Under the pieces are notes generated by a model that was not told the DNA's origin, did not search any database, and was given only the letters and a program-made list of their open reading frames with translations. A DNA stretch of 64,000 nucleotides from Halarcobacter sp. (lineage in GTDB: Bacteria > Campylobacterota > Campylobacteria > Campylobacterales > Arcobacteraceae), in assembly GCA_048571215.1 (NCBI GenBank), contig CP182352.1, positions 3,424,001 to 3,488,000 on the forward strand. The letters run 5' to 3'. Every line of letters begins with the position of its first letter. The first letter of the stretch is position 1. The position numbers and the translations under genes are program-made. This document shows, piece after piece, positions 1-64,000 of this stretch.

Positions 1-1372
<1,372 letters not shown>

Positions 1373-1386
1373 TTAAAACTTTTCTC

Positions 1387-2169
1387 CTATTTTCTATTAA
1401 ATGGAATACCTCTTTTAGTGTTAAGCACAAAATTTGCCAACTCTAAAACATAAGTATTCTTATTTGTTTCTATTAACTCTTTTGCCATATCAGAAATAGG
1501 GTTACCCGATTCAAATAGTGCTTTATAAGCTTTTTTAACTGCATCAATATCTGCTCTGTCACTAAATCTTCTTCTAAGACCATTTAGATTTAATCCTCTT
1601 AGAACTGCTCTGTTCCCTTCTGCTAAACAAAAAGGTGGAATATCTTGGGTAACAACTGAACCCCCAGCTATCATAACATTTGAACCAATTTTACAAAATT
1701 GATGTATGGGAGTTAATCCTCCAACAACAACATTATCATCTATCTCAACATGACCAGCTAGTGTTGCAACATTTGCAAAGATGCAGTTATTTCCAACTAT
1801 AACATCATGAGCAACATGAGTATATCCCATAAAAAGGTTATTGTCACCGATTCTTGTAACCCGACCGCCACCTTTTGTTCCAGGATTAAAAAGAGTGTAT
1901 TCTCTAATTTTGTTGTTGTTTCCTATGATTAGTTCTACATCTTCTCCATCAAATTTCAAATCTTGAGGAATTGAACCTATGGTTGCATGGGAAAAAATTT
2001 GGTTGTTTTCTCCAATTGTTGTTTTACCCTCAATCAAAGTGTGACTAGCTATGGTTGTTCCATTACCGATTTTTACATCTTTCCCTATTAGGGTAAAGGC
2101 ACCAATGGTAATATTATCACCAAGTATTGCTCCATCTTCTATTATAGCTGTTTTATGAATATTATTCAT
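1387..2169 (-). CDS. lpxA: UDP-N-acetylglucosamine acyltransferase LpxA (start probably MNNIHK at 2169)
   Basis: Hexapeptide repeats, PQDLKF, HVAHD, LAGHVE, IHQF; downstream of fabZ; AGGA upstream of 2169. Confidence 0.96.
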   Translation of the reverse strand: MNNIHKTAIIEDGAILGDNITIGAFTLIGKDVKIGNGTTIASHTLIEGKTTIGENNQIFSHATIGSIPQDLKFDGEDVELIIGNNNKIREYTLFNPGTKGGGRVTRIGDNNLFMGYTHVAHDVIVGNNCIFANVATLAGHVEIDDNVVVGGLTPIHQFCKIGSNVMIAGGSVVTQDIPPFCLAEGNRAVLRGLNLNGLRRRFSDRADIDAVKKAYKALFESGNPISDMAKELIETNKNTYVLELANFVLNTKRGIPFNRK

Positions 2170-2176
2170 TCTTTTC

Positions 2177-2620
2177 CTATTTATCAACTATCATAGCTTT
2201 TAGCTCTGCTTCTGCAACAATTTTATCATCAACATAAGCTTTACCATCAAGTACAATCAATGTACCTCTTAGTTTTTTTATTTCAATTCTATACTCTAAT
2301 TTATCACCAGGCTTAACAGGAGTTCTAAATTTTGCTTTATCTATACTCATAAAATAGATAACTTTTTTAGCGATTTCCTCTTTTGATAAGTCATTACTTT
2401 TTAAAGCAAGTACTCCACCAGCTTGAGCCATACCCTCTAGGATTAAAACTCCTGGGTAGATTGGATGACCTGGAAAGTGCCCCATAAAAGCAGGCTCACT
2501 AATAGAGATATTTTTATAACCAGTGATAGACTCACCTTTTTCCATTTGTGTAATTCTATCAACTAATAAAAAAGGGTATCTATGAGGTAAAATATCTTGT
2601 ATTTCCATTATATCTAACAT
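2177..2620 (-). CDS. fabZ: 3-hydroxyacyl-ACP dehydratase FabZ
   Basis: [12 protein letters not shown] and [20 protein letters not shown] motifs. Confidence 0.98.
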
Positions 2621-2672
2621 TCTTGTATTCCTATATCTGTTTTAAAAATCATATATTCTATCTAAAAAAAAA

Positions 2673-3716
2673 TTAGTTCTGAATTATTTTGGCAACATTT
2701 TCGCTACTACCAAATTTTAAATACTCTCTTAAGATTAAAGAGTCTTTTAAAAACTTCTGTCTATCCATATTTTTATACTCCCCATAGAGGTTATCTACTG
2801 TTACATCCTCTTGGAGATACTCTTTGTGAATTATATCTTTTCCCATTTTCTCAAAAAAGATATTTGCAAGACCAATATATGGGAGCTTTACAAACTTCCT
2901 TCCTATAAAATAGTCTATTTTTTTAGCAATATAACTTAAAACAAAAGGGGTTCCTATAATTGAAGCTTCTAAAGTAGCTGTTCCTGAACAAATAAATCCA
3001 AATTCTGCTTCTTTTAACTCTTTATGGGCATCATTTGAAATTGTAAAATTTGATAGGTTTCCATAAGTTTTTTTTATATACTCTTCATCAAATTTTGAAG
3101 GTATTATAAGTATATGTTTTTTGTCTTTTATTTTTGAACTTAGTTCTCTAAATATTGGCATAAGATTTGTAATCTCTGTTTTTCTACTCCCTGGCATATA
3201 AACAATCTTATCACTTTGTGTTAGTTCTTGTTTGAATTTTGTAATCTCATCTAATAAAGGATGCCCCACATAGGTTATTTTATCCTTGTCATTATAAATC
3301 TCACTCTCAAAAGGGATGATAGAGCAAAGTTTGTTACAATATTTTTCTAACTTCTCAACTCTTTTTCTTTTCCACGCCCAAGCTTGAGGAAGAATATAAT
3401 AGATTATCTCTTTATTTGGATAAGTCTCTCTTAATTTTTTTGCAAGGGGTAGGTTAAATCCAGAGCTATCCATTAGCAAAACCTTATCACAATTTTTTGC
3501 AAGTTCCACCATCTCATCTCTAAGTTTAAAGAAAAAATTTATTTTTTTTAGTGCATCCACAAAGCCCATAATTGCCAAATGTGATAAATCATAAAGGGGT
3601 TCCCCTAAATCTTTATCAAATACCCCTTGAAACTCCACACTCTTGCTTAGATATTTTTTTAACTCTTTTAGGTGGATATTTGATGAGGTTTCCAAAGCAG
3701 AAACTAATATTTTCAT
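2673..3716 (-). CDS. lpxB: Lipid-A-disaccharide synthase LpxB
   Basis: PQAWAWK, YVGHPL, PGSR, SGTATLE motifs; lipid A gene context. Confidence 0.95.
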   Translation of the reverse strand: MKILVSALETSSNIHLKELKKYLSKSVEFQGVFDKDLGEPLYDLSHLAIMGFVDALKKINFFFKLRDEMVELAKNCDKVLLMDSSGFNLPLAKKLRETYPNKEIIYYILPQAWAWKRKRVEKLEKYCNKLCSIIPFESEIYNDKDKITYVGHPLLDEITKFKQELTQSDKIVYMPGSRKTEITNLMPIFRELSSKIKDKKHILIIPSKFDEEYIKKTYGNLSNFTISNDAHKELKEAEFGFICSGTATLEASIIGTPFVLSYIAKKIDYFIGRKFVKLPYIGLANIFFEKMGKDIIHKEYLQEDVTVDNLYGEYKNMDRQKFLKDSLILREYLKFGSSENVAKIIQN

Positions 3717-4786
3717 ATAATTACTTCTTTTACATCTTCATAAATAACAGAGTCAAGGCTTATATCGTATTTTCCATCTATAACTTCATCCACAACAACA
3801 ATAGTTGATAAGCCATAGGGATTGTTTGTGATTTTTTCTCTGATATTTAATTCTGACTTAAAGGTGGGTGGATTGAACATCAAGTCTTTTACACTTCTAT
3901 ATGTGCTATTCCCAAGTTCATTAAAAATATTCAAAGGTAGAATTTTTACTTCATCTCTGTTTAAATAAGAGATTTCATTTTTTTCGTAGGTTATTCTACC
4001 ATTTGTTTTTTTCTTACCTAATGTAGAATAACAAAGAAAATATGAGGGTACAATCTCTTTATCTATTTTTAAAGTTGCACTTAGAAGTCTATAGTTTAAA
4101 AATCTTTGTTTGATAATCTGAAAAGGGATCCCTTGTTCTTCTAAATCATCTCTTTTTTTATATATCTCTAGTCTACTCTCTATTGATTCTGGAAGTATTT
4201 GATTAGAAATTGGGGAAAACATCTCATCCATAATTTTATCCTGTTGTTCTCTTTGATCACTTAGTGCAAAAATACATCCACAATAGTTTTGTCTATACAA
4301 AGAGTTTTCTTTTACTACTTCACCTTGTTTTTGGCTACCATTACCACTTCTATAATCTTTGAAAATAAATTCACAGTTATATTTTTCTTGTAATTCACTA
4401 CCAATTTTCTCTAGCTTGTCTTGAGATTTCTTTGGAGAGATTAAAAGAGAAGTTGTAAATTTGTTATGACCTAATTCTAAGGCTTTTTTAACACTTGTTT
4501 CAAGTCTATCATCAAAACATACGGTGCATCTATCACCTTTTTCTGGTTCATTTTCAAGACCTTTTACTTTTTTTAGCCACTCTTCTAGGTTATATGGACC
4601 TTCTATTAAAGGTATTCCTAACTTTTTACAAGAGTATTCCACATCTAAATATCTTAATCTATACTCTTCATATGGGTGGATGTTTGGATCATAAAAAAAA
4701 CCTGTTAAATCTTCGTTTGGGAAATCTTCTCTTAACTTCTCTAAAAAATAATGGGAATCAACTGCGCAACAAATATGTACTAACAA
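3713..4786 (-). CDS. queH: Epoxyqueuosine reductase QueH family protein with C-terminal extension
   Basis: LVHICCA, FYDPNIHP, RCTVCFDDRL, YRQNYCGC motifs. Confidence 0.88.
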   Translation of the reverse strand: MLVHICCAVDSHYFLEKLREDFPNEDLTGFFYDPNIHPYEEYRLRYLDVEYSCKKLGIPLIEGPYNLEEWLKKVKGLENEPEKGDRCTVCFDDRLETSVKKALELGHNKFTTSLLISPKKSQDKLEKIGSELQEKYNCEFIFKDYRSGNGSQKQGEVVKENSLYRQNYCGCIFALSDQREQQDKIMDEMFSPISNQILPESIESRLEIYKKRDDLEEQGIPFQIIKQRFLNYRLLSATLKIDKEIVPSYFLCYSTLGKKKTNGRITYEKNEISYLNRDEVKILPLNIFNELGNSTYRSVKDLMFNPPTFKSELNIREKITNNPYGLSTIVVVDEVIDGKYDISLDSVIYEDVKEVII

Positions 4787-4847
4787 AAACTACCTTTGAT
4801 GATTTTTTTAGTATTATAGTGAAACTTTTTATAACAAAGGATTAGAA

Positions 4848-5231
4848 ATAAAAATTACAATATATATTTATCTTTTTATTCTTTTATTTACAGGTTGTGC
4901 CTTTACTCAACCTAAAGTTGTCTCAAGTGCAACTATTTTGATAAAAACCCCTGGGATGAAGTTTTATGATAGAGGGTTTATCTCAAAATATGATGACCAT
5001 ATAAATGTGCAGATTTTTTCGGCAGGAACTTCTATTTTAACTTTAGATATTTTTGATGATAGGATATGCAAAGATAGTTTACAATGTCAGTCTAGTAGCT
5101 CTTTTAACAAAGAGTTTTTACATAAAAGTTACAAAAAAAACTTTCTAAAAGAGCTATTTAGTCAAAATAAAAAACAGACTATTTTCAGGGATAAGCAAAA
5201 CCATATACTAATCAAGATTTTAAAAGATTAG
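4848..5231 (+). CDS. Putative lipoprotein; reading frame extends upstream of the ORF-track start to a probable ATA start
   Basis: In-frame upstream sequence reads IKITIYIYLFILLFTGC (lipobox); AAGGA at 4837-4841; in-frame TAG at 4809. Confidence 0.7.
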   Translation: MKITIYIYLFILLFTGCAFTQPKVVSSATILIKTPGMKFYDRGFISKYDDHINVQIFSAGTSILTLDIFDDRICKDSLQCQSSSSFNKEFLHKSYKKNFLKELFSQNKKQTIFRDKQNHILIKILKD

Positions 5232-5232
5232 T

Positions 5233-6432
5233 TTACATTTTTCTAATTCTTGAATATCCTGTTTTGATTAGTTTTAATAAAGGTTTTCTATATGAACTAA
5301 ATACATAATGTTTAATTTCATATGCTAATCTTCCTTTTACATGAAATAAGTCATAAATACTTCCAGCTGCATATTTCCCACCAAGGGCTATTAATATCCC
5401 TTCAAGTTTTGGATCACAAGGGATTAGTTTTTTGTTATTGATTAGATTAAGAACATTTTTTCCAGCATTTATTCCACTTATTCTTGCAATAGTTACATTT
5501 GGTGGCATTATATCACCATTTTTATTTCTAATCTCAGCTGCATCTCCAATGGCAAATATATTTTCATATTTGTCACTTTGCATAAACTCATTTACTATTA
5601 TTTGTCCTTTTGGGTTTGTTGCTACATCTAACTCTTCTGTGATTTTATTTGCTTCAACACCCCCTGTGAAAATTAGAAATGAGTGTTTGATTTTTGTACC
5701 ATTTGATAAATAAGCAAGATCATCTTCACATTTTTGAAGTTTTGTATTTGTAATTACATTAATCCCAAGCTCTTTTAATCTATTGTGAGAGATTCTTATA
5801 AGTTTTGGATGAAGTCCTGGTAAAATAGAATCAGAACTACTAATCAAAGAGATTTTTAGATTGTCACAACTAAAATTTCCTCTTTTGAAGAACATTCTTG
5901 AGTTGTATGCCATCTCAGCTGCTATCTCAACACCAGATAAACCGGCTCCAACAACTACAATATGCGTATCATCACAAGTTTTTGCCTCATCTTCAATTTT
6001 TTTGAAAAGTTGATTTTCAAAACTTTGTTTAAAAAACATAGCCCAGTGAAGTTTTTTTATATCGTGTGCATTGTTAAGTCCGGGAATAACAGGTGGGAAA
6101 AATGTTCTAGTTCCTGTTGCCATGATTAGGTAATCAAACTCGACTATCTCTTTCTCTTCTGTAAAGATTTTCTTTTGTTCTTGGTCTATTTTTCTCACTT
6201 TTAGATTTTTATACTCTAAATAGCTGTGATTAAAACCTTTACACAAGGTAGTTAAGTCAATAGTTACATCTGCAATATTAGATTTGTTTGCAATTAGGTC
6301 GTAAACTTCAGGTTGTAGGTTGTGAAAGGTGTGTTTATCAATAAGAGTGATTTTTATATGCTTATTTTTTACAAGTTCTCTTAAAGCATAAATACCAGCA
6401 TACCCACCACCGATTATTACTACTTTATCCAT
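5233..6432 (-). CDS. NAD(P)/FAD-dependent oxidoreductase, type II NADH dehydrogenase-like
   Basis: GGGYAG FAD motif, VVGAGLSGVEIAAE second Rossmann motif, IFAIGD. Confidence 0.85.
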   Translation of the reverse strand: MDKVVIIGGGYAGIYALRELVKNKHIKITLIDKHTFHNLQPEVYDLIANKSNIADVTIDLTTLCKGFNHSYLEYKNLKVRKIDQEQKKIFTEEKEIVEFDYLIMATGTRTFFPPVIPGLNNAHDIKKLHWAMFFKQSFENQLFKKIEDEAKTCDDTHIVVVGAGLSGVEIAAEMAYNSRMFFKRGNFSCDNLKISLISSSDSILPGLHPKLIRISHNRLKELGINVITNTKLQKCEDDLAYLSNGTKIKHSFLIFTGGVEANKITEELDVATNPKGQIIVNEFMQSDKYENIFAIGDAAEIRNKNGDIMPPNVTIARISGINAGKNVLNLINNKKLIPCDPKLEGILIALGGKYAAGSIYDLFHVKGRLAYEIKHYVFSSYRKPLLKLIKTGYSRIRKM

Positions 6433-6574
6433 ATTTTATCCTTCATAAATATAATGATTTTGTAATAAATTAAATCGTATAGTATTTAAATTTTATAGCC
6501 TAAGTATAGCTAAAGTGGAATAGTACACAAAATAGGATTAAAATAGTTTGGTTTGCTGTATATAAATTAGATAG

Positions 6575-8536
6575 TTAATCTAATCTTTTTGGTTCACCAA
6601 AATAGTAACCCTGTGAATAATCAACTCCCATTTTTTTGACAGTTTTATATACATCAGCCGAATGTACAAACTCCGCAATGGTTTTTATACCCATTTTATT
6701 TGCAAAGTTGATAATAGTTTCAGTTACTATTTGAGAATTTTTATTTTTATCAATATTTCTTATCATTGAGGCATCAATTTTTATATAATCAACATTTAGT
6801 TTCATAAGATATTCGAAGTTAGAATAACCAGTACCAAAGTCATCAATAGAGATTTTTGCTCCTGTTTTTTTAACCTCTTTAATAAATTGTTTAACCTCTG
6901 CAAAATTTTCGATACCTTCTGATTCTAATATCTCAAATACTATTTTATTGCCAAGTTTGTATTCATTGAGTTTTTCTAATATGATTTGGTGAATATATTT
7001 ATTTAAAATATCTTCAACTGATAGGTTAATAGAGATTTGTACATTAAAAGTTTTTGCTTTTTGAAAGGTTTTTATTAAGATAATTTTTGTCAATTCAGGA
7101 TATAGCTTATTCTTTTTTGCTAACTGTAAGAAGTGTATAGGTGCTATATATTCTCCATTTTTATCAACCATTCTCATTAAGGCTTCATATTTTACTATCT
7201 CTTTTGTTTTTGTATTTACTATTGGTTGATATAAAGGTTCTATCATATCATTTGTAATTGCATCTTTTATTTTTTTTGTCCAATGAAGGTTTTGCTCATA
7301 TTCATACTCCATATGCATAGATGAATCATATATTAAAAATCTTTTTTTATTTTTTTTGGCCAATTTTAAAGCAATATCTGAGTAGTTTAGTAAAAAAGTA
7401 TTTCCATATGCTACCCCCATAGTTACACTTATATAAATTTGAGTTCCATTTATCTCAAAATCAGTATTTTCAATCACATTAGATATATGAGAAGCAAGTT
7501 TTTCAATTTCATTATATGATAAATCACTTGGATAATATATAGCATACTCATCAGCATGAAGCTTAAAAAGTTGGGCTGTAGATATTGGTAAAGCTTTTTT
7601 TAGAATATCAGATGTTTCTTTTAATATCTCATCTCCTGCTATATCTCCATAAAGGTCATTTATCTCTTGGAACTTATCAATATCTATGATTACTAAAACT
7701 CCATTTTCATAGTTTGAGATAACTTCAATTAATCTTTTTCTATTTGGCAGAGAGGTTAATGAATCATTATAAAATTGGAACTCTATAGAATCAAGCATAT
7801 CATTGAAAACAATTTGCATAGATTCTATCTCTTCTACATTGTTATCTTCTATTGTAACTCTTTTTGTAATATTCTTTTCATTTGAAATAGAGTTGATATT
7901 TGCAATAAATATTTTGATAGGTTTAACTAAATGTTTATCAAATTTAGTAAATAATGCAAAAAATATAACAAGTGTAAAAATTATAATAAAAATCAAGAAA
8001 AAGTTAATAATAGAGGATAAAGATACTTTTAAATCTTTTATAGGATAGTTTATATTAATGACACCCAAAACACTCCCTGTAGTTGTTTGTGTATGACATT
8101 TAAGACACTCATCTTTTGCTACTAAAGGATAATAATAATCAATAGATTTGTCATCAACTATATTTAAAACCTCTGTGTTGTTCAAGGCTTGTTTTATTAG
8201 ATGGTTATTTTTTCTTGCATTTAAATCTTTTTTTATCTCTCCAAATTGTTTTGCAACTTCATAACTTCTATATACATCTACCCGCATATTTTTATCTACA
8301 TTATTTAATCTATGGATTATTTTTTCTAAATCATTTCTATCCCAACCCTTTTCCATAGCTGAGTATAGAGATTGGAACACAAGCTGTGTAGTCTTCTTGG
8401 CATCTACTTTTGTTAGTTTTTCTATAGCATCTTTTTTCATATATTGGGCATAAAAAAAAGCTACTGATAAACTTATTACAAGGGTAGATAGTATAATTTT
8501 AAAAATAAGTTTTTTATATGTTGTTCTTCGATTCAT
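6575..8536 (-). CDS. Membrane c-di-GMP phosphodiesterase: periplasmic CxxCH domain, degenerate GGDEF domain, EAL domain
   Basis: Two hydrophobic segments flanking CLKCH; DSLTSLPNR and DIDKFQEINDLYG with LHADEY in place of GGDEF; YEAL, EILESE, DDFGTGYS, IKID. Confidence 0.9.
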   Translation of the reverse strand: MNRRTTYKKLIFKIILSTLVISLSVAFFYAQYMKKDAIEKLTKVDAKKTTQLVFQSLYSAMEKGWDRNDLEKIIHRLNNVDKNMRVDVYRSYEVAKQFGEIKKDLNARKNNHLIKQALNNTEVLNIVDDKSIDYYYPLVAKDECLKCHTQTTTGSVLGVININYPIKDLKVSLSSIINFFLIFIIIFTLVIFFALFTKFDKHLVKPIKIFIANINSISNEKNITKRVTIEDNNVEEIESMQIVFNDMLDSIEFQFYNDSLTSLPNRKRLIEVISNYENGVLVIIDIDKFQEINDLYGDIAGDEILKETSDILKKALPISTAQLFKLHADEYAIYYPSDLSYNEIEKLASHISNVIENTDFEINGTQIYISVTMGVAYGNTFLLNYSDIALKLAKKNKKRFLIYDSSMHMEYEYEQNLHWTKKIKDAITNDMIEPLYQPIVNTKTKEIVKYEALMRMVDKNGEYIAPIHFLQLAKKNKLYPELTKIILIKTFQKAKTFNVQISINLSVEDILNKYIHQIILEKLNEYKLGNKIVFEILESEGIENFAEVKQFIKEVKKTGAKISIDDFGTGYSNFEYLMKLNVDYIKIDASMIRNIDKNKNSQIVTETIINFANKMGIKTIAEFVHSADVYKTVKKMGVDYSQGYYFGEPKRLD

Positions 8537-8654
8537 TTTATATTAATTGCTTTTATTATGAAAATTTTAATTTTTGAAAATATACAGTAATTAGCTTTAA
8601 AGTACTATTTTTGTATTATCATTTTTAAATAAATAAACTTTTTTAGGAATTAAT

Positions 8655-9541
8655 ATGAAATATGTAGGAGCACATGTAAGTGCAACTGGAGGTGTTTTTA
8701 ATGCCCCATTAAATGCAATAGAATTAGGTGCTAAAGCCTTTGCACTTTTTACCAAAAATCAAAAAAGATGGGATGCTAAACCTTTTGATAATAAAACTTT
8801 AGACCTTTGGTTTAAAAACTTAGAAGACAGCGGTATTCAAGCAAAACATATCTTGCCCCATGATAGTTATTTAATCAATCTAGGACATCCAGAAGAGGAA
8901 AAACTTATAAAAAGTAGAAATGCCTTTATAGATGAGATACAAAGATGTGAAATACTTGGACTTGACAGACTTAACTTCCACCCAGGAAGTCATCTTCAAA
9001 AGTTTTCTAAAAGAGCACCTGATTATGATGATTTAATCTATAGTGCAGAACTGCAATGTTTAGAAATAATAGCAGAATCAATCAATATAGCCCTAGATAA
9101 AACAAGTGGAGTAACAGCAGTTATCGAAAATACAGCAGGACAAGGGACAAACCTAGGGTATAAGTTTGAACACCTAGCCTATATAATAGATAAAGTGGAA
9201 GATAAAAGTAGAGTTGGAGTATGTATAGATACCTGTCATATGTTTACAGCAGGATACGATATACGAACCCGTGAAGCTTATGATAAAACTTGGGGTGACT
9301 TTGACAAAATTGTTGGACGTGAATTTTTAAAAGGGATGCATATAAATGACTCAAAACCACCTTTAGGAAGTAGAGTAGATAGACACCATAGCCTAGGTGA
9401 AGGTGAAATAGGTTGGGATGCTTTTAAATTTATCATGAATGATAGTAGAATGGATGATATTCCATTGGTTTTAGAAACTATTGATGAATCAATCTGGGCT
9501 CAAGAGATTGAGAATATGTATAATCTTGTAGAAAAATAAAA
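8655..9541 (+). CDS. nfo: Endonuclease IV (ORF 8655..9539)
   Basis: [40 protein letters not shown] motifs. Confidence 0.97.
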
Positions 9542-9679
9542 ACTTATTTTAATAAGCATCTTCCTTCATAACTCTACGTTGCGAAAAAAAGAATACAAAC
9601 TCATTTACTACAAGTAAAATCCTTCATATTCTTTTTTTCGCGCCTTGATTTATTTTGAAATCTACTCATTTAAATAAGT
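9542..9679. repeat. ~138-bp imperfect palindromic intergenic element (ERIC/MITE-like)
   Basis: Nested inverted repeats: 9542-9553 with 9668-9679 (11/12), perfect 15 bp 9581-9595 with 9627-9641, core TTTACT-aca-AGTAAA 9604-9618. Confidence 0.7.
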
Positions 9680-9723
9680 CTTGGTGAATAGAATAGTTCT
9701 TAAAAAAATCCAAAATCTTTCCT

Positions 9724-9756
9724 TGTGACACAAATGTGACATAAATACTTTATAAT
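9724..9756 (+). promoter_or_regulatory. Tandem TGTGAC-N5-TGTGACA box followed by a TATAAT -10 element
   Basis: TGTGAC at 9724 and 9735 (11-bp period); TATAAT at 9751; same arrangement recurs at 30080. Confidence 0.65.
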
Positions 9757-9810
9757 TAGATTGTTTATTAAAAGAAGGTGTTTTAATCAATTTATTCTAA
9801 AGGAATAGTT

Positions 9811-11166
9811 ATGAGTCATTTAAAAAAAACAAGAGCTGGAAGTTGGCTTCCTAGTAGTGTTGAACAGATTGATGCTTGGATTAAGGATCTAAAAAAAGAG
9901 GTTTTAAAACAAAATGCCCCTTTAATAAAACCTATAAAAGATTTTAAACAGATGGTTGAAAGTGATGCTGTTTTAAATGGTCTTGCTACTTCTATGTTTA
10001 CAGAAGCAGCGATAATGAGAGCCAAAACTCCACTTGGAACCCCTGAGGTAAAAGATTTTGATGAGTTTTTATTTCTTTTAAATGGTATTATGAACCAGGC
10101 TCCGCAGTTTACCGAATGTCCAGATAAAAGTGGTGATGATGAACCTTGTGGGCTTATTGGGTTTCCTATAAATGCTCTACTTGATTGGCCTATGGCTACT
10201 AGCTTTGGTTATGAATTTTTTTCAAATGCTTTAGTAAATCAACAACTTAAAAAGATATTGGCTTATTGGAGTGAATATTTAGTGAGTAAAGATTCAAGAA
10301 AAGTATTAGTTGAAAGTTTCCCTAATAGAACTCCTAAAGTATTAGCTTGGTTAAGTGAACCTGCAAAAAGAGAGATGGTAAAAGTAGCTTGTAAAGCTGT
10401 AGAGGATAAAAAAGATTGTAGAAAACAAACTTTTGAAGATATTTTTGAGTGTGATCCAAATGATAAATATTATGGTTTTAAATCTTGGGATGATTTTTTT
10501 ACAAGAAAATTTAAAAAAGGGGTAAGACCAATAGCTAAAGGTGATGATATTATAGCAAATGCTTGCGAATCTGCGCCTTTAAAAGTGGTGAAAAATGTAA
10601 AAAAAGATGCAAAATTTTGGTTAAAAAAACAAGCATATTCTTTGGAAAATATGATGAATTTTGACCCACTAGCTAGCAATTTTGAAGGGGGTACAGTTTA
10701 TCAAGCTTTTTTAAGTGCTTTAAGTTACCATAAATGGAATTCACCTGTAAGTGGTAAAGTTAAAAAAGCATTTGTAGTAAATGGAACATATTATTTAGAA
10801 AATAAATATCAAGGGTTTATGCATAAAAAGGGAGCAGACCCTAGTGCACCAAACGATTCTCAACTTTTTTTAAGTGCAGTTGCAACAAGAGCAGTTATAT
10901 TTATAGAAGCAGATAATCCAAAAATTGGTTTGATGTGTTTTATTGCTATTGGTATGGCGGAGGTTTCATCTTGTGAAATTACAGTTAAAAAAGGGCAAAA
11001 AATCAAAAAAGGTGATGAGTTAGGGATGTTCCACTTTGGAGGTTCAACCCATTGTCTTATTTTTGGACCAGATGTAAAACTAAAATTTCATTTCCACAAT
11101 AACAAAAAACCAAGTATACATGCCGTAAATATACCAGTGCATTCAAAACTTGCAACTGTGAAATAG
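9811..11166 (+). CDS. Pyruvoyl-dependent decarboxylase of the phosphatidylserine decarboxylase superfamily, PsiD-like subfamily
   Basis: GFKSWDDFFTR, NACES, YHKW, FIEADN, GMAEVSSC, and self-cleavage motif GMFHFGGST; N-terminal PSDC-type domain. Confidence 0.88.
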   Translation: MSHLKKTRAGSWLPSSVEQIDAWIKDLKKEVLKQNAPLIKPIKDFKQMVESDAVLNGLATSMFTEAAIMRAKTPLGTPEVKDFDEFLFLLNGIMNQAPQFTECPDKSGDDEPCGLIGFPINALLDWPMATSFGYEFFSNALVNQQLKKILAYWSEYLVSKDSRKVLVESFPNRTPKVLAWLSEPAKREMVKVACKAVEDKKDCRKQTFEDIFECDPNDKYYGFKSWDDFFTRKFKKGVRPIAKGDDIIANACESAPLKVVKNVKKDAKFWLKKQAYSLENMMNFDPLASNFEGGTVYQAFLSALSYHKWNSPVSGKVKKAFVVNGTYYLENKYQGFMHKKGADPSAPNDSQLFLSAVATRAVIFIEADNPKIGLMCFIAIGMAEVSSCEITVKKGQKIKKGDELGMFHFGGSTHCLIFGPDVKLKFHFHNNKKPSIHAVNIPVHSKLATVK

Positions 11167-11190
11167 ACAAAGGATTTTTCCTTTGTCTAT
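11163..11190. terminator. Hairpin, probable terminator between convergent genes
   Basis: ATAGACAAAGGA-tttt-TCCTTTGTCTAT, perfect 12-bp stem. Confidence 0.7.
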
Positions 11191-11258
11191 GTAAGTTATT
11201 TGATAGGCTAAAACAAATCTATTAATCCAATAGCTATAAGAGGAAGATTTTTTATTTA

Positions 11259-12224
11259 TTACTCTACTTTTTCTTTATTAGACAAGATAAGATCTAAATC
11301 TGCCTCTTTTGTATTGTAGGTTTCTATTTTTAGATCTGTATCCTCTTGTGTAAGTGCTACATAAGCTCCTTTATCTTCTGGATTTTTTACCATCCATGAG
11401 TTTTCTTTGTCTATTACTGTGTTTGAAAAGCCTAATTTTTCGTATTGTTTGATTAGCTCTTGTTTTAAACTCTCAAAATTTATTTCGTATTTGTTTATAT
11501 CTATTGTGTGAGGGGTTTTATTATTTGTGATTGTGATTTCATTTTCATTTTCAATTTTTGGTTCAAAAAACTCTGGGTGTTCTTCTCTAATAATCTTGTA
11601 TGTTGCTGATAGGGCACTTATAACAAATACCATAATAAATACATCTAAAACAGGATATAAAACATATAGTTTTGAAGATATAATCCCTATTAGAAAACCT
11701 ATAACAAGGTTATAAACTATCCCAATGATAAAAGAAAAAACTACAGGAAAAATAACCACAGTAAAAAAAGTAAGCAGTTTATAGTTTTCTGTGAACTTCC
11801 ATGCTTGAGAAAAGGTGATTTTTTTGTTTATAGATATTGCTGGAAAAATTATTGATAATCTACTTAACACTACTAAAACAACAATAACTGCTATGAAGGG
11901 TCCCACTATTGGAATAAATGCCAGTAACGCTATAGGAATAACTAGTAGCATCATAAGTAAGGAGTTTAGAAAAAAAGATAAAACAAGTTCCCATTTTGGT
12001 ACTTTATTATCACCTAATAGGAGGATTCTATGGGTTATAACTGCAATTACAAGGTTGATTATCATAAGTGCTGGTACTAATGCTGTTATCTTTATACTTT
12101 GGCTTTCTTCTGTAATTATTCTTATAATAATTAAAGCAAGCAGTGGAAAAAATAGAGATTTTATTAATGAGTCTTTATTATTAAATACCGAATAAAAAGT
12201 TAAATTTATGATTTTTTTGTACAT
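11259..12224 (-). CDS. Hypothetical multi-pass membrane protein with soluble C-terminal domain
   Basis: About six hydrophobic segments followed by a hydrophilic tail; GGAG upstream of the start. Confidence 0.7.
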   Translation of the reverse strand: MYKKIINLTFYSVFNNKDSLIKSLFFPLLALIIIRIITEESQSIKITALVPALMIINLVIAVITHRILLLGDNKVPKWELVLSFFLNSLLMMLLVIPIALLAFIPIVGPFIAVIVVLVVLSRLSIIFPAISINKKITFSQAWKFTENYKLLTFFTVVIFPVVFSFIIGIVYNLVIGFLIGIISSKLYVLYPVLDVFIMVFVISALSATYKIIREEHPEFFEPKIENENEITITNNKTPHTIDINKYEINFESLKQELIKQYEKLGFSNTVIDKENSWMVKNPEDKGAYVALTQEDTDLKIETYNTKEADLDLILSNKEKVE

Positions 12225-12357
12225 AGTAAGCTCCTTAAATGTAATTGTATTGTAAATACCATTAATATATAATTCTGAAAAATATTTTTATTATTTAATT
12301 TTATATTTATTTTTAGATGATATGGTATTATTTCAAATCACAAACGAAAGAGTAGAT

Positions 12358-13281
12358 ATGGATTATATTATTTCAGCACTGTTACCTATATTTTTTATAA
12401 TTCTTTTAGGGTATTTTTTAAAAAGAGTTTCTTTTCCTGATGAGAAGTTTTGGCAATATTCAGATAAGTTTACATATTATATACTATTCCCATCATTATT
12501 GATTTATAAACTTTCAAGTGCATCAATTTCAGGGGTTGATGGTTTTGATTTTGTATTATCAGGTGTTATTACTTTAGTTATAGTAACTGTTTTATTGGTA
12601 GTTTTAAATAAATTTATGTTTATGTTTGAATCTAGGGCTTTTACCTCTATATATCAAGGCTCAGTTAGATTTAATACCTATGTTTTTTTAGCACTTATTG
12701 ATGCAGTTTTTGGGGATAAAGGTTTAGTCTTAGCAGCACTTCTTATGACATTTATGATACCTTTATTAAATATATTTTGTGTAGGTATTTTTTCAATTTA
12801 TACTTCAAGCGATAAAATAAGTATAAAATCATTTTTAATTTCTGTAGCAAAAAATCCTTTGATAGTTGCATGTCTAGTGGGTGGAGCCTTAAACTATTTT
12901 GGGATAACTTTATTTTTGCCAATCGAAAAAACCTTATCTTTGCTTAGTTCTGCAGCTCTTCCTTTAGGGCTTTTATCCGTTGGTGTTGGACTAAATATAA
13001 AACAATTAAAACATGCAAAGATGGAGTTGTTTTTTTCTACCTTTGTAAAACTTGCTATTTTCCCTTTTCTTATAATGTTTGTTGCCATGGCGATGGATAT
13101 TGAAGGTTTAGCTCTTTGGGTTTTGATTATTTTTGGTGCAATGCCTACTGCTTCATCTGCTTATATTTTAGCCAGAGAATTAGGAGGAGACTTGCAACTT
13201 ATGTCTGCAATTATAACCTTGCAAACACTTGTTTCTATAGGTACCCTTATTGTAATTTTATCAATACTTCCTATTTCGTAG
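12358..13281 (+). CDS. AEC (auxin efflux carrier) family transporter
   Basis: LLPIFFIILLGY, RFN, KNPLI, MPTA, ARELGGD motifs; start probably MDYII at 12358. Confidence 0.88.
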   Translation: MDYIISALLPIFFIILLGYFLKRVSFPDEKFWQYSDKFTYYILFPSLLIYKLSSASISGVDGFDFVLSGVITLVIVTVLLVVLNKFMFMFESRAFTSIYQGSVRFNTYVFLALIDAVFGDKGLVLAALLMTFMIPLLNIFCVGIFSIYTSSDKISIKSFLISVAKNPLIVACLVGGALNYFGITLFLPIEKTLSLLSSAALPLGLLSVGVGLNIKQLKHAKMELFFSTFVKLAIFPFLIMFVAMAMDIEGLALWVLIIFGAMPTASSAYILARELGGDLQLMSAIITLQTLVSIGTLIVILSILPIS

Positions 13282-13289
13282 TTTAGCTT

Positions 13290-13298
13290 TGGTATAAT
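13290..13298 (+). promoter_or_regulatory. Extended -10 promoter element
   Basis: TGGTATAAT just upstream of AGGA RBS and the 13326 ATG. Confidence 0.55.
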
Positions 13299-13325
13299 AA
13301 GTAGATTTTAATTTAGGAAAATTTA

Positions 13326-13676
13326 ATGATATTTTTAGTGTTGTTTGGTTTTATAGCAGTTGTAGTAGTATCACTGAATATCTATGATAATTCGAATCTT
13401 GATAAAATAAAACAATATTTGCTTAGCAATAATTGTCAAAATATAGTTTATGCAAAGGGTAGTTATAAAGCAATATGTGATGATAGAGTCATACAAATAG
13501 AAAATGCTTTTAGTGTTGATTTGAATAAAAAAGATGAGATGAAAATAGAAAATATAAAAAGTATAGAAAAAAAGAGTTTAACTCTACTTGTAAATAAAAC
13601 TTATAAAATAGAGTTTAAACAAAAAGAAAATTTAGAAAATTTTTATAAAAACTTAGAGGAAAAAAGAGATAAATGA
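13326..13676 (+). CDS. Hypothetical protein with N-terminal membrane anchor
   Basis: RBS AGGA; hydrophobic N-terminus; overlaps start of the next gene. Confidence 0.65.
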   Translation: MIFLVLFGFIAVVVVSLNIYDNSNLDKIKQYLLSNNCQNIVYAKGSYKAICDDRVIQIENAFSVDLNKKDEMKIENIKSIEKKSLTLLVNKTYKIEFKQKENLENFYKNLEEKRDK

Positions 13677-15406
13677 AAGAGATAATTGATTTTATAAAAA
13701 GTGAAGATATAGAGAAAGCTGCTCTATTTGCCCACTTAAAGTGTTCAAAAGAGGAAGCACGCATTTTACAATATATCACAAAAGAGTATATAAAAGGTAG
13801 AGATACTCTTGTTGTGATTGATGTTTTAAGTGAGTTTTATGATGTGAAAAAATTTGAACATCTTCACCATATAGATTTGATAAAATCACTTTTAGAGTTT
13901 GGTTGGTTGATTCAAAGTAGTTTCGATCATGTAAAACTTAGTGAGATGTCAAAGCTTGAACTACTTAATTCAACTGTATCTTTATCAGCAGCATTTTTAA
14001 AACTTCTTGAAAAAGGTTCTTTGGAGTTTGTTTTACCAGAGATAAAAAAATATGAAGATCATTTAGAATATCTGCAAGACCAGTTTTTTAGAATAGATTT
14101 AGCCCAACAGTTAAATTTAGTAAAAAGAAATTTTGATGAAAACTCACCAAATATAAATAGACTAAAATCAAAGCTAACTTTGCTTGAAAATAGGATTAGA
14201 GATAGGGTCTTACAAACTGATTCTGGGATAATGGTAGAGGATTTTTTCAAATCAAATAATCTAGATGAACAAGAACAAATGCTTTTTTTAGCCCTTTTAA
14301 AAGAGGAGTACTCAGGTGGAGATGGAAGTATTAGAGATATGAACTCTTTGATAAATCTTGTTTCTAGTGATGATTATGAAAAGATAAAATTTAGAAGTTT
14401 ACTTGAAGAGAGTTCAAACCTAGTTTCAAAAGGACTTGTGGATTATGATGAGGTATTAACTCCATTTGGGGGAATAAATAGAAACTTTTATATCCCAGAT
14501 GAGATACTTTATAAAATCTCACACCCTACAAAAAAGAAAACTAGAACTAGAAAAGCAAAACTAGAGAATCTTATAGATGAACAAGATACCTTCGAGCTTA
14601 TTTCCACAACAAAAACCTTAGAAGATGTAATCTTAAATCCAAAAACAAGAGAAACTTTAGATGCTCTATTAAAACAAGTAGATAAAAAGGTTTTTAATAG
14701 ACTAAAACAATGGGGAATAAAAGATAAGAAAAAAGGTATTGAAGCTAAGATAATCTTTTATGGTTTTGCAGGAACAGGTAAAACACTAACTGCACTTGCT
14801 TTGGCAAAATCTCTTAAAAAACAGGTTCTAAGCTTTGACTGTTCAAAAATATTGTCAATGTATGTGGGTGAAAGTGAAAAAAATGTAAGAAATATTTTTG
14901 ATAAATATTATGAAATCAAAGATAGAAGTAAAACAGAGCCTATTTTGCTTTTAAATGAGGCTGACCAATTTTTAAGTTCAAGAACCACTACAAGTGCAAG
15001 TGGAAGTGAAAAGATGCATAATCAGATGCAAAATATCTTTTTAGAGCAGATAGAAAGATTTGATGGAATATTAATTGCAACGACTAACCTTTTGGAGACA
15101 TTAGATAAAGCTTTTTCTAGAAGATTTAATTACAAAATTGAGTTTAAAAAACCAAATGAGATAGAAAGAGAACTTTTATGGGAGAAACTACTTCCAGAGA
15201 ATCTACCATTGGAAGAGAACTTTGATACTAAAAAACTAATAAGTTATGAGTTAACTGGTGGCCAAATTGAACTAATAATAAAAAATACCGCATTTAAAAT
15301 TGCAACAGAAGATGACCCTATTTTTAAGGTAAAAGATTTTAAAGAGCAGATTGAAAAGGAATTAAAAGGAAACTTTGATTCTGAGAATAAAGTTGGGTTT
15401 TTTTAA
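13673..15406 (+). CDS. AAA family ATPase
   Basis: Walker A GFAGTGKT, SMYVGESEKN, variant Walker B LLLNEAD, ATTN, DKAFSRRF. Confidence 0.9.
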   Translation: MKEIIDFIKSEDIEKAALFAHLKCSKEEARILQYITKEYIKGRDTLVVIDVLSEFYDVKKFEHLHHIDLIKSLLEFGWLIQSSFDHVKLSEMSKLELLNSTVSLSAAFLKLLEKGSLEFVLPEIKKYEDHLEYLQDQFFRIDLAQQLNLVKRNFDENSPNINRLKSKLTLLENRIRDRVLQTDSGIMVEDFFKSNNLDEQEQMLFLALLKEEYSGGDGSIRDMNSLINLVSSDDYEKIKFRSLLEESSNLVSKGLVDYDEVLTPFGGINRNFYIPDEILYKISHPTKKKTRTRKAKLENLIDEQDTFELISTTKTLEDVILNPKTRETLDALLKQVDKKVFNRLKQWGIKDKKKGIEAKIIFYGFAGTGKTLTALALAKSLKKQVLSFDCSKILSMYVGESEKNVRNIFDKYYEIKDRSKTEPILLLNEADQFLSSRTTTSASGSEKMHNQMQNIFLEQIERFDGILIATTNLLETLDKAFSRRFNYKIEFKKPNEIERELLWEKLLPENLPLEENFDTKKLISYELTGGQIELIIKNTAFKIATEDDPIFKVKDFKEQIEKELKGNFDSENKVGFF

Positions 15407-15511
15407 AAAAAAATTAAACATTATAACTAGTACTTATAATTCTGCTTTTTATAAGTTAGGCTTTATAAGAGATTAGATATTATTTACAAATAATAAAAGG
15501 AAGGATTAGTA

Positions 15512-15901
15512 ATGACACATATGGAGTTTTCACATCCGTATTTTGGTGCTTTTGTCATGTTTTTATTAACATTTGGTGCCTTTATTGCTACTGTATTTTT
15601 AGCAAGGTTTATAAGTAGAAAACTAGCAAGACTAGATACTGAAAAACTAAAAGCTACCCTATATGAGTGTGGACCAGAGGTTACAAAACAACCAAGTAGT
15701 GTATCAGTACAGTTTTATTTGATGGCACTTTTGTTTATTTTATTCGATATTGAAATTATATTTATGTTTCCATGGGCAATTGATTTTAAAGTATTAGGAT
15801 GGTTTGGCTTTGTTGAGATGGTTCTATTTATTTTATTACTTACTATTGGATTTATTTATGCATGGAAAAAAGGAGCTCTTGAATGGCACAGCATAAAGTA
15901 A
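15512..15901 (+). CDS. nuoA: Complex I subunit A
   Basis: [20 protein letters not shown]. Confidence 0.96.
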
Positions 15902-16392
15902 ACTATCTACAAGATGGTGGGGCACCTATTGCCCTTACTACAGTTGACAAACTTGTAAACTGGGGACGATCAAACTCTTTATGGCCACTAACTTATGGTC
16001 TTGCCTGTTGTGCGATTGAGATGATGGCTACAGGGGCATCAAGATATGACTTTGATAGATTTGGTACTATTTTTAGAGCAAGTCCTAGACAAGCAGATGT
16101 TATTGTTATAGCTGGAACTCTTACAAAAAAACACGCAGAGTTTATGAGAAGATTATATGACCAAATGCCAGATCCAAAATGGGTTATCTCTATGGGATCT
16201 TGTGCAAATACAGGTGGTATGTTTAATACTTATGCAACAGTTCAAGGAGCTGATAGAATTGTTCCTGTTGATATCTATCTTCCAGGTTGTGCTCCAAGAC
16301 CTGAAACCTTACAATATGCACTTATGATGCTTCAAAAAAAGATTAGAAGAGAGTCTATTTTTAGATCAATCAAGAAAAAAAGGTTAGTGTAA
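15883..16392 (+). CDS. nuoB: Complex I subunit B
   Basis: [30 protein letters not shown]. Confidence 0.97.
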
Positions 16393-17201
16393 TGAGAAAA
16401 TATACGCCTAAAAATGATGTTCAACAAAAATCATATTTTAATGATAGATTTTATGTAGCACCACAAACTCCCAAAAAAGAAGCAAGTAGTGATGAGATTT
16501 ACTCAGCTGATATGGAAGGTTTACAAAGCAATTTTAAAATTCTTGATAGTTTTATTGAAATTGAGGAGTTGGTAGTACATATTAATCCAGAAGATAATGT
16601 AAAGGTTCTTACTTTTTTAAGGGATAACTTAGAGTATGAGATGCTTATGGAACTATCAGCAATAGATTATATCGCACAAAGAGGTGGTTTTGAAATCTTT
16701 TATGAGATGCTTTCATTGACTAAGAGAAAAAGAATGAGAGTTAAAACTTTTATTAGACAAAAACAACCAATCGAATCTGTATACTCAGTATTTAAAATGG
16801 CAAACTGGGCAGAACGAGAGATGTACGATATGTACGGGGTTAAAATTACAAACCATCCAAATATGAAAAGAATCCTTATGCCAGATGATTGGTATGACCA
16901 TCCATTAAGAAAAACATATCCTTTAGAGGGTGATGAAGTAGCACAATGGTACGAAGTAGATAAGATCTTTGGAAAAGAAGCAAGAGATATTATTGGACCT
17001 GAAAACAGAGATTGCGCAATGGTTGATAGATATGATACAAAAAGATTTTCTAGACTTGGACATGAGGTTCCTTATGGAGTTGATATCACCGATGGAAAAG
17101 AACCAGAGCATACTCCACTTGCTTATCAAGAAGAGGGTGGAGTTCCTATTATCAAAAAACTTCATGAAGATGAATCAGTTACATTAGAGAAAAGAAGGTA
17201 A
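16392..17201 (+). CDS. nuoC: Complex I subunit C
   Basis: [26 protein letters not shown]. Confidence 0.95.
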
Positions 17202-17206
17202 GTAGG

Positions 17207-18436
17207 ATGCAACAATCAGTAAATAGATTAAAACCTTTCTTTGAAAATATCCATTTCGAGAAAGAAGATAATACCATGATGGTTAACTTCGGTCCTCAAC
17301 ATCCATCTGCACACGGACAAATGAGACTGATGTTAGAACTTCAAGGGGAAGAGGTAGTTAAGGCTCATCCAGGAGTTGGATATCTTCATAGGGGTATGGA
17401 GAAAATGGGTGAGAATATGATTTATAATGAATTCTTACCAACTACAGATAGAATGGATTATATAGCTTCAACTTCAAACAATTATGGTTTTGCCTTGGCT
17501 GTTGAAAAACTTTTAGGGATAGAAGCGCCAAGAAGAGGTGAAATTATTAGAACTATGCTTCTAGAGATAAATAGAATTATGTCTCACTTATTTTGGCTTG
17601 CAACCCATGCTCTTGATGTGGGTGCAATGTCTGTATTCTTATACGCTTTTAGAGAAAGAGAATTTGCAATGGACCTAATAGAGGATTATTGTGGAGCTAG
17701 ACTTACCCATAGTGCAGTTAGAATAGGGGGAGTTCCTTTAGATTTACCACAAGGTTGGTGTGAGCAATTAGAGGATTTCTTAAAGATTTTAGAAACAGAA
17801 ATTGAAAAATATGAGGGTCTTTTAACAGAAAATAGAATCTGGAGAATGAGACTTGAAAATGTTGGTGTTATTGATGAAAAACTAGCAAAAACTTGGGGAT
17901 GTTCAGGGGTTATTCTTAGAGCATCAGGAGTTAAATGGGATTTAAGAAGAGAGATGCCATATGGTTTATATCCAGAGTTAGACTTTGATGTTCCAATTGC
18001 TAGTACAGGTGACTGTTATGGAAGATATAAGTGTCATATGCAAGAGATGAGAGAATCAGCAAAAATATTAAGACAATTAATACCTATGTATAAAGGAAGT
18101 GAATCTCAACTTATGGCACATGCTCCTGAGTATATCTCAGCAAGCAAAGAGGATATTATGACTCAAAACTACTCTTTAATGCAACACTTTGTTTTAGTAA
18201 CACAAGGTATGAGACCACCAAAAGGTGAGGTTTATGTTGCAACAGAATCACCAAAAGGTGAATTAGGATATATGATAGTAAGTGATGGAAGCCCATATGC
18301 TTATAAACTAAAACTAAGAGCACCTTCATTTTGGCATACAGGTATTTTAGAGGATTTATTACCAGGGCATCAATTGGCAGATGTGGTTGCAATTATTGGT
18401 AATCTAAATGTAGTTTTTGGTGAGATTGATAGATAG
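17207..18436 (+). CDS. nuoD: Complex I subunit D
   Basis: [31 protein letters not shown]. Confidence 0.97.
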
Positions 18437-18450
18437 GCATAGGAGTTATA

Positions 18451-18753
18451 ATGAAAAGATTTGATTTAAGACCATTAAAAGATAACTTCTATGACAGAAT
18501 GTTGGAACTAATGGATAAGGATATAAGCCAAGGGGAAAATGCAATTTTTCTTTTTGAGATTGGAGATTTTACTTGTGTTCAAAAAAGTGCGGATATTATT
18601 TATGAAGCAGGATATACTTTGATGAACTCACTAAAGTTTAATGAAGTTGATTGGACAATAGTTGTAAAAAAAATAAAACCTGAGCCAAAAATCCAAGAAG
18701 AGTTTGAGGAAAAAACAGTTATTAAAAATGATGACGAGGATGATGACGAATAA
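18451..18753 (+). CDS. Campylobacterota-specific complex I subunit in the NuoE position (NuoX/Cj1575c-like)
   Basis: LFEIGDF and MNSLKFNEVDWTIVVKK recall Cj1575c; no 2Fe-2S cysteine motif; between nuoD and nuoG. Confidence 0.8.
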   Translation: MKRFDLRPLKDNFYDRMLELMDKDISQGENAIFLFEIGDFTCVQKSADIIYEAGYTLMNSLKFNEVDWTIVVKKIKPEPKIQEEFEEKTVIKNDDEDDDE

Positions 18754-19562
18754 TGGGAAAAAAAGAGATTATTTCAAAAAGTGATTATATCATCACTTTC
18801 GGTTCATTTTTATCAAGTGATAATGAGGTTATAAAAGAGGCGATTATTCATGCAATTGCAAAAAATAGTGCGGAATATATCTATATGCATCCTATTGATA
18901 ATATCGATTTAAAAGTTTATTACTCACAATTTATCAAATACGAAGTTGGAAGTGAAGAGGGGATTGTTTCACTTTTATTAGATACCTTTGTAAAAGAAGC
19001 AAGTCCTAAAGTAAAAGAGTATATCAATGATTTGGATATTGGCTATATCTCTGCTGAAAGCTCAGCTGGTGAAGAGGAGTTTGAAGAGGCTTTAGAAAAA
19101 CTTGAAAATAAAGAGGAAGCAATTTTAGTTGTGGGAAGAGATATCGCAAGACATCCTAGACTTGATAATATTATTAAAATGCTTTCAGTAATACATAGAT
19201 ACAGCAATCTAAGTGTTGTAGCTTTAGATGAACATATTCAAAGTGCTATACAAAAATGTGATGAATCCCTTTGCGAAGTTGAGGAATTAGCTTCATATAA
19301 TGGCACAGTTATTTATACTACCTTTGAAGAGCAAAACGAAGGTAAACTTATAGGGAGTGAATCTTTTGCAAGGGTTGCAAAAATTACTAATAAAAGTAAG
19401 ATTTTAATAGATTATGGCAATGAAAAAATCCCAAAAGATTTTGTAATAGATAAAGATTTACAAGGAATGGTTGCCTTATGTGCAATAGGTAATGATGATT
19501 CAACTAGTTTGTCTCAAGGTTATAGATTTAAACAAGTAAAGATAGAAAAGGTTGATGCATAA
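18753..19562 (+). CDS. Campylobacterota-specific complex I subunit in the NuoF position (NuoY/Cj1574c-like)
   Basis: KYEVGSEEG and DIGYISAES; lacks NuoF FMN/NADH and 4Fe-4S motifs; operon position. Confidence 0.75.
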   Translation: MGKKEIISKSDYIITFGSFLSSDNEVIKEAIIHAIAKNSAEYIYMHPIDNIDLKVYYSQFIKYEVGSEEGIVSLLLDTFVKEASPKVKEYINDLDIGYISAESSAGEEEFEEALEKLENKEEAILVVGRDIARHPRLDNIIKMLSVIHRYSNLSVVALDEHIQSAIQKCDESLCEVEELASYNGTVIYTTFEEQNEGKLIGSESFARVAKITNKSKILIDYGNEKIPKDFVIDKDLQGMVALCAIGNDDSTSLSQGYRFKQVKIEKVDA

Positions 19563-22066
19563 TGAGTGATTTAATTACATTAACGATAAATGGTAAAAGT
19601 GTAAAAGCACAAGAGGGTGAAGCTATTTTAAATGTTGCCCGTGCTAATAATATATTTATCCCAGCTTTATGTTATTTGACAAGATGTTCTCCTACATTGG
19701 CATGTAGATTGTGTTTAGTTGAAGCAGATGGAAAACAAGTTTACTCTTGTAATGCAAAAGTAAAAGAGGGGATGTCTGTTATTACTGATACAGAAAATAT
19801 TCATAAAGAAAGAAGAGCTATTATGGAGGTTTATGATGTAAACCATCCATTACAGTGTGGAGTTTGCGATCAAAGTGGTGAGTGTGAGCTTCAAAACTAC
19901 TCTTTATATATGAAAGTTGATTCTCAAAGTTATACAATAAAAGATGTGCCAAGACCAGCTGCAAATTGGGGAGTAATGAAATATGACCCAGGTTTATGTA
20001 TTGTTTGTGAAAAGTGTGTGACTGTTTGTAAAGATATGATTGGTTCAAATGCTTTAAGTACAGTAAAAAGAGGTGCTGATGCCATTGAAAAAACTTTTAA
20101 AGATGAGATGCCAAAAGATGCCTATGCTATGTGGAATAAGTTAAACAAATCACTTATAGGTTTTGATGAAGATTCTTGTACTGATTGTGGAGAGTGTATT
20201 TCAGTTTGTCCTGTAGGGGCACTTGTTAGTTCAGATTTTCAATATAAATCAAATGCTTGGGAGCTTACAAGAATACCAGCAGCAAACCCACACTCATCTG
20301 ATTGTTCTTTTATCTATTATGAAACAAAACATGAGTCAATAGACAATCCAGAGCCAAAAATCTATAGAGTTACAAATGAACACCATTATTCAACTGCAAA
20401 TGGTGCAGCTAGATTTGCTTACGATTTTGAAAATAGAGTTGCAGGAAAAGATGAAGAGAGTTTTAAAAATGCAGTTCTTGCTTTCAAAGAAGCAAAGGTT
20501 ATAAGATTTAACTCATTTATTACAAATGAAGAGGCTTTTCTTTTACAAAAGATAGCTGATAAAACAGGAGCCAAATTAGTAAATAAAGATGCTTACTATT
20601 TTAAAAAGTTTTTAAAAAATTATTCTTCAACATCGGGACAATCTTTATACTCAGCAAATTTAAAAGATGTGCACGATTCTAACTTTGTTATCTCACTTGG
20701 GTCATTTTTAAAATCAGACTTACCTCATGCTAGATATGCTATCAATAATTCAGTAGTTACAAACAAAGGTGCATTTTTGTATTTTCACCCAGTACAAGAT
20801 CCAATAATAGAAAAAATTGGTAAAAAAGGTAAAACTTCTGAATTTGTTTACCATAATCCATTGGCAGAAGAATCTGTTTTATACCTAATTTTAGCTCTAT
20901 TTGGAAAAGATTTGCCACAAGATTTACAAAACTATATAGAGAGTCAAAAAGAGACTAGAACAAAAACTATAAAAGAAGTTGTAAAAGAAACAGTAGTTGA
21001 AAAAGTTACTGACGAAAATGGTGAAGAAAAAGAGGTGAAAAAAGTAGTATCTAAAAAAGTTGATAAGCAAATAGAATTTACTTATTATAAATTTTTAGAT
21101 GTTATTGGTCAAGATGAGTCTTTACTTGATACTATTGATACTCTTTTAGCTAAAAAAGATACTTATTCTTTGGTTATAGGTGAAGATTTGATTAGCCATC
21201 CAAATAGTGAAAACCTTGGTAAACTTTGTGGACTTATAGACAGATTGACTCAGTTTAAGGTTCTAATTATTCCAACTCAAACAAACACTTTAGGGGTTAG
21301 TTTGATTTGTGATTTAGTTGAAGATGAAGAGGGAAAAAGTGTAGGTTATAATGAAAAAGCAGATTTCCAAATAAGTTCACTAGGGGATGGAGATTTAGAT
21401 ATGCCAGCTCTAAATCAACAAGAGGGGACTTTTACAAATATAGATAAAAGAGTTGTCCCTACAAATGCAGCCTTACCTTATAAGGGGTATGTGTTAAATG
21501 ATATTGCAAATGAAATTTTAGAATCTGATGTTGAGTTTACTATTGAATATACTCAAAAGCTACCAACTGAAAAAGGTTTTCAATCACTAGAGTTTGATAG
21601 ATTACCAAACTACTTTGGAAATGATAGGGTTGAATATAGAGGTTATGATATCTCTTATGAAGAGCTTGTAGTGATAAAAGATTTAGAAAAAATATTAAAT
21701 GAAGCTACTATAGTAGATGTAGATGATGCACAAAATAAAACTTTGATGGCAAGTGAAGATGAGATTATCATTTATAAAGCAAATCCTATGAATCAATTCA
21801 ATGAGTTTACAGCCAAAGCCCATGAGTTTGCAAAAGATTTAGAGTCAGGATTTTTTGCTTCAAAAGAGTTATTGGAAAAATACCAATTAGCAAAAGGTGA
21901 TAAAGTACTTGTTTCTTCAAATGGAAAAGAGTTAGAGCTTGAGGCTTTTGAAGATAATCAAATTTTAGGTTCAATAGCTTATGTATCAACTTTCCAAAAA
22001 GATTTAGATACGAAATCTTTATTTGATGGGTACAGATACTCTAAAGCAACAATTAAAAAGGTTTAA
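19562..22066 (+). CDS. nuoG: Complex I subunit G
   Basis: IPALCY...ACRLCLV, HPLQCGVCDQSGECELQ, CIVCEKC, CTDCGECISVCPVGAL. Confidence 0.96.
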   Translation: MSDLITLTINGKSVKAQEGEAILNVARANNIFIPALCYLTRCSPTLACRLCLVEADGKQVYSCNAKVKEGMSVITDTENIHKERRAIMEVYDVNHPLQCGVCDQSGECELQNYSLYMKVDSQSYTIKDVPRPAANWGVMKYDPGLCIVCEKCVTVCKDMIGSNALSTVKRGADAIEKTFKDEMPKDAYAMWNKLNKSLIGFDEDSCTDCGECISVCPVGALVSSDFQYKSNAWELTRIPAANPHSSDCSFIYYETKHESIDNPEPKIYRVTNEHHYSTANGAARFAYDFENRVAGKDEESFKNAVLAFKEAKVIRFNSFITNEEAFLLQKIADKTGAKLVNKDAYYFKKFLKNYSSTSGQSLYSANLKDVHDSNFVISLGSFLKSDLPHARYAINNSVVTNKGAFLYFHPVQDPIIEKIGKKGKTSEFVYHNPLAEESVLYLILALFGKDLPQDLQNYIESQKETRTKTIKEVVKETVVEKVTDENGEEKEVKKVVSKKVDKQIEFTYYKFLDVIGQDESLLDTIDTLLAKKDTYSLVIGEDLISHPNSENLGKLCGLIDRLTQFKVLIIPTQTNTLGVSLICDLVEDEEGKSVGYNEKADFQISSLGDGDLDMPALNQQEGTFTNIDKRVVPTNAALPYKGYVLNDIANEILESDVEFTIEYTQKLPTEKGFQSLEFDRLPNYFGNDRVEYRGYDISYEELVVIKDLEKILNEATIVDVDDAQNKTLMASEDEIIIYKANPMNQFNEFTAKAHEFAKDLESGFFASKELLEKYQLAKGDKVLVSSNGKELELEAFEDNQILGSIAYVSTFQKDLDTKSLFDGYRYSKATIKKV

Positions 22067-22068
22067 TC

Positions 22069-23058
22069 ATGGAGATAGGATTTATTATTGAGACAATTGT
22101 AAAAGCAGCAGTGGTTTTAGCAGTATTCTCTGCTTTAGCTGGTTTTACAACATATATTGAAAGAAAAGTCTTAGCATTTATGCAAAGAAGACTTGGACCT
22201 ATGAATGTTGGACCGCACGGGGTTTTACAATTAGCAGCAGATGGTATAAAACTTTTTACAAAAGAGGATTTTATCCCACAAAATGCAGCTAAACCTGTAT
22301 TTATGATTGCGCCAATTATTACTGCGGCAACTGCTTTTATAGCTATGACAGCAGTTCCTTTTTTCCCAGAATTTGAACTATTTGGATATACAGTTAGACC
22401 AATTATTTCTGATGTAAATGTTGGGGTTTTATTTGTTATGGGTGTTGCTTCTGTAGGACTTTATGGACCACTATTAGCTGGTATGAGTTCTGCAAATAAG
22501 TGGGCACTTCTTGGAGGTGCTAGAACTGCAATTCAACTTTTATCTTATGAGGTTGTTTCAGGATTTGCCCTTTTAGCTCCACTTATGTTAGTTGGTTCTT
22601 TATCTTTAATCGATATTAACAATTTTCAAGCAGGGGAAAACTATTGGTTGGTTGTTTATCAACCACTAGCATTTATTTTATTTGTTATTTCAGGATTTGC
22701 AGAAACAAATAGAACACCTTTTGATTTACTTGAACATGAAGCTGAAATTGTTGCAGGATATGCAACTGAGTATTCTGGTATGAGATGGGGTATGTTTTTT
22801 ATTGGGGAGTATGCAAACCTATTTACAATCTGTTTTTTAATTTCACTTATTTTCTTAGGTGGATTTAATGATCTTTGGTTTATCCCTGGGGGATTAGCAA
22901 TTATTTTAAAAGTGATGCTTTTAATCTTTTTCTTTTTATGGACAAGAGCATCATGGCCACATATTAGACCTGACCAATTGATGTGGCTTTGTTGGAAAAT
23001 CTTAATGCCATTAGCAGTAGTTAATATTTTAATTACTGGTTTTGTGATGATGTTTTAG
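22069..23058 (+). CDS. nuoH: Complex I subunit H
   Basis: ERKVLAFMQRRLGP, ETNRTPFDL, EYSG, RPDQLM. Confidence 0.97.
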   Translation: MEIGFIIETIVKAAVVLAVFSALAGFTTYIERKVLAFMQRRLGPMNVGPHGVLQLAADGIKLFTKEDFIPQNAAKPVFMIAPIITAATAFIAMTAVPFFPEFELFGYTVRPIISDVNVGVLFVMGVASVGLYGPLLAGMSSANKWALLGGARTAIQLLSYEVVSGFALLAPLMLVGSLSLIDINNFQAGENYWLVVYQPLAFILFVISGFAETNRTPFDLLEHEAEIVAGYATEYSGMRWGMFFIGEYANLFTICFLISLIFLGGFNDLWFIPGGLAIILKVMLLIFFFLWTRASWPHIRPDQLMWLCWKILMPLAVVNILITGFVMMF

Positions 23059-23067
23059 GAGATAGTG

Positions 23068-23691
23068 ATGAGTTTAGACAAACTAAAAGATAGAAATATT
23101 GCAGTTGGTGATTATATAAATATTTTAGAAAATGACTACCCTAAAACTGGCTGGGAAGAGTTTAAGCAAGTAGCACGAAGATCTGTAAAGGGTGAGCTAT
23201 TAGGTGGACTTAAAATTGTTTGGAAGATGATGACGGGTGCACTTCTTAAAGGGGAGATGCATACAGTTCAATATCCAGCGGAAAAACTTCCTATAGGACC
23301 AAGATACAGAGCAGTGCATAAATTGCTTGGTTTATTAGAATCAGGGGAAAACAGATGTATTGGATGTGGACTTTGTGAAAAGATTTGTATTGCTGATTGT
23401 ATTAGAATGGATACAAAAATTGATGAAAACTCTAGAAAAGAGGTTTTAGAGTATACAATCAATATGGGTAGATGTATTTTTTGTGGTTATTGTGCAGAAG
23501 TTTGTCCTGAACTTGCAATTGTACATGGGCAAAGATATGAAAATGCATCTGAACAAAGAGCGCACTTTGTTTTAAAAGAGGATTTACTTACTCCACTTGA
23601 TAAATTAAAAGAGCAAAAAGAGTATCCTGGTTTTGGAGCTGTATCACCTGATGCAGATGAAAAAATCAAGAAAACTCCATTGTCATACTAA
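23068..23691 (+). CDS. nuoI: Complex I subunit I
   Basis: Two ferredoxin motifs CIGCGLCEKIC and CIFCGYCAEVCP. Confidence 0.96.
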   Translation: MSLDKLKDRNIAVGDYINILENDYPKTGWEEFKQVARRSVKGELLGGLKIVWKMMTGALLKGEMHTVQYPAEKLPIGPRYRAVHKLLGLLESGENRCIGCGLCEKICIADCIRMDTKIDENSRKEVLEYTINMGRCIFCGYCAEVCPELAIVHGQRYENASEQRAHFVLKEDLLTPLDKLKEQKEYPGFGAVSPDADEKIKKTPLSY

Positions 23692-23700
23692 GGGGGAACA

Positions 23701-24282
23701 ATGTTTGAGATAGTAGCGTTTTATCTATTTTCGTTTTTAACAATAGTGATGTTCTGTATCACTATATTTACTAACAATTCATTATATGCACTTAGTGCAT
23801 TGGCTGCTGGTATGATATTTATTTCAGCATTCTTTTTTATATTAGATGCTGACTTTTTAGGTGCAGTTCAAATTGTGGTTTATACTGGTGCAGTTATGGC
23901 ACTTTATGCCTTTGGTATGATGTTTTTTGACTCTTTATCAACAGTAAAAGAGAATATAAAAAATCCAAGACTTATATTTTTATTATCAGGTATTTCAGCA
24001 TTTATTATTGTAATGATTTTTATTGCTCCAATAATTGGAACAAATGTTGAAGCACAATACCCAGTACATCCAGAATGGGGTAACTCACAAGATGTTGGTA
24101 TTGTATTATTTACAAAATATCTAATCCCCTTTGAGGTTGCTGCTGTAATGCTTCTTGTGGCAATGATTGGTGGAATTATATTAGCAGGAAAGAAGATGGA
24201 CATATCTTATTCAGAACTCTCAGAAGAGCAAATTGATGAGCTTGAAGCACAACAAAATGCAAAGGATGAGAAATGGGTTTAA
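23701..24282 (+). CDS. nuoJ: Complex I subunit J
   Basis: QIVVYTGAV, PFEVAAVMLLVAMIG; operon order. Confidence 0.95.
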   Translation: MFEIVAFYLFSFLTIVMFCITIFTNNSLYALSALAAGMIFISAFFFILDADFLGAVQIVVYTGAVMALYAFGMMFFDSLSTVKENIKNPRLIFLLSGISAFIIVMIFIAPIIGTNVEAQYPVHPEWGNSQDVGIVLFTKYLIPFEVAAVMLLVAMIGGIILAGKKMDISYSELSEEQIDELEAQQNAKDEKWV

Positions 24283-24572
24283 ATGCATATTTGATTCTAT
24301 CAACGGTGCTATTTGTTATAGGGATAACAGGAGTTATTAGAAGAAAAAATCTTTTAATGCTTTTTTTCTCAACAGAGATTATGTTAAATGCAGTAAACAT
24401 TGGGCTTGCAGCTATTTCTAAGTTTTATGGGGATTTAACAGGTCAAATGTTTGCATTTTTTATTATTGCAATTGCAGCAAGTGAAGTTGCAATAGGACTT
24501 GGACTTCTTATTTTAGCTTATAAGAAAAGAAAATCTATAGATTTAGATACTTTACAAAGTATGAAGGGGTAA
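24273..24572 (+). CDS. nuoK: Complex I subunit K
   Basis: EIMLNA, GQMFA, AASEVAIGL. Confidence 0.95.
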   Translation: MGLNAYLILSTVLFVIGITGVIRRKNLLMLFFSTEIMLNAVNIGLAAISKFYGDLTGQMFAFFIIAIAASEVAIGLGLLILAYKKRKSIDLDTLQSMKG

Positions 24573-26506
24573 TGATGGAAAAATACTTATATATAGCACT
24601 TTTTGCCCCTCTAGTTGGCTCTTTGATAGCTACATGCTTTTCAATGAAGCCAAAACTACTTTTTACAGGAATTATAACATCTGTACTTTTAGCTGTATCG
24701 ATGATAGCTTCATTAAATCTACTTTATTATGTTTATACAAGTGATGCAATAGTTCATGTGAAAATGCTTGATTGGATATCTATAGGTAACTTACATATCC
24801 CATTTGGTTTTGTGGTTGACCAAGTTAGTGTTACCATGATGGTAGTTGTAACAATTGTTTCAACGATGGTACATGTACATTCAATTGGTTATATGGACCA
24901 TGATAAATCATTTAATAGATTTTTTGCTTGGCTTTCAGCTTTCGTTTTTTCAATGATGATATTAGTTATGTCTGATAACTTTGCTGGCTTATTTATAGGT
25001 TGGGAAGGTGTTGGTCTTTGTTCTTGGGGATTGATTGGGTTTTGGTATCATGTTGCAGATAGAGAAAAATCCTCTGATATCTATAAATCACCATTTTCAA
25101 CCCTATCACCATTCTCTTCAATCTCTCCTAGTTTTGCAGCAAATGAAGCTTTTATAACAAATAGAGTTGCTGACCTTGGGATGTTAGTTGGATTGTTTTT
25201 AATCTATTGGAACCTTGGAAGCTTACAATATGATGAGGTTTTTGCAAATATAGGAAGCCTAAGTAGTGGTTTAGTAGTTGCAATTGCAGCATTTTTATTT
25301 ATTGGTGCAATGGGTAAATCAGCACAATTTCCTTTTAACCAATGGTTAGCAAATGCAATGGAGGGTCCAACTCCTGTATCTGCTCTTATCCATGCTGCTA
25401 CAATGGTAACAGCAGGGGTTTATTTAGTGATTCGTGCAAATGAGATATTTACTGTAGTTCCACAAGTTGGATACTTTATAGCTTGTCTTGGAGCATTTGT
25501 AGCTATTGGTGCTGCTTCAATGGCACTTGTAGCAACAAATATCAAAAAAATCATCGCTTTTTCAACCCTGTCTCAACTTGGATATATGTTTGTAGCTGCT
25601 GGTCTTGGAGCTTATTGGGTAGCTTTATTTCACCTTGCAACCCATGCCTTTTTTAAATCGGTTTTATTCTTAGGTGCAGGTAATGTTATGCATGCTCTTA
25701 ATGATGAGATAAATATTAAAAATATGGGTGGACTTCATAAACATATGAAAGGGACATCTATTATTATGACAATAGCTTCTGTTGCCCTTGCTGGGATTTT
25801 TCCATTATCTGGGTTCTTCTCAAAAGACTTGATCTTAGAAGTTGCTTTTGGAACACACTCATATATCTTATGGGCAATTTTATGGATAACTGCTGGACTT
25901 ACTGCCTTTTATTCATTTAGACTTATTATGTATGTATTTCATGGGGAAGAGAACTTTAAAACTAAAGGGTATCATCCACATGAAACTTATCCATTTGTAA
26001 TTGCAGCTATGACTCCACTTGCAATTTTAGCGATTATTGCAGGATGGTTTAAAGATTCATTTATTGAGATGATTACAAAACTATTACCAGAGTTAGAGGT
26101 TCATGCAAGTGAAAGTACACTATATATACTAATAGTTATTACAACTGCGATTGCCCTTGGTGGTATCGCTTTTGCTGTTTTCAAATATAAAAAAGATGGT
26201 ACTTATTTTAGTGAAAAACTAAAAAACAGACCTTGTTATAAAATTTTGGCAAATCAATATTTTATGCCGCACATTATAGAAAATGTTATTATCAAACCAT
26301 ATTTAGCACTTTCTAAATTTGCTTGGAGAAGTATTGATCTTAGAATTGTTGATGCAATTGTTGATGCAATTGCAAAAGTTGTGTATAAAAGTGGTGAAGG
26401 AAGTAGGGTTATTCAAACGGGTAACTTATCAAGTTCGCTACGCTTAATGATTGTCGGTATTACAGTACTACTAGTGTGGATTGTTGCACTAGGTATTGCA
26501 AAGTAA
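24572..26506 (+). CDS. nuoL: Complex I subunit L
   Basis: GWEGVG, GKSAQFP, AMEGPTPVSALIHAATMV, HAFFK. Confidence 0.97.
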   Translation: MMEKYLYIALFAPLVGSLIATCFSMKPKLLFTGIITSVLLAVSMIASLNLLYYVYTSDAIVHVKMLDWISIGNLHIPFGFVVDQVSVTMMVVVTIVSTMVHVHSIGYMDHDKSFNRFFAWLSAFVFSMMILVMSDNFAGLFIGWEGVGLCSWGLIGFWYHVADREKSSDIYKSPFSTLSPFSSISPSFAANEAFITNRVADLGMLVGLFLIYWNLGSLQYDEVFANIGSLSSGLVVAIAAFLFIGAMGKSAQFPFNQWLANAMEGPTPVSALIHAATMVTAGVYLVIRANEIFTVVPQVGYFIACLGAFVAIGAASMALVATNIKKIIAFSTLSQLGYMFVAAGLGAYWVALFHLATHAFFKSVLFLGAGNVMHALNDEINIKNMGGLHKHMKGTSIIMTIASVALAGIFPLSGFFSKDLILEVAFGTHSYILWAILWITAGLTAFYSFRLIMYVFHGEENFKTKGYHPHETYPFVIAAMTPLAILAIIAGWFKDSFIEMITKLLPELEVHASESTLYILIVITTAIALGGIAFAVFKYKKDGTYFSEKLKNRPCYKILANQYFMPHIIENVIIKPYLALSKFAWRSIDLRIVDAIVDAIAKVVYKSGEGSRVIQTGNLSSSLRLMIVGITVLLVWIVALGIAK

Positions 26507-26519
26507 GGGGTTAATGAAT

Positions 26520-28052
26520 ATGGAACACATTTTATCGATTTTAATATTTTTTCCAGCATTTGCAGCACTAATTGGATTTTTAGTAAAAAATGATTCAATT
26601 AGGATGTATGGTATTGTGGTTACTGCAATAGAGTTTGCACTAAGTATATTTTTATGGTTTAGTTTTGATACAAATATTGCAGGTATGCAGTTTTCGCAAA
26701 TATCTCCTATAATTAGTGCTTATGGGATCAATTATCAAGTGGGGATAGATGGTATTTCACTATTTTTAGTGATTATGACTACCTTTATGACTATGATTTC
26801 AATCATTGGTCTAACTGAAAAAAGAAATCTAAAGCATCTAATCATAACTGTATTATTTTTAGAGATGACTATGGTTGGTGTTTTTGTTGCTTTAGATGCT
26901 ATTATTTTTTATGCATTTTGGGAACTATCACTTGTACCTATGCTTTATATTATTGGGGCTTGGGGTGGACAGTTAAGAATCTATGCCTCAATCAAGTTTT
27001 TCTTATATACCTTTTTAGGGTCTCTTATAATGCTTGTTGGTATGTTGTATCTTGGATATGTATATTTCCAAACTACTGGGAATTGGAGTTTTAGCATCTT
27101 AGATTGGAATATGATGATATTGCCTTTTGATATGCAGTTTTGGTTATTTATTGCTTTCTTTTGTGGTTTTGCTATCAAAGTTCCAATGTTTCCATTTCAT
27201 ACATGGCTTCCATATGCTCATGGTCAAGCACCAACTATAGGTTCTGTAATCTTAGCTGCTGTTTTACTTAAAATGGGTACTTATGGTTTTGTTAGATTTT
27301 CACTTCCATTATTTCCTGACGCAAGTGTTTATTTTACAATTCCTATGGCAATCTTAGCTTTAATAGCTATTATCTATACTGCTATGGTAGCTTATGCCCA
27401 AGAGGATATGAAGCAAGTTATTGCTTACTCATCTGTTTCACATATGGGTGTAATTATATTAGGTATATTTGCACTAAATGTTGAAGGGATTGGAGGATCT
27501 ATTTTCCTAATGATTTCACACGGAATTGTTTCAGGGGCACTGTTTATGTTAGTTGGGGTTATTTATGATAGAAGACACACTAAGATGATAAAAGATTTTG
27601 GAGGACTTGCAAAGGTTATGCCAAAATATGCAACAATCTTTGCAGTTATGCTTATGGCATCGGTTGGACTTCCTTTAACTATTGGTTTTGTTGGGGAGTT
27701 TTTATCTTTACTTGGGTTTTTCAAAGTTTCACCAGTACTTACTTTAATTGCAGGATTGACTATTATCTTAGGGGCAGTTTATATGTTAGTGATGTATAAA
27801 AAATCTTTTTTTGGACCACTTACAAACCCAGAAAATGAAAAACTTCAGGATATAAAAGGTAGAGAGGTAGCAGCTCTTTTACCTCTTGTGGCATTGGTTG
27901 TTATCTTAGGGGTTTATCCAAAACCTATACTAGACCCAGTTAATAAATCTGTTTCACAATTGGTTGAAATAATGCAGATAAAGGCGGTAAATCAAGATAC
28001 AAAGAGTAAAATCTTACAGTATAACAGTATTGGGGAGGTGAAACATGACTAA
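26520..28052 (+). CDS. nuoM: Complex I subunit M (start 26514 or 26520)
   Basis: [32 protein letters not shown]. Confidence 0.96.
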
Positions 28053-29535
28053 TATCCCAAGTATAGCAATCGATTTTGCTAGTTTAAACTTTGCAACAAT
28101 CACCCCAATGATTATGGCTATAGTAGGTGCCTTAGTGATTTTATGTATAGATTTAGTAAATAAAAATCTTGATAAATCACTTTATATCATGTTAACTGTA
28201 TTGTTTTTATTGGTAGATTTTGGAGCCTTGATTGGATATAGTGGAAATGTAAGAGGTTTTTTTGACTTAATGTTAGTTGATGGTATCTCTATACTTTCAC
28301 AAGCGATTATAGTAATAGCCTCAATACTATTTATAATAGCAGCTATGAGTAAACTAAGATTTCAAGAGTATAGATACCCTGAGTACTTTGCCTTGTATTT
28401 GTTTATGGTAGCTGGTTTTCAATTTATGGTAAGTTCTGATTCTCTTATTTTAATCTTTGTTGGACTAGAAACAGCTTCTATGGCTTTATATACATTGATT
28501 GCTATGCACAATAAACAAAATGCCCTTGAAGCTGCTATAAAATACTTTACAATGGGTGCAGTGGCAACTGGTTTTTTTGCCTTTGGTTCTATGATATTTT
28601 ATGCCTTAACAGGAACTGTAGAGTTGGGACAAATATCTGAATCTTTGGTATCAACAAATTTTGCTAATTATCCAGTTGTATTAATTGGTGTGGTGTTTAT
28701 GTTAGGTGCCTTAGCCTTTAAACTTTCACTTGTACCATTTCACACTTGGGTTGCTGATGTTTATGAGGGCTCAACCGCTTCCTTAGCAGGATTTATGTCA
28801 GTTGTACCAAAAATGGCAGGATTTGTAGTAGCCTTGAGATTTTTTGAAATCTTTGTTGCTAGTGGAGATATGTTTGTAGAACTTGTTTTATATGCAATAG
28901 TTATTTTAACAATGACCTTACCAAATATTATTGCACTTTTACAAACAGATTTAAAAAGGATGTTAGCTTACTCTTCTGTTTCTAATGCAGGTTTTGCAAT
29001 GTCAGCTATTTTAATAGGAACAACACAAGCTACAAGTGGGTTGTTTTTATATTGGTCTTTATTTTTGATTACAAATTTAGGTGGATTTACAATGATTTGG
29101 ATGAATAGAGAGAAATCTAATAGTTCATTTGACAGTGACCACAGTTTGGAAAAATATTCAGGTCTTATAAAAACCTCTCCATTAACAGCAACTATGATGG
29201 GACTATTTTTGTTAAGTCTTGCTGGTATTCCACCATTTGCACTATTTTGGGGTAAAATGTACCTAATAGGAAGTGCTGTAAATGCTGGATATTTAATCTT
29301 AGCTCTAATTATGGCAATAAACTCTGCAATAGCAGCATACTATTATCTAAAACCAATAGTATATATGTTCTTAAAAGAGCCAGTAGAAGATAAAAAAGTT
29401 GTTTATATGTCAAATGCGACAACAACAGTTAAAAGTTTGATTGGCGTTTGTGCAATAGTAACAATCCTTTCAATTTTTATAATAAACCCACTTTTAGAAC
29501 TAATCTCTTATTACGTACAAATCTCAGGTTTCTAG
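28045..29535 (+). CDS. nuoN: Complex I subunit N
   Basis: [33 protein letters not shown]. Confidence 0.96.
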
Positions 29536-29553
29536 GATATTTATCCTAGAAAC
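29528..29553 (+). terminator. Hairpin at end of nuo operon
   Basis: GTTTCTAGGATA-tt-TATCCTAGAAAC inverted repeat overlapping the nuoN stop; U-tract is weak. Confidence 0.6.
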
Positions 29554-29650
29554 TAAACTTCTAAATAAAATATTTAAATAAAAATTTTATTCAAATAGAT
29601 GATTATTTATTATAAATACCAATAAAATAAAAAATCTATATATAAAATCT

Positions 29651-29673
29651 AAAATGCAACTAAGTTGCATTTT
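29651..29673. promoter_or_regulatory. Perfect 11-1-11 palindromic operator upstream of dksA-like gene
   Basis: AAAATGCAACT-A-AGTTGCATTTT, ending about 30 nt before the 29705 ATG. Confidence 0.7.
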
Positions 29674-29704
29674 GATAATATTTCCATAAAATTTGGGGAA
29701 TAAA

Positions 29705-30067
29705 ATGGCTAGAGAACTTAATAAAAAACAAATAGAGGAAGTTAAAACTCTATTATTAGAAGCGAAAGCTAAAATAGAAAATGTGTTAAATAATATATCT
29801 GATGATCATAATTCTTTAAATGATATGGATTTAAATGATGAGGGTGATTTTGCAGTTGCAAGTAGGGATTTTAATACTGATATGCATATTAAAAAACAGC
29901 AGTTAGAAGAGTTGGAATTGATCAATCATGCACTTAAAAAGATAGAAAAGGGCGAGTTTACTGGTGGATGCGAAATGTGTGATGCAGATATTGGTATGAG
30001 ACGTCTTAGGGTAAAACCATATGCAAAATATTGTATAGATTGTAGGACTTATTTAGATAAAAAATAA
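29705..30067 (+). CDS. dksA: DksA/TraR C4-type zinc-finger protein
   Basis: Coiled-coil tip DEGDFA (DxxDxA), CEMC...RL...PYAKYCIDC. Confidence 0.85.
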   Translation: MARELNKKQIEEVKTLLLEAKAKIENVLNNISDDHNSLNDMDLNDEGDFAVASRDFNTDMHIKKQQLEELELINHALKKIEKGEFTGGCEMCDADIGMRRLRVKPYAKYCIDCRTYLDKK

Positions 30068-30079
30068 ATTAATATTATT

Positions 30080-30112
30080 TGTGACGAAAATGTGACAATA
30101 TCTTGCTATGAT
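30080..30112 (+). promoter_or_regulatory. Tandem TGTGAC-N5-TGTGACA box followed by extended -10 TGcTATGAT
   Basis: TGTGAC at 30080 and 30091; TATGAT at 30107; same geometry as 9724-9756. Confidence 0.65.
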
Positions 30113-30139
30113 TAGTAAAATATATCTTGGGGTAATAAT

Positions 30140-31198
30140 ATGAAAAAATATTTTAAACTTATAGCAATAATTATATTTTTATTTAACAATCTCCTTTATG
30201 CAGATAAACAAGAAGAGAAAAAACTTTATGATAAAGCAATGGAGCTAATAGATGATTATAGTGGCAATAGCACAAACTTATATGAAGCACTTTATCAAAT
30301 AGAAAAAATAAAAAAGATTAATTCAAATAGCAAATATTATTTTATCTCAAAAGGAAGGTATTTAAGAATAAAAGGTTATTTATATGGGGACACTTATGAG
30401 GATGAAGCTTTAGAAAAATCAAAGAGTTTTATAAAAAAAGCTATTAAGATTGAACCCTCTTATATTGATTCTTATTTTTATGGAATACCTACTTATATCT
30501 ATGGAAATGATATAGTAAGCGCAAAAGATTTTATTAAAAAAACTGAAAAACTAGTAAAAAGTGAAAAGGATAGAGGAAAATTATTATATATGAAAACTCA
30601 ATTGGACTTAAAATTAAAAAAGTTTGATTTAGTAATAGAAAATAGTAATAAAATACTTAAACTAGATATTCCAGAAAAATTTTATTATGGGGTATATTCT
30701 AATTTAGCACAAGCTTATAAAAATATAAAAGAGTATGATAAAGCAGAGTCTTATTATAAAAAGGTAATTGAACTTAAATCAAGTGCTTGGAATATATTCA
30801 ATCTAGGTAGTTTTTATTATAATTATAAAAAAGAGTATGATAAAGCGATAAAATATTGTAAAGAGGCAATCTCAATTATGAATTTTCCTTTGGCTAATAA
30901 AGTCCTTGGAAAAGCATATTATAAGAAAGCAGCAAAACTTTATTGGGATGAAAAATGGTACCAAGATGCTTTGGAAAATTTCCTTTTATCCGTTCAATAT
31001 TACCCAACATCAAATGGCTATTATGGCTTAGGTCTATCATACTATCAAGTGGGGCATGGAACAAAAAATAAGGATTTGATATTAAAAGCAAAAGAGGCTT
31101 TTGAATACTCCTTGGAATTGAACCCAGATAACAAATATTCAAAAAAATATTTGTTTAGAGTAAATGAGCTTTTAACTTGGATTGAGCAAAATCAATAG
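30140..31198 (+). CDS. Exported tetratricopeptide-repeat protein
   Basis: Signal-peptide-like N-terminus (MKKYFKLIAIIIFLFNNLLYA); repeated NLA/NLG...YDKA...Y TPR patterns. Confidence 0.85.
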   Translation: MKKYFKLIAIIIFLFNNLLYADKQEEKKLYDKAMELIDDYSGNSTNLYEALYQIEKIKKINSNSKYYFISKGRYLRIKGYLYGDTYEDEALEKSKSFIKKAIKIEPSYIDSYFYGIPTYIYGNDIVSAKDFIKKTEKLVKSEKDRGKLLYMKTQLDLKLKKFDLVIENSNKILKLDIPEKFYYGVYSNLAQAYKNIKEYDKAESYYKKVIELKSSAWNIFNLGSFYYNYKKEYDKAIKYCKEAISIMNFPLANKVLGKAYYKKAAKLYWDEKWYQDALENFLLSVQYYPTSNGYYGLGLSYYQVGHGTKNKDLILKAKEAFEYSLELNPDNKYSKKYLFRVNELLTWIEQNQ

Positions 31199-31239
31199 GC
31201 TTAAATTTTTTACATTAAATCTAAAAGTAATACTTAACT

Positions 31240-31248
31240 TGCTAAAAT
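31240..31248 (+). promoter_or_regulatory. Extended -10 promoter element for mqnD
   Basis: TGCTAAAAT upstream of AAGGA RBS. Confidence 0.5.
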
Positions 31249-31277
31249 CCTTTTAGAAAATTTTTTAAGGATTTATT

Positions 31278-32141
31278 TTGAAGAGTATAAGTGTTGCACA
31301 TTCTCCCGATGCCGATGATATTTTTATGTATTATGCTATTAAATTTGGTTGGGTTACCCCTAAAGATGCAAGTTTTGTAAATATAGCAGACGATATTGAA
31401 ACTCTAAATCAAGCTACATTAAAAGGTGAGTATGATATCTGTGCAATATCTTTTGCCCTTTATCCTTTTGTTAAAGATGATTATGCCCTATTAAAAACAG
31501 CTGTTTCTTTTGGACAAGGGTATGGTCCTAAACTTATCAAGAAAAAAGGTACTAAGTTAAAAAGGAACTTTAAAGTAGCACTTAGTGGAGAGTTTACTAC
31601 AAATGCTCTTTTATTTAAAGTGGCATACCCAGAAGCTAGAATCACTTATATGAACTTTTTAGATATAGAAAAAGCTGTTTTAGATGGCACAGTTGATGCG
31701 GGTGTTTTAATCCACGAATCAATTTTAAATTTTGATGAAGAGTTAGAAGTGGAACGTGAGATTTGGGATATTTGGGTAGAGCTTAGTGGAGGAGACTTAC
31801 CACTTCCTTTAGGTGGGATGTGTCTTCGACGATCATTGCCTCTTCATAGTGCGATTGATTATGAAAATACTCTAATCAAAGCTGTTGATGTGGCAAATAA
31901 AAATAGAAAAATCTTAGCTCCAATGTTACTTGAAAAAGGGCTTATTAGAGTAGATGCTGATACTTTAGATACTTATTTAGATCTTTATGCAAATGATACA
32001 TCAGTTATGATGGATGAGGTTCAATTTAAAGCTTTAGATAAACTATTTGAGATAGGGTATAAAAATGGTTTTTATGAAAATCTTATAAAAGCAGAAGATT
32101 TTTTAATCCCAAGTGAGTATGAGGAACTCCGTTCTAAATGA
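31278..32141 (+). CDS. mqnD: 1,4-dihydroxy-6-naphthoate synthase MqnD (futalosine menaquinone pathway)
   Basis: AHSPDADDIFM, DIETLN, GYGP, LIHE, LPLPLGG. Confidence 0.88.
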   Translation: MKSISVAHSPDADDIFMYYAIKFGWVTPKDASFVNIADDIETLNQATLKGEYDICAISFALYPFVKDDYALLKTAVSFGQGYGPKLIKKKGTKLKRNFKVALSGEFTTNALLFKVAYPEARITYMNFLDIEKAVLDGTVDAGVLIHESILNFDEELEVEREIWDIWVELSGGDLPLPLGGMCLRRSLPLHSAIDYENTLIKAVDVANKNRKILAPMLLEKGLIRVDADTLDTYLDLYANDTSVMMDEVQFKALDKLFEIGYKNGFYENLIKAEDFLIPSEYEELRSK

Positions 32142-32158
32142 AAAGTGAAAAATAAAAA

Positions 32159-32938
32159 GTGAATAATTATGTTAAGCAGATAGATTTTTCAAAATATTCA
32201 TCAATACATATAGGTCCTGTTGTTGATGTTCTTGTTATAAATGAGATAGGAGATTATAGCGATTATCAAATAATTGGTCGTGCAAATAATCTTTTGATAT
32301 CTAATACTCCTCCAAAATTTGCAATTTTAGGTGAAGAGTTTGATTATATAAAACAAGTTGATGATAAATTGTATGTGGGTTGTGCTACAACATCAGGGAA
32401 ACTTTTAACATATTGTAGAAAAAATGATATTGCAAACTTAGAATTTTTAGCTAAGTTGCCTGGAAATCTTGGTGGTTTAGTTAAGATGAATGCAGGATTA
32501 AAATCTTGGGAAATCTTTAATTATATTAATAAAATTAAAACAAAAGATGGCTATATAAAAAAAGAGGATATAAACTACTCTTATAGGCATACACATTTAG
32601 ATACAATAGTTTATGAAGTGGTATTTAATATTGAGTTTGGTTTTTCTAAAGAGAAACTAAAAGAGTTTAATAAAATGAGAGATAATCAACCACAAATGGC
32701 AAGTGCAGGAAGCTGTTTTAAAAATCCCAAAGGGGATTTTGCAGGAAGACTTATCCAAGAGGTTGGTTTGAAGGGATTGAAAAAAGGTGGTATGTCCTTT
32801 AGTGAGGTTCACGCAAATTTTTTAGTAAATGAGGGTTCTGGAACATACGAAGAAGCAATATATTTGATAAAAGAAGCAAAAAATAGAATTAAAGAAAAAT
32901 TTAATATAGAAATAGAAGAAGAGGTAGTTATATTTTAG
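32159..32938 (+). CDS. murB: UDP-N-acetylmuramate dehydrogenase
   Basis: LPGNLGGLVKMNAG, SYR, SAGSCFKNP, HANFLVN. Confidence 0.93.
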   Translation: MNNYVKQIDFSKYSSIHIGPVVDVLVINEIGDYSDYQIIGRANNLLISNTPPKFAILGEEFDYIKQVDDKLYVGCATTSGKLLTYCRKNDIANLEFLAKLPGNLGGLVKMNAGLKSWEIFNYINKIKTKDGYIKKEDINYSYRHTHLDTIVYEVVFNIEFGFSKEKLKEFNKMRDNQPQMASAGSCFKNPKGDFAGRLIQEVGLKGLKKGGMSFSEVHANFLVNEGSGTYEEAIYLIKEAKNRIKEKFNIEIEEEVVIF

Positions 32939-32962
32939 AATTAATTGCTTTTAATTTATTTA

Positions 32963-32971
32963 TGTTAGAAT
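32963..32971 (+). promoter_or_regulatory. Extended -10 promoter element for topA
   Basis: TGTTAGAAT about 30 nt upstream of the GTG start. Confidence 0.5.
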
Positions 32972-33002
32972 TTCAGCTTTATAAAGAAAAGGGTATTTAA
33001 TA

Positions 33003-35351
33003 GTGAAAAATTTAGTAATAGTAGAGTCACCAGCAAAAGCAAAAACAATATCAAAGTTTTTAGGAAAAGATTACAAGGTTATGGCATCAATGGGACATGT
33101 AAGAGATCTTCCTAAATCAAAACTAGGCTTTGACCCAGATAAAAACTTTGAACCAAAATATTTAATCTCAACAGATAAAAAAAGAGTTATTAGTGATTTA
33201 AAAAAAGAGATTACAAAAGATACTACTATTTACCTAGCTGCCGATGAGGATAGAGAGGGAGAAGCTATTGCCTGGCATTTAATCCCTGCCCTTAAAATTG
33301 AAAAAAACCCTTTAAAAAGAATTGTATTTCATGAGATTACAAAAGATGCTATCTTAGAAGCTATAAATAATCCAAGAGAAGTAAATCAAGACTTAGTGGA
33401 TGCCCAACAAGCAAGAAGAATTCTAGATAGAGCTGTTGGTTATGAACTTTCTCCACTACTTTGGAAAAAAGTTAGATATGGTCTTAGTGCAGGTAGAGTT
33501 CAATCTGTTGCAGTAAGAATTATAGTTGATAGAGAACAAGAGATAAGAGCATTTATTCCAGAAGAGTATTGGAAAATAACTGCAAACTTCATAAACCCAA
33601 AGTTTGAAGCTTTATTAGCAAAAATTGATGGAAAAGCAAAAAAAGTAAAAAATGAACAAGAAGCAAAAGCTATTGAAACTTCTATAAATCAAGGAAACTT
33701 TGAACTTTTTGATATAGAAGAGAAAGATAGTACAAGAAACCCAGCTGCACCTTTTACTACATCAACCTTACAACAAGAAGCTAGTAGAAAAATTGGACTA
33801 TCTGTTAAACAAACAATGGTTATAGCTCAACAACTATATGAAGGAAATGTAGGAAATATACCAAACCACACTGGTGGTTTGATTACATATATGAGAACAG
33901 ATTCCCTAAATCTTTCAAAGGTAGCAACAAGTGCAGCTAAAGAGGTTATTGAAAAAGAGTATGGAAAAGAGTATTCATTAAATAAACCTAGAGTTTATAA
34001 GTCTAAAGCAAAAGGTGCACAAGAGGCACATGAAGCTATTCGTCCTGTTAATATGGCTTTGAAACCAACAGATATAAAACCATATGTTGATAATGCTCAA
34101 TATAGATTGTATTCACTTATTTGGAAAAGAACTCTTGCAACACAAATGGCACCAGCAAAAATTGCAAATACTACATATAAAATAAGTGCAGGAAAAGATA
34201 AAGAGTATGAGTTTCAAGTAAAGGGACAAAGAATCATTTTCCCAGGGTTTATGAAAGCTTATACAGAAGGAAGTGACAATCCAGAATCAGCACTTGATAG
34301 TTCAGAAAAGCTTTTACCAACAATCAAGGTTGGAACAGTTTTAGATTTAGAAAAACTTGATTTAGAACAAAATTTTACAAAACCACCAGCAAGATATACT
34401 GAAGCTTCTTTGGTTAAAAAACTAGAATCTGAAGGGATTGGAAGACCTTCAACTTATGCTCCAACTATCTCAACTATTCAAGCTAGAGAATATGTTGTTA
34501 AAACAGAAGATAAAAAACTTGCACCAACTCCAACTGGAGAGATTGTAAATAGTTTTTTAGTTGACCATTTCCCAGGAATCGTTGATTTAGGATTTACGGC
34601 AAAGGTTGAAGAGGAGTTTGATGATATAGCAGATGGGAAAATCGCATGGCAACAAGTTATGCAAGATTTTTATGGAAACTTTAAAAAAACAATTACAGAA
34701 AAAGAAGAGAGTGTAAATAAAGAGGATTATCTTCAAATAAGAGAAGTGGGAATTGATCCAAAGTCTGGGAAGCCAGTTAGTGCAAGAGTTGGAAGGTTTG
34801 GTCCATTTGTTCAAATAGGAACAAAAGATGATGAAGAGAAACCAAAATTTGTAGCAATTCCTGAACATCTAAATATGGATACAATCACTTTAGATGAAGC
34901 TATGTTTTTATTTACTCTTCCTAGAGTGGTGGGACAAAATAGTAGTGGGGAAGATATTGTTGCAAATATAGGAAGGTTTGGTCCATATTTGCAAGTAAAA
35001 ACAAAATTTTATTCATTAAAAGAGGATGATCCTTATACTATTGAATTACCAAGAGCTTTAGAGGTAATCAAACAACTTGATGAGGCAAAAGCAAAAGCTA
35101 CTATAAAAGTTTTTGAAAAAGAGAAAATTCAAGTTTTAATAGGTCAATATGGTCCCTATATTAAACAAGGAAGAAAAAATTATAAAATACCAAAGGGTGT
35201 AGAGGCTGAAGATTTAACTTTAGAGCAGACTTTAGAGATAATTGAAAAAGACCCAAAATCAAAAACTGGTGCAAAAAAAGCACCTGCAAAAAAAACAGCA
35301 AGAAAAAGAGCACCCGCAAAAAAGAGTACTAGCAAAAAAACTGAAAAGTAA
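33003..35351 (+). CDS. topA: DNA topoisomerase I
   Basis: IVESPAKAKTI, DEDREGE, SAGRVQS, ITYMRTDS, QEAHEAIRP; C-terminal GRFGP repeats and Lys-rich tail. Confidence 0.98.
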   Translation: MKNLVIVESPAKAKTISKFLGKDYKVMASMGHVRDLPKSKLGFDPDKNFEPKYLISTDKKRVISDLKKEITKDTTIYLAADEDREGEAIAWHLIPALKIEKNPLKRIVFHEITKDAILEAINNPREVNQDLVDAQQARRILDRAVGYELSPLLWKKVRYGLSAGRVQSVAVRIIVDREQEIRAFIPEEYWKITANFINPKFEALLAKIDGKAKKVKNEQEAKAIETSINQGNFELFDIEEKDSTRNPAAPFTTSTLQQEASRKIGLSVKQTMVIAQQLYEGNVGNIPNHTGGLITYMRTDSLNLSKVATSAAKEVIEKEYGKEYSLNKPRVYKSKAKGAQEAHEAIRPVNMALKPTDIKPYVDNAQYRLYSLIWKRTLATQMAPAKIANTTYKISAGKDKEYEFQVKGQRIIFPGFMKAYTEGSDNPESALDSSEKLLPTIKVGTVLDLEKLDLEQNFTKPPARYTEASLVKKLESEGIGRPSTYAPTISTIQAREYVVKTEDKKLAPTPTGEIVNSFLVDHFPGIVDLGFTAKVEEEFDDIADGKIAWQQVMQDFYGNFKKTITEKEESVNKEDYLQIREVGIDPKSGKPVSARVGRFGPFVQIGTKDDEEKPKFVAIPEHLNMDTITLDEAMFLFTLPRVVGQNSSGEDIVANIGRFGPYLQVKTKFYSLKEDDPYTIELPRALEVIKQLDEAKAKATIKVFEKEKIQVLIGQYGPYIKQGRKNYKIPKGVEAEDLTLEQTLEIIEKDPKSKTGAKKAPAKKTARKRAPAKKSTSKKTEK

Positions 35352-35354
35352 GCT

Positions 35355-35873
35355 ATGAAGATAGGGGTTTTATCAGATAGTCACTATAAAACAGACTATA
35401 CAAAAGAGCTTATTGACTTTCTAAAAGAACAAGGGAGTCAATACCTTATCCATGCAGGTGATTTATGTGTAGAAGAGAATCTTAAACACTTAGAAGAATC
35501 AGGCTTAAAATACATAAGTGTTTTTGGAAATAATGATAGGGGTTTAATATCTTGCTCAAACAAGTATAATATTAAACAAGAGCCATATTTATTTAAAATA
35601 GAAGATACTACCTTTAAACTTATGCATTTACCTTTTTATTTAACAGGTGATAGTGATATTGTAATTTTTGGTCATACACATATTTTTGAAAGTGATTATA
35701 AAAATGGAACACTATTTTTAAACCCAGGAGAGGTGTGTGCCAGAGAAAAACCTCTTGCCGAATGTGTGTTGTTAGAAATTAAAGAAAATGAGTATATAAT
35801 TAATTATTACTCAAAAGATATAAATAAAAACGAATTAAAAAAAGAAGAGATAATTTATGAGCGAAAAAGTTAA
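35355..35873 (+). CDS. YfcE-family metallophosphoesterase
   Basis: SDSH, HAGD, GNND, GHTH, NPGE. Confidence 0.9.
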   Translation: MKIGVLSDSHYKTDYTKELIDFLKEQGSQYLIHAGDLCVEENLKHLEESGLKYISVFGNNDRGLISCSNKYNIKQEPYLFKIEDTTFKLMHLPFYLTGDSDIVIFGHTHIFESDYKNGTLFLNPGEVCAREKPLAECVLLEIKENEYIINYYSKDINKNELKKEEIIYERKS

Positions 35874-36720
35874 TCAATCCAAAGATATATTTTTATGTGC
35901 TATTTGTAATATTGAAAGTGGTACATGTAATGAGGATTGTAAGTTTTGTACACAAAGTGTAAAATACAAAGCTGATATTCAAAGATATAAACAAAAACAA
36001 ATAGAACAGATTGTAGAAGAGGCAAAAAGAGCAAGGGCAAATAATGCAAATGGTTTTTGTCTAGTTACAGCAGGGAAAGGGCTTACGGATAAAAGATTAG
36101 AGTTTGTTGTCCAAGCTGCAAAAGCTGTAAAAAAAGAGAACTTAGGCTTAATATTGATTGCCTGTAATGGTACCGCAAGTGTTGAACAATTGCAAACGCT
36201 AAAAGAAGCTGGTGTAGATGCATATAATCATAACTTAGAAACAGCACAAGACTTTTATTCTCAAATTGTTACAACTCATAGCTGGGAAGAGAGATATCAA
36301 ACTTGTAAAAATGTAAAAGAGGTGGGATTAAGACTTGTCTGTGGTGGAATATTTGGTTTAGGTGAAACTCAAGAGCAAAGAGTATCTATGCTTGAGTCTA
36401 TTGCTTCACTTGATCCTATGAATGTACCTTTGAATTTTTTCATCTCAAATGATGCCTTACCAATAAAACCAAGTACAATCACAAGAAAAGAGGCTTTTGA
36501 GTTAATATCTTTAGCTAAAAAGATGATTCCAAATGCAAAAAAAATTATGGTTGCTGGTGGAAGAGAATTGATGTTTGGTGAAGAACAATATAAGATTTTT
36601 GAAAATGGTGCAAATGCTTTTGTTATTGGAGATTATTTAACTACAGCTGGAAAATCACCAAAAGAGGATATGGAAGAGTTAGAAAAGCTAGGGTTTACGA
36701 TTACTAGAGAAAGAAACTAG
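35857..36720 (+). CDS. bioB: Biotin synthase
   Basis: CNEDCKFCTQS, YNHNLET, CGGIFGLGE, VPLN, AGGRE, YLTT. Confidence 0.95.
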   Translation: MSEKVNQSKDIFLCAICNIESGTCNEDCKFCTQSVKYKADIQRYKQKQIEQIVEEAKRARANNANGFCLVTAGKGLTDKRLEFVVQAAKAVKKENLGLILIACNGTASVEQLQTLKEAGVDAYNHNLETAQDFYSQIVTTHSWEERYQTCKNVKEVGLRLVCGGIFGLGETQEQRVSMLESIASLDPMNVPLNFFISNDALPIKPSTITRKEAFELISLAKKMIPNAKKIMVAGGRELMFGEEQYKIFENGANAFVIGDYLTTAGKSPKEDMEELEKLGFTITRERN

Positions 36721-36735
36721 GTTTGGGAGATTTAA

Positions 36736-37899
36736 ATGACTGATGAAATTCTAATAATCATTTCGATTTCATTGATTATTTTTATATCTCCATTAGTATC
36801 AAGAGTTGTAAAACTTCCAACTATAACTATTGAGATAACACTTGGGGCTCTTGCTGCGTATTTAGCATTTATCACTGAGCATGCTATTTTGGAACTAGTT
36901 GCAGAGCTTGGTTTCTTATATCTTATGTTTCTAGCAGGACTTGAGGTTGATTTAAAAAGAATTTTAAATATGTCTTCTAGTTTACTCAAAAAATCTATAT
37001 TTTATAATGTGATTTTATTTTCACTTGCTGCTGTGATAACCTTTTATTTGGAATTAGGTCATATTTTTATTGTAATATTCCCTCTTATTTCTATAGGTTT
37101 ATTAGCTGCTCTTAAAAAAGAGTATGGAAATGTAGAGTGGATAAAAATCTCTATAACTGTAGGTCTTATTGGGGAAATTATCTCCATCTTTGCTCTTACA
37201 ACAGTATCTGCTGCTCTTAAATTTGGTATCAATTTTGAATTTTATAAAACAATGTTTTTATTTACAGCTTTTTTAGTACTTATGTTATTTGTTTATAAAA
37301 TCTTTCATAATCTAATTTGGTGGTATCCAGAGATAAAAGCTTATCTTATGCCAGAAAATGATCACCAAGAGCAAGATATAAGAGTCTCTATGGCTATCTT
37401 TTTCCTTATGATTACTGTTATGATTTATCTAAATCTTGAGGTTGCCTTTGGGGCATTTATTGCTGGAACTTTTATTACAACATTTTTTGAAGAGCATAAC
37501 AAACAATTACCACACAAATTAGAACACTTTGGTTTTGGTTGGTTGGTTCCCATATTTTTTATATATGTTGGTTCCTCTTTTGAGTTAGAATCTCTATTCC
37601 ATGATGGCTTAATAAAAAAAGCATTGCTAATCACCGCTACAATGATTATTATTAGGTTAGTAGCTTCTATGTTATTTATAAAAGATATGGGATGGAATAG
37701 ATTTTATATGGTTGGGCTTTCCCACTCAATGCCATTAACACTTCTAATTGCAGTAGCTACTTTAGCATATCATAATCACTCAATTACACAGTTTTATTAT
37801 TATACTTTTATTTTAGCTTCAATTTTAGAAGTATTAATCGTGATGGTTGTAATTAGACTTTTGTCACACTTTACCAATCTTTCAAAAGCTATTAAATAA
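36736..37899 (+). CDS. Cation:proton antiporter (CPA2-like)
   Basis: LGFLYLMFLAGLE, GAFIAG, PIFF; many hydrophobic segments. Confidence 0.88.
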   Translation: MTDEILIIISISLIIFISPLVSRVVKLPTITIEITLGALAAYLAFITEHAILELVAELGFLYLMFLAGLEVDLKRILNMSSSLLKKSIFYNVILFSLAAVITFYLELGHIFIVIFPLISIGLLAALKKEYGNVEWIKISITVGLIGEIISIFALTTVSAALKFGINFEFYKTMFLFTAFLVLMLFVYKIFHNLIWWYPEIKAYLMPENDHQEQDIRVSMAIFFLMITVMIYLNLEVAFGAFIAGTFITTFFEEHNKQLPHKLEHFGFGWLVPIFFIYVGSSFELESLFHDGLIKKALLITATMIIIRLVASMLFIKDMGWNRFYMVGLSHSMPLTLLIAVATLAYHNHSITQFYYYTFILASILEVLIVMVVIRLLSHFTNLSKAIK

Positions 37900-37928
37900 G
37901 CTTTAAAAGCTTGGTATAAGTATTTAAA

Positions 37929-38621
37929 TTATTGATAAAGTTTTATAATAGAAACTTTAGTATCATCATAGGTGACTTCATAATCTTCAGGCATATCAGC
38001 TAATTCAATAACAACTCTAAAGAAGTTCTCTTTTTTGTGATTTCCTACTGCGATTTTTTTGAAGTTTGTTGATTCTAAAGTGGCTCTTTTAGTGTAAAAA
38101 TTTTCTTTTGCAGTATAGTCTAATACTATTTTTCTTTCATTTGGCAAAGTGATTTTTTTAGATATTTTATATTTTGAGATAATATCAATTCTATCATTGT
38201 CATACTCTACTTTTACAAAAGGTAAAAGCTCTTTTTCGTACATAACATCAAGTCTAGGTTTAACATAAACAATCTGTTCAGTTTTTTTATTAGGTTTAAC
38301 TGCTTTTTCAACAATCTCTTTTGTCTTTTCAACTGTTTGTTTTTGGGAATCTTGAATCAACTTCTTTATTTTTTCTTCTGTTAAATCATCTTTTTTCTTT
38401 TCTTTTTCTTCTTCACCAACTTTTTGCATCTTTTCATAGGTATCAGCTATATATTGTTGTTCTCTTTGAAACTCAAGTCCATAGTCCTCTTCAACTTGTG
38501 AAATCTCAATGGTTCTAGCTTGTTCTTCTTGATAAGCAGTTGTTGGCTCAAAAGGGTTCTCTCTAGCAACTAATATAGTTGCGAAGATAAATACTATTGT
38601 AAATAAAGATAGTTTTCTCAT
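37929..38621 (-). CDS. Exported AMIN-domain protein
   Basis: Signal peptide, ARENPF, C-terminal KIVLD...GNH...FRVVIEL; downstream of eno and a FtsB-like gene. Confidence 0.75.
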   Translation of the reverse strand: MRKLSLFTIVFIFATILVARENPFEPTTAYQEEQARTIEISQVEEDYGLEFQREQQYIADTYEKMQKVGEEEKEKKKDDLTEEKIKKLIQDSQKQTVEKTKEIVEKAVKPNKKTEQIVYVKPRLDVMYEKELLPFVKVEYDNDRIDIISKYKISKKITLPNERKIVLDYTAKENFYTKRATLESTNFKKIAVGNHKKENFFRVVIELADMPEDYEVTYDDTKVSIIKLYQ

Positions 38622-38860
38622 TGTTCAGGCTCCAAATTTTTTAATTCAAAATACTCTTTTTGCAAATGGGCATTTTCTTGTTGTAGTCTTTTTATTTCAC
38701 TCTTTAGATAGCTTTTTTTATATTTTAATGAGTTATAAACCTCTAAAGAGTTGTCTCCAAACAGAATATTAGCAACATGATAACCAAGAAACATCGTAAT
38801 TGCAAGTGATATAATCGCAATTAACGAGAATTTCTTTAGTTCACGAAAATTTTCTCTCAT
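38618..38860 (-). CDS. Septum formation initiator (FtsB/DivIC-like)
   Basis: Single TM, LFGDNSL, coiled coil LQQENAHLQK; immediately after eno. Confidence 0.75.
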   Translation of the reverse strand: MRENFRELKKFSLIAIISLAITMFLGYHVANILFGDNSLEVYNSLKYKKSYLKSEIKRLQQENAHLQKEYFELKNLEPEQ

Positions 38861-38863
38861 ATT

Positions 38864-40144
<1,281 letters not shown>

Positions 40145-40265
40145 CTAAAAAATCATAAAATTTATTTATTATACATAATTTTTTATTTTTTGTTGCTTTG
40201 ATAATTGTACTTAAAATGTAATTTTGTTATTTAAGTGAAAAATAAGAGATGTAAGGCGGGGAAAA

Positions 40266-41306
40266 TTATTCCCCTTCGTCTAATTCTGTATCGTCAGTAT
40301 TTGCTTGATCAGTTACACCCATTGCAGTTAAAATCTTTTCTTCAATCTCTTTTGCAATCTCTGGGTTATCTTTTAGGAACACTTTTGAGTTTTCTTTTCC
40401 TTGCCCAATTTTGTTATCCCCATAACTAAACCAAGCTCCAGCTTTATCAACAATATCAAGTTTTACCCCATAATCGATAAGCTCTCCTGTTTTTGAAATA
40501 CCCTCTCCAAACATAATATCAAATTCTGCTAATTTAAATGGAGGTGCAACTTTATTTTTAACAACTTTAACTTTTACTCTATTACCAATAGAGTTTTCCC
40601 CTTGTTTTAAGGTTGCAATTCTTCTAATATCAAGTCTAACAGAAGAGTAAAATTTAAGTGCATTCCCACCAGTTGTTGTTTCAGGACTTCCATATCCAGT
40701 CATACCAATTTTCATTCTAATTTGGTTGATAAATATAACTGTACATTGCATTTTATTTAAAAGACCTGTGATTTTTCTAAGAGCTTTTGACATAAGTCTA
40801 GCTTGTACACCAACTTGTTGGTCATCCATATCTCCATCAATCTCAACTTTTGGAGTAAGTGCAGCAACTGAGTCAATAACAACTAAATCAACAGCTCCTG
40901 ATCTAATTACAGTTTCAAGTATCTCTAAAGCTTGTTCTCCATAATCAGGCTGTGATACAAGAAGATTATCAATATCAACTCCAAGATTTCTTGCATATGT
41001 TGTATCTAAAGCATGCTCCGCATCAATAAAAGCACAAACTCCTCCTGCTCTTTGACATTCAGCAATTGCATGTAAAGTAAGTGTAGTTTTACCAGAAGAT
41101 TCAGGACCATAAATCTCAATAACTCTACCTTGTGGAAGACCCCCAACACCTAAAGCTAAATCTAAACCTAAAGAACCTGTTGATATTGATTCTGTTGGAA
41201 CAACCTCTTTATCTCCTAATCTAATAAGAGTACCTTTACCAAAAGTTTTATCTATTTGTTTGATTGCTAAGTCTAACGATTTTTTTTGATTTTCATCCAT
41301 CTTCAT
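40266..41306 (-). CDS. recA: Recombinase A
   Basis: [37 protein letters not shown]. Confidence 0.99.
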
Positions 41307-41343
41307 TTTCCTATTTTGTTCTGTATTTTTGTTTTATATTGGA

Positions 41344-41352
41344 ATTTTAACA
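41344..41352 (-). promoter_or_regulatory. Extended -10 promoter element for recA
   Basis: TGTTAAAAT on the minus strand about 40 nt upstream of the start. Confidence 0.5.
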
Positions 41353-41397
41353 GCTTTTTTTTAAAGTACTAAATAATATTGCAAATTGTAAGATTTT

Positions 41398-41619
41398 TTA
41401 ATCTTCATTTTTTTCATCTGTATTTGAATCTTTGTCTTGGGAAAACTTTTGAATGTTTTCAATAGTCTTAATATGGGAATTAACTCTTCTTTGCATACTA
41501 TATCTTTTGATATGTTTTGCAAGAATTTTTGTATATTTTTTATAGTTCCTAGAATCTTTTTCAAAAGTTGCTAGTTTTTTTTGTATTTTTAAAATATTTT
41601 CTGGAATATCGTTTGCCAT
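41398..41619 (-). CDS. Small basic hypothetical protein
   Basis: AGGT RBS upstream of ATG; 73 aa, helical and Lys-rich. Confidence 0.65.
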   Translation of the reverse strand: MANDIPENILKIQKKLATFEKDSRNYKKYTKILAKHIKRYSMQRRVNSHIKTIENIQKFSQDKDSNTDEKNED

Positions 41620-41699
41620 ATTTAACCTATAAAATTTAGTTGTAATAAATTATTGCATATAATAGTTGAATAACCTTTTAATAAATTGTAGGAGTCTCT

Positions 41700-42440
41700 T
41701 TGGATTTACAAAATTATATACTTAGTCCTGATTCTTTGATAATTGAGGCATTAAAAAAGATAGATGAAAATAAACGGGGTTTTTTACTTGTATGCCTTGA
41801 CAAAGAGGTTATTGGTATTACGACTGAAGGTGAAATAAGAAGATATTTAATAAATGGTGCAACTTTAGAAAATAAAATACCATATTCTAAAAATTTTATT
41901 TTTATTCGAAATAATGATTCTTTTTTAGAACTTTTTAAATGTTTTAAATCTGAAAAAATCAATTTTGTTCCTATTTTAGATCAAAATAATTTATTAATTG
42001 AAATTGTTTCAAAAAAACAATTTCATGGATTACTTTTAAAAGATATTGAATATAATATGGCAAAATTACCTGAAATGGATGAGAATGAGATAGATTTTGA
42101 AATATTTGAGAGACCTTGGGGTTTTTATAAAACTACACTTCTTGCTAAACATGTACAATCAAAGATTATTACAGTTTTTCCAAAAGGTGAATTGAGTCTT
42201 CAAAAACATAAAAGAAGAGAAGAACATTGGATAATAATAAAGGGTGAAGGTAAAATAATACTTGAGGATTCTATTTTGGAAGTTCAGCAAGGAAGGTATA
42301 TTTATATTCCAAAGGGATGTAAACATAAAGTTATAAATAGTTCTTACACAGATAATTTGATATTCGCAGAGGTACAGTTAGGGGACTATTTTGGTGAAGA
42401 TGATATTATAAGGTATGAGGATAAATATGGGAGAGTTTAA
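41700..42440 (+). CDS. CBS-pair plus cupin protein (type II phosphomannose isomerase C-terminal-like domain)
   Basis: N-terminal CBS pattern (EALKKIDEN..GF, GITTEGEIRR); RPWG, LSLQKHKRREEHW, IPKGCKH, EVQLGDYFGEDDIIRYEDKYGR; AGGAG RBS with TTG start. Confidence 0.87.
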   Translation: MDLQNYILSPDSLIIEALKKIDENKRGFLLVCLDKEVIGITTEGEIRRYLINGATLENKIPYSKNFIFIRNNDSFLELFKCFKSEKINFVPILDQNNLLIEIVSKKQFHGLLLKDIEYNMAKLPEMDENEIDFEIFERPWGFYKTTLLAKHVQSKIITVFPKGELSLQKHKRREEHWIIIKGEGKIILEDSILEVQQGRYIYIPKGCKHKVINSSYTDNLIFAEVQLGDYFGEDDIIRYEDKYGRV

Positions 42441-43321
42441 TGGCATTTAAGTTTGATTATAAAGAACCCAAAGTGGTTGCAGAAATAGGTTGTAATCATA
42501 TGGGTGACTTTGAAATAGCAAAAGAATTAATAGATTTAGCAAAACAATCAGGTTCAAAATATGTAAAGTTTCAAAAAAGAAATAATAAAGAGCTTTTAAC
42601 AAAAGAACAATATAACGCTCCCCATCCTGTTCCTGTAAACTCATATGGAAAAACTTATGGTGAACATAGAGAGTTTCTAGAGTTTACAAAAGAACAACAT
42701 AGAGAATTAAAAGAGTATAGTGATTCTATTGGCATGGCATATTCCACTTCAGTATGGGATGTTACTAGTGCTAAAGAGATGTTAGAATTTAATCCAGAGT
42801 TTTTAAAAGTACCTTCTGCTTGTAATAATAATTTTGAGATGCTAAGAATCTTAAGAGACGATTATAAAGGGCAAGTTCAACTATCTATTGGAATGACAAG
42901 TAGAAAAGAGGTTGAAGAGATTGTAAAGTTTTTTGAGCAAACAAATCAAGCAAAATCGAGACTTTTAATATATTCTTGCACTTCAGGGTATCCTGTACCT
43001 TTTGAGGATGTATCTTTATTAGAGATAAATTATTTGTATGATAATTATGAAGATAGAATATGTGAAATAGGATTCTCTGGACACCACTTAGGTATAGCAA
43101 TTGATATTGCAGCATATACTCTAGGAGCAAGATGGATTGAACGTCATTTTACCAAAGATATAAACTGGAAGGGGACAGATCATTCTGCATCATTGATGCC
43201 AGATGGATTAAGAAGACTAAATAGAGATTTAACTGCGACATATAAGTCTTTACATAAGAAAAAAGAGGATATCTTACCTATAGAGCAAGTACAAAGAGAT
43301 AAATTAAAAAATAGAAAGTAA
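42440..43321 (+). CDS. NeuB-family nonulosonate(-9-phosphate) synthase lacking the SAF domain
   Basis: AEIGCNH, VKFQKR, CTSGYP, GFSGH, IERHFT, GTDH; only 293 aa. Confidence 0.92.
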   Translation: MAFKFDYKEPKVVAEIGCNHMGDFEIAKELIDLAKQSGSKYVKFQKRNNKELLTKEQYNAPHPVPVNSYGKTYGEHREFLEFTKEQHRELKEYSDSIGMAYSTSVWDVTSAKEMLEFNPEFLKVPSACNNNFEMLRILRDDYKGQVQLSIGMTSRKEVEEIVKFFEQTNQAKSRLLIYSCTSGYPVPFEDVSLLEINYLYDNYEDRICEIGFSGHHLGIAIDIAAYTLGARWIERHFTKDINWKGTDHSASLMPDGLRRLNRDLTATYKSLHKKKEDILPIEQVQRDKLKNRK

Positions 43322-43377
43322 AATAAGCTTTTGTAAAGATAAAAAGTATATAAAAGAGATGGAAGTAAGGAAGACTA

Positions 43378-44547
43378 ATGAATATTGCATTTATCCCTTT
43401 AAGGTGTGGAAGTAAATCAATACCTTTTAAAAATATAAAAAATTTTTGTGGAAAACCACTTGTATATTGGAATTTAAAGGCTATAGAAGAATCAAAAAGT
43501 GTAGATATAGTTTATATTGCAACAGATTGCAAAGAGGTAATTGATACTATTAACAGTTTTTGTTTTAAAAAAGTTGTTATTTATAAAAGAGACCCTATTA
43601 ATGCAAGGGATATTTCTCCCACAGAGGATGTAATGTTGGAGTTTTTGGAAAAAAGAAAACAAGATAATGAAGACTACTTTTTATTGGTTCAAGCAACCTC
43701 TCCAATAACACAATCATATGATTTTGATAATGCTATAAAACAGTTGAAAAATTCAAAAAAAGATTCATTATTGACTGTTGTAAATGAAAAAAGATTTTTT
43801 TGGAATAAAGATGGCACGCCTATAAATTATGACTATAAAAATAGACCAAGAAGACAAGATTTTGAAGGTTTTTATCTCGAAAATGGGGCTTTTTATATAA
43901 ATAAGGTGAAAAATATTTTAAGAGATAAAAACAGACTTTCAGGTGAGATTGAATTATATGTTATGAATGATTATACTTCAATCGAGATAGATGAACCTCT
44001 TGATTGGCATATAGCAGAAAGTTATATGCAAAATCATATATTATCAAAAGAAGAGATAAAGCTAGAAAGAAAAATAAAACTATTTTTATCAGATGTTGAT
44101 GGAACTTTGACAGATGCAGGGATGTATTATGGAGAAAATGGGGAAGAGTTAAAAAAGTTTAATACCCATGATGGAAAAGGGTTTGAACTTTTACGTGAAA
44201 AGGGAATAAAAACTGGTTTAATTACAAGTGAAAAAACAAAGATTGTAGAGAATAGAGCAAAAAAATTAAAAATCGATTATTTATATCAGGATGTTAAACA
44301 TAAAGGTAAACTAAAAGTTGCTAAAGAGATATGTAAAAAAGAGGGAATAAGTCTAGAAGAGGTAGCGTATATCGGGGATGATATAAATTGTAAAGAGTTA
44401 TTAGAACAAGTAGGAGTATCCGCTTGTCCTTCGAAGTCATTAAGTGAGATTAAAGAATTGTATAGTATAATTAAATTAACTCAATCTGGCGGAAATGGTG
44501 CAGTAAGAGAGTTTATTGATTTATTAATACAAAAGAGATATATATGA
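43378..44547 (+). CDS. Fused acylneuraminate cytidylyltransferase and KdsC-type HAD phosphatase
   Basis: N-terminal IPLRCGSKSIPFKN, QATSP, ENGAFY, EIDEPLD; C-terminal DVDGTLTD, KKFNTHDG, YIGDDINC, GGNGAVREF. Confidence 0.93.
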   Translation: MNIAFIPLRCGSKSIPFKNIKNFCGKPLVYWNLKAIEESKSVDIVYIATDCKEVIDTINSFCFKKVVIYKRDPINARDISPTEDVMLEFLEKRKQDNEDYFLLVQATSPITQSYDFDNAIKQLKNSKKDSLLTVVNEKRFFWNKDGTPINYDYKNRPRRQDFEGFYLENGAFYINKVKNILRDKNRLSGEIELYVMNDYTSIEIDEPLDWHIAESYMQNHILSKEEIKLERKIKLFLSDVDGTLTDAGMYYGENGEELKKFNTHDGKGFELLREKGIKTGLITSEKTKIVENRAKKLKIDYLYQDVKHKGKLKVAKEICKKEGISLEEVAYIGDDINCKELLEQVGVSACPSKSLSEIKELYSIIKLTQSGGNGAVREFIDLLIQKRYI

Positions 44548-46187
44548 GTAGTGAACAACTTCAAATACAAACAGAGCTTTCTAATTTGATTCAAGAAGAT
44601 TTTATAAATGCTGCAACAACTTATTCCCAAAATAATCAATTAGATAGACAACAAGTTTTAACACTAATTCAAGATATCACTTTGTTAAAAAAATATAGTG
44701 TTGCATATATTCATAATAATGAGTTTAATGAAGTTATAGATGTTTTTAAAGAGGAATTAAAAAATTCAATTTATCCATATGATATTGCATTTGTAATTGC
44801 AATTGAGTATCTACAAAATAGTAAGAATATAGATTTTTTACAAAAATTTTTTGTAGAGATTTTTTTAAGAACTCCTAAAGAGTTATTTCTTGATGTATTT
44901 TCAATTTTTAATATTTTATGTGGCAGTGTAAAAGAACTGTATACTTATTTTATCGAATATGTTTTTAATAATAAGTTTTTATTATTGGATGAAAATATGC
45001 AAATTGATTGTTTATATAAAGCATGGAACTTATCTTTACAAGTTTATCATGATAATGAAGCTTCACAGTTTGCATACAATGAGTTAAAACACCTATTTCA
45101 AAATGCCTTAAATTATCAAAAAACAGAAGTTGCTTTTTGGTTATACTACACTCCTTTACACTATTTTAATTCAGGAACTCATGCAAATAAACATGAAGCT
45201 AATCAACGTTTTCAGGATGAGATTGAAAAACCATTAGAAAAATATATTAAAAATCATATTATTCCAAAATATAAAATTACTCCAAATAAAAAGAAAGTGA
45301 AAGATTCTTCAAAGAAAAAAGTTGCCTTTGTAATGCAAAGGATTATAAGACACTCTACAGTGAAAGTTTTGTATTATTTGATGGAATCAATTATGAAAAA
45401 ACAACATGAAAACTACGAGTTTGTCTTATATGACTTAGCTTTCCCTGAATCTGGAGGAAGTGATGTTGTATTTATAAAAGAGTTTGAAAAACTTGGGCTA
45501 AGATATGTAAATTTACATGAAAAAATATTTAATAATACAAGTGAAACTTATTCTTTACTTGAAAAATGTATAAAGAGTAGAGAAATTTTAATAGAAGATG
45601 ATATTGATATATTTATTGGTTTACATACAAGAGTTGAGTATATGTTTTTATATCTTACAAGAACTGCATCAGAACAAATATATTGGTATCATGGAAGTAA
45701 TGTAGAATATGATGTTGAAGGCATTGATAAAAGAATTACACATAGTAGTATTCCAGAAAAATCAAATTTTGAAATGAAGAAGTTTTTTATATCAAAAGAA
45801 TATAATGATGAAGAAAAAATGGAGTTTGAAAAAGAGGAAAAAAAAATCAGATCTACTTATCCAGAAGATTTTGTTATATTAGGAAGTATAGGTCGATTAA
45901 TTAAAATTGATAATGATGACTATTTAGCTACAGTATGTGAAATATTAAAACAAAATCCTAATACAATATATTTAGCATGTGGTGATGGGGATAAGAGTAA
46001 TATTATTACTTTTATCAAAAAGAATGATTTAGAAGATAGATTTTATTTTCCAGGGTTTGTTAATTCAAAAATATATGGTAGAGTGATTGATATATACTTA
46101 AATACTTTTCCAGATCCTGGTGGTGAGAGTGTAAATGAGTTTGTGTCTTTAGATGAAAATAAATATGTAGTAAGTTTAATAGATTAA
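44544..46187 (+). CDS. Putative GT-B glycosyltransferase (GT41/SPINDLY-like C-terminus, helical N-terminus)
   Basis: KKVAFV...RHS, RTASEQIYWYHG, GSIGRLIKI, RFYFPG, DIYLNTFPDPGG. Confidence 0.62.
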   Translation: MSSEQLQIQTELSNLIQEDFINAATTYSQNNQLDRQQVLTLIQDITLLKKYSVAYIHNNEFNEVIDVFKEELKNSIYPYDIAFVIAIEYLQNSKNIDFLQKFFVEIFLRTPKELFLDVFSIFNILCGSVKELYTYFIEYVFNNKFLLLDENMQIDCLYKAWNLSLQVYHDNEASQFAYNELKHLFQNALNYQKTEVAFWLYYTPLHYFNSGTHANKHEANQRFQDEIEKPLEKYIKNHIIPKYKITPNKKKVKDSSKKKVAFVMQRIIRHSTVKVLYYLMESIMKKQHENYEFVLYDLAFPESGGSDVVFIKEFEKLGLRYVNLHEKIFNNTSETYSLLEKCIKSREILIEDDIDIFIGLHTRVEYMFLYLTRTASEQIYWYHGSNVEYDVEGIDKRITHSSIPEKSNFEMKKFFISKEYNDEEKMEFEKEEKKIRSTYPEDFVILGSIGRLIKIDNDDYLATVCEILKQNPNTIYLACGDGDKSNIITFIKKNDLEDRFYFPGFVNSKIYGRVIDIYLNTFPDPGGESVNEFVSLDENKYVVSLID

Positions 46188-46199
46188 GAGAGAAAAAAA

Positions 46200-47165
46200 T
46201 TGAAAAAGATTATTGTACCAGAAGATTATAACTATATAGGAGCTTTTGTTTCTTTAGGATGTAATCTTAGTTGTAGTTATTGTATAAATTTAAATGAAGA
46301 GAATTCAACAAGAAAAAGTGTTTCAAGAAAGGCTATGTCAGGTAAAAATTGGGCTAAAGCAATTAATAGATTAAAAATATTAAATCTTGATTTGCCTGTA
46401 ACTTTACAAGGTGGAGAACCTACAATACACAAAGAGTTTTTTGATATTGTAAATGGTGTGGATGATGATATAAAACTTGATTTACTTACAAATATGGTTT
46501 TTGATGTGGATGAGTTTATAAACAATATTGACCCAAAAAAATTTACTAGAGAAGCTAAATATGCAGCTATTAGAGTTAGTTATCATCCTGGAGAAAATGA
46601 TATAGATGATTTAATAGCAAAAGCAAAAAAATTTGATAAAGCAGGTTTTTATATAGGTATTTATTCTGTTATGGTTCCTCAAAATCAAAAACATATTGAA
46701 GAGGTAAAAGAAAAATGCCTCAAAGAGGGTATAGACTTTAGGGTAAAAGAGTATTTAGGTTTTGATGGAAAAGAGTGGCATGGAACCTATAAATATCCTG
46801 AGGCTATTTCACAAAAAGTAGAGAAATATTGTGATTGTAAAACAACAGAACTTATAATTGCACCAAGTGGGCATGTATTTAGATGTCACTCAGACCTTTA
46901 TGAGAATAGAACACCTATAGGGCATATTTTAGACCCAAATTTTGATATAGAGCAGATACATAGACCTTGCTATGTTTTTGGTCATTGTAACCCTTGTGAT
47001 ATAAAAGTAAAAACAAATAGACATCAAATTTTTGGGCATACTTCTGTAGATATCAAAAATATTAGAGAGTTAACTGAAGAAGAAAAATTAGATTTGAAAA
47101 CTAATGAAAATTATGGTTTAGGAATCTACAATTATGAAAAAGATGAAGAGTATATAGATGGCTAA
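46200..47165 (+). CDS. Radical SAM protein with C-terminal Cys-rich (SPASM-like) domain
   Basis: CNLSCSYC, QGGEP, C-terminal CDC...RC...C-x5-CNPC. Confidence 0.92.
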   Translation: MKKIIVPEDYNYIGAFVSLGCNLSCSYCINLNEENSTRKSVSRKAMSGKNWAKAINRLKILNLDLPVTLQGGEPTIHKEFFDIVNGVDDDIKLDLLTNMVFDVDEFINNIDPKKFTREAKYAAIRVSYHPGENDIDDLIAKAKKFDKAGFYIGIYSVMVPQNQKHIEEVKEKCLKEGIDFRVKEYLGFDGKEWHGTYKYPEAISQKVEKYCDCKTTELIIAPSGHVFRCHSDLYENRTPIGHILDPNFDIEQIHRPCYVFGHCNPCDIKVKTNRHQIFGHTSVDIKNIRELTEEEKLDLKTNENYGLGIYNYEKDEEYIDG

Positions 47166-48222
47166 ATTTGACTTTGATGGACACAAACTTTTTTATCAGT
47201 TTGAAACAACGTATAAACTTTTAACTGAGCAGGACATTAATCCTGTATATATTGAGTATTCACCAGTTGGACATTGCAATCATAGATGTACTTTTTGTGC
47301 TTATGATTATATTGGTTATCAGTCAAGAAGACTTGATAAAGAAAAAACTATTCAATCAATAAAAGATTTTGCAAAGCTTGGTACAAAGGCGATGTTGTTT
47401 GCCGGGGAAGGGGAACCTTTAATCCATCCAAATATAGATGATTTTATAATAACTTGTTTTGAAAATGAAGTAAGTAGTGCTATATATACAAATGGGGCAT
47501 TACTAACTCCTAAAAGAGTGAATAAGATCTTAGATAAATTAACTTTTGTTCGTATCTCTTTTAATGCAGGTACAAAAGAAAATTATGAAGAGATACATAA
47601 AAGTGATGATTTTGAAAAAGTAGTTGAAAATCTTAAATATGCAACCAAATACAAAAAAGAACATAATCTACAAACAGATATAGGGCTTCAAATTGTTGTT
47701 TTACCTGAAAATTTACATACTATAATTGATTTAGCAAAACTAGGTCAAGAGTTAGGTGTTGATTATTTAGCAATTAAGCCTTTTGTTCAACACAATGATC
47801 AAGAAGGCTATCAGTTTTCAAAAAACTTTTCATTAGATGAGATAGAACCAGTATTGGATGAAGCAGAAAAATATAGTACAGATAGTTATAAAGTTATAGC
47901 AAGAAAAGAAGCTTTTAGAAAATATCATGACAGAACTTATAATCATTGTTTAGCATTGCCTTTATTTGGTGTGATATTAAGTGATGGAAATATGTATAGT
48001 TGTGGTCCATATTTAGACAACAAAGATTTTTGTTATGGAAATATACATGAGCAAAGTGTAGAAGAGATAGTTTTAGGTAATAAAAGAAAAGAGATATTAG
48101 AATTTGCAGCAAAAAAACTTGATTGTAAGGGACAGTGTATGCCAAACTGTAGATTAGATGCAATCAATAGAAGTCTTTGGGAATTAAAAAACCCAACAGT
48201 TAAGCATATAAACTTTATTTAG
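47158..48222 (+). CDS. Radical SAM protein with SPASM/twitch domain
   Basis: CNHRCTFC, GEGEPL, TNG, C...DGNMYSC...YGNI...CKGQCMPNC. Confidence 0.93.
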   Translation: MAKFDFDGHKLFYQFETTYKLLTEQDINPVYIEYSPVGHCNHRCTFCAYDYIGYQSRRLDKEKTIQSIKDFAKLGTKAMLFAGEGEPLIHPNIDDFIITCFENEVSSAIYTNGALLTPKRVNKILDKLTFVRISFNAGTKENYEEIHKSDDFEKVVENLKYATKYKKEHNLQTDIGLQIVVLPENLHTIIDLAKLGQELGVDYLAIKPFVQHNDQEGYQFSKNFSLDEIEPVLDEAEKYSTDSYKVIARKEAFRKYHDRTYNHCLALPLFGVILSDGNMYSCGPYLDNKDFCYGNIHEQSVEEIVLGNKRKEILEFAAKKLDCKGQCMPNCRLDAINRSLWELKNPTVKHINFI

Positions 48223-48230
48223 GATAATAG

Positions 48231-49028
48231 ATGCAAGATATGAAAAAAATAGCAGTAAATATTAGAAAAAATATTTTACGTATTGCAAATAGTTCAAAAG
48301 GTCCTCACACAGGAACAGCATTGTCATGTGTTGATATTTTAGCTTCACTTTATTTTAAGCATTTAAAAATAGAAACGTATAAAGATGAAAATAGAGATAT
48401 TTTTATTATGAGTAAAGGTCATGGGGCAATGGCTTTATATTCAACACTTTATGAAAAAGCTATTTTATCTAAAGATGATTTTTTTAGTTATTATCAAAAT
48501 AATGGAAAACTTCCTGCTCACTTAGACAAAAATACAAATGAAGCAATAGAGGTTTCAAGTGGTAGTTTAGGGCATGGATTGCCACAAGCATTGGGTTTTG
48601 CATATTCTAAAAAATTAAAAAATCTAGATTCCAAAGTATATGTTTTGATGGGTGATGGAGAAACTCAAGAGGGTTCTATTTGGGAGGCTGCAATGTTAGC
48701 ACCTAAAATGGGCTTAGATAACCTTACTGTATTTATAGATAGAAATAATCTTCAAGGATATGGAAGACCATCTGAGTTAGTTTCTTTTGAATCATTAGAT
48801 GAAAAGTTTAAAAGTTTTAATTGGGATGTATATAGAGTAGATGGACATGACTTAAACGCATTAGATGAAGTAATATCAAAAACATCACAAAATCCAAAAG
48901 TTATTATTTGCGATACTATAAAAGGTAAAGGTGTTTCATTTATGGAAGATGAAATGAAATGGCATTATTTTATAGTAACCGATGAGTTTATGAATCAAGG
49001 GATAAAAGAGTTAGAGGAAAGCTTATGA
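48231..49028 (+). CDS. Split transketolase, N-terminal ThDP-binding subunit
   Basis: SKGHG, SGSLGHGL, GDGETQEG...WEAA...DRN, VDGHD, TIKGKG. Confidence 0.95.
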   Translation: MQDMKKIAVNIRKNILRIANSSKGPHTGTALSCVDILASLYFKHLKIETYKDENRDIFIMSKGHGAMALYSTLYEKAILSKDDFFSYYQNNGKLPAHLDKNTNEAIEVSSGSLGHGLPQALGFAYSKKLKNLDSKVYVLMGDGETQEGSIWEAAMLAPKMGLDNLTVFIDRNNLQGYGRPSELVSFESLDEKFKSFNWDVYRVDGHDLNALDEVISKTSQNPKVIICDTIKGKGVSFMEDEMKWHYFIVTDEFMNQGIKELEESL

Positions 49029-49918
49029 GAAATAGTGCTGCGAAAATAGTATATGAATATTGTAAATCAAACAAAGATGGCTTTTTAATCTCTGGGGATG
49101 CTGGTTTTGGAGTATGGGAAAAGTTTCAAGAGGAATTACCAACTCAGTATATAAATACAGGAGTAAATGAAGCAGCAATGACAGGTTTAGCAGCTGGTTT
49201 AGCACTAAGTGGTCATAAGGTTTTTATTTATAATATTATTCCATTTTTATTAATGAGAAATTATGAACAAGTAAGAGTAGATATTGCTTATCAAAATCTT
49301 CCAGTGATTTTAATAGGTATTGGGTCTGGAGTTACTTATGCACCTGCAGGGATGACTCACTATTCTATTGAAGATATTACAATAGCTAAAAGTATGCCAA
49401 ATCTAAATATAATATCACCTTCAGACCCTATCCAAGTAGAAAAAGCAATGCATTATGCGATTGCTTCAGATAATCCTACTTTTATAAGAATTTCAAGAAG
49501 TGGTGAACCAAAAGTATTTGATGACAATATTGATATCACTAAACCAATCATAATAAAAGATGGAAATTCAAAAGCTATTATATTTCATGGTTCAATTGTT
49601 GATGAAGTTTTAGAAGCATCAAAAGAGCTAGATGATTGTGCAATAATCTCTTTTCCTATGATTGCACCTATTGATGAAAAAGAAGTAGCAACAATATTAG
49701 AGAAATATAATGAAATTTTTGTTGTAGAAGAACATTTTAAAGATGGTGGATTAGGGACTATATTAAGTGATTTAACAATACAACTTGGAATTTTTGTAAA
49801 AATAAAAAAATTAGGTATACCAAATCATTACATTCATAAAATTGGGAATTGTGATTATCTTAGAAAAAAGTATGGTATAGATAAAGAATCAATTATAAGA
49901 GAGATAAATCATGGGTAA
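49025..49918 (+). CDS. Split transketolase, C-terminal subunit
   Basis: GVNEAAM, RNYEQVR, GMTHYS, VEEHFKDGGLG. Confidence 0.94.
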   Translation: MRNSAAKIVYEYCKSNKDGFLISGDAGFGVWEKFQEELPTQYINTGVNEAAMTGLAAGLALSGHKVFIYNIIPFLLMRNYEQVRVDIAYQNLPVILIGIGSGVTYAPAGMTHYSIEDITIAKSMPNLNIISPSDPIQVEKAMHYAIASDNPTFIRISRSGEPKVFDDNIDITKPIIIKDGNSKAIIFHGSIVDEVLEASKELDDCAIISFPMIAPIDEKEVATILEKYNEIFVVEEHFKDGGLGTILSDLTIQLGIFVKIKKLGIPNHYIHKIGNCDYLRKKYGIDKESIIREINHG

Positions 49919-50573
49919 ATTATTATATATATTTAATAAACTTCATAAAAAAACACAAAGAAAATATATTGATAGAATGGTTGATGAAAAGATTTTGTGT
50001 ATGCAAAAAGCGAAAGAGTATGAGTTTGATTATTGGGATGGAGATAGAAGGTTTGGCTATGGGGGTTATTTTTATGATGGAAGATGGGAACCTATTGCCA
50101 AGGATTTAATAGAAGAGTACAACTTAACAAATGATTCTAAGATTTTAGATGTGGGATGTGGAAAAGCATTTTTACTTTTTGAATTAAAAAAACTTTTACC
50201 GGGTATTGAGGTAAAAGGTTTTGATATCTCAAAACATGGACTAAATGAAGCAAAAGAAGAAGTTAAAAATGATTTATTTATTCATAAAGCACAAGATATT
50301 TATCCTTTTGGTGATGATGAATTTGATTTAGTAATCTCTTTAGGAACTTTACATAATTTAAAAATTTATGAATTAAAAAGAGCAATTAGTGAAATTGAAC
50401 GTGTAGGTAAAAATAAATTTATTATGGTTGAAGCATATAGAAATGATACAGAGCTTTTTAATTTACAGTGTTGGGCTTTAACTTGTGAGAGTTTTTTTAG
50501 ACCAAATGAGTGGATATGGTTATATGAAGAGTATAGCTATACTGGCGATTATGAATTTATATATTTTGAATAG
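49911..50573 (+). CDS. Class I SAM-dependent methyltransferase
   Basis: ILDVGCGKA, GFDIS, FDLVIS; YWDGDRRFGYGGY motif. Confidence 0.9.
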   Translation: MGKLLYIFNKLHKKTQRKYIDRMVDEKILCMQKAKEYEFDYWDGDRRFGYGGYFYDGRWEPIAKDLIEEYNLTNDSKILDVGCGKAFLLFELKKLLPGIEVKGFDISKHGLNEAKEEVKNDLFIHKAQDIYPFGDDEFDLVISLGTLHNLKIYELKRAISEIERVGKNKFIMVEAYRNDTELFNLQCWALTCESFFRPNEWIWLYEEYSYTGDYEFIYFE

Positions 50574-50587
50574 GTTAGGAGTAAATT

Positions 50588-51655
50588 ATGTCTAAATATT
50601 CACAGTTAAAAATATTTCATTTTAAAGAAAAAATAGATTCTTTACCAAAAGATAATAAAGATATTAAAGCACCATTGCATATTAGAATCAAACCAACAAA
50701 TGTTTGTAATCATAACTGTTGGTACTGTGCTTATAAAGTTGATAATCTTCAGTTAGGTCAAGATATGGTTGAAAGAGATTTTATCCCTGAAGATAAGATG
50801 ATGGAAATTATTGATGATTGTATTGATATGGGAGTTAAAGCAATAACTTTTAGTGGTGGTGGAGAACCTTTTGTATATAAACATATGTTAAAAGTTGCAA
50901 AAAAACTTGCAAATTCTCCAATAGAGTTTGCATCATTGACAAATGGTTCAAAACTAAAAGGAGAAGTAGCTGAAATTTTTGCGAAACATGGTACTTGGGT
51001 TCGTGTATCAATAGATGGTTGGGATGATGAGAGTTATGCTGATTATAGAGATACAGGCAAAAAAGAATTTTCAAAAATATTACAAAACATGAAAGATTTT
51101 AAAGCATATGGTGGAAAATGTGCTTTAGGTGTAAGTTTTATTATTGACCAAAAAAATTATCAACATGTATATGATTTTATAAAAACAATAAAAGAAACAG
51201 GTGCGGATAGTATTAAACTCTCAGGCTGTGTTGTAGATAATGATGGTGCAAAAAATAATGAGTATCATAAACCAATTTATGAGGAAGTTAAAAGACAAGC
51301 TAAAAAAGCTATTGAAGAATTACAAGATGATATATTTGAAATATATGATACATATCATCTTTTAGAGGATAAATTTGAAAAAGATTATGAATGGTGCCCT
51401 TATTCTCAAATTCTTCCTGTAATTGGTGCAGATTTAAATATTTATCCTTGTCAAGACAAAGCGTATAATTTGGATAATGGTTTAGTTGGTTCAATAAAAG
51501 ATAAAAGTTTTAAAGAATTTTGGTTTAATGATAAAGATAAGTTTTTTAAAATCAATCCAAAATGTCATTGTAATAATCATTGTGTAGCAAATTCAAAAAA
51601 TAAAATGATTTTAGATTATTTGAATGTTGATAGTGAGCATTTAGGTTTTGTTTAA
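50588..51655 (+). CDS. Radical SAM protein with SPASM/twitch domain (paralog of 47158)
   Basis: CNHNCWYC, FSGGGEP, TNG, RVSIDG, C...IYPC...CHCNNHC. Confidence 0.93.
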   Translation: MSKYSQLKIFHFKEKIDSLPKDNKDIKAPLHIRIKPTNVCNHNCWYCAYKVDNLQLGQDMVERDFIPEDKMMEIIDDCIDMGVKAITFSGGGEPFVYKHMLKVAKKLANSPIEFASLTNGSKLKGEVAEIFAKHGTWVRVSIDGWDDESYADYRDTGKKEFSKILQNMKDFKAYGGKCALGVSFIIDQKNYQHVYDFIKTIKETGADSIKLSGCVVDNDGAKNNEYHKPIYEEVKRQAKKAIEELQDDIFEIYDTYHLLEDKFEKDYEWCPYSQILPVIGADLNIYPCQDKAYNLDNGLVGSIKDKSFKEFWFNDKDKFFKINPKCHCNNHCVANSKNKMILDYLNVDSEHLGFV

Positions 51656-52389
51656 TGAGTGAAGTTATTCTTGTTACTGCTTCAAGTAGAGGACTTGGTT
51701 TAGAAATTGCAAAAGATTTATCAAATAGTGGTTATTCTATTTTATTAAATGGGAGAAATAAAGAATCTTTATTTGCTGCAATGGAAAAGTTAAGTTGTGA
51801 AAAAGAACATTTTCTTTTTACCTATGATTTAACAAAAGAAGATGCTGTCAACAGATTGAAATTTTTTTTGGAAGAAAAAAATATTACTATTATTGGTGTA
51901 GTACATAATTTAGGAGGGAAAGTTGAAAATGATATTCAACCTTTATTTCCTAAAACACTGGCAAAGTCAATACGTTTAAATCTAGAAAGTGCAATAGATA
52001 TTAATAATTTTTTGATACCAAAAATGATGAACAATGGATATGGAACAATTATTCATATAGGTTCTAGTTCAGGATATAATGGTAATGCAGCACCTGCTTA
52101 TGCTATAAGTAAAGGGGCTTTAAATACTTATGTAAAAAATACTGCACGATTTTATGCAAAAGATGGGATTCGAATTTGTGCAGTTTTACCTGGAATTCTT
52201 GATCATGAAGGTAGTGAATGGGATAAAAAGCGTTTACTTGAACCAGAAAAATATCAACAAAGAAAGCTTCAAATGCCATTGCAACGTTTTGCAAAACCTA
52301 ATGAAATTGCTCCCTTTATTAGCTCAATCTTTAAAACAAACAGTATGCAAGTTGCAGGGTCAATTATAAGTTTAGAAGGTGCAGTTTAA
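51655..52389 (+). CDS. Short-chain dehydrogenase/reductase
   Basis: VTASSRGLG, IGSSSG, YAISK (YxxxK), VLPG. Confidence 0.92.
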   Translation: MSEVILVTASSRGLGLEIAKDLSNSGYSILLNGRNKESLFAAMEKLSCEKEHFLFTYDLTKEDAVNRLKFFLEEKNITIIGVVHNLGGKVENDIQPLFPKTLAKSIRLNLESAIDINNFLIPKMMNNGYGTIIHIGSSSGYNGNAAPAYAISKGALNTYVKNTARFYAKDGIRICAVLPGILDHEGSEWDKKRLLEPEKYQQRKLQMPLQRFAKPNEIAPFISSIFKTNSMQVAGSIISLEGAV

Positions 52390-53531
52390 TGAATGAATAT
52401 GTTAAGTTTTATGAAAAAAATAATATTTCTCCTGTAAGACAAAATATTGATGATTTTAATCAACATATCAAAAGACGTAGTAGTTTATATAGACAGTTGG
52501 GAGTATTACCTAATTTTTTTAAAGGGAAAAAGGTTTTAGAAGTTGGACCTGGAGGTGGATATAATGCACTTGCAACTTATACTTTTGAACCTTCTAAATA
52601 TGTCTTTGTTGAGCCAAACAAAACGGGGTATGAAGAATTACAAGCTAATTTTTCAAAATACGGTTTTTCTAATAATGTTGAGTTTTACAATTGTTTCCTA
52701 GAATCATTTGAGTCAGATGAAACTTTTGATATTGTGATATGTGAAGGTCTAATTCAAGGATTACCAAATAGAGATGAGTTTTTATCTCAGTTATCAAATA
52801 AGGTTGCAGATGGTGGAATATTAATTATTACCTCTGCTGATGAAATTTCAATGTTTTTTGAAATACTCAGACGTTATTTGTCAAATGAACTTATTAAAAA
52901 TGAAGCAAATTTTAATCAACAACTTGAAATTTTAGTTAGTGCATTTAGTTCACACCTTGATACTTTAAAAGGGATGACAAGAAGATATGATGATTGGTGT
53001 GCAGATTTAATATGTGATGCAATATATAATCATACATTCAGTGTTAGTGATGCGATAGAATATTTTAAGGAACAATATTTTTTTTATGGAGCTTCTCCAA
53101 ATATTTTTCAAGATTATCGATGGTATAAAGCATTACCAACTTCGACCATTGAATTTAATAAATATTTTATAACACAGTTTGATGAACTTAGACATAATTT
53201 TATAGATTGTCAAAAAGTATATGATAAGCAAGATAAAGCAATTAATAAGGAACTCTCTATACGAACAAGAGAACTTATTTTAATTATAAAATCATTGGAA
53301 AAAAAGGATGGAGAGTATTCCAAATCAGAGTTAATAAATATTTTTGATATTATTGGGAAATTACTGAATAAATTTGATCCTCATTTATGTAAAATTCTTA
53401 TGGAGTTAAAACAGCTTGTAGAATCCAAAGAAAATATTGATGCTAAAGATGTTTCAAATTTAACATTACTTCAACCTATGTTTGGTAGAGGTCAAACCTT
53501 TATATCTTTTAATAAGGCATTTAATGATTAA
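52389..53531 (+). CDS. Class I SAM-dependent methyltransferase with long C-terminal region
   Basis: VLEVGPGGG, VEPN, FDIVICEG, DGGILII. Confidence 0.88.
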   Translation: MNEYVKFYEKNNISPVRQNIDDFNQHIKRRSSLYRQLGVLPNFFKGKKVLEVGPGGGYNALATYTFEPSKYVFVEPNKTGYEELQANFSKYGFSNNVEFYNCFLESFESDETFDIVICEGLIQGLPNRDEFLSQLSNKVADGGILIITSADEISMFFEILRRYLSNELIKNEANFNQQLEILVSAFSSHLDTLKGMTRRYDDWCADLICDAIYNHTFSVSDAIEYFKEQYFFYGASPNIFQDYRWYKALPTSTIEFNKYFITQFDELRHNFIDCQKVYDKQDKAINKELSIRTRELILIIKSLEKKDGEYSKSELINIFDIIGKLLNKFDPHLCKILMELKQLVESKENIDAKDVSNLTLLQPMFGRGQTFISFNKAFND

Positions 53532-53576
53532 TCTATTTAAATATAAGAAAAGCAATTAGTAGCTTAGGGGTTAAAA

Positions 53577-55274
53577 TTGTCTAAAAAAATTATTGAAGAA
53601 TTGATAAGTACTTTAAAAGAGTGTTTTAGAACTAATGGACTTGATGAAAATGAAGTAATCAAGCAAATTGAGTTTGCACATGATGGAAGTTATTTTAATT
53701 CGATGCTAATGCATGATAAAAATAGTTTTATGTATGCAGTTAAAGCATTAATTCAAAACAAAAATATGAAGAAGATTGTAATTTATCCATGTAACACTTA
53801 TTTAGAAAATATAATAGAGGTTTTTAAAGAGTATGAGCTTTTTTTATGTGATGATTATAAAGAGGGTGAGACACTTAATGGATATGAAGTTCATTCTACT
53901 GATATTATTAATAGGGAAAAATTTGATTTAGTACTTATTATTTCTTATCGAGATTTAGTTAGAGATAATTTATTAAATAAAGTGGAATCTAATGAAAATA
54001 TTTTTTGGATTTATGATGTTGTAAAGAAATATATTGAATTAGATACTAATATTTTTGATAAGTTAATGAAAAAGCCTTTTAATAATCATAAAGTAGAAAA
54101 AATATTAGATTTAGTAAAAAATTCAAAGAAACCAATAGTATCTATAAATGGTCTTTTATTTAATAATTATGGTCCAACCTATAGAGCTTTAGAAGAGAAG
54201 GGGTATGAACCGATTATTCTTACTCGAAACAGTTATCTATGTTATGCAAAACCAGGAAGTAATATTAATGAGTTTAATATAAAAAATACTTTTCAGTTAG
54301 AATTACTAGAGTTAATTTATATTGCAAAGCAGTTGAAAAATTGCCCTGTAGTTATTAATGATATCTCATTCTTGATTCCATCTTTTGATGCAAGCAAAGC
54401 TAGGGTTAACTTTGCTTTTGTTTTGTTTTTGTTAAAAATTATAGAGTCAAAAAAGTATTTGTTTTTATACGATGTTATTCATTCTGTAATGAAAAACCAT
54501 CAAGATGTTGATTCTTATTTTAGATTATATAAAGAGGTTTTGAATAGTAGTGATGGCTTGATTTGTAATTCAAATACAAAAGAAGTTCATAGTTCAATTA
54601 GATATGCATTAGATGTTAATAAGCCTATGATTTCATTTTATCGTTATAATGAGTATGTATCTAAGTTAAAGCCTAAGATTAATGATGATGAATTTCATAT
54701 GGTAATTATAGGTGGAATGGATGATAAGTTACGTGACTCAACACAAATGCTTAAAAAAATTTTATCTCAAAAGATACATGTACATAATTATGTGAACAAT
54801 AATGCAATAGTAGAGTTTTTAGAGATTTTGACAGATAGTGAAAAAGCTTATTTTCATAATCATGAATCAATTGTTTCTCAATCTGAGTTGATTGAAGAGA
54901 TTAGTCAATATCATGCAGGGTGGATAATGGATAATGGCTTTGAAGTTTTAAACATGATAAATAGTGCTTCAAGACTTGATTTTAAAGAGATGCTTATGAT
55001 GTTTAGATTAACAACAGTATCTTCAAGTTTGTTGGCTATAGCTTCAGCTGGTCTTCCAATGTTTATTAATAAAATGGTTGTACATGTTACATATCAATTT
55101 CCAAGTGAATATTTTATTCCTATTGAAGAGCCTGAAGTTCATAACTTTAAATTAATTGTTGATACTATAGATTGGCAAAAGCGTTATGATGTAACTCAGC
55201 AATATCGAGATTTATTTAGTATTGATAAAAATATAGATACATTTATAGATTGGATAGAGAATAATAATGTATGA
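53577..55274 (+). CDS. Putative GT-B glycosyltransferase with N-terminal Rossmann-like module
   Basis: KKIVIYPC...LCDD..EG..LNGYEV module; C-terminal ELIEEISQYHAG...AIASAGLP resembles the GT4-like donor-binding region. Confidence 0.5.
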   Translation: MSKKIIEELISTLKECFRTNGLDENEVIKQIEFAHDGSYFNSMLMHDKNSFMYAVKALIQNKNMKKIVIYPCNTYLENIIEVFKEYELFLCDDYKEGETLNGYEVHSTDIINREKFDLVLIISYRDLVRDNLLNKVESNENIFWIYDVVKKYIELDTNIFDKLMKKPFNNHKVEKILDLVKNSKKPIVSINGLLFNNYGPTYRALEEKGYEPIILTRNSYLCYAKPGSNINEFNIKNTFQLELLELIYIAKQLKNCPVVINDISFLIPSFDASKARVNFAFVLFLLKIIESKKYLFLYDVIHSVMKNHQDVDSYFRLYKEVLNSSDGLICNSNTKEVHSSIRYALDVNKPMISFYRYNEYVSKLKPKINDDEFHMVIIGGMDDKLRDSTQMLKKILSQKIHVHNYVNNNAIVEFLEILTDSEKAYFHNHESIVSQSELIEEISQYHAGWIMDNGFEVLNMINSASRLDFKEMLMMFRLTTVSSSLLAIASAGLPMFINKMVVHVTYQFPSEYFIPIEEPEVHNFKLIVDTIDWQKRYDVTQQYRDLFSIDKNIDTFIDWIENNNV

Positions 55275-56901
55275 TAAACTAGGGATACACTTTATTGTTC
55301 CTGTGTGGGGTGAAAGTTATACTGAACTTTTTCTTAAGTTTTGTCTACCCAGTCTTCTAGCTTCAAAGAACTTACCCTTTTTAGATAATAAGAATAATAT
55401 TTTTACAATTTGTACAGAAGAAGCTCAAAGTGAAACAATTATTGAAAATAAATACTATAAAAAGTTAACTGAACTCATGGAGGTAAACCTAGAGTTTATT
55501 GATGATATATTATTGCAAGAAGAAGCTTACAGTAGTGAGTTTAGGTGTCAAAATCATTTTAAGAAAATGACAAAAGCACATAATAGAGCAATCAAATTAT
55601 CGAAAGATAGAGAGATTATTTATTCATTTATTATGCCTGATAATATTTTTTATGATGGGTCTATTTCTAATGTAGTTAAACTTATTGATGATTCAACACA
55701 GGTTGTTTATGCATATGGTTTACATATTAATGAAGAAGAATTGTATGAAAGTTTAGAACAACTTGATGTAATTGATGAAGGGATAATTAACATTGATGGA
55801 TTTAGTTTGGCTTCTTTATCATCAAAAAGATTACATATAGCCTCATCAAAGTCTTTAATAGACTCTAAACCTTTCTTACCAAATGGTAATCTATTTTTGA
55901 AAGAAAAAAATCAGATGTTATTAAAGTTATGTTATCTACATCCATTTTTGGTTCTCCCTAAAAAAAAGGGAATGTTTATACCTCCTGATTCTACTTTTGA
56001 TGATGGAGATTATGTCAATAAGTCTAGTACTAAAAATAAACAAAAGAAGATTTTAGATTCTAGAGTTTTTTTTATGTATTCAATTGATAGTAAAGAGAAT
56101 AAAAAAGATTTGTCAAAATATTATGTTAGTATGTTTAATATTTTTGAACAAGCTTCACGTATTAAGAATATAGATGTCCAATATCAAGATAATTTAGATT
56201 CTACATGTATTCTTTATTTTAATGAAGAAAAGTTAAATGAAAAAACTTTAGAAGAATTTAACTCTTTGGGTATGATGTTACTTTTTTTAATAAAAAATAG
56301 TGATTATATTCCCAATATTCAGGATTTAAAAGTTCAAATAATCACATCGAATAACCCTTTTACAACTTATTTAGATATCCTTCAAAATTTTATAAAAATT
56401 TTGAAGAAAATAGTCAAGTCAGATATGGATAAAAATATTAAGATTTATTATGAAAATGTATTATATAGTTTTGAACAATTAAAAGAGAATTCAAGTATTG
56501 AATCTAATCCTTTTAAGGTATTAAAATTGATAGAAAACCTCTTTGATATATTAAATTTTAATCAAGAAACAAATATATTTCAGATTAAAGAACTTCAAGA
56601 AAAAATAAAGAAAGTTGAAACAATCTTAGTCAAACATACAAAAGTGTCTTTATATGCTGCAGGAGATGATACTCTTATATTATGTTCATTATTATCTTCC
56701 TTAAAAGGTATTGAAACTATTTATGATGAGAATATAGAAAAAGTTGGAACTAAAATAAAGGGTATTAAAGTTCAACCTTTTATAGAAGAGAAGATAAAAA
56801 ACGAGGTAATTATTATATCTTCTTCTTTGCATGAAGATAAAATTTATGAAAAATTAGTAAAATATGATGGATTGACATTATATAAATTGAATAAGATATA
56901 A
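55267..56901 (+). CDS. Uncharacterised glycan-locus protein (possible GT-A-like N-terminus, C-terminal Rossmann-like module)
   Basis: IHFIVPVWGESY..LF...CLPSLL, MPD; C-terminal VSLYAAG...IYDEN..KVG..IKGIKV. Confidence 0.5.
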   Translation: MYDKLGIHFIVPVWGESYTELFLKFCLPSLLASKNLPFLDNKNNIFTICTEEAQSETIIENKYYKKLTELMEVNLEFIDDILLQEEAYSSEFRCQNHFKKMTKAHNRAIKLSKDREIIYSFIMPDNIFYDGSISNVVKLIDDSTQVVYAYGLHINEEELYESLEQLDVIDEGIINIDGFSLASLSSKRLHIASSKSLIDSKPFLPNGNLFLKEKNQMLLKLCYLHPFLVLPKKKGMFIPPDSTFDDGDYVNKSSTKNKQKKILDSRVFFMYSIDSKENKKDLSKYYVSMFNIFEQASRIKNIDVQYQDNLDSTCILYFNEEKLNEKTLEEFNSLGMMLLFLIKNSDYIPNIQDLKVQIITSNNPFTTYLDILQNFIKILKKIVKSDMDKNIKIYYENVLYSFEQLKENSSIESNPFKVLKLIENLFDILNFNQETNIFQIKELQEKIKKVETILVKHTKVSLYAAGDDTLILCSLLSSLKGIETIYDENIEKVGTKIKGIKVQPFIEEKIKNEVIIISSSLHEDKIYEKLVKYDGLTLYKLNKI

Positions 56902-56915
56902 GAAAGGTAATAAGT

Positions 56916-58409
56916 ATGAGTCTGCTAGAAAAAGTTAGCTATTTAATGACAGCAAAAAAATTAAAAGTAGAAGGTCAACCTGATTTAGTAAATAAAATAT
57001 CTTATTATATATCAAATTATTTAAATCCTAATATAAACTTTATTGAAGGTGAATCAAATATATTAGTTATTAAAGATATCACTACTTTTGAAGATTATGT
57101 AAATAAAATTGAAGATGATAATTGTATCTATGTTATTGATTTGTCAATTGTTTCAATTATTTATAATAAATTTCCATTGCTTTATATTCAATTTGAAGAG
57201 AAAATGAAAGAGTATCTAAAAAATAATGACATTGATAAAAAATTGATTAAGTTTATATATGCAGATATTTTTAAAGAAGTTATTTTAGAAAGCTTTGAAA
57301 TATTCAGTATAAATACAGATAATAAAAATTTTAAAATTGATAAACAACAAGTTAGGTGTGCTTGGCCATGGTACAATATGTACATTCGTGGAAATACTTT
57401 GGAGTGGTGTTGTGGTTATTCCCATACTCAAGAAAAACAGACTTGGGATGAAAATACAGGTAAACTTAATATATTAAAAGAATGGAGTAGTGAACCTTTC
57501 CAGAAAGTAAGAGATGTACTTACAACAAAAGATACTGAAGCTAATTGTAGTAAGTGTCATAATTTATATTTTGAACAGTTTTTTCCTTATATCTTTGATT
57601 TTTTATCTCTTAACAAAGAACAACAAGAAAATGTAAATAAAGTAATTTATAACTATTGGATGAAGAATAAAGTTTTAGATTCATATCCTATTCGATATGA
57701 GATTATTACTAGTTATAAATGTAATATTAATTGTATTATGTGTAATCAAGAGGAGTACAATAAGTTAAAATATGAACTACCTGTTTCTGTTATTTTAGAT
57801 AACAAGAAAAACTTTCAAAAAGCAGTAGATATAAGTCTTTTAGGAGGTGAATTTTTTGCTATAAAGAATGCAAAAGAAATATTAGAAATTTTTGCTTCGA
57901 AAGATTTTGAGAATGTAAGGTTCTTATTTATTACTAATGGAACTTTAATTCATAGATATTTTGACCAATTAAAAAAGTTGAAGAATATTATAATTAGTTT
58001 TAGTTTAGACACTATAGGTGAAAATTATGAGTATATTAGAGAAGGTGCAAACTGGAATAAAGTGGAAAAAAATATTTTAGATTTTCTTGAGATGTATAAA
58101 GAGGAAAAGATTAAAAATCCTTCTTTAAATTGGCAAATTCAATCACCTTCAATTATGATGAAAAGTAGTGTTAAAAGCTTATTAGAATATGTTAAGTGGT
58201 GTATTGAACATAATATACAACCAGCATTTATTAAGTTAGAACCTTATGGTGTTAATGTGGATCAAGAGGATATATTCAGAAATAAGAGATTATTAAATGA
58301 AATAGAAGAGTGGGAAAACATTTTTGAAGAAAGTTTATTTTTACTAAAAGAAAAACATTTTTATCACTCGTTTAATACACTAAATGAAATTTATAAACAG
58401 TTGAAATAA
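56916..58409 (+). CDS. Radical SAM protein with SPASM/twitch-like domain placed N-terminal of the core
   Basis: CAWPW...WCC...CSKC precedes CNINCIMC, LGGEFF, ITNGT, FSLD, YEYIREGANW. Confidence 0.9.
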   Translation: MSLLEKVSYLMTAKKLKVEGQPDLVNKISYYISNYLNPNINFIEGESNILVIKDITTFEDYVNKIEDDNCIYVIDLSIVSIIYNKFPLLYIQFEEKMKEYLKNNDIDKKLIKFIYADIFKEVILESFEIFSINTDNKNFKIDKQQVRCAWPWYNMYIRGNTLEWCCGYSHTQEKQTWDENTGKLNILKEWSSEPFQKVRDVLTTKDTEANCSKCHNLYFEQFFPYIFDFLSLNKEQQENVNKVIYNYWMKNKVLDSYPIRYEIITSYKCNINCIMCNQEEYNKLKYELPVSVILDNKKNFQKAVDISLLGGEFFAIKNAKEILEIFASKDFENVRFLFITNGTLIHRYFDQLKKLKNIIISFSLDTIGENYEYIREGANWNKVEKNILDFLEMYKEEKIKNPSLNWQIQSPSIMMKSSVKSLLEYVKWCIEHNIQPAFIKLEPYGVNVDQEDIFRNKRLLNEIEEWENIFEESLFLLKEKHFYHSFNTLNEIYKQLK

Positions 58410-60017
58410 ATGCATTATAAATATATACAGTCATGGTTGATACATTTTAAGAATTTTTTTTTAAATCAAGAAATTTTTTCAAATCGTTATAGTGCTTTTT
58501 TTTATGAGTTATTTCATTTATCTTCTATGAAAAACAAAAAAATTGCATTTATTCCTTCAGGTAATTTTATAAAAGAATTCTCAGAACAGTTTCAGTCCCC
58601 TAATTTTTTTTATTTTGATGATGTGAAAAAGGATATGGATAATTTTTATTTATTTGATAGCAATAAATTTTACGAAATGGATTATATAATAATTACATCA
58701 AAAAAATTTGAAAAAATAATTATTGAGAAAATCCCTAAAAATTTATATTTCAAAGTATATAAATTTGGAGATTTTGTCGAACTTGATAGGTTTGATAATT
58801 TAATTCATAAAACAATTTCAAATTATCAATTTTTAAAATTTTTAATTTTTTTTAAAAATTTTCATAGGTCAAATATTCAGTCTTTAGTAGATAAAAATAA
58901 AAGAATTATGTTTGTACGACAAAACTATTATTCTGATGTAAATGATAAGGTCAATATTATTAAAGATGTTTTAGATTGTAATGTTATTGTTGAAAATAAT
59001 CAAGTAAATAAATCAATTAAAGTTAATTATGGACATATAAATAGTAGATTAAAAGATATAACAATACTTTTTTTAAAACTTAAAAGAAATGAAAAAGCTA
59101 TTATATTCTTTATCCCTATTATAATGGATGGATATGGATTATCTTATTGTTTGAAAAAACATTTTAAAAATGTACAGATGATTTTAAATATGACTGATTA
59201 TATATGGCATTTATGTTCATATAAATATAGAGAACTATTAGCTTTTAATCATAATTGGAGTTTAGATTATGTAGAGTCAGAGTATTACTTTGCAAAACTT
59301 ATACAAAGTCAACATATAGTTGATGTAATAATCCATAGGCATGGAGAACTTCCTTTTTCATGGGCAAAAAATTATCAAACTCCAAACCTTTATTTTCCTC
59401 CTTATCAAAGACAATATAGTTTAAAGCCCACCGTGTCAAATGGAAAAAAATTATTATTCATTGGTACAATTCATTCTAAAAATTATGATAATAAACTTTA
59501 TAGTTCTATTTTTTTAGAGGAGTTGTTTAAAAAATTTATTGATAAAGGATTTAGTATAGATTTATATTATTCAAAAGGTTATGAACAACATGCTTTAGCT
59601 TATAGTAAATATATAAATTCAGATAAATTTAAAACTTTTGAAGGAAAATCACTAGACATATTATTACCAGAGATTAATGGTATTTATGACTGGGGATTAA
59701 TTTTAAATGATTTAAGCAAGGATATTGAAAAAATAAATCAGAATCTTTTATATACTATACCTACAAAAATTTTTACATATGCAGCAATAAATTTGCCTAT
59801 ATTATATATTGGAGATGAAAAAGATTGTTCGAAATATTTAATAGAAGCAGCAGGAATAGGAAAAGTAATTAATGGAGATTTAAATAATTTAAGTCATATT
59901 ATAAATGATACTGGAATAAATGTTATTAAAGATAACATAGTTACATTTAATAAACATAATAATTTAATATCTAAAAAAGACAAATTAGAAGCTTTTATAA
60001 GGGAGTTTATATTATGA
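58410..60017 (+). CDS. Putative GT-B glycosyltransferase with N-terminal Rossmann-like module
   Basis: KKIAFIPSG...FDD...DYIIITS module; LLFIGT...YDWGLI...IPTKIFTYAAINLP, a GT4-like P-x-K-x-x-x-Y motif. Confidence 0.58.
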   Translation: MHYKYIQSWLIHFKNFFLNQEIFSNRYSAFFYELFHLSSMKNKKIAFIPSGNFIKEFSEQFQSPNFFYFDDVKKDMDNFYLFDSNKFYEMDYIIITSKKFEKIIIEKIPKNLYFKVYKFGDFVELDRFDNLIHKTISNYQFLKFLIFFKNFHRSNIQSLVDKNKRIMFVRQNYYSDVNDKVNIIKDVLDCNVIVENNQVNKSIKVNYGHINSRLKDITILFLKLKRNEKAIIFFIPIIMDGYGLSYCLKKHFKNVQMILNMTDYIWHLCSYKYRELLAFNHNWSLDYVESEYYFAKLIQSQHIVDVIIHRHGELPFSWAKNYQTPNLYFPPYQRQYSLKPTVSNGKKLLFIGTIHSKNYDNKLYSSIFLEELFKKFIDKGFSIDLYYSKGYEQHALAYSKYINSDKFKTFEGKSLDILLPEINGIYDWGLILNDLSKDIEKINQNLLYTIPTKIFTYAAINLPILYIGDEKDCSKYLIEAAGIGKVINGDLNNLSHIINDTGINVIKDNIVTFNKHNNLISKKDKLEAFIREFIL

Positions 60018-60733
60018 ATAAGCATGATTACATTAAAATAGTAGATTCATTGATTAAAAGGAAAAGTGCAACTATAGTTGATGGAATTCAATATCGAAAA
60101 AACTTAGGAATCAAAGAAAAATATTTAATTAGTTCTGATACTTTGATTGATCATAAACATATTGAGTTAGTAGTAAATATTGTTTTGAATCTACCTGATA
60201 CAAAATATATTAGTGTTGATACTAATATAAATCTTAAAAATTATGTGTTAACTTTATCAAAAAATGATCAAGAGAGATTTTTATTTCTTGAAGAAGTTAA
60301 TAGATTTAAATATATTAAATGTTTAGATTTTTATTTATATTTCTTTGAATACGATGCTTTTGAGTTTTTATATGATTATGATGTAATGCTGATAAATGTA
60401 TTAGATGAATCATATCATAAAACAAGAGAAGAAATTGCAGTAGAATACTCTAAGAATCATGAAGAGTTTGATAAAAAACTTTTTAATAAAGAAAACTACC
60501 TTAAATATTGTATGGATTTTTATGGGAAATATGCAGGATTTAATATTAAAGATATCCAGTTTTTATATGAACATAAAGAATATAAGGGGTATAAATTTAT
60601 TGCAAAATTTATTGAGTTTTCGATGTATGATAATATTTTATACACAAGACAATTAAATCTTCATCGATTAAATAAAATTAAATTAAGAAAATCTCATTCG
60701 AAAGAGGAATTATGCTTTTTAGATATATTATAA
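60014..60733 (+). CDS. Hypothetical protein
   Basis: 239-aa ORF overlapping the upstream stop (ATGA); no recognised motif. Confidence 0.6.
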   Translation: MNKHDYIKIVDSLIKRKSATIVDGIQYRKNLGIKEKYLISSDTLIDHKHIELVVNIVLNLPDTKYISVDTNINLKNYVLTLSKNDQERFLFLEEVNRFKYIKCLDFYLYFFEYDAFEFLYDYDVMLINVLDESYHKTREEIAVEYSKNHEEFDKKLFNKENYLKYCMDFYGKYAGFNIKDIQFLYEHKEYKGYKFIAKFIEFSMYDNILYTRQLNLHRLNKIKLRKSHSKEELCFLDIL

Positions 60734-60761
60734 ACAAATTAAAAAGTTATAAGGTTAAATA

Positions 60762-62354
60762 ATGAATAAAAATGTATGTGCTGCATGTAATGGAAAAGAG
60801 TTTCAAGTTGTAACTTCTCAATTTAAAAAAGTAAAGAATGAAAAATTTATAGTTGAAGATGAATCTCTTTATCAATGTAATAAATGTGGGACGTTAAATG
60901 CTTTACCAATAAAAGAGTTTGATTTTGAAAAAGATGGAGATAGGTATTATAGTCAAATGAGACTTTCCCATGAGGAGAAAGACGGATTATTAGAGCATAT
61001 CAAATTATCGCAAGTTCCTAAATATGATTTTTTAAGAGATAATGTTTTAAGTAAAAAATTCAAAAATTATAAAAAGTGGTTAGATGTTGGTTCTTGTGGT
61101 TATGCAACAACTTTTAGTAAGTTTGATTTTACAACTATAGAACCTGATAAGCAAATGGTTTCTTTAGCAAAAGAGTTATTTGATTGTAATAAGATATTTT
61201 GCTCAGATTTGATTAGTTTTAATTGTTTAGAGAAGTTTGATGCAATTTTATTTAATCATTCATTTTATTGTGTAGCTAATACAACAGATACTTTACAAAA
61301 AATTAATCAATTATTAAATAATCAGGGTATAGTTTTAATTGGAATTGGACATATTTTTATGGATGCAGTTTTTACGCAAGATGCTATAATAAGATCTGTA
61401 GAGGATATTTTTGTAGGGGAAACTCATAAGGTGTATTATTCAAAAGAGAGTTTGGAGTACCTTTTTCAACGATTTTCATATACTTTAATTGATGATTTAA
61501 TAGTGAAACATAATATTCCTGTACATGGATCGTGCTCAAGATATCTTGTTTTTAAAAAAGGTAATGTTTATATTGATGAAAAGTTAATAAAAAAATCTAA
61601 AATAAAGATTGAAGAAACACTAAAATATTATCTTCAAAAGTTTGAAGTGGATGCAAAAAAACAGTTTAAAAAATTTAATAATAAAAAAACAGTTTTTATT
61701 GGAAATAAAAATTTATTTTTTGAGGCTTTTGAGTACTTTGATCTAAAAAATATTTTTGGTTTTATTTCTTATGGTGAAGATTTAAATGATGTTCAGATAA
61801 ATAATGTAAAATTTCTTAGCATTGACTATTTAAAGAGTAAAGATATTGAAAATATTGTAATCCTAGATTTAAAATATACTAATGATATTTTACAATTATT
61901 GGAAAATAAACTGGACGTATATCATAGTATAAATATACTTTCAAGAACAATTACTTCTAACACACTTTTTAGTGAAATAAAATCTAGAAGAAGAGTTAAT
62001 AATGATTTCTTTTTTCAAACATATAGTACATTTTTAAATAAAATATATACAAAAATAAAAGAAGCAATAAAAGACAAACAAGAAAAAGTTGCAATTTTTG
62101 GTACAGCAAATGCAGGAAAAATTGCTTATGAGGTTTGCAAAAAGCTAAATTTAGAAATAGAATGTTTTATTGATGATTTTAATAAGAGTGAATTATATGG
62201 TAATACTGAAATCCCAATTATTTCTAGAAATAAATTTTTAAAAGAAAAGTCAAATATTGTAAGTATAATTATTAAAGGTCCTAATCAAAAAGGTTTGGAT
62301 GAAGTTCAATTAAATGGTATTAACATTATAGAGGTCGAGAATTATGCTGATTAA
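60762..62354 (+). CDS. Zn-ribbon plus class I methyltransferase with C-terminal Rossmann-like modules
   Basis: CAAC...CNKC, WLDVGSCG, IEPD, FDAILFNHSF; C-terminal KVAIFGTANAG...FIDD. Confidence 0.75.
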   Translation: MNKNVCAACNGKEFQVVTSQFKKVKNEKFIVEDESLYQCNKCGTLNALPIKEFDFEKDGDRYYSQMRLSHEEKDGLLEHIKLSQVPKYDFLRDNVLSKKFKNYKKWLDVGSCGYATTFSKFDFTTIEPDKQMVSLAKELFDCNKIFCSDLISFNCLEKFDAILFNHSFYCVANTTDTLQKINQLLNNQGIVLIGIGHIFMDAVFTQDAIIRSVEDIFVGETHKVYYSKESLEYLFQRFSYTLIDDLIVKHNIPVHGSCSRYLVFKKGNVYIDEKLIKKSKIKIEETLKYYLQKFEVDAKKQFKKFNNKKTVFIGNKNLFFEAFEYFDLKNIFGFISYGEDLNDVQINNVKFLSIDYLKSKDIENIVILDLKYTNDILQLLENKLDVYHSINILSRTITSNTLFSEIKSRRRVNNDFFFQTYSTFLNKIYTKIKEAIKDKQEKVAIFGTANAGKIAYEVCKKLNLEIECFIDDFNKSELYGNTEIPIISRNKFLKEKSNIVSIIIKGPNQKGLDEVQLNGINIIEVENYAD

Positions 62355-63216
62355 TGAATTTGGATTATATGGATTAATTGGTCGTGCAGGTACTACTTTA
62401 ATTAGGAATCAGTTAGGAAAATATAATAATATAATGTGTTTAACAACTGATATGCAGATAAAACTTTTAATGAATAATTATACTGAAATTAAAATTTCAA
62501 CCTATATAATTAATGAATATAGTGATTATGATATAAAGAATCAATTTTCTAAATATAAATTTGATTATAAACAGGTAGATAAATTATTTTATAAATTGCC
62601 ATTATACCAAGTGTTAAATAAAAGCTCTTTAGAGTATTGTAATCGAATTAAGCCAATATTTGTTATTAGGAACCCAGTACATACTGTTTATTCATCTTCA
62701 AAGCAATCTTTTTTGAATGATTCCGAAGATTTGGATATTATTAAAGAAATGATTTTAGAATCATGCACATTACTAAAAATCAAAATGCCAAAAGTGTATT
62801 TAGAAGATTTTAAAAGATATTCTAATGATATTTTACTAAAAAATGCTGTTTTGTTTAAAATGAGTTTTTTTTTATATCAAGAATATTTTAAAAAGTTCTA
62901 TAAAGATAATATTCTATTTTTATGTTTTGAGGATTTTTTAGATAATCCTTATGAAAATATGAAATTGATATTGGATTTCTCAAATGTACAATATAATAAA
63001 GATCAAATAAATAAAAAATTAAATGAATTGTTTTACGATGAGGTTATAGAAGAGGGAGGTATTCTTATGTCTGAGAATTTAAAAAAATCAAAAAAAATTA
63101 TTATTAATGATAAGTTTGAAAGAATTTTTAAGTATTTAGAAAATGAAATGAACTACTTTGGATATTCTTTAGATAATACTATTTATCCTAAATCAAAGAT
63201 TCTGCAAGAAATTTAA
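62344..63216 (+). CDS. Sulfotransferase-like protein
   Basis: GLIGRAGTTL (5'-PSB-like loop), VIRNPVHTVYS (3'-PB-like), FEDFLDNP...ILDF. Confidence 0.7.
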   Translation: MLINEFGLYGLIGRAGTTLIRNQLGKYNNIMCLTTDMQIKLLMNNYTEIKISTYIINEYSDYDIKNQFSKYKFDYKQVDKLFYKLPLYQVLNKSSLEYCNRIKPIFVIRNPVHTVYSSSKQSFLNDSEDLDIIKEMILESCTLLKIKMPKVYLEDFKRYSNDILLKNAVLFKMSFFLYQEYFKKFYKDNILFLCFEDFLDNPYENMKLILDFSNVQYNKDQINKKLNELFYDEVIEEGGILMSENLKKSKKIIINDKFERIFKYLENEMNYFGYSLDNTIYPKSKILQEI

Positions 63217-63228
63217 AAGGAAAAAAAG

Positions 63229-63897
63229 ATGACAAAAGAACCACAATATGGGATATTTATTGATGAATTTAAAGAAAATGGTGCTGTGATATTAGGTCCG
63301 ATGTCCTCTTATATGGCTCGTCATGATCCTAAAATGATGGCAATTAAGCTATCTAGATATAAGTTTATTGCGAAAATGCTTTCTGGAAAAAATGATGTAT
63401 TAGAAATAGGCTGTGGTGATAGTTTTGGTAGTACAATAGTAAAAGATGAAGTGAAAAACTTAACTTGTACTGATTTTGATCCTTTGTGGATTAATTATTG
63501 TAAGCAGATAAATAATAATGAGATTAAATTCAAATTATTGAATGTGATTGATGATAAAATAGATGAAAAGTATGATGCCGTTTTTTCTATGGATGTTTTT
63601 GAACATATTTTACCAAAAGATGAAAAGAAGTTTATTCATGGAGTGATTAATTGTTTAAAAGATAGGGATAGTGTATGTATTATTGGCATTCCTAGTTTAG
63701 AAAGTCAAAACTATACTTCTCAAATTAATAAAGAAGGACATGTAAATTGTAAAACAGGAGATGATTTAAAGAGTTTATTATTAGAATATTTCAATAATGT
63801 ATTTATTTTTTCTTCAAATGATGAAGTAGTTCATACTGGATATTTTAAAATGGCACATTATTTAATAGCGGTTTGTTGTGGAGTTAAAAGATTATAA
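63229..63897 (+). CDS. Class I SAM-dependent methyltransferase
   Basis: RYKF, VLEIGCG, YDAVFSMDVFEHI, IGIP, GHVN. Confidence 0.9.
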   Translation: MTKEPQYGIFIDEFKENGAVILGPMSSYMARHDPKMMAIKLSRYKFIAKMLSGKNDVLEIGCGDSFGSTIVKDEVKNLTCTDFDPLWINYCKQINNNEIKFKLLNVIDDKIDEKYDAVFSMDVFEHILPKDEKKFIHGVINCLKDRDSVCIIGIPSLESQNYTSQINKEGHVNCKTGDDLKSLLLEYFNNVFIFSSNDEVVHTGYFKMAHYLIAVCCGVKRL

Positions 63898-63900
63898 AAT

Positions 63901-64000
63901 ATGTTATATTTTTCAGGAAGGTATTCAAATATAGTAGAAAGCTTTGAAGGTGGAGTGTCTGGAACTTTTTCTTTTAAAGAAGGTAAAGAATTTGTCAAAT
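63901..64000 (+). CDS. 5' fragment of next island gene (runs off window end)
   Basis: ATG 3 nt after the previous stop; open to the end (MLYFSGRYSNIVESFEGG...). Confidence 0.5.
   Translation, partial: MLYFSGRYSNIVESFEGGVSGTFSFKEGKEFVK

Follow-up and report, generated by a model that had tools for sequence, protein, structure and literature searches.

A recA-adjacent, radical SAM-rich island in Halarcobacter that most likely glycosylates flagellin from a KDN base

What does the dense run of glycan genes beside recA in Halarcobacter sp. build, and on what is its product placed? The run lies in a 64,000-nucleotide stretch of DNA (the window; contig CP182352.1, positions 3,424,001 to 3,488,000), in which the original prediction, made from the sequence alone, described a candidate undescribed surface or flagellar glycosylation system at 41700..64000. 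Its inventory was accurate. All 20 complete plus-strand ORFs lie at 41700-63897 with overlaps or short gaps (-11 to +56 nt), another ORF runs on past the window end, recA is divergent on the opposite strand across 393 nt, and Pfam finds the four radical SAM proteins, the transketolase N and pyrimidine-binding/C halves, the SDR, the four methyltransferases and the sulfotransferase. The right-hand limit does not stand, as 14 further ORFs follow up to window-equivalent 80990, and then three flagellins. The island is 39 kb long, starts beside recA and ends past the window with two Maf glycosyltransferase genes and the flagellins (Table 1), and holds 34 ORFs, eight radical SAM genes and no membrane protein. 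Counted by HMM (PF04055), radical SAM genes are far denser here than expected by chance, with 8 of the genome's 32 matches in 39 kb of 3.61 Mb. A promoter scan of the recA gap gave 5 sites against 4.0 expected, and a repeat search returned AT-rich matches at chance level only and no element ends.

Table 1. Features of the island and its borders. Positions are those of the window; w.e. marks window-equivalent positions (G000:C1 position minus 3424000; loci L001-L002).
Feature	Position	Strand	Basis or remark
recA	40266..41306	-	left boundary, divergent; name read from sequence, not HMM
CBS + mannose-6-phosphate isomerase cupin	41700..42440	+	PF01050 E 1.6e-26, PF00571; putative Man-6-P supply
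Short NeuB-family synthase, probable KDN-9-P synthase	42440..43321	+	PF03102 only; below NeuB and PseI cut-offs
CMP-nonulosonate synthetase fused to probable KDN-9-P-type phosphatase	43378..44547	+	PDB best 3E81 (E 2e-40), 9T4Z PpNeuA (E 3e-34)
GT41-fold glycosyltransferase, 547 aa	44544..46187	+	helical N-domain + GT-B
Radical SAM rS1, partner of GT9-like gene	46200..47165	+	Pfam; co-occurrence
Radical SAM rS2	47158..48222	+	rS2/3/5/6 subfamily, four conserved C-terminal Cys
Split transketolase, N half	48231..49028	+	PF00456
Split transketolase, pyrimidine-binding + C half	49025..49918	+	PF02779, PF02780
SAM methyltransferase MT1	49911..50573	+	Pfam; travels with rS3
Radical SAM rS3, widespread family	50588..51655	+	Pfam; structure model
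Classical SDR, candidate ketoreductase	51655..52389	+	PF00106
Methyltransferase MT2	52389..53531	+	Pfam
orf13, rare conserved protein	53577..55274	+	weak GT-B hint; PF00534 below cut-off
orf14, GT-A-like N-domain	55267..56901	+	Atlas structure search TM 0.48-0.53 to GT2 clusters
Radical SAM rS4, N-terminal twitch-like	56916..58409	+	PF04055; NF033640 E 5e-27, below cut-off
orf16	58410..60017	+	35% to 416-aa ORF in genome G053 island; no family match
orf17	60014..60733	+	no family match
Methyltransferase MT3	60762..62354	+	Pfam
Sulfotransferase-like protein	62344..63216	+	PF00685, 37.4 vs 22 bits
Methyltransferase MT4	63229..63897	+	Pfam
FemAB/GNAT-like ORF	63901..64830 w.e.	+	start inside window
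Carbamoyltransferase, radical SAM rS5 + rS6, DegT-type aminotransferase	64787-69758 w.e.	+	
GT9, GT2, rS7, GT2, epimerase/dehydratase, rS8, DUF354	69760-77118 w.e.	+	
Maf1	77128-79185 w.e.	+	5MU5 match E 2e-13; KDN-island clade
Maf2	79182-80990 w.e.	-	
Three 282-aa flagellins	81130-84628 w.e.	-	

The two or three divergent glycosyltransferases that had been proposed hold up in part. The N-domain of orf14 resembles GT-A enzymes (TM about 0.5 to GT2 models). For orf13, which has 12 homologues, the GT1 match is sub-threshold (19.9 against a cut-off of 26.4 bits) and profile searches of PDB and Pfam gave nothing usable; orf13 and orf16 are not truly similar, and orf16 and orf17 match no family.

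We conclude that this gene block most likely coats flagellin with a KDN-based sugar chain on which eight radical enzymes would act as remodellers. Flagellin had already been proposed as the target, and the downstream DNA supports this: the operon closes with the only two Maf genes in the genome (PF01973 and PF20157, both above cut-off), the flagellins begin 140 nt from maf2, and no flippase, polymerase, ABC exporter or Kps gene was found in the island, as anticipated for wzx/wzy and kps. No transmembrane segment was found in any of the 34 products (hydrophobic segments at >=1.9: 0 of 34; a control antiporter, 9), and a FHIPEP-family (FlhA-type) gene is present in the genome. Of 20 family genomes sampled, 18 share the order flagellin–maf–glycan genes–recA, and the recA-side site therefore appears to be the flagellin glycosylation island of the family. 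PseI scores above cut-off in 9 of the sampled genomes that have such an island, and recA has one close copy in each of 108/108 family genomes. For Arcobacter butzleri, in which pse and flagellin genes had been proposed to lie next to recA, the genome paper offers no confirmation and contains none of the words ‘glycosylation’, ‘flagellin’, ‘maf’ or ‘pseudaminic’. Directly observed gene content, linkage and co-occurrence make it rather probable that a Maf-type flagellin O-glycosylation island here assembles an extended glycan in the cytoplasm, from which we infer the target and the individual reactions.

To call the system undescribed was an overstatement, because islands of the Maf type were already known and in three relatives this site carries 7 radical SAM genes; its sugar chemistry, as predicted, could be matched to no paper. 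Like the island, the group II FGI of Aeromonas (PMC7874193) and the Shewanella Maf-1/Maf-2 locus (10.1101/2023.12.03.569772) unite a nonulosonate pathway, Maf and flagellins, with extra glycosyltransferases that extend the nonulosonate linker, as we propose here. Aeromonas Fgi-1 is the precedent for such an extension, and A. piscicola AH-3 builds a heptasaccharide on its linker (PMC7874193). The island differs in its predicted KDN-type donor (theirs are Pse/Leg), in a candidate extender of GT41 fold (theirs is GT2), and in its eight radical SAM genes and split transketolase, for which the main text of the Aeromonas paper (PMC7874193) has no counterpart in the form of the words ‘radical’, ‘transketolase’ or ‘heptose’. 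Literature searches, which covered few subscription journals, returned no report of KDN on flagellin, with the Prymnesium KDN paper as the only match for KDN-9-P and flagella, and nothing relevant on flagellin glycosylation with radical SAM, on Arcobacteraceae flagellin glycosylation, or on links between transketolase, radical SAM, heptose and O-antigen.

The identity of the first sugar is suggested by the first three genes. A nonulosonic acid pathway had been predicted, and NeuB and the cytidylyltransferase fused to a HAD domain are confirmed by Pfam; the pathway is probably KDN-type, not generic. The only NeuB match in the genome is this synthase, which is probably KDN-type judging from its sequence. 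It stays below the PseI and NeuB/LegI cut-offs (120.9 bits for a threshold of 340, 190.9 for one of 400), and its PDB matches are distant NeuBs (best E 5e-27). A Pse/Leg pathway was rejected because the synthase falls so far below these cut-offs and the best PseB score in the genome is 52 against 408, in line with the predicted lack of pse and leg genes. The phosphatase domain has its best match in 3E81 (E 2e-41; the family that follows reaches 7e-29) and retains the equivalents of E56 and K67, which we take to be specificity markers of KDN-9-P phosphatase; a KdsC-like gene lies separately, elsewhere in the genome. We examined 16 other close copies of the synthase, and each has a CBS/Man-6-P isomerase homologue in front of it. 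It is thus likely that the first three genes would convert Man-6-P and PEP to KDN-9-P, KDN and then CMP-KDN. The CMP-KDN pathways of Bacteroides thetaiotaomicron and Prymnesium parvum (PMC6200933) use Man-6-P, the predicted substrate here too, and have in common with the island a synthase, a CMP-synthetase and, by closest match, a KDN-9-P-type phosphatase; the island's pathway, predicted from genes, differs in that the phosphatase is fused to the synthetase and is tied to Maf and flagellin.

Maf1 is the candidate for attaching this sugar. It belongs to a six-member clade (SH-aLRT 100) from three genera that is made up only of KDN-island Mafs, although in a quick tree the KDN-island Mafs overall are not one clade (7 changes, 14/39 rows), and Mafs can be promiscuous (10.1101/2020.06.03.131540). 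In genome G158, many middle genes are shared with the island at 66-94%, while the synthases differ and the Maf is at 39%; the island is a mosaic. We consider it fairly likely that Maf1 would put KDN on Ser/Thr of the neighbouring short flagellins prior to export.

How the chain is extended depends on the GT41-fold protein. The GT41-like assignment was correct at the level of fold: among solved structures it best resembles OGT, SPINDLY and NGT-type enzymes (Z about 14, rmsd 5.7-7.8 over 276-338 residues), and the Atlas lists at rank 11 (0.90) a cluster of which 48% of the members carry GT41. With FlmG, OGT, SPINDLY and NGT/HMW1C it has in common a helical N-domain plus GT-B; it differs in the low identity of its structural matches (11-16%), PF00534 as its sole Pfam match with no match to GT41, and a position beside two Mafs, nearly always with DUF354. 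The gene occurs in 20/184 family genomes and is found together with DUF354 in 19 of the 22 that have either, a sparse and paired distribution that suits an optional extension step. For DUF354, a PDB search gave a weak match only, to UDP-GlcNAc 2-epimerase (E 0.028), and a literature search, which also matched longer DUF numbers, had nothing on the family among the matches listed. On balance, the chances are about even that the GT41-fold protein with DUF354 begins extension on KDN and that GT9, the two GT2s and the divergent glycosyltransferases lengthen the chain.

The same fold could instead mean that the protein acts as described for FlmG (10.1101/2022.03.25.485807), which has this domain arrangement, and transfers KDN from CMP-KDN or a first neutral sugar to flagellin, or to some other protein made in the cytoplasm, alongside the Mafs, yielding two separate glycans. 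A direct flagellin transferase fits the structural matches, which are protein glycosyltransferases, equally well, and at locus L047 flagellin, maf and a GT41-like gene stand side by side. The GT41-fold tree also tracks KDN type, its 7 KDN copies sharing a branch (SH-aLRT 99), and the DUF354 tree does not; however, the gene adjoins the KDN genes, so that its KDN clade may be linkage only. A predicted complex of the protein with flagellin scored 0.00, which favors neither reading. Two Mafs are present, of which Maf1 already tracks KDN type, and this together with the sparse, DUF354-paired distribution makes parallel transfer rather unlikely compared to extension on Maf-attached KDN.

The middle of the island provides a potential explanation for its radical SAM genes. 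A module of split transketolase and radical SAM genes recurs across phyla, and rS3 marks 78 GTDB loci. In the 55 of these that span >=15 kb, MT1 is found in 48 and transketolase in 44. Two mutually exclusive front ends occur, GT9 with rS1 or GmhA/HldE-like with SDR: hldE/gmhA is in 0/14 GT9 loci against 29/41 others, and SDR in 0/15 rS1 loci against 23/40 others. These co-occurrence counts draw in part on related genomes and on windows of 20 kb, in which genes may be missed. Within the family, the front ends divide 5 to 7 among 12 transketolase islands. The usual SDR partner of the module is absent from the island, where rS1 takes its place by co-occurrence only, and this exchange of SDR and GmhA/HldE for rS1 and GT9 predicts a specific reaction for rS1. 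In the transketolase slot, an acetolactate-synthase-like (YerE-like) enzyme appears in 6/78 rS3 loci, none of these six with transketolase, and an E1 alpha/beta pair in genome G152; a separate transketolase-like gene lies elsewhere in our genome. The front ends and these replacements point to a C-branched, heptose-derived sugar as the module product. The module is not flagellin-specific, since it is also found in genome G186, which has no flagellin match.

Thiamine-dependent sugar branching has precedent, and for split transketolases the use of ketone acceptors still awaits proof in vitro (PMC12247030). As in YerE/yersiniose, ErwE, alpha-KADH2 and the miharamycin/amipurimycin split transketolases, a thiamine C2-transfer enzyme stands here with SDR and sugar genes, and all three enzyme classes fill the slot among loci homologous to the island's (PMC12247030). 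The module differs in its accompanying heptose genes and radical SAM enzymes, and in its setting: such split transketolases were reviewed from Streptomycetes only (PMC12247030), and here they are in surface-glycan loci of many phyla. For the radical SAM enzymes, profile and fold place them in the same superfamily branch as DesII, BlsE and BtrN, with CxxxCxxC and four C-terminal Cys in common, at only 14-19% identity and with peptide maturases scoring equally; a structure search with rS3 found SkfB, BlsE, SuiB and DesII alike and singled out no sugar enzyme. A peptide-maturation role was provisionally set aside because the neighbours are sugar genes and the island has no transporter. Of 3332 candidates, at least 2254 match rS3 at E<=1e-60, and the rS2/3/5/6 subfamily has thousands of members. 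We tentatively propose, at slightly less than even confidence for the scheme as a whole, that GT9 would draw on the housekeeping ADP-heptose pathway to add heptose, rS1 would perform the redox step done elsewhere by the NAD-dependent SDR to give a keto sugar, the split transketolase would add a two-carbon branch, and rS2/rS3/rS5/rS6, the SDR and the methyl-, sulfo-, carbamoyl- and aminotransferases would tailor the product.

Transketolases normally use aldose acceptors, and higher-carbon NDP-sugars are processed in lincomycin or apramycin biosynthesis. The thiamine enzyme might accordingly lengthen a sugar chain, through an octulose or nonulose phosphate to a higher-carbon NDP-sugar, with no branching of a keto sugar. 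The GmhA/HldE-like references from L102/L112 are divergent (29-34% to the housekeeping genes of our genome, G000, and 24-42% to family-island copies) and could act on an octose. We regard lengthening as unlikely, because the slot is also filled by YerE-like and E1-type enzymes, classes reviewed as branching keto sugars, and the GT9 variant found here comes without an isomerase or kinase to handle a new ketose phosphate.

Even less probable is a different nonulosonate, such as Neu5Ac-9-P from ManNAc-6-P, as the synthase product in place of KDN. Databases call close homologues N-acetylneuraminate synthase, in names that look automatic, and the phosphatase is under the NCBIfam cut-off for KDN phosphatase (NF058599, 168.5 against 180 bits), although it and the synthetase are nearest to structures read as KDN-pathway enzymes. 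The genome's only 2-epimerase is a non-hydrolysing WecB (526 against 115 bits for NeuC); by profile scores the genome has no hydrolysing, ManNAc-releasing NeuC, and the constant Man-6-P isomerase neighbour also favors KDN.

A capsule was rejected, as the locus has no export or Kps genes, none of its ORFs has a hydrophobic segment and the whole genome has no KpsC/S match. The middle genes could also form an LPS or surface-polysaccharide cassette that has lodged in the island, with flagellin bearing a simple nonulosonate only, but this is very unlikely. In its favor, GT9 is the LPS heptosyltransferase family, the module occurs in flagellin-less G186, in genome G088 a second KDN cassette lies apart from the flagellin island, and our island is mosaic. 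Against it, the island contains no flippase, polymerase or other membrane protein, KpsC/S are missing, separate glycan loci with a flippase-like gene lie elsewhere, and in 12/34 sampled family islands the module sits next to recA, maf or flagellin.

Taken together, these observations are compatible with a fuller model, somewhat unlikely to hold in every part, in which flagellin carries an oligosaccharide through a Ser/Thr-O-KDN linkage, one that our literature searches did not encounter. In this model the conserved GT41-fold/DUF354 pair extends the chain, the split transketolase gives it a C-branched heptose after a radical SAM enzyme replaces NAD-dependent oxidation, and the rS2/3/5/6 subfamily would be a new radical sugar-remodelling class for cell-surface glycans. 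If true, KDN would be a further sugar attached to protein by Maf enzymes, with a candidate protein O-KDN transferase, and the GT41-fold/DUF354 pairing would be a first lead for DUF354. Flagellin would then offer a soluble, purifiable read-out for a widespread, uncharacterised enzyme set, namely this large radical SAM subfamily and the split transketolases, whose ketone chemistry was called untested in a 2025 review.

The order flagellin, maf, glycan genes, recA lies inside 40 kb in 16 of 20 near-closed Arcobacteraceae genomes, sampled from the 108 with a known recA position, and extends over a longer stretch in two more. This layout thus holds in 18 of the 20, and the recA-adjacent site is the family's flagellin island. 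Among the islands sampled, nine of 22 typed synthases score above the PseI cut-off, seven above the NeuB cut-off and six above neither; one further synthase, split over two loci, was left out. Radical SAM genes per island (33 sampled, some stretches incomplete) range from zero in 15 islands to eight in the source genome, with three islands at seven. In genomes G172 (loci L134-L135) and G001 (L144-L145), flagellin adjoins recA and the 40 kb hold no maf or glycan genes; these flagellins measure 444 and 399 aa, versus the usual 280-290 aa, but the trend is not strict, as G104 has both long flagellins and an island. The same site carries tandem arrays of 12 flagellin genes in G169 (L136-L137), seven in G055 (L140) and six in G148 (L162-L163).

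The 20 complete co-oriented ORFs of the original prediction are present, spaced by -11 to +56 nt and divergent from recA, and its listed families were confirmed with Pfam. Its divergent glycosyltransferases stood in part (Table), and its island limits were too short, since fourteen further ORFs follow. The window corresponds to G000:C1:3424001-3488000, and its homologues carry names that indicate Arcobacteraceae. The short labels rS1, MT1, recA, trmA and UXS-like are our own, the last three being presumed names read off the sequence. G+C content is 0.279 in the first half of the island, 0.237 in the second and 0.285 in the genome. The island accounts for eight of the 32 matches to radical SAM in the whole genome. 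None of the 34 island products has a hydrophobic 19-residue segment scoring at least 1.9, whereas the control antiporter has nine. The island is a mosaic, in which the nearest relative changes by block (G088, locus L047 or G158). Radical SAM gene rS1 is 89% identical in DNA and 95% in protein to G088, compared with 77-80% for its neighbors, which suggests recent exchange. A second mobile block shows 79% DNA identity to G158, and its rS8 has homologues in 11 of 184 family genomes. Genes that look from their sequence like sulfate-activation genes lie beside the LPS locus and might feed the sulfotransferase of the island.

Coordinates of features (window positions unless prefixed; G000:C1, source contig; L, extracted loci)
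Feature	Position	Strand	Remark
20 complete ORFs	41700-63897	+	
547-aa protein	44544-46187	+	solid, GT41 fold
rS1	46203-47198		
ORF 53577	from 53577		sub-threshold hint only
ORF 55267	from 55267		plausible, GT-A-like
ORFs 58410, 60014	from 58410, 60014		no assignment
14 further ORFs			FemAB-like, carbamoyltransferase, 2 radical SAM, aminotransferase, GT9, 2 GT2, 2 more radical SAM, epimerase/dehydratase, DUF354, 2 Mafs
Three flagellins			directly after the 14 ORFs
rS7-GT2-epimerase-rS8-DUF354 block	L001:9785-15118 (window-equivalent 71785-77118)		
Fourth flagellin-family gene	G000:C1:1058970-1059818 (L185:8970-9818)	-	282 aa
Sulfate-activation-like genes	G000:C1:2071238-2075381		
Methyltransferase or TylF-type O-methyltransferase	L019:6036-6884; L033:6817-7479		
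'Sporadic carbohydrate cluster' examples	L112:2454-3317; L094:9577-9975		

The island's nonulosonate is probably KDN. The genome's single NeuB-family gene (293 aa) scores under both the NeuB and PseI cut-offs, no PseB in the genome passes its cut-off, and the only 2-epimerase found there is WecB. The fused phosphatase is nearest to PDB 3E81 (E 2e-41; next family 7e-29), which we take to be the Bacteroides KDN-9-P phosphatase, and its best NCBIfam match is the KDN-9-P phosphatase model, at 168.5 under the cut-off of 180. It retains the Glu and Lys, presumed specificity markers, that are mutated to Ala in 4HGQ/4HGR; the two KdsC-type chains compared lack them. The synthetase domain is nearest to 9T4Z 'PpNeuA', which we infer from PMC6200933 to be the Prymnesium CMP-KDN synthetase. 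That paper also shows a Man-6-P route to KDN, and a Man-6-P isomerase domain lies upstream of the synthase. Of the 183 other family genomes, 14 carry a close copy of the synthase (75-88%): 11 have it in a maf- or flagellin-bearing stretch (one with a second copy in another locus), and in three the contig is too short to tell. Many KDN islands carry a methyltransferase gene between synthase and synthetase, where G000, the source genome, has none.

Among 184 family genomes, the GT41-fold protein occurs in 20 and DUF354 in 21, with both in 19, one in three (drafts, 90-95% complete) and neither in 162. The two genes mostly flank the island's variable middle. All seven KDN copies share one branch of the GT41-fold tree but not of the DUF354 tree (12 rows each). 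We propose that the pair would start an optional glycan extension, analogous to Aeromonas Fgi-1; when Fgi-1 is lost, Aeromonas flagellin keeps just one Pse derivative (PMC7874193). A real rival is that the GT41-fold protein acts like FlmG (10.1101/2022.03.25.485807).

Flagellin, the likely target named in the original prediction, is supported by our analysis. Downstream of the window lie two Mafs, the genome's only matches, and three 282-aa flagellins, whose centers hold 22-25 Ser/Thr per 65 residues. The genome also contains a flagellar export gene, gives no match to KpsC/S, and has other glycan loci with a flippase-like gene. A fourth, divergent flagellin-family gene, 48% identical to the island flagellins, lies far from the island, and its product is a possible substrate. 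Maf1 falls inside a six-member clade (SH-aLRT 100) made up solely of KDN-island Mafs from three genera, with same-genus non-KDN Mafs outside, whereas KDN Mafs overall are scattered (seven changes versus a shuffled mean of 11.7; 39 rows, quick tree). Simple co-transfer is a weaker explanation for this grouping, because 35 kb separate Maf1 from the synthase and G158 has many intervening genes in common with G000 but differs in both synthase type and Maf clade. The known Maf donors named in 10.1101/2020.06.03.131540 are Pse, Leg, Neu5Ac and Kdo, and 'KDN' is absent from its text; targeted literature searches found no report of KDN on flagellin. Very long Mafs in L128 (G103; 1077 aa) and L176 (G045; 1228 aa) form their own tree branch.

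The radical SAM/transketolase module reaches well beyond the family. Radical SAM gene rS3 has 2254 homologues (E<=1e-60), and its 78 GTDB loci, three of which also belong to family genomes, come from Campylobacterota, Geobacteraceae, Alphaproteobacteria, Omnitrophota, Planctomycetota, Chlorobium and others. NCBIfam 'sporadic carbohydrate cluster' genes, which may be linked to Leptospira O-antigen loci, are common there (TIGR04324 type 14/78; TIGR04323/LIC12192 family 15/78). Among the 55 loci of at least 15 kb, methyltransferase MT1 is in 48 and transketolase in 44. All six rS3 loci with an acetolactate-synthase-like gene lack transketolase; in G152, an E1 alpha/beta pair accompanies heptose genes. 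In PMC12247030, these three enzyme classes are reviewed as making branched sugars, and split transketolases are named as untested, with Streptomycetes the sole listed source.

The module's two front ends are mutually exclusive. hldE/gmhA is in 0 of 14 GT9 loci versus 29 of 41 other rS3 loci, and an NAD-dependent SDR in 0 of 15 rS1 loci versus 23 of 40 others. Transketolase is found in 12 of 34 sampled family islands, together with rS1 and GT9 in five and with gmhA in seven, and in no island do the two types meet. An rS2/rS6-type gene is present in every one of the 12, and a close rS3 plus MT1 in six. A GT4-like gene takes GT9's place in the four gmhA-type islands scanned. G000 is of the GT9 type, with an HldE-like gene elsewhere below cut-off (464 versus 521 bits). 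Fisher values for these co-occurrences overstate them, because kin genomes are not independent. The paralogues rS2, rS3, rS5 and rS6 share four invariant C-terminal Cys; in profile searches as in fold searches, SkfB, DesII, BlsE and SuiB come out level, which points to no one reaction. The module is not flagellin-specific: among five distant genomes, it lies some 24-25 kb from a flagellin-family gene in two and on a different contig from such a gene in two, while the fifth gives no match to flagellin.

The open-access literature searched held no published account of the island's donor and tailoring chemistry. Judged from its genes, the system is of a known kind, of which the proposed donor and tailoring chemistry would be the new part.
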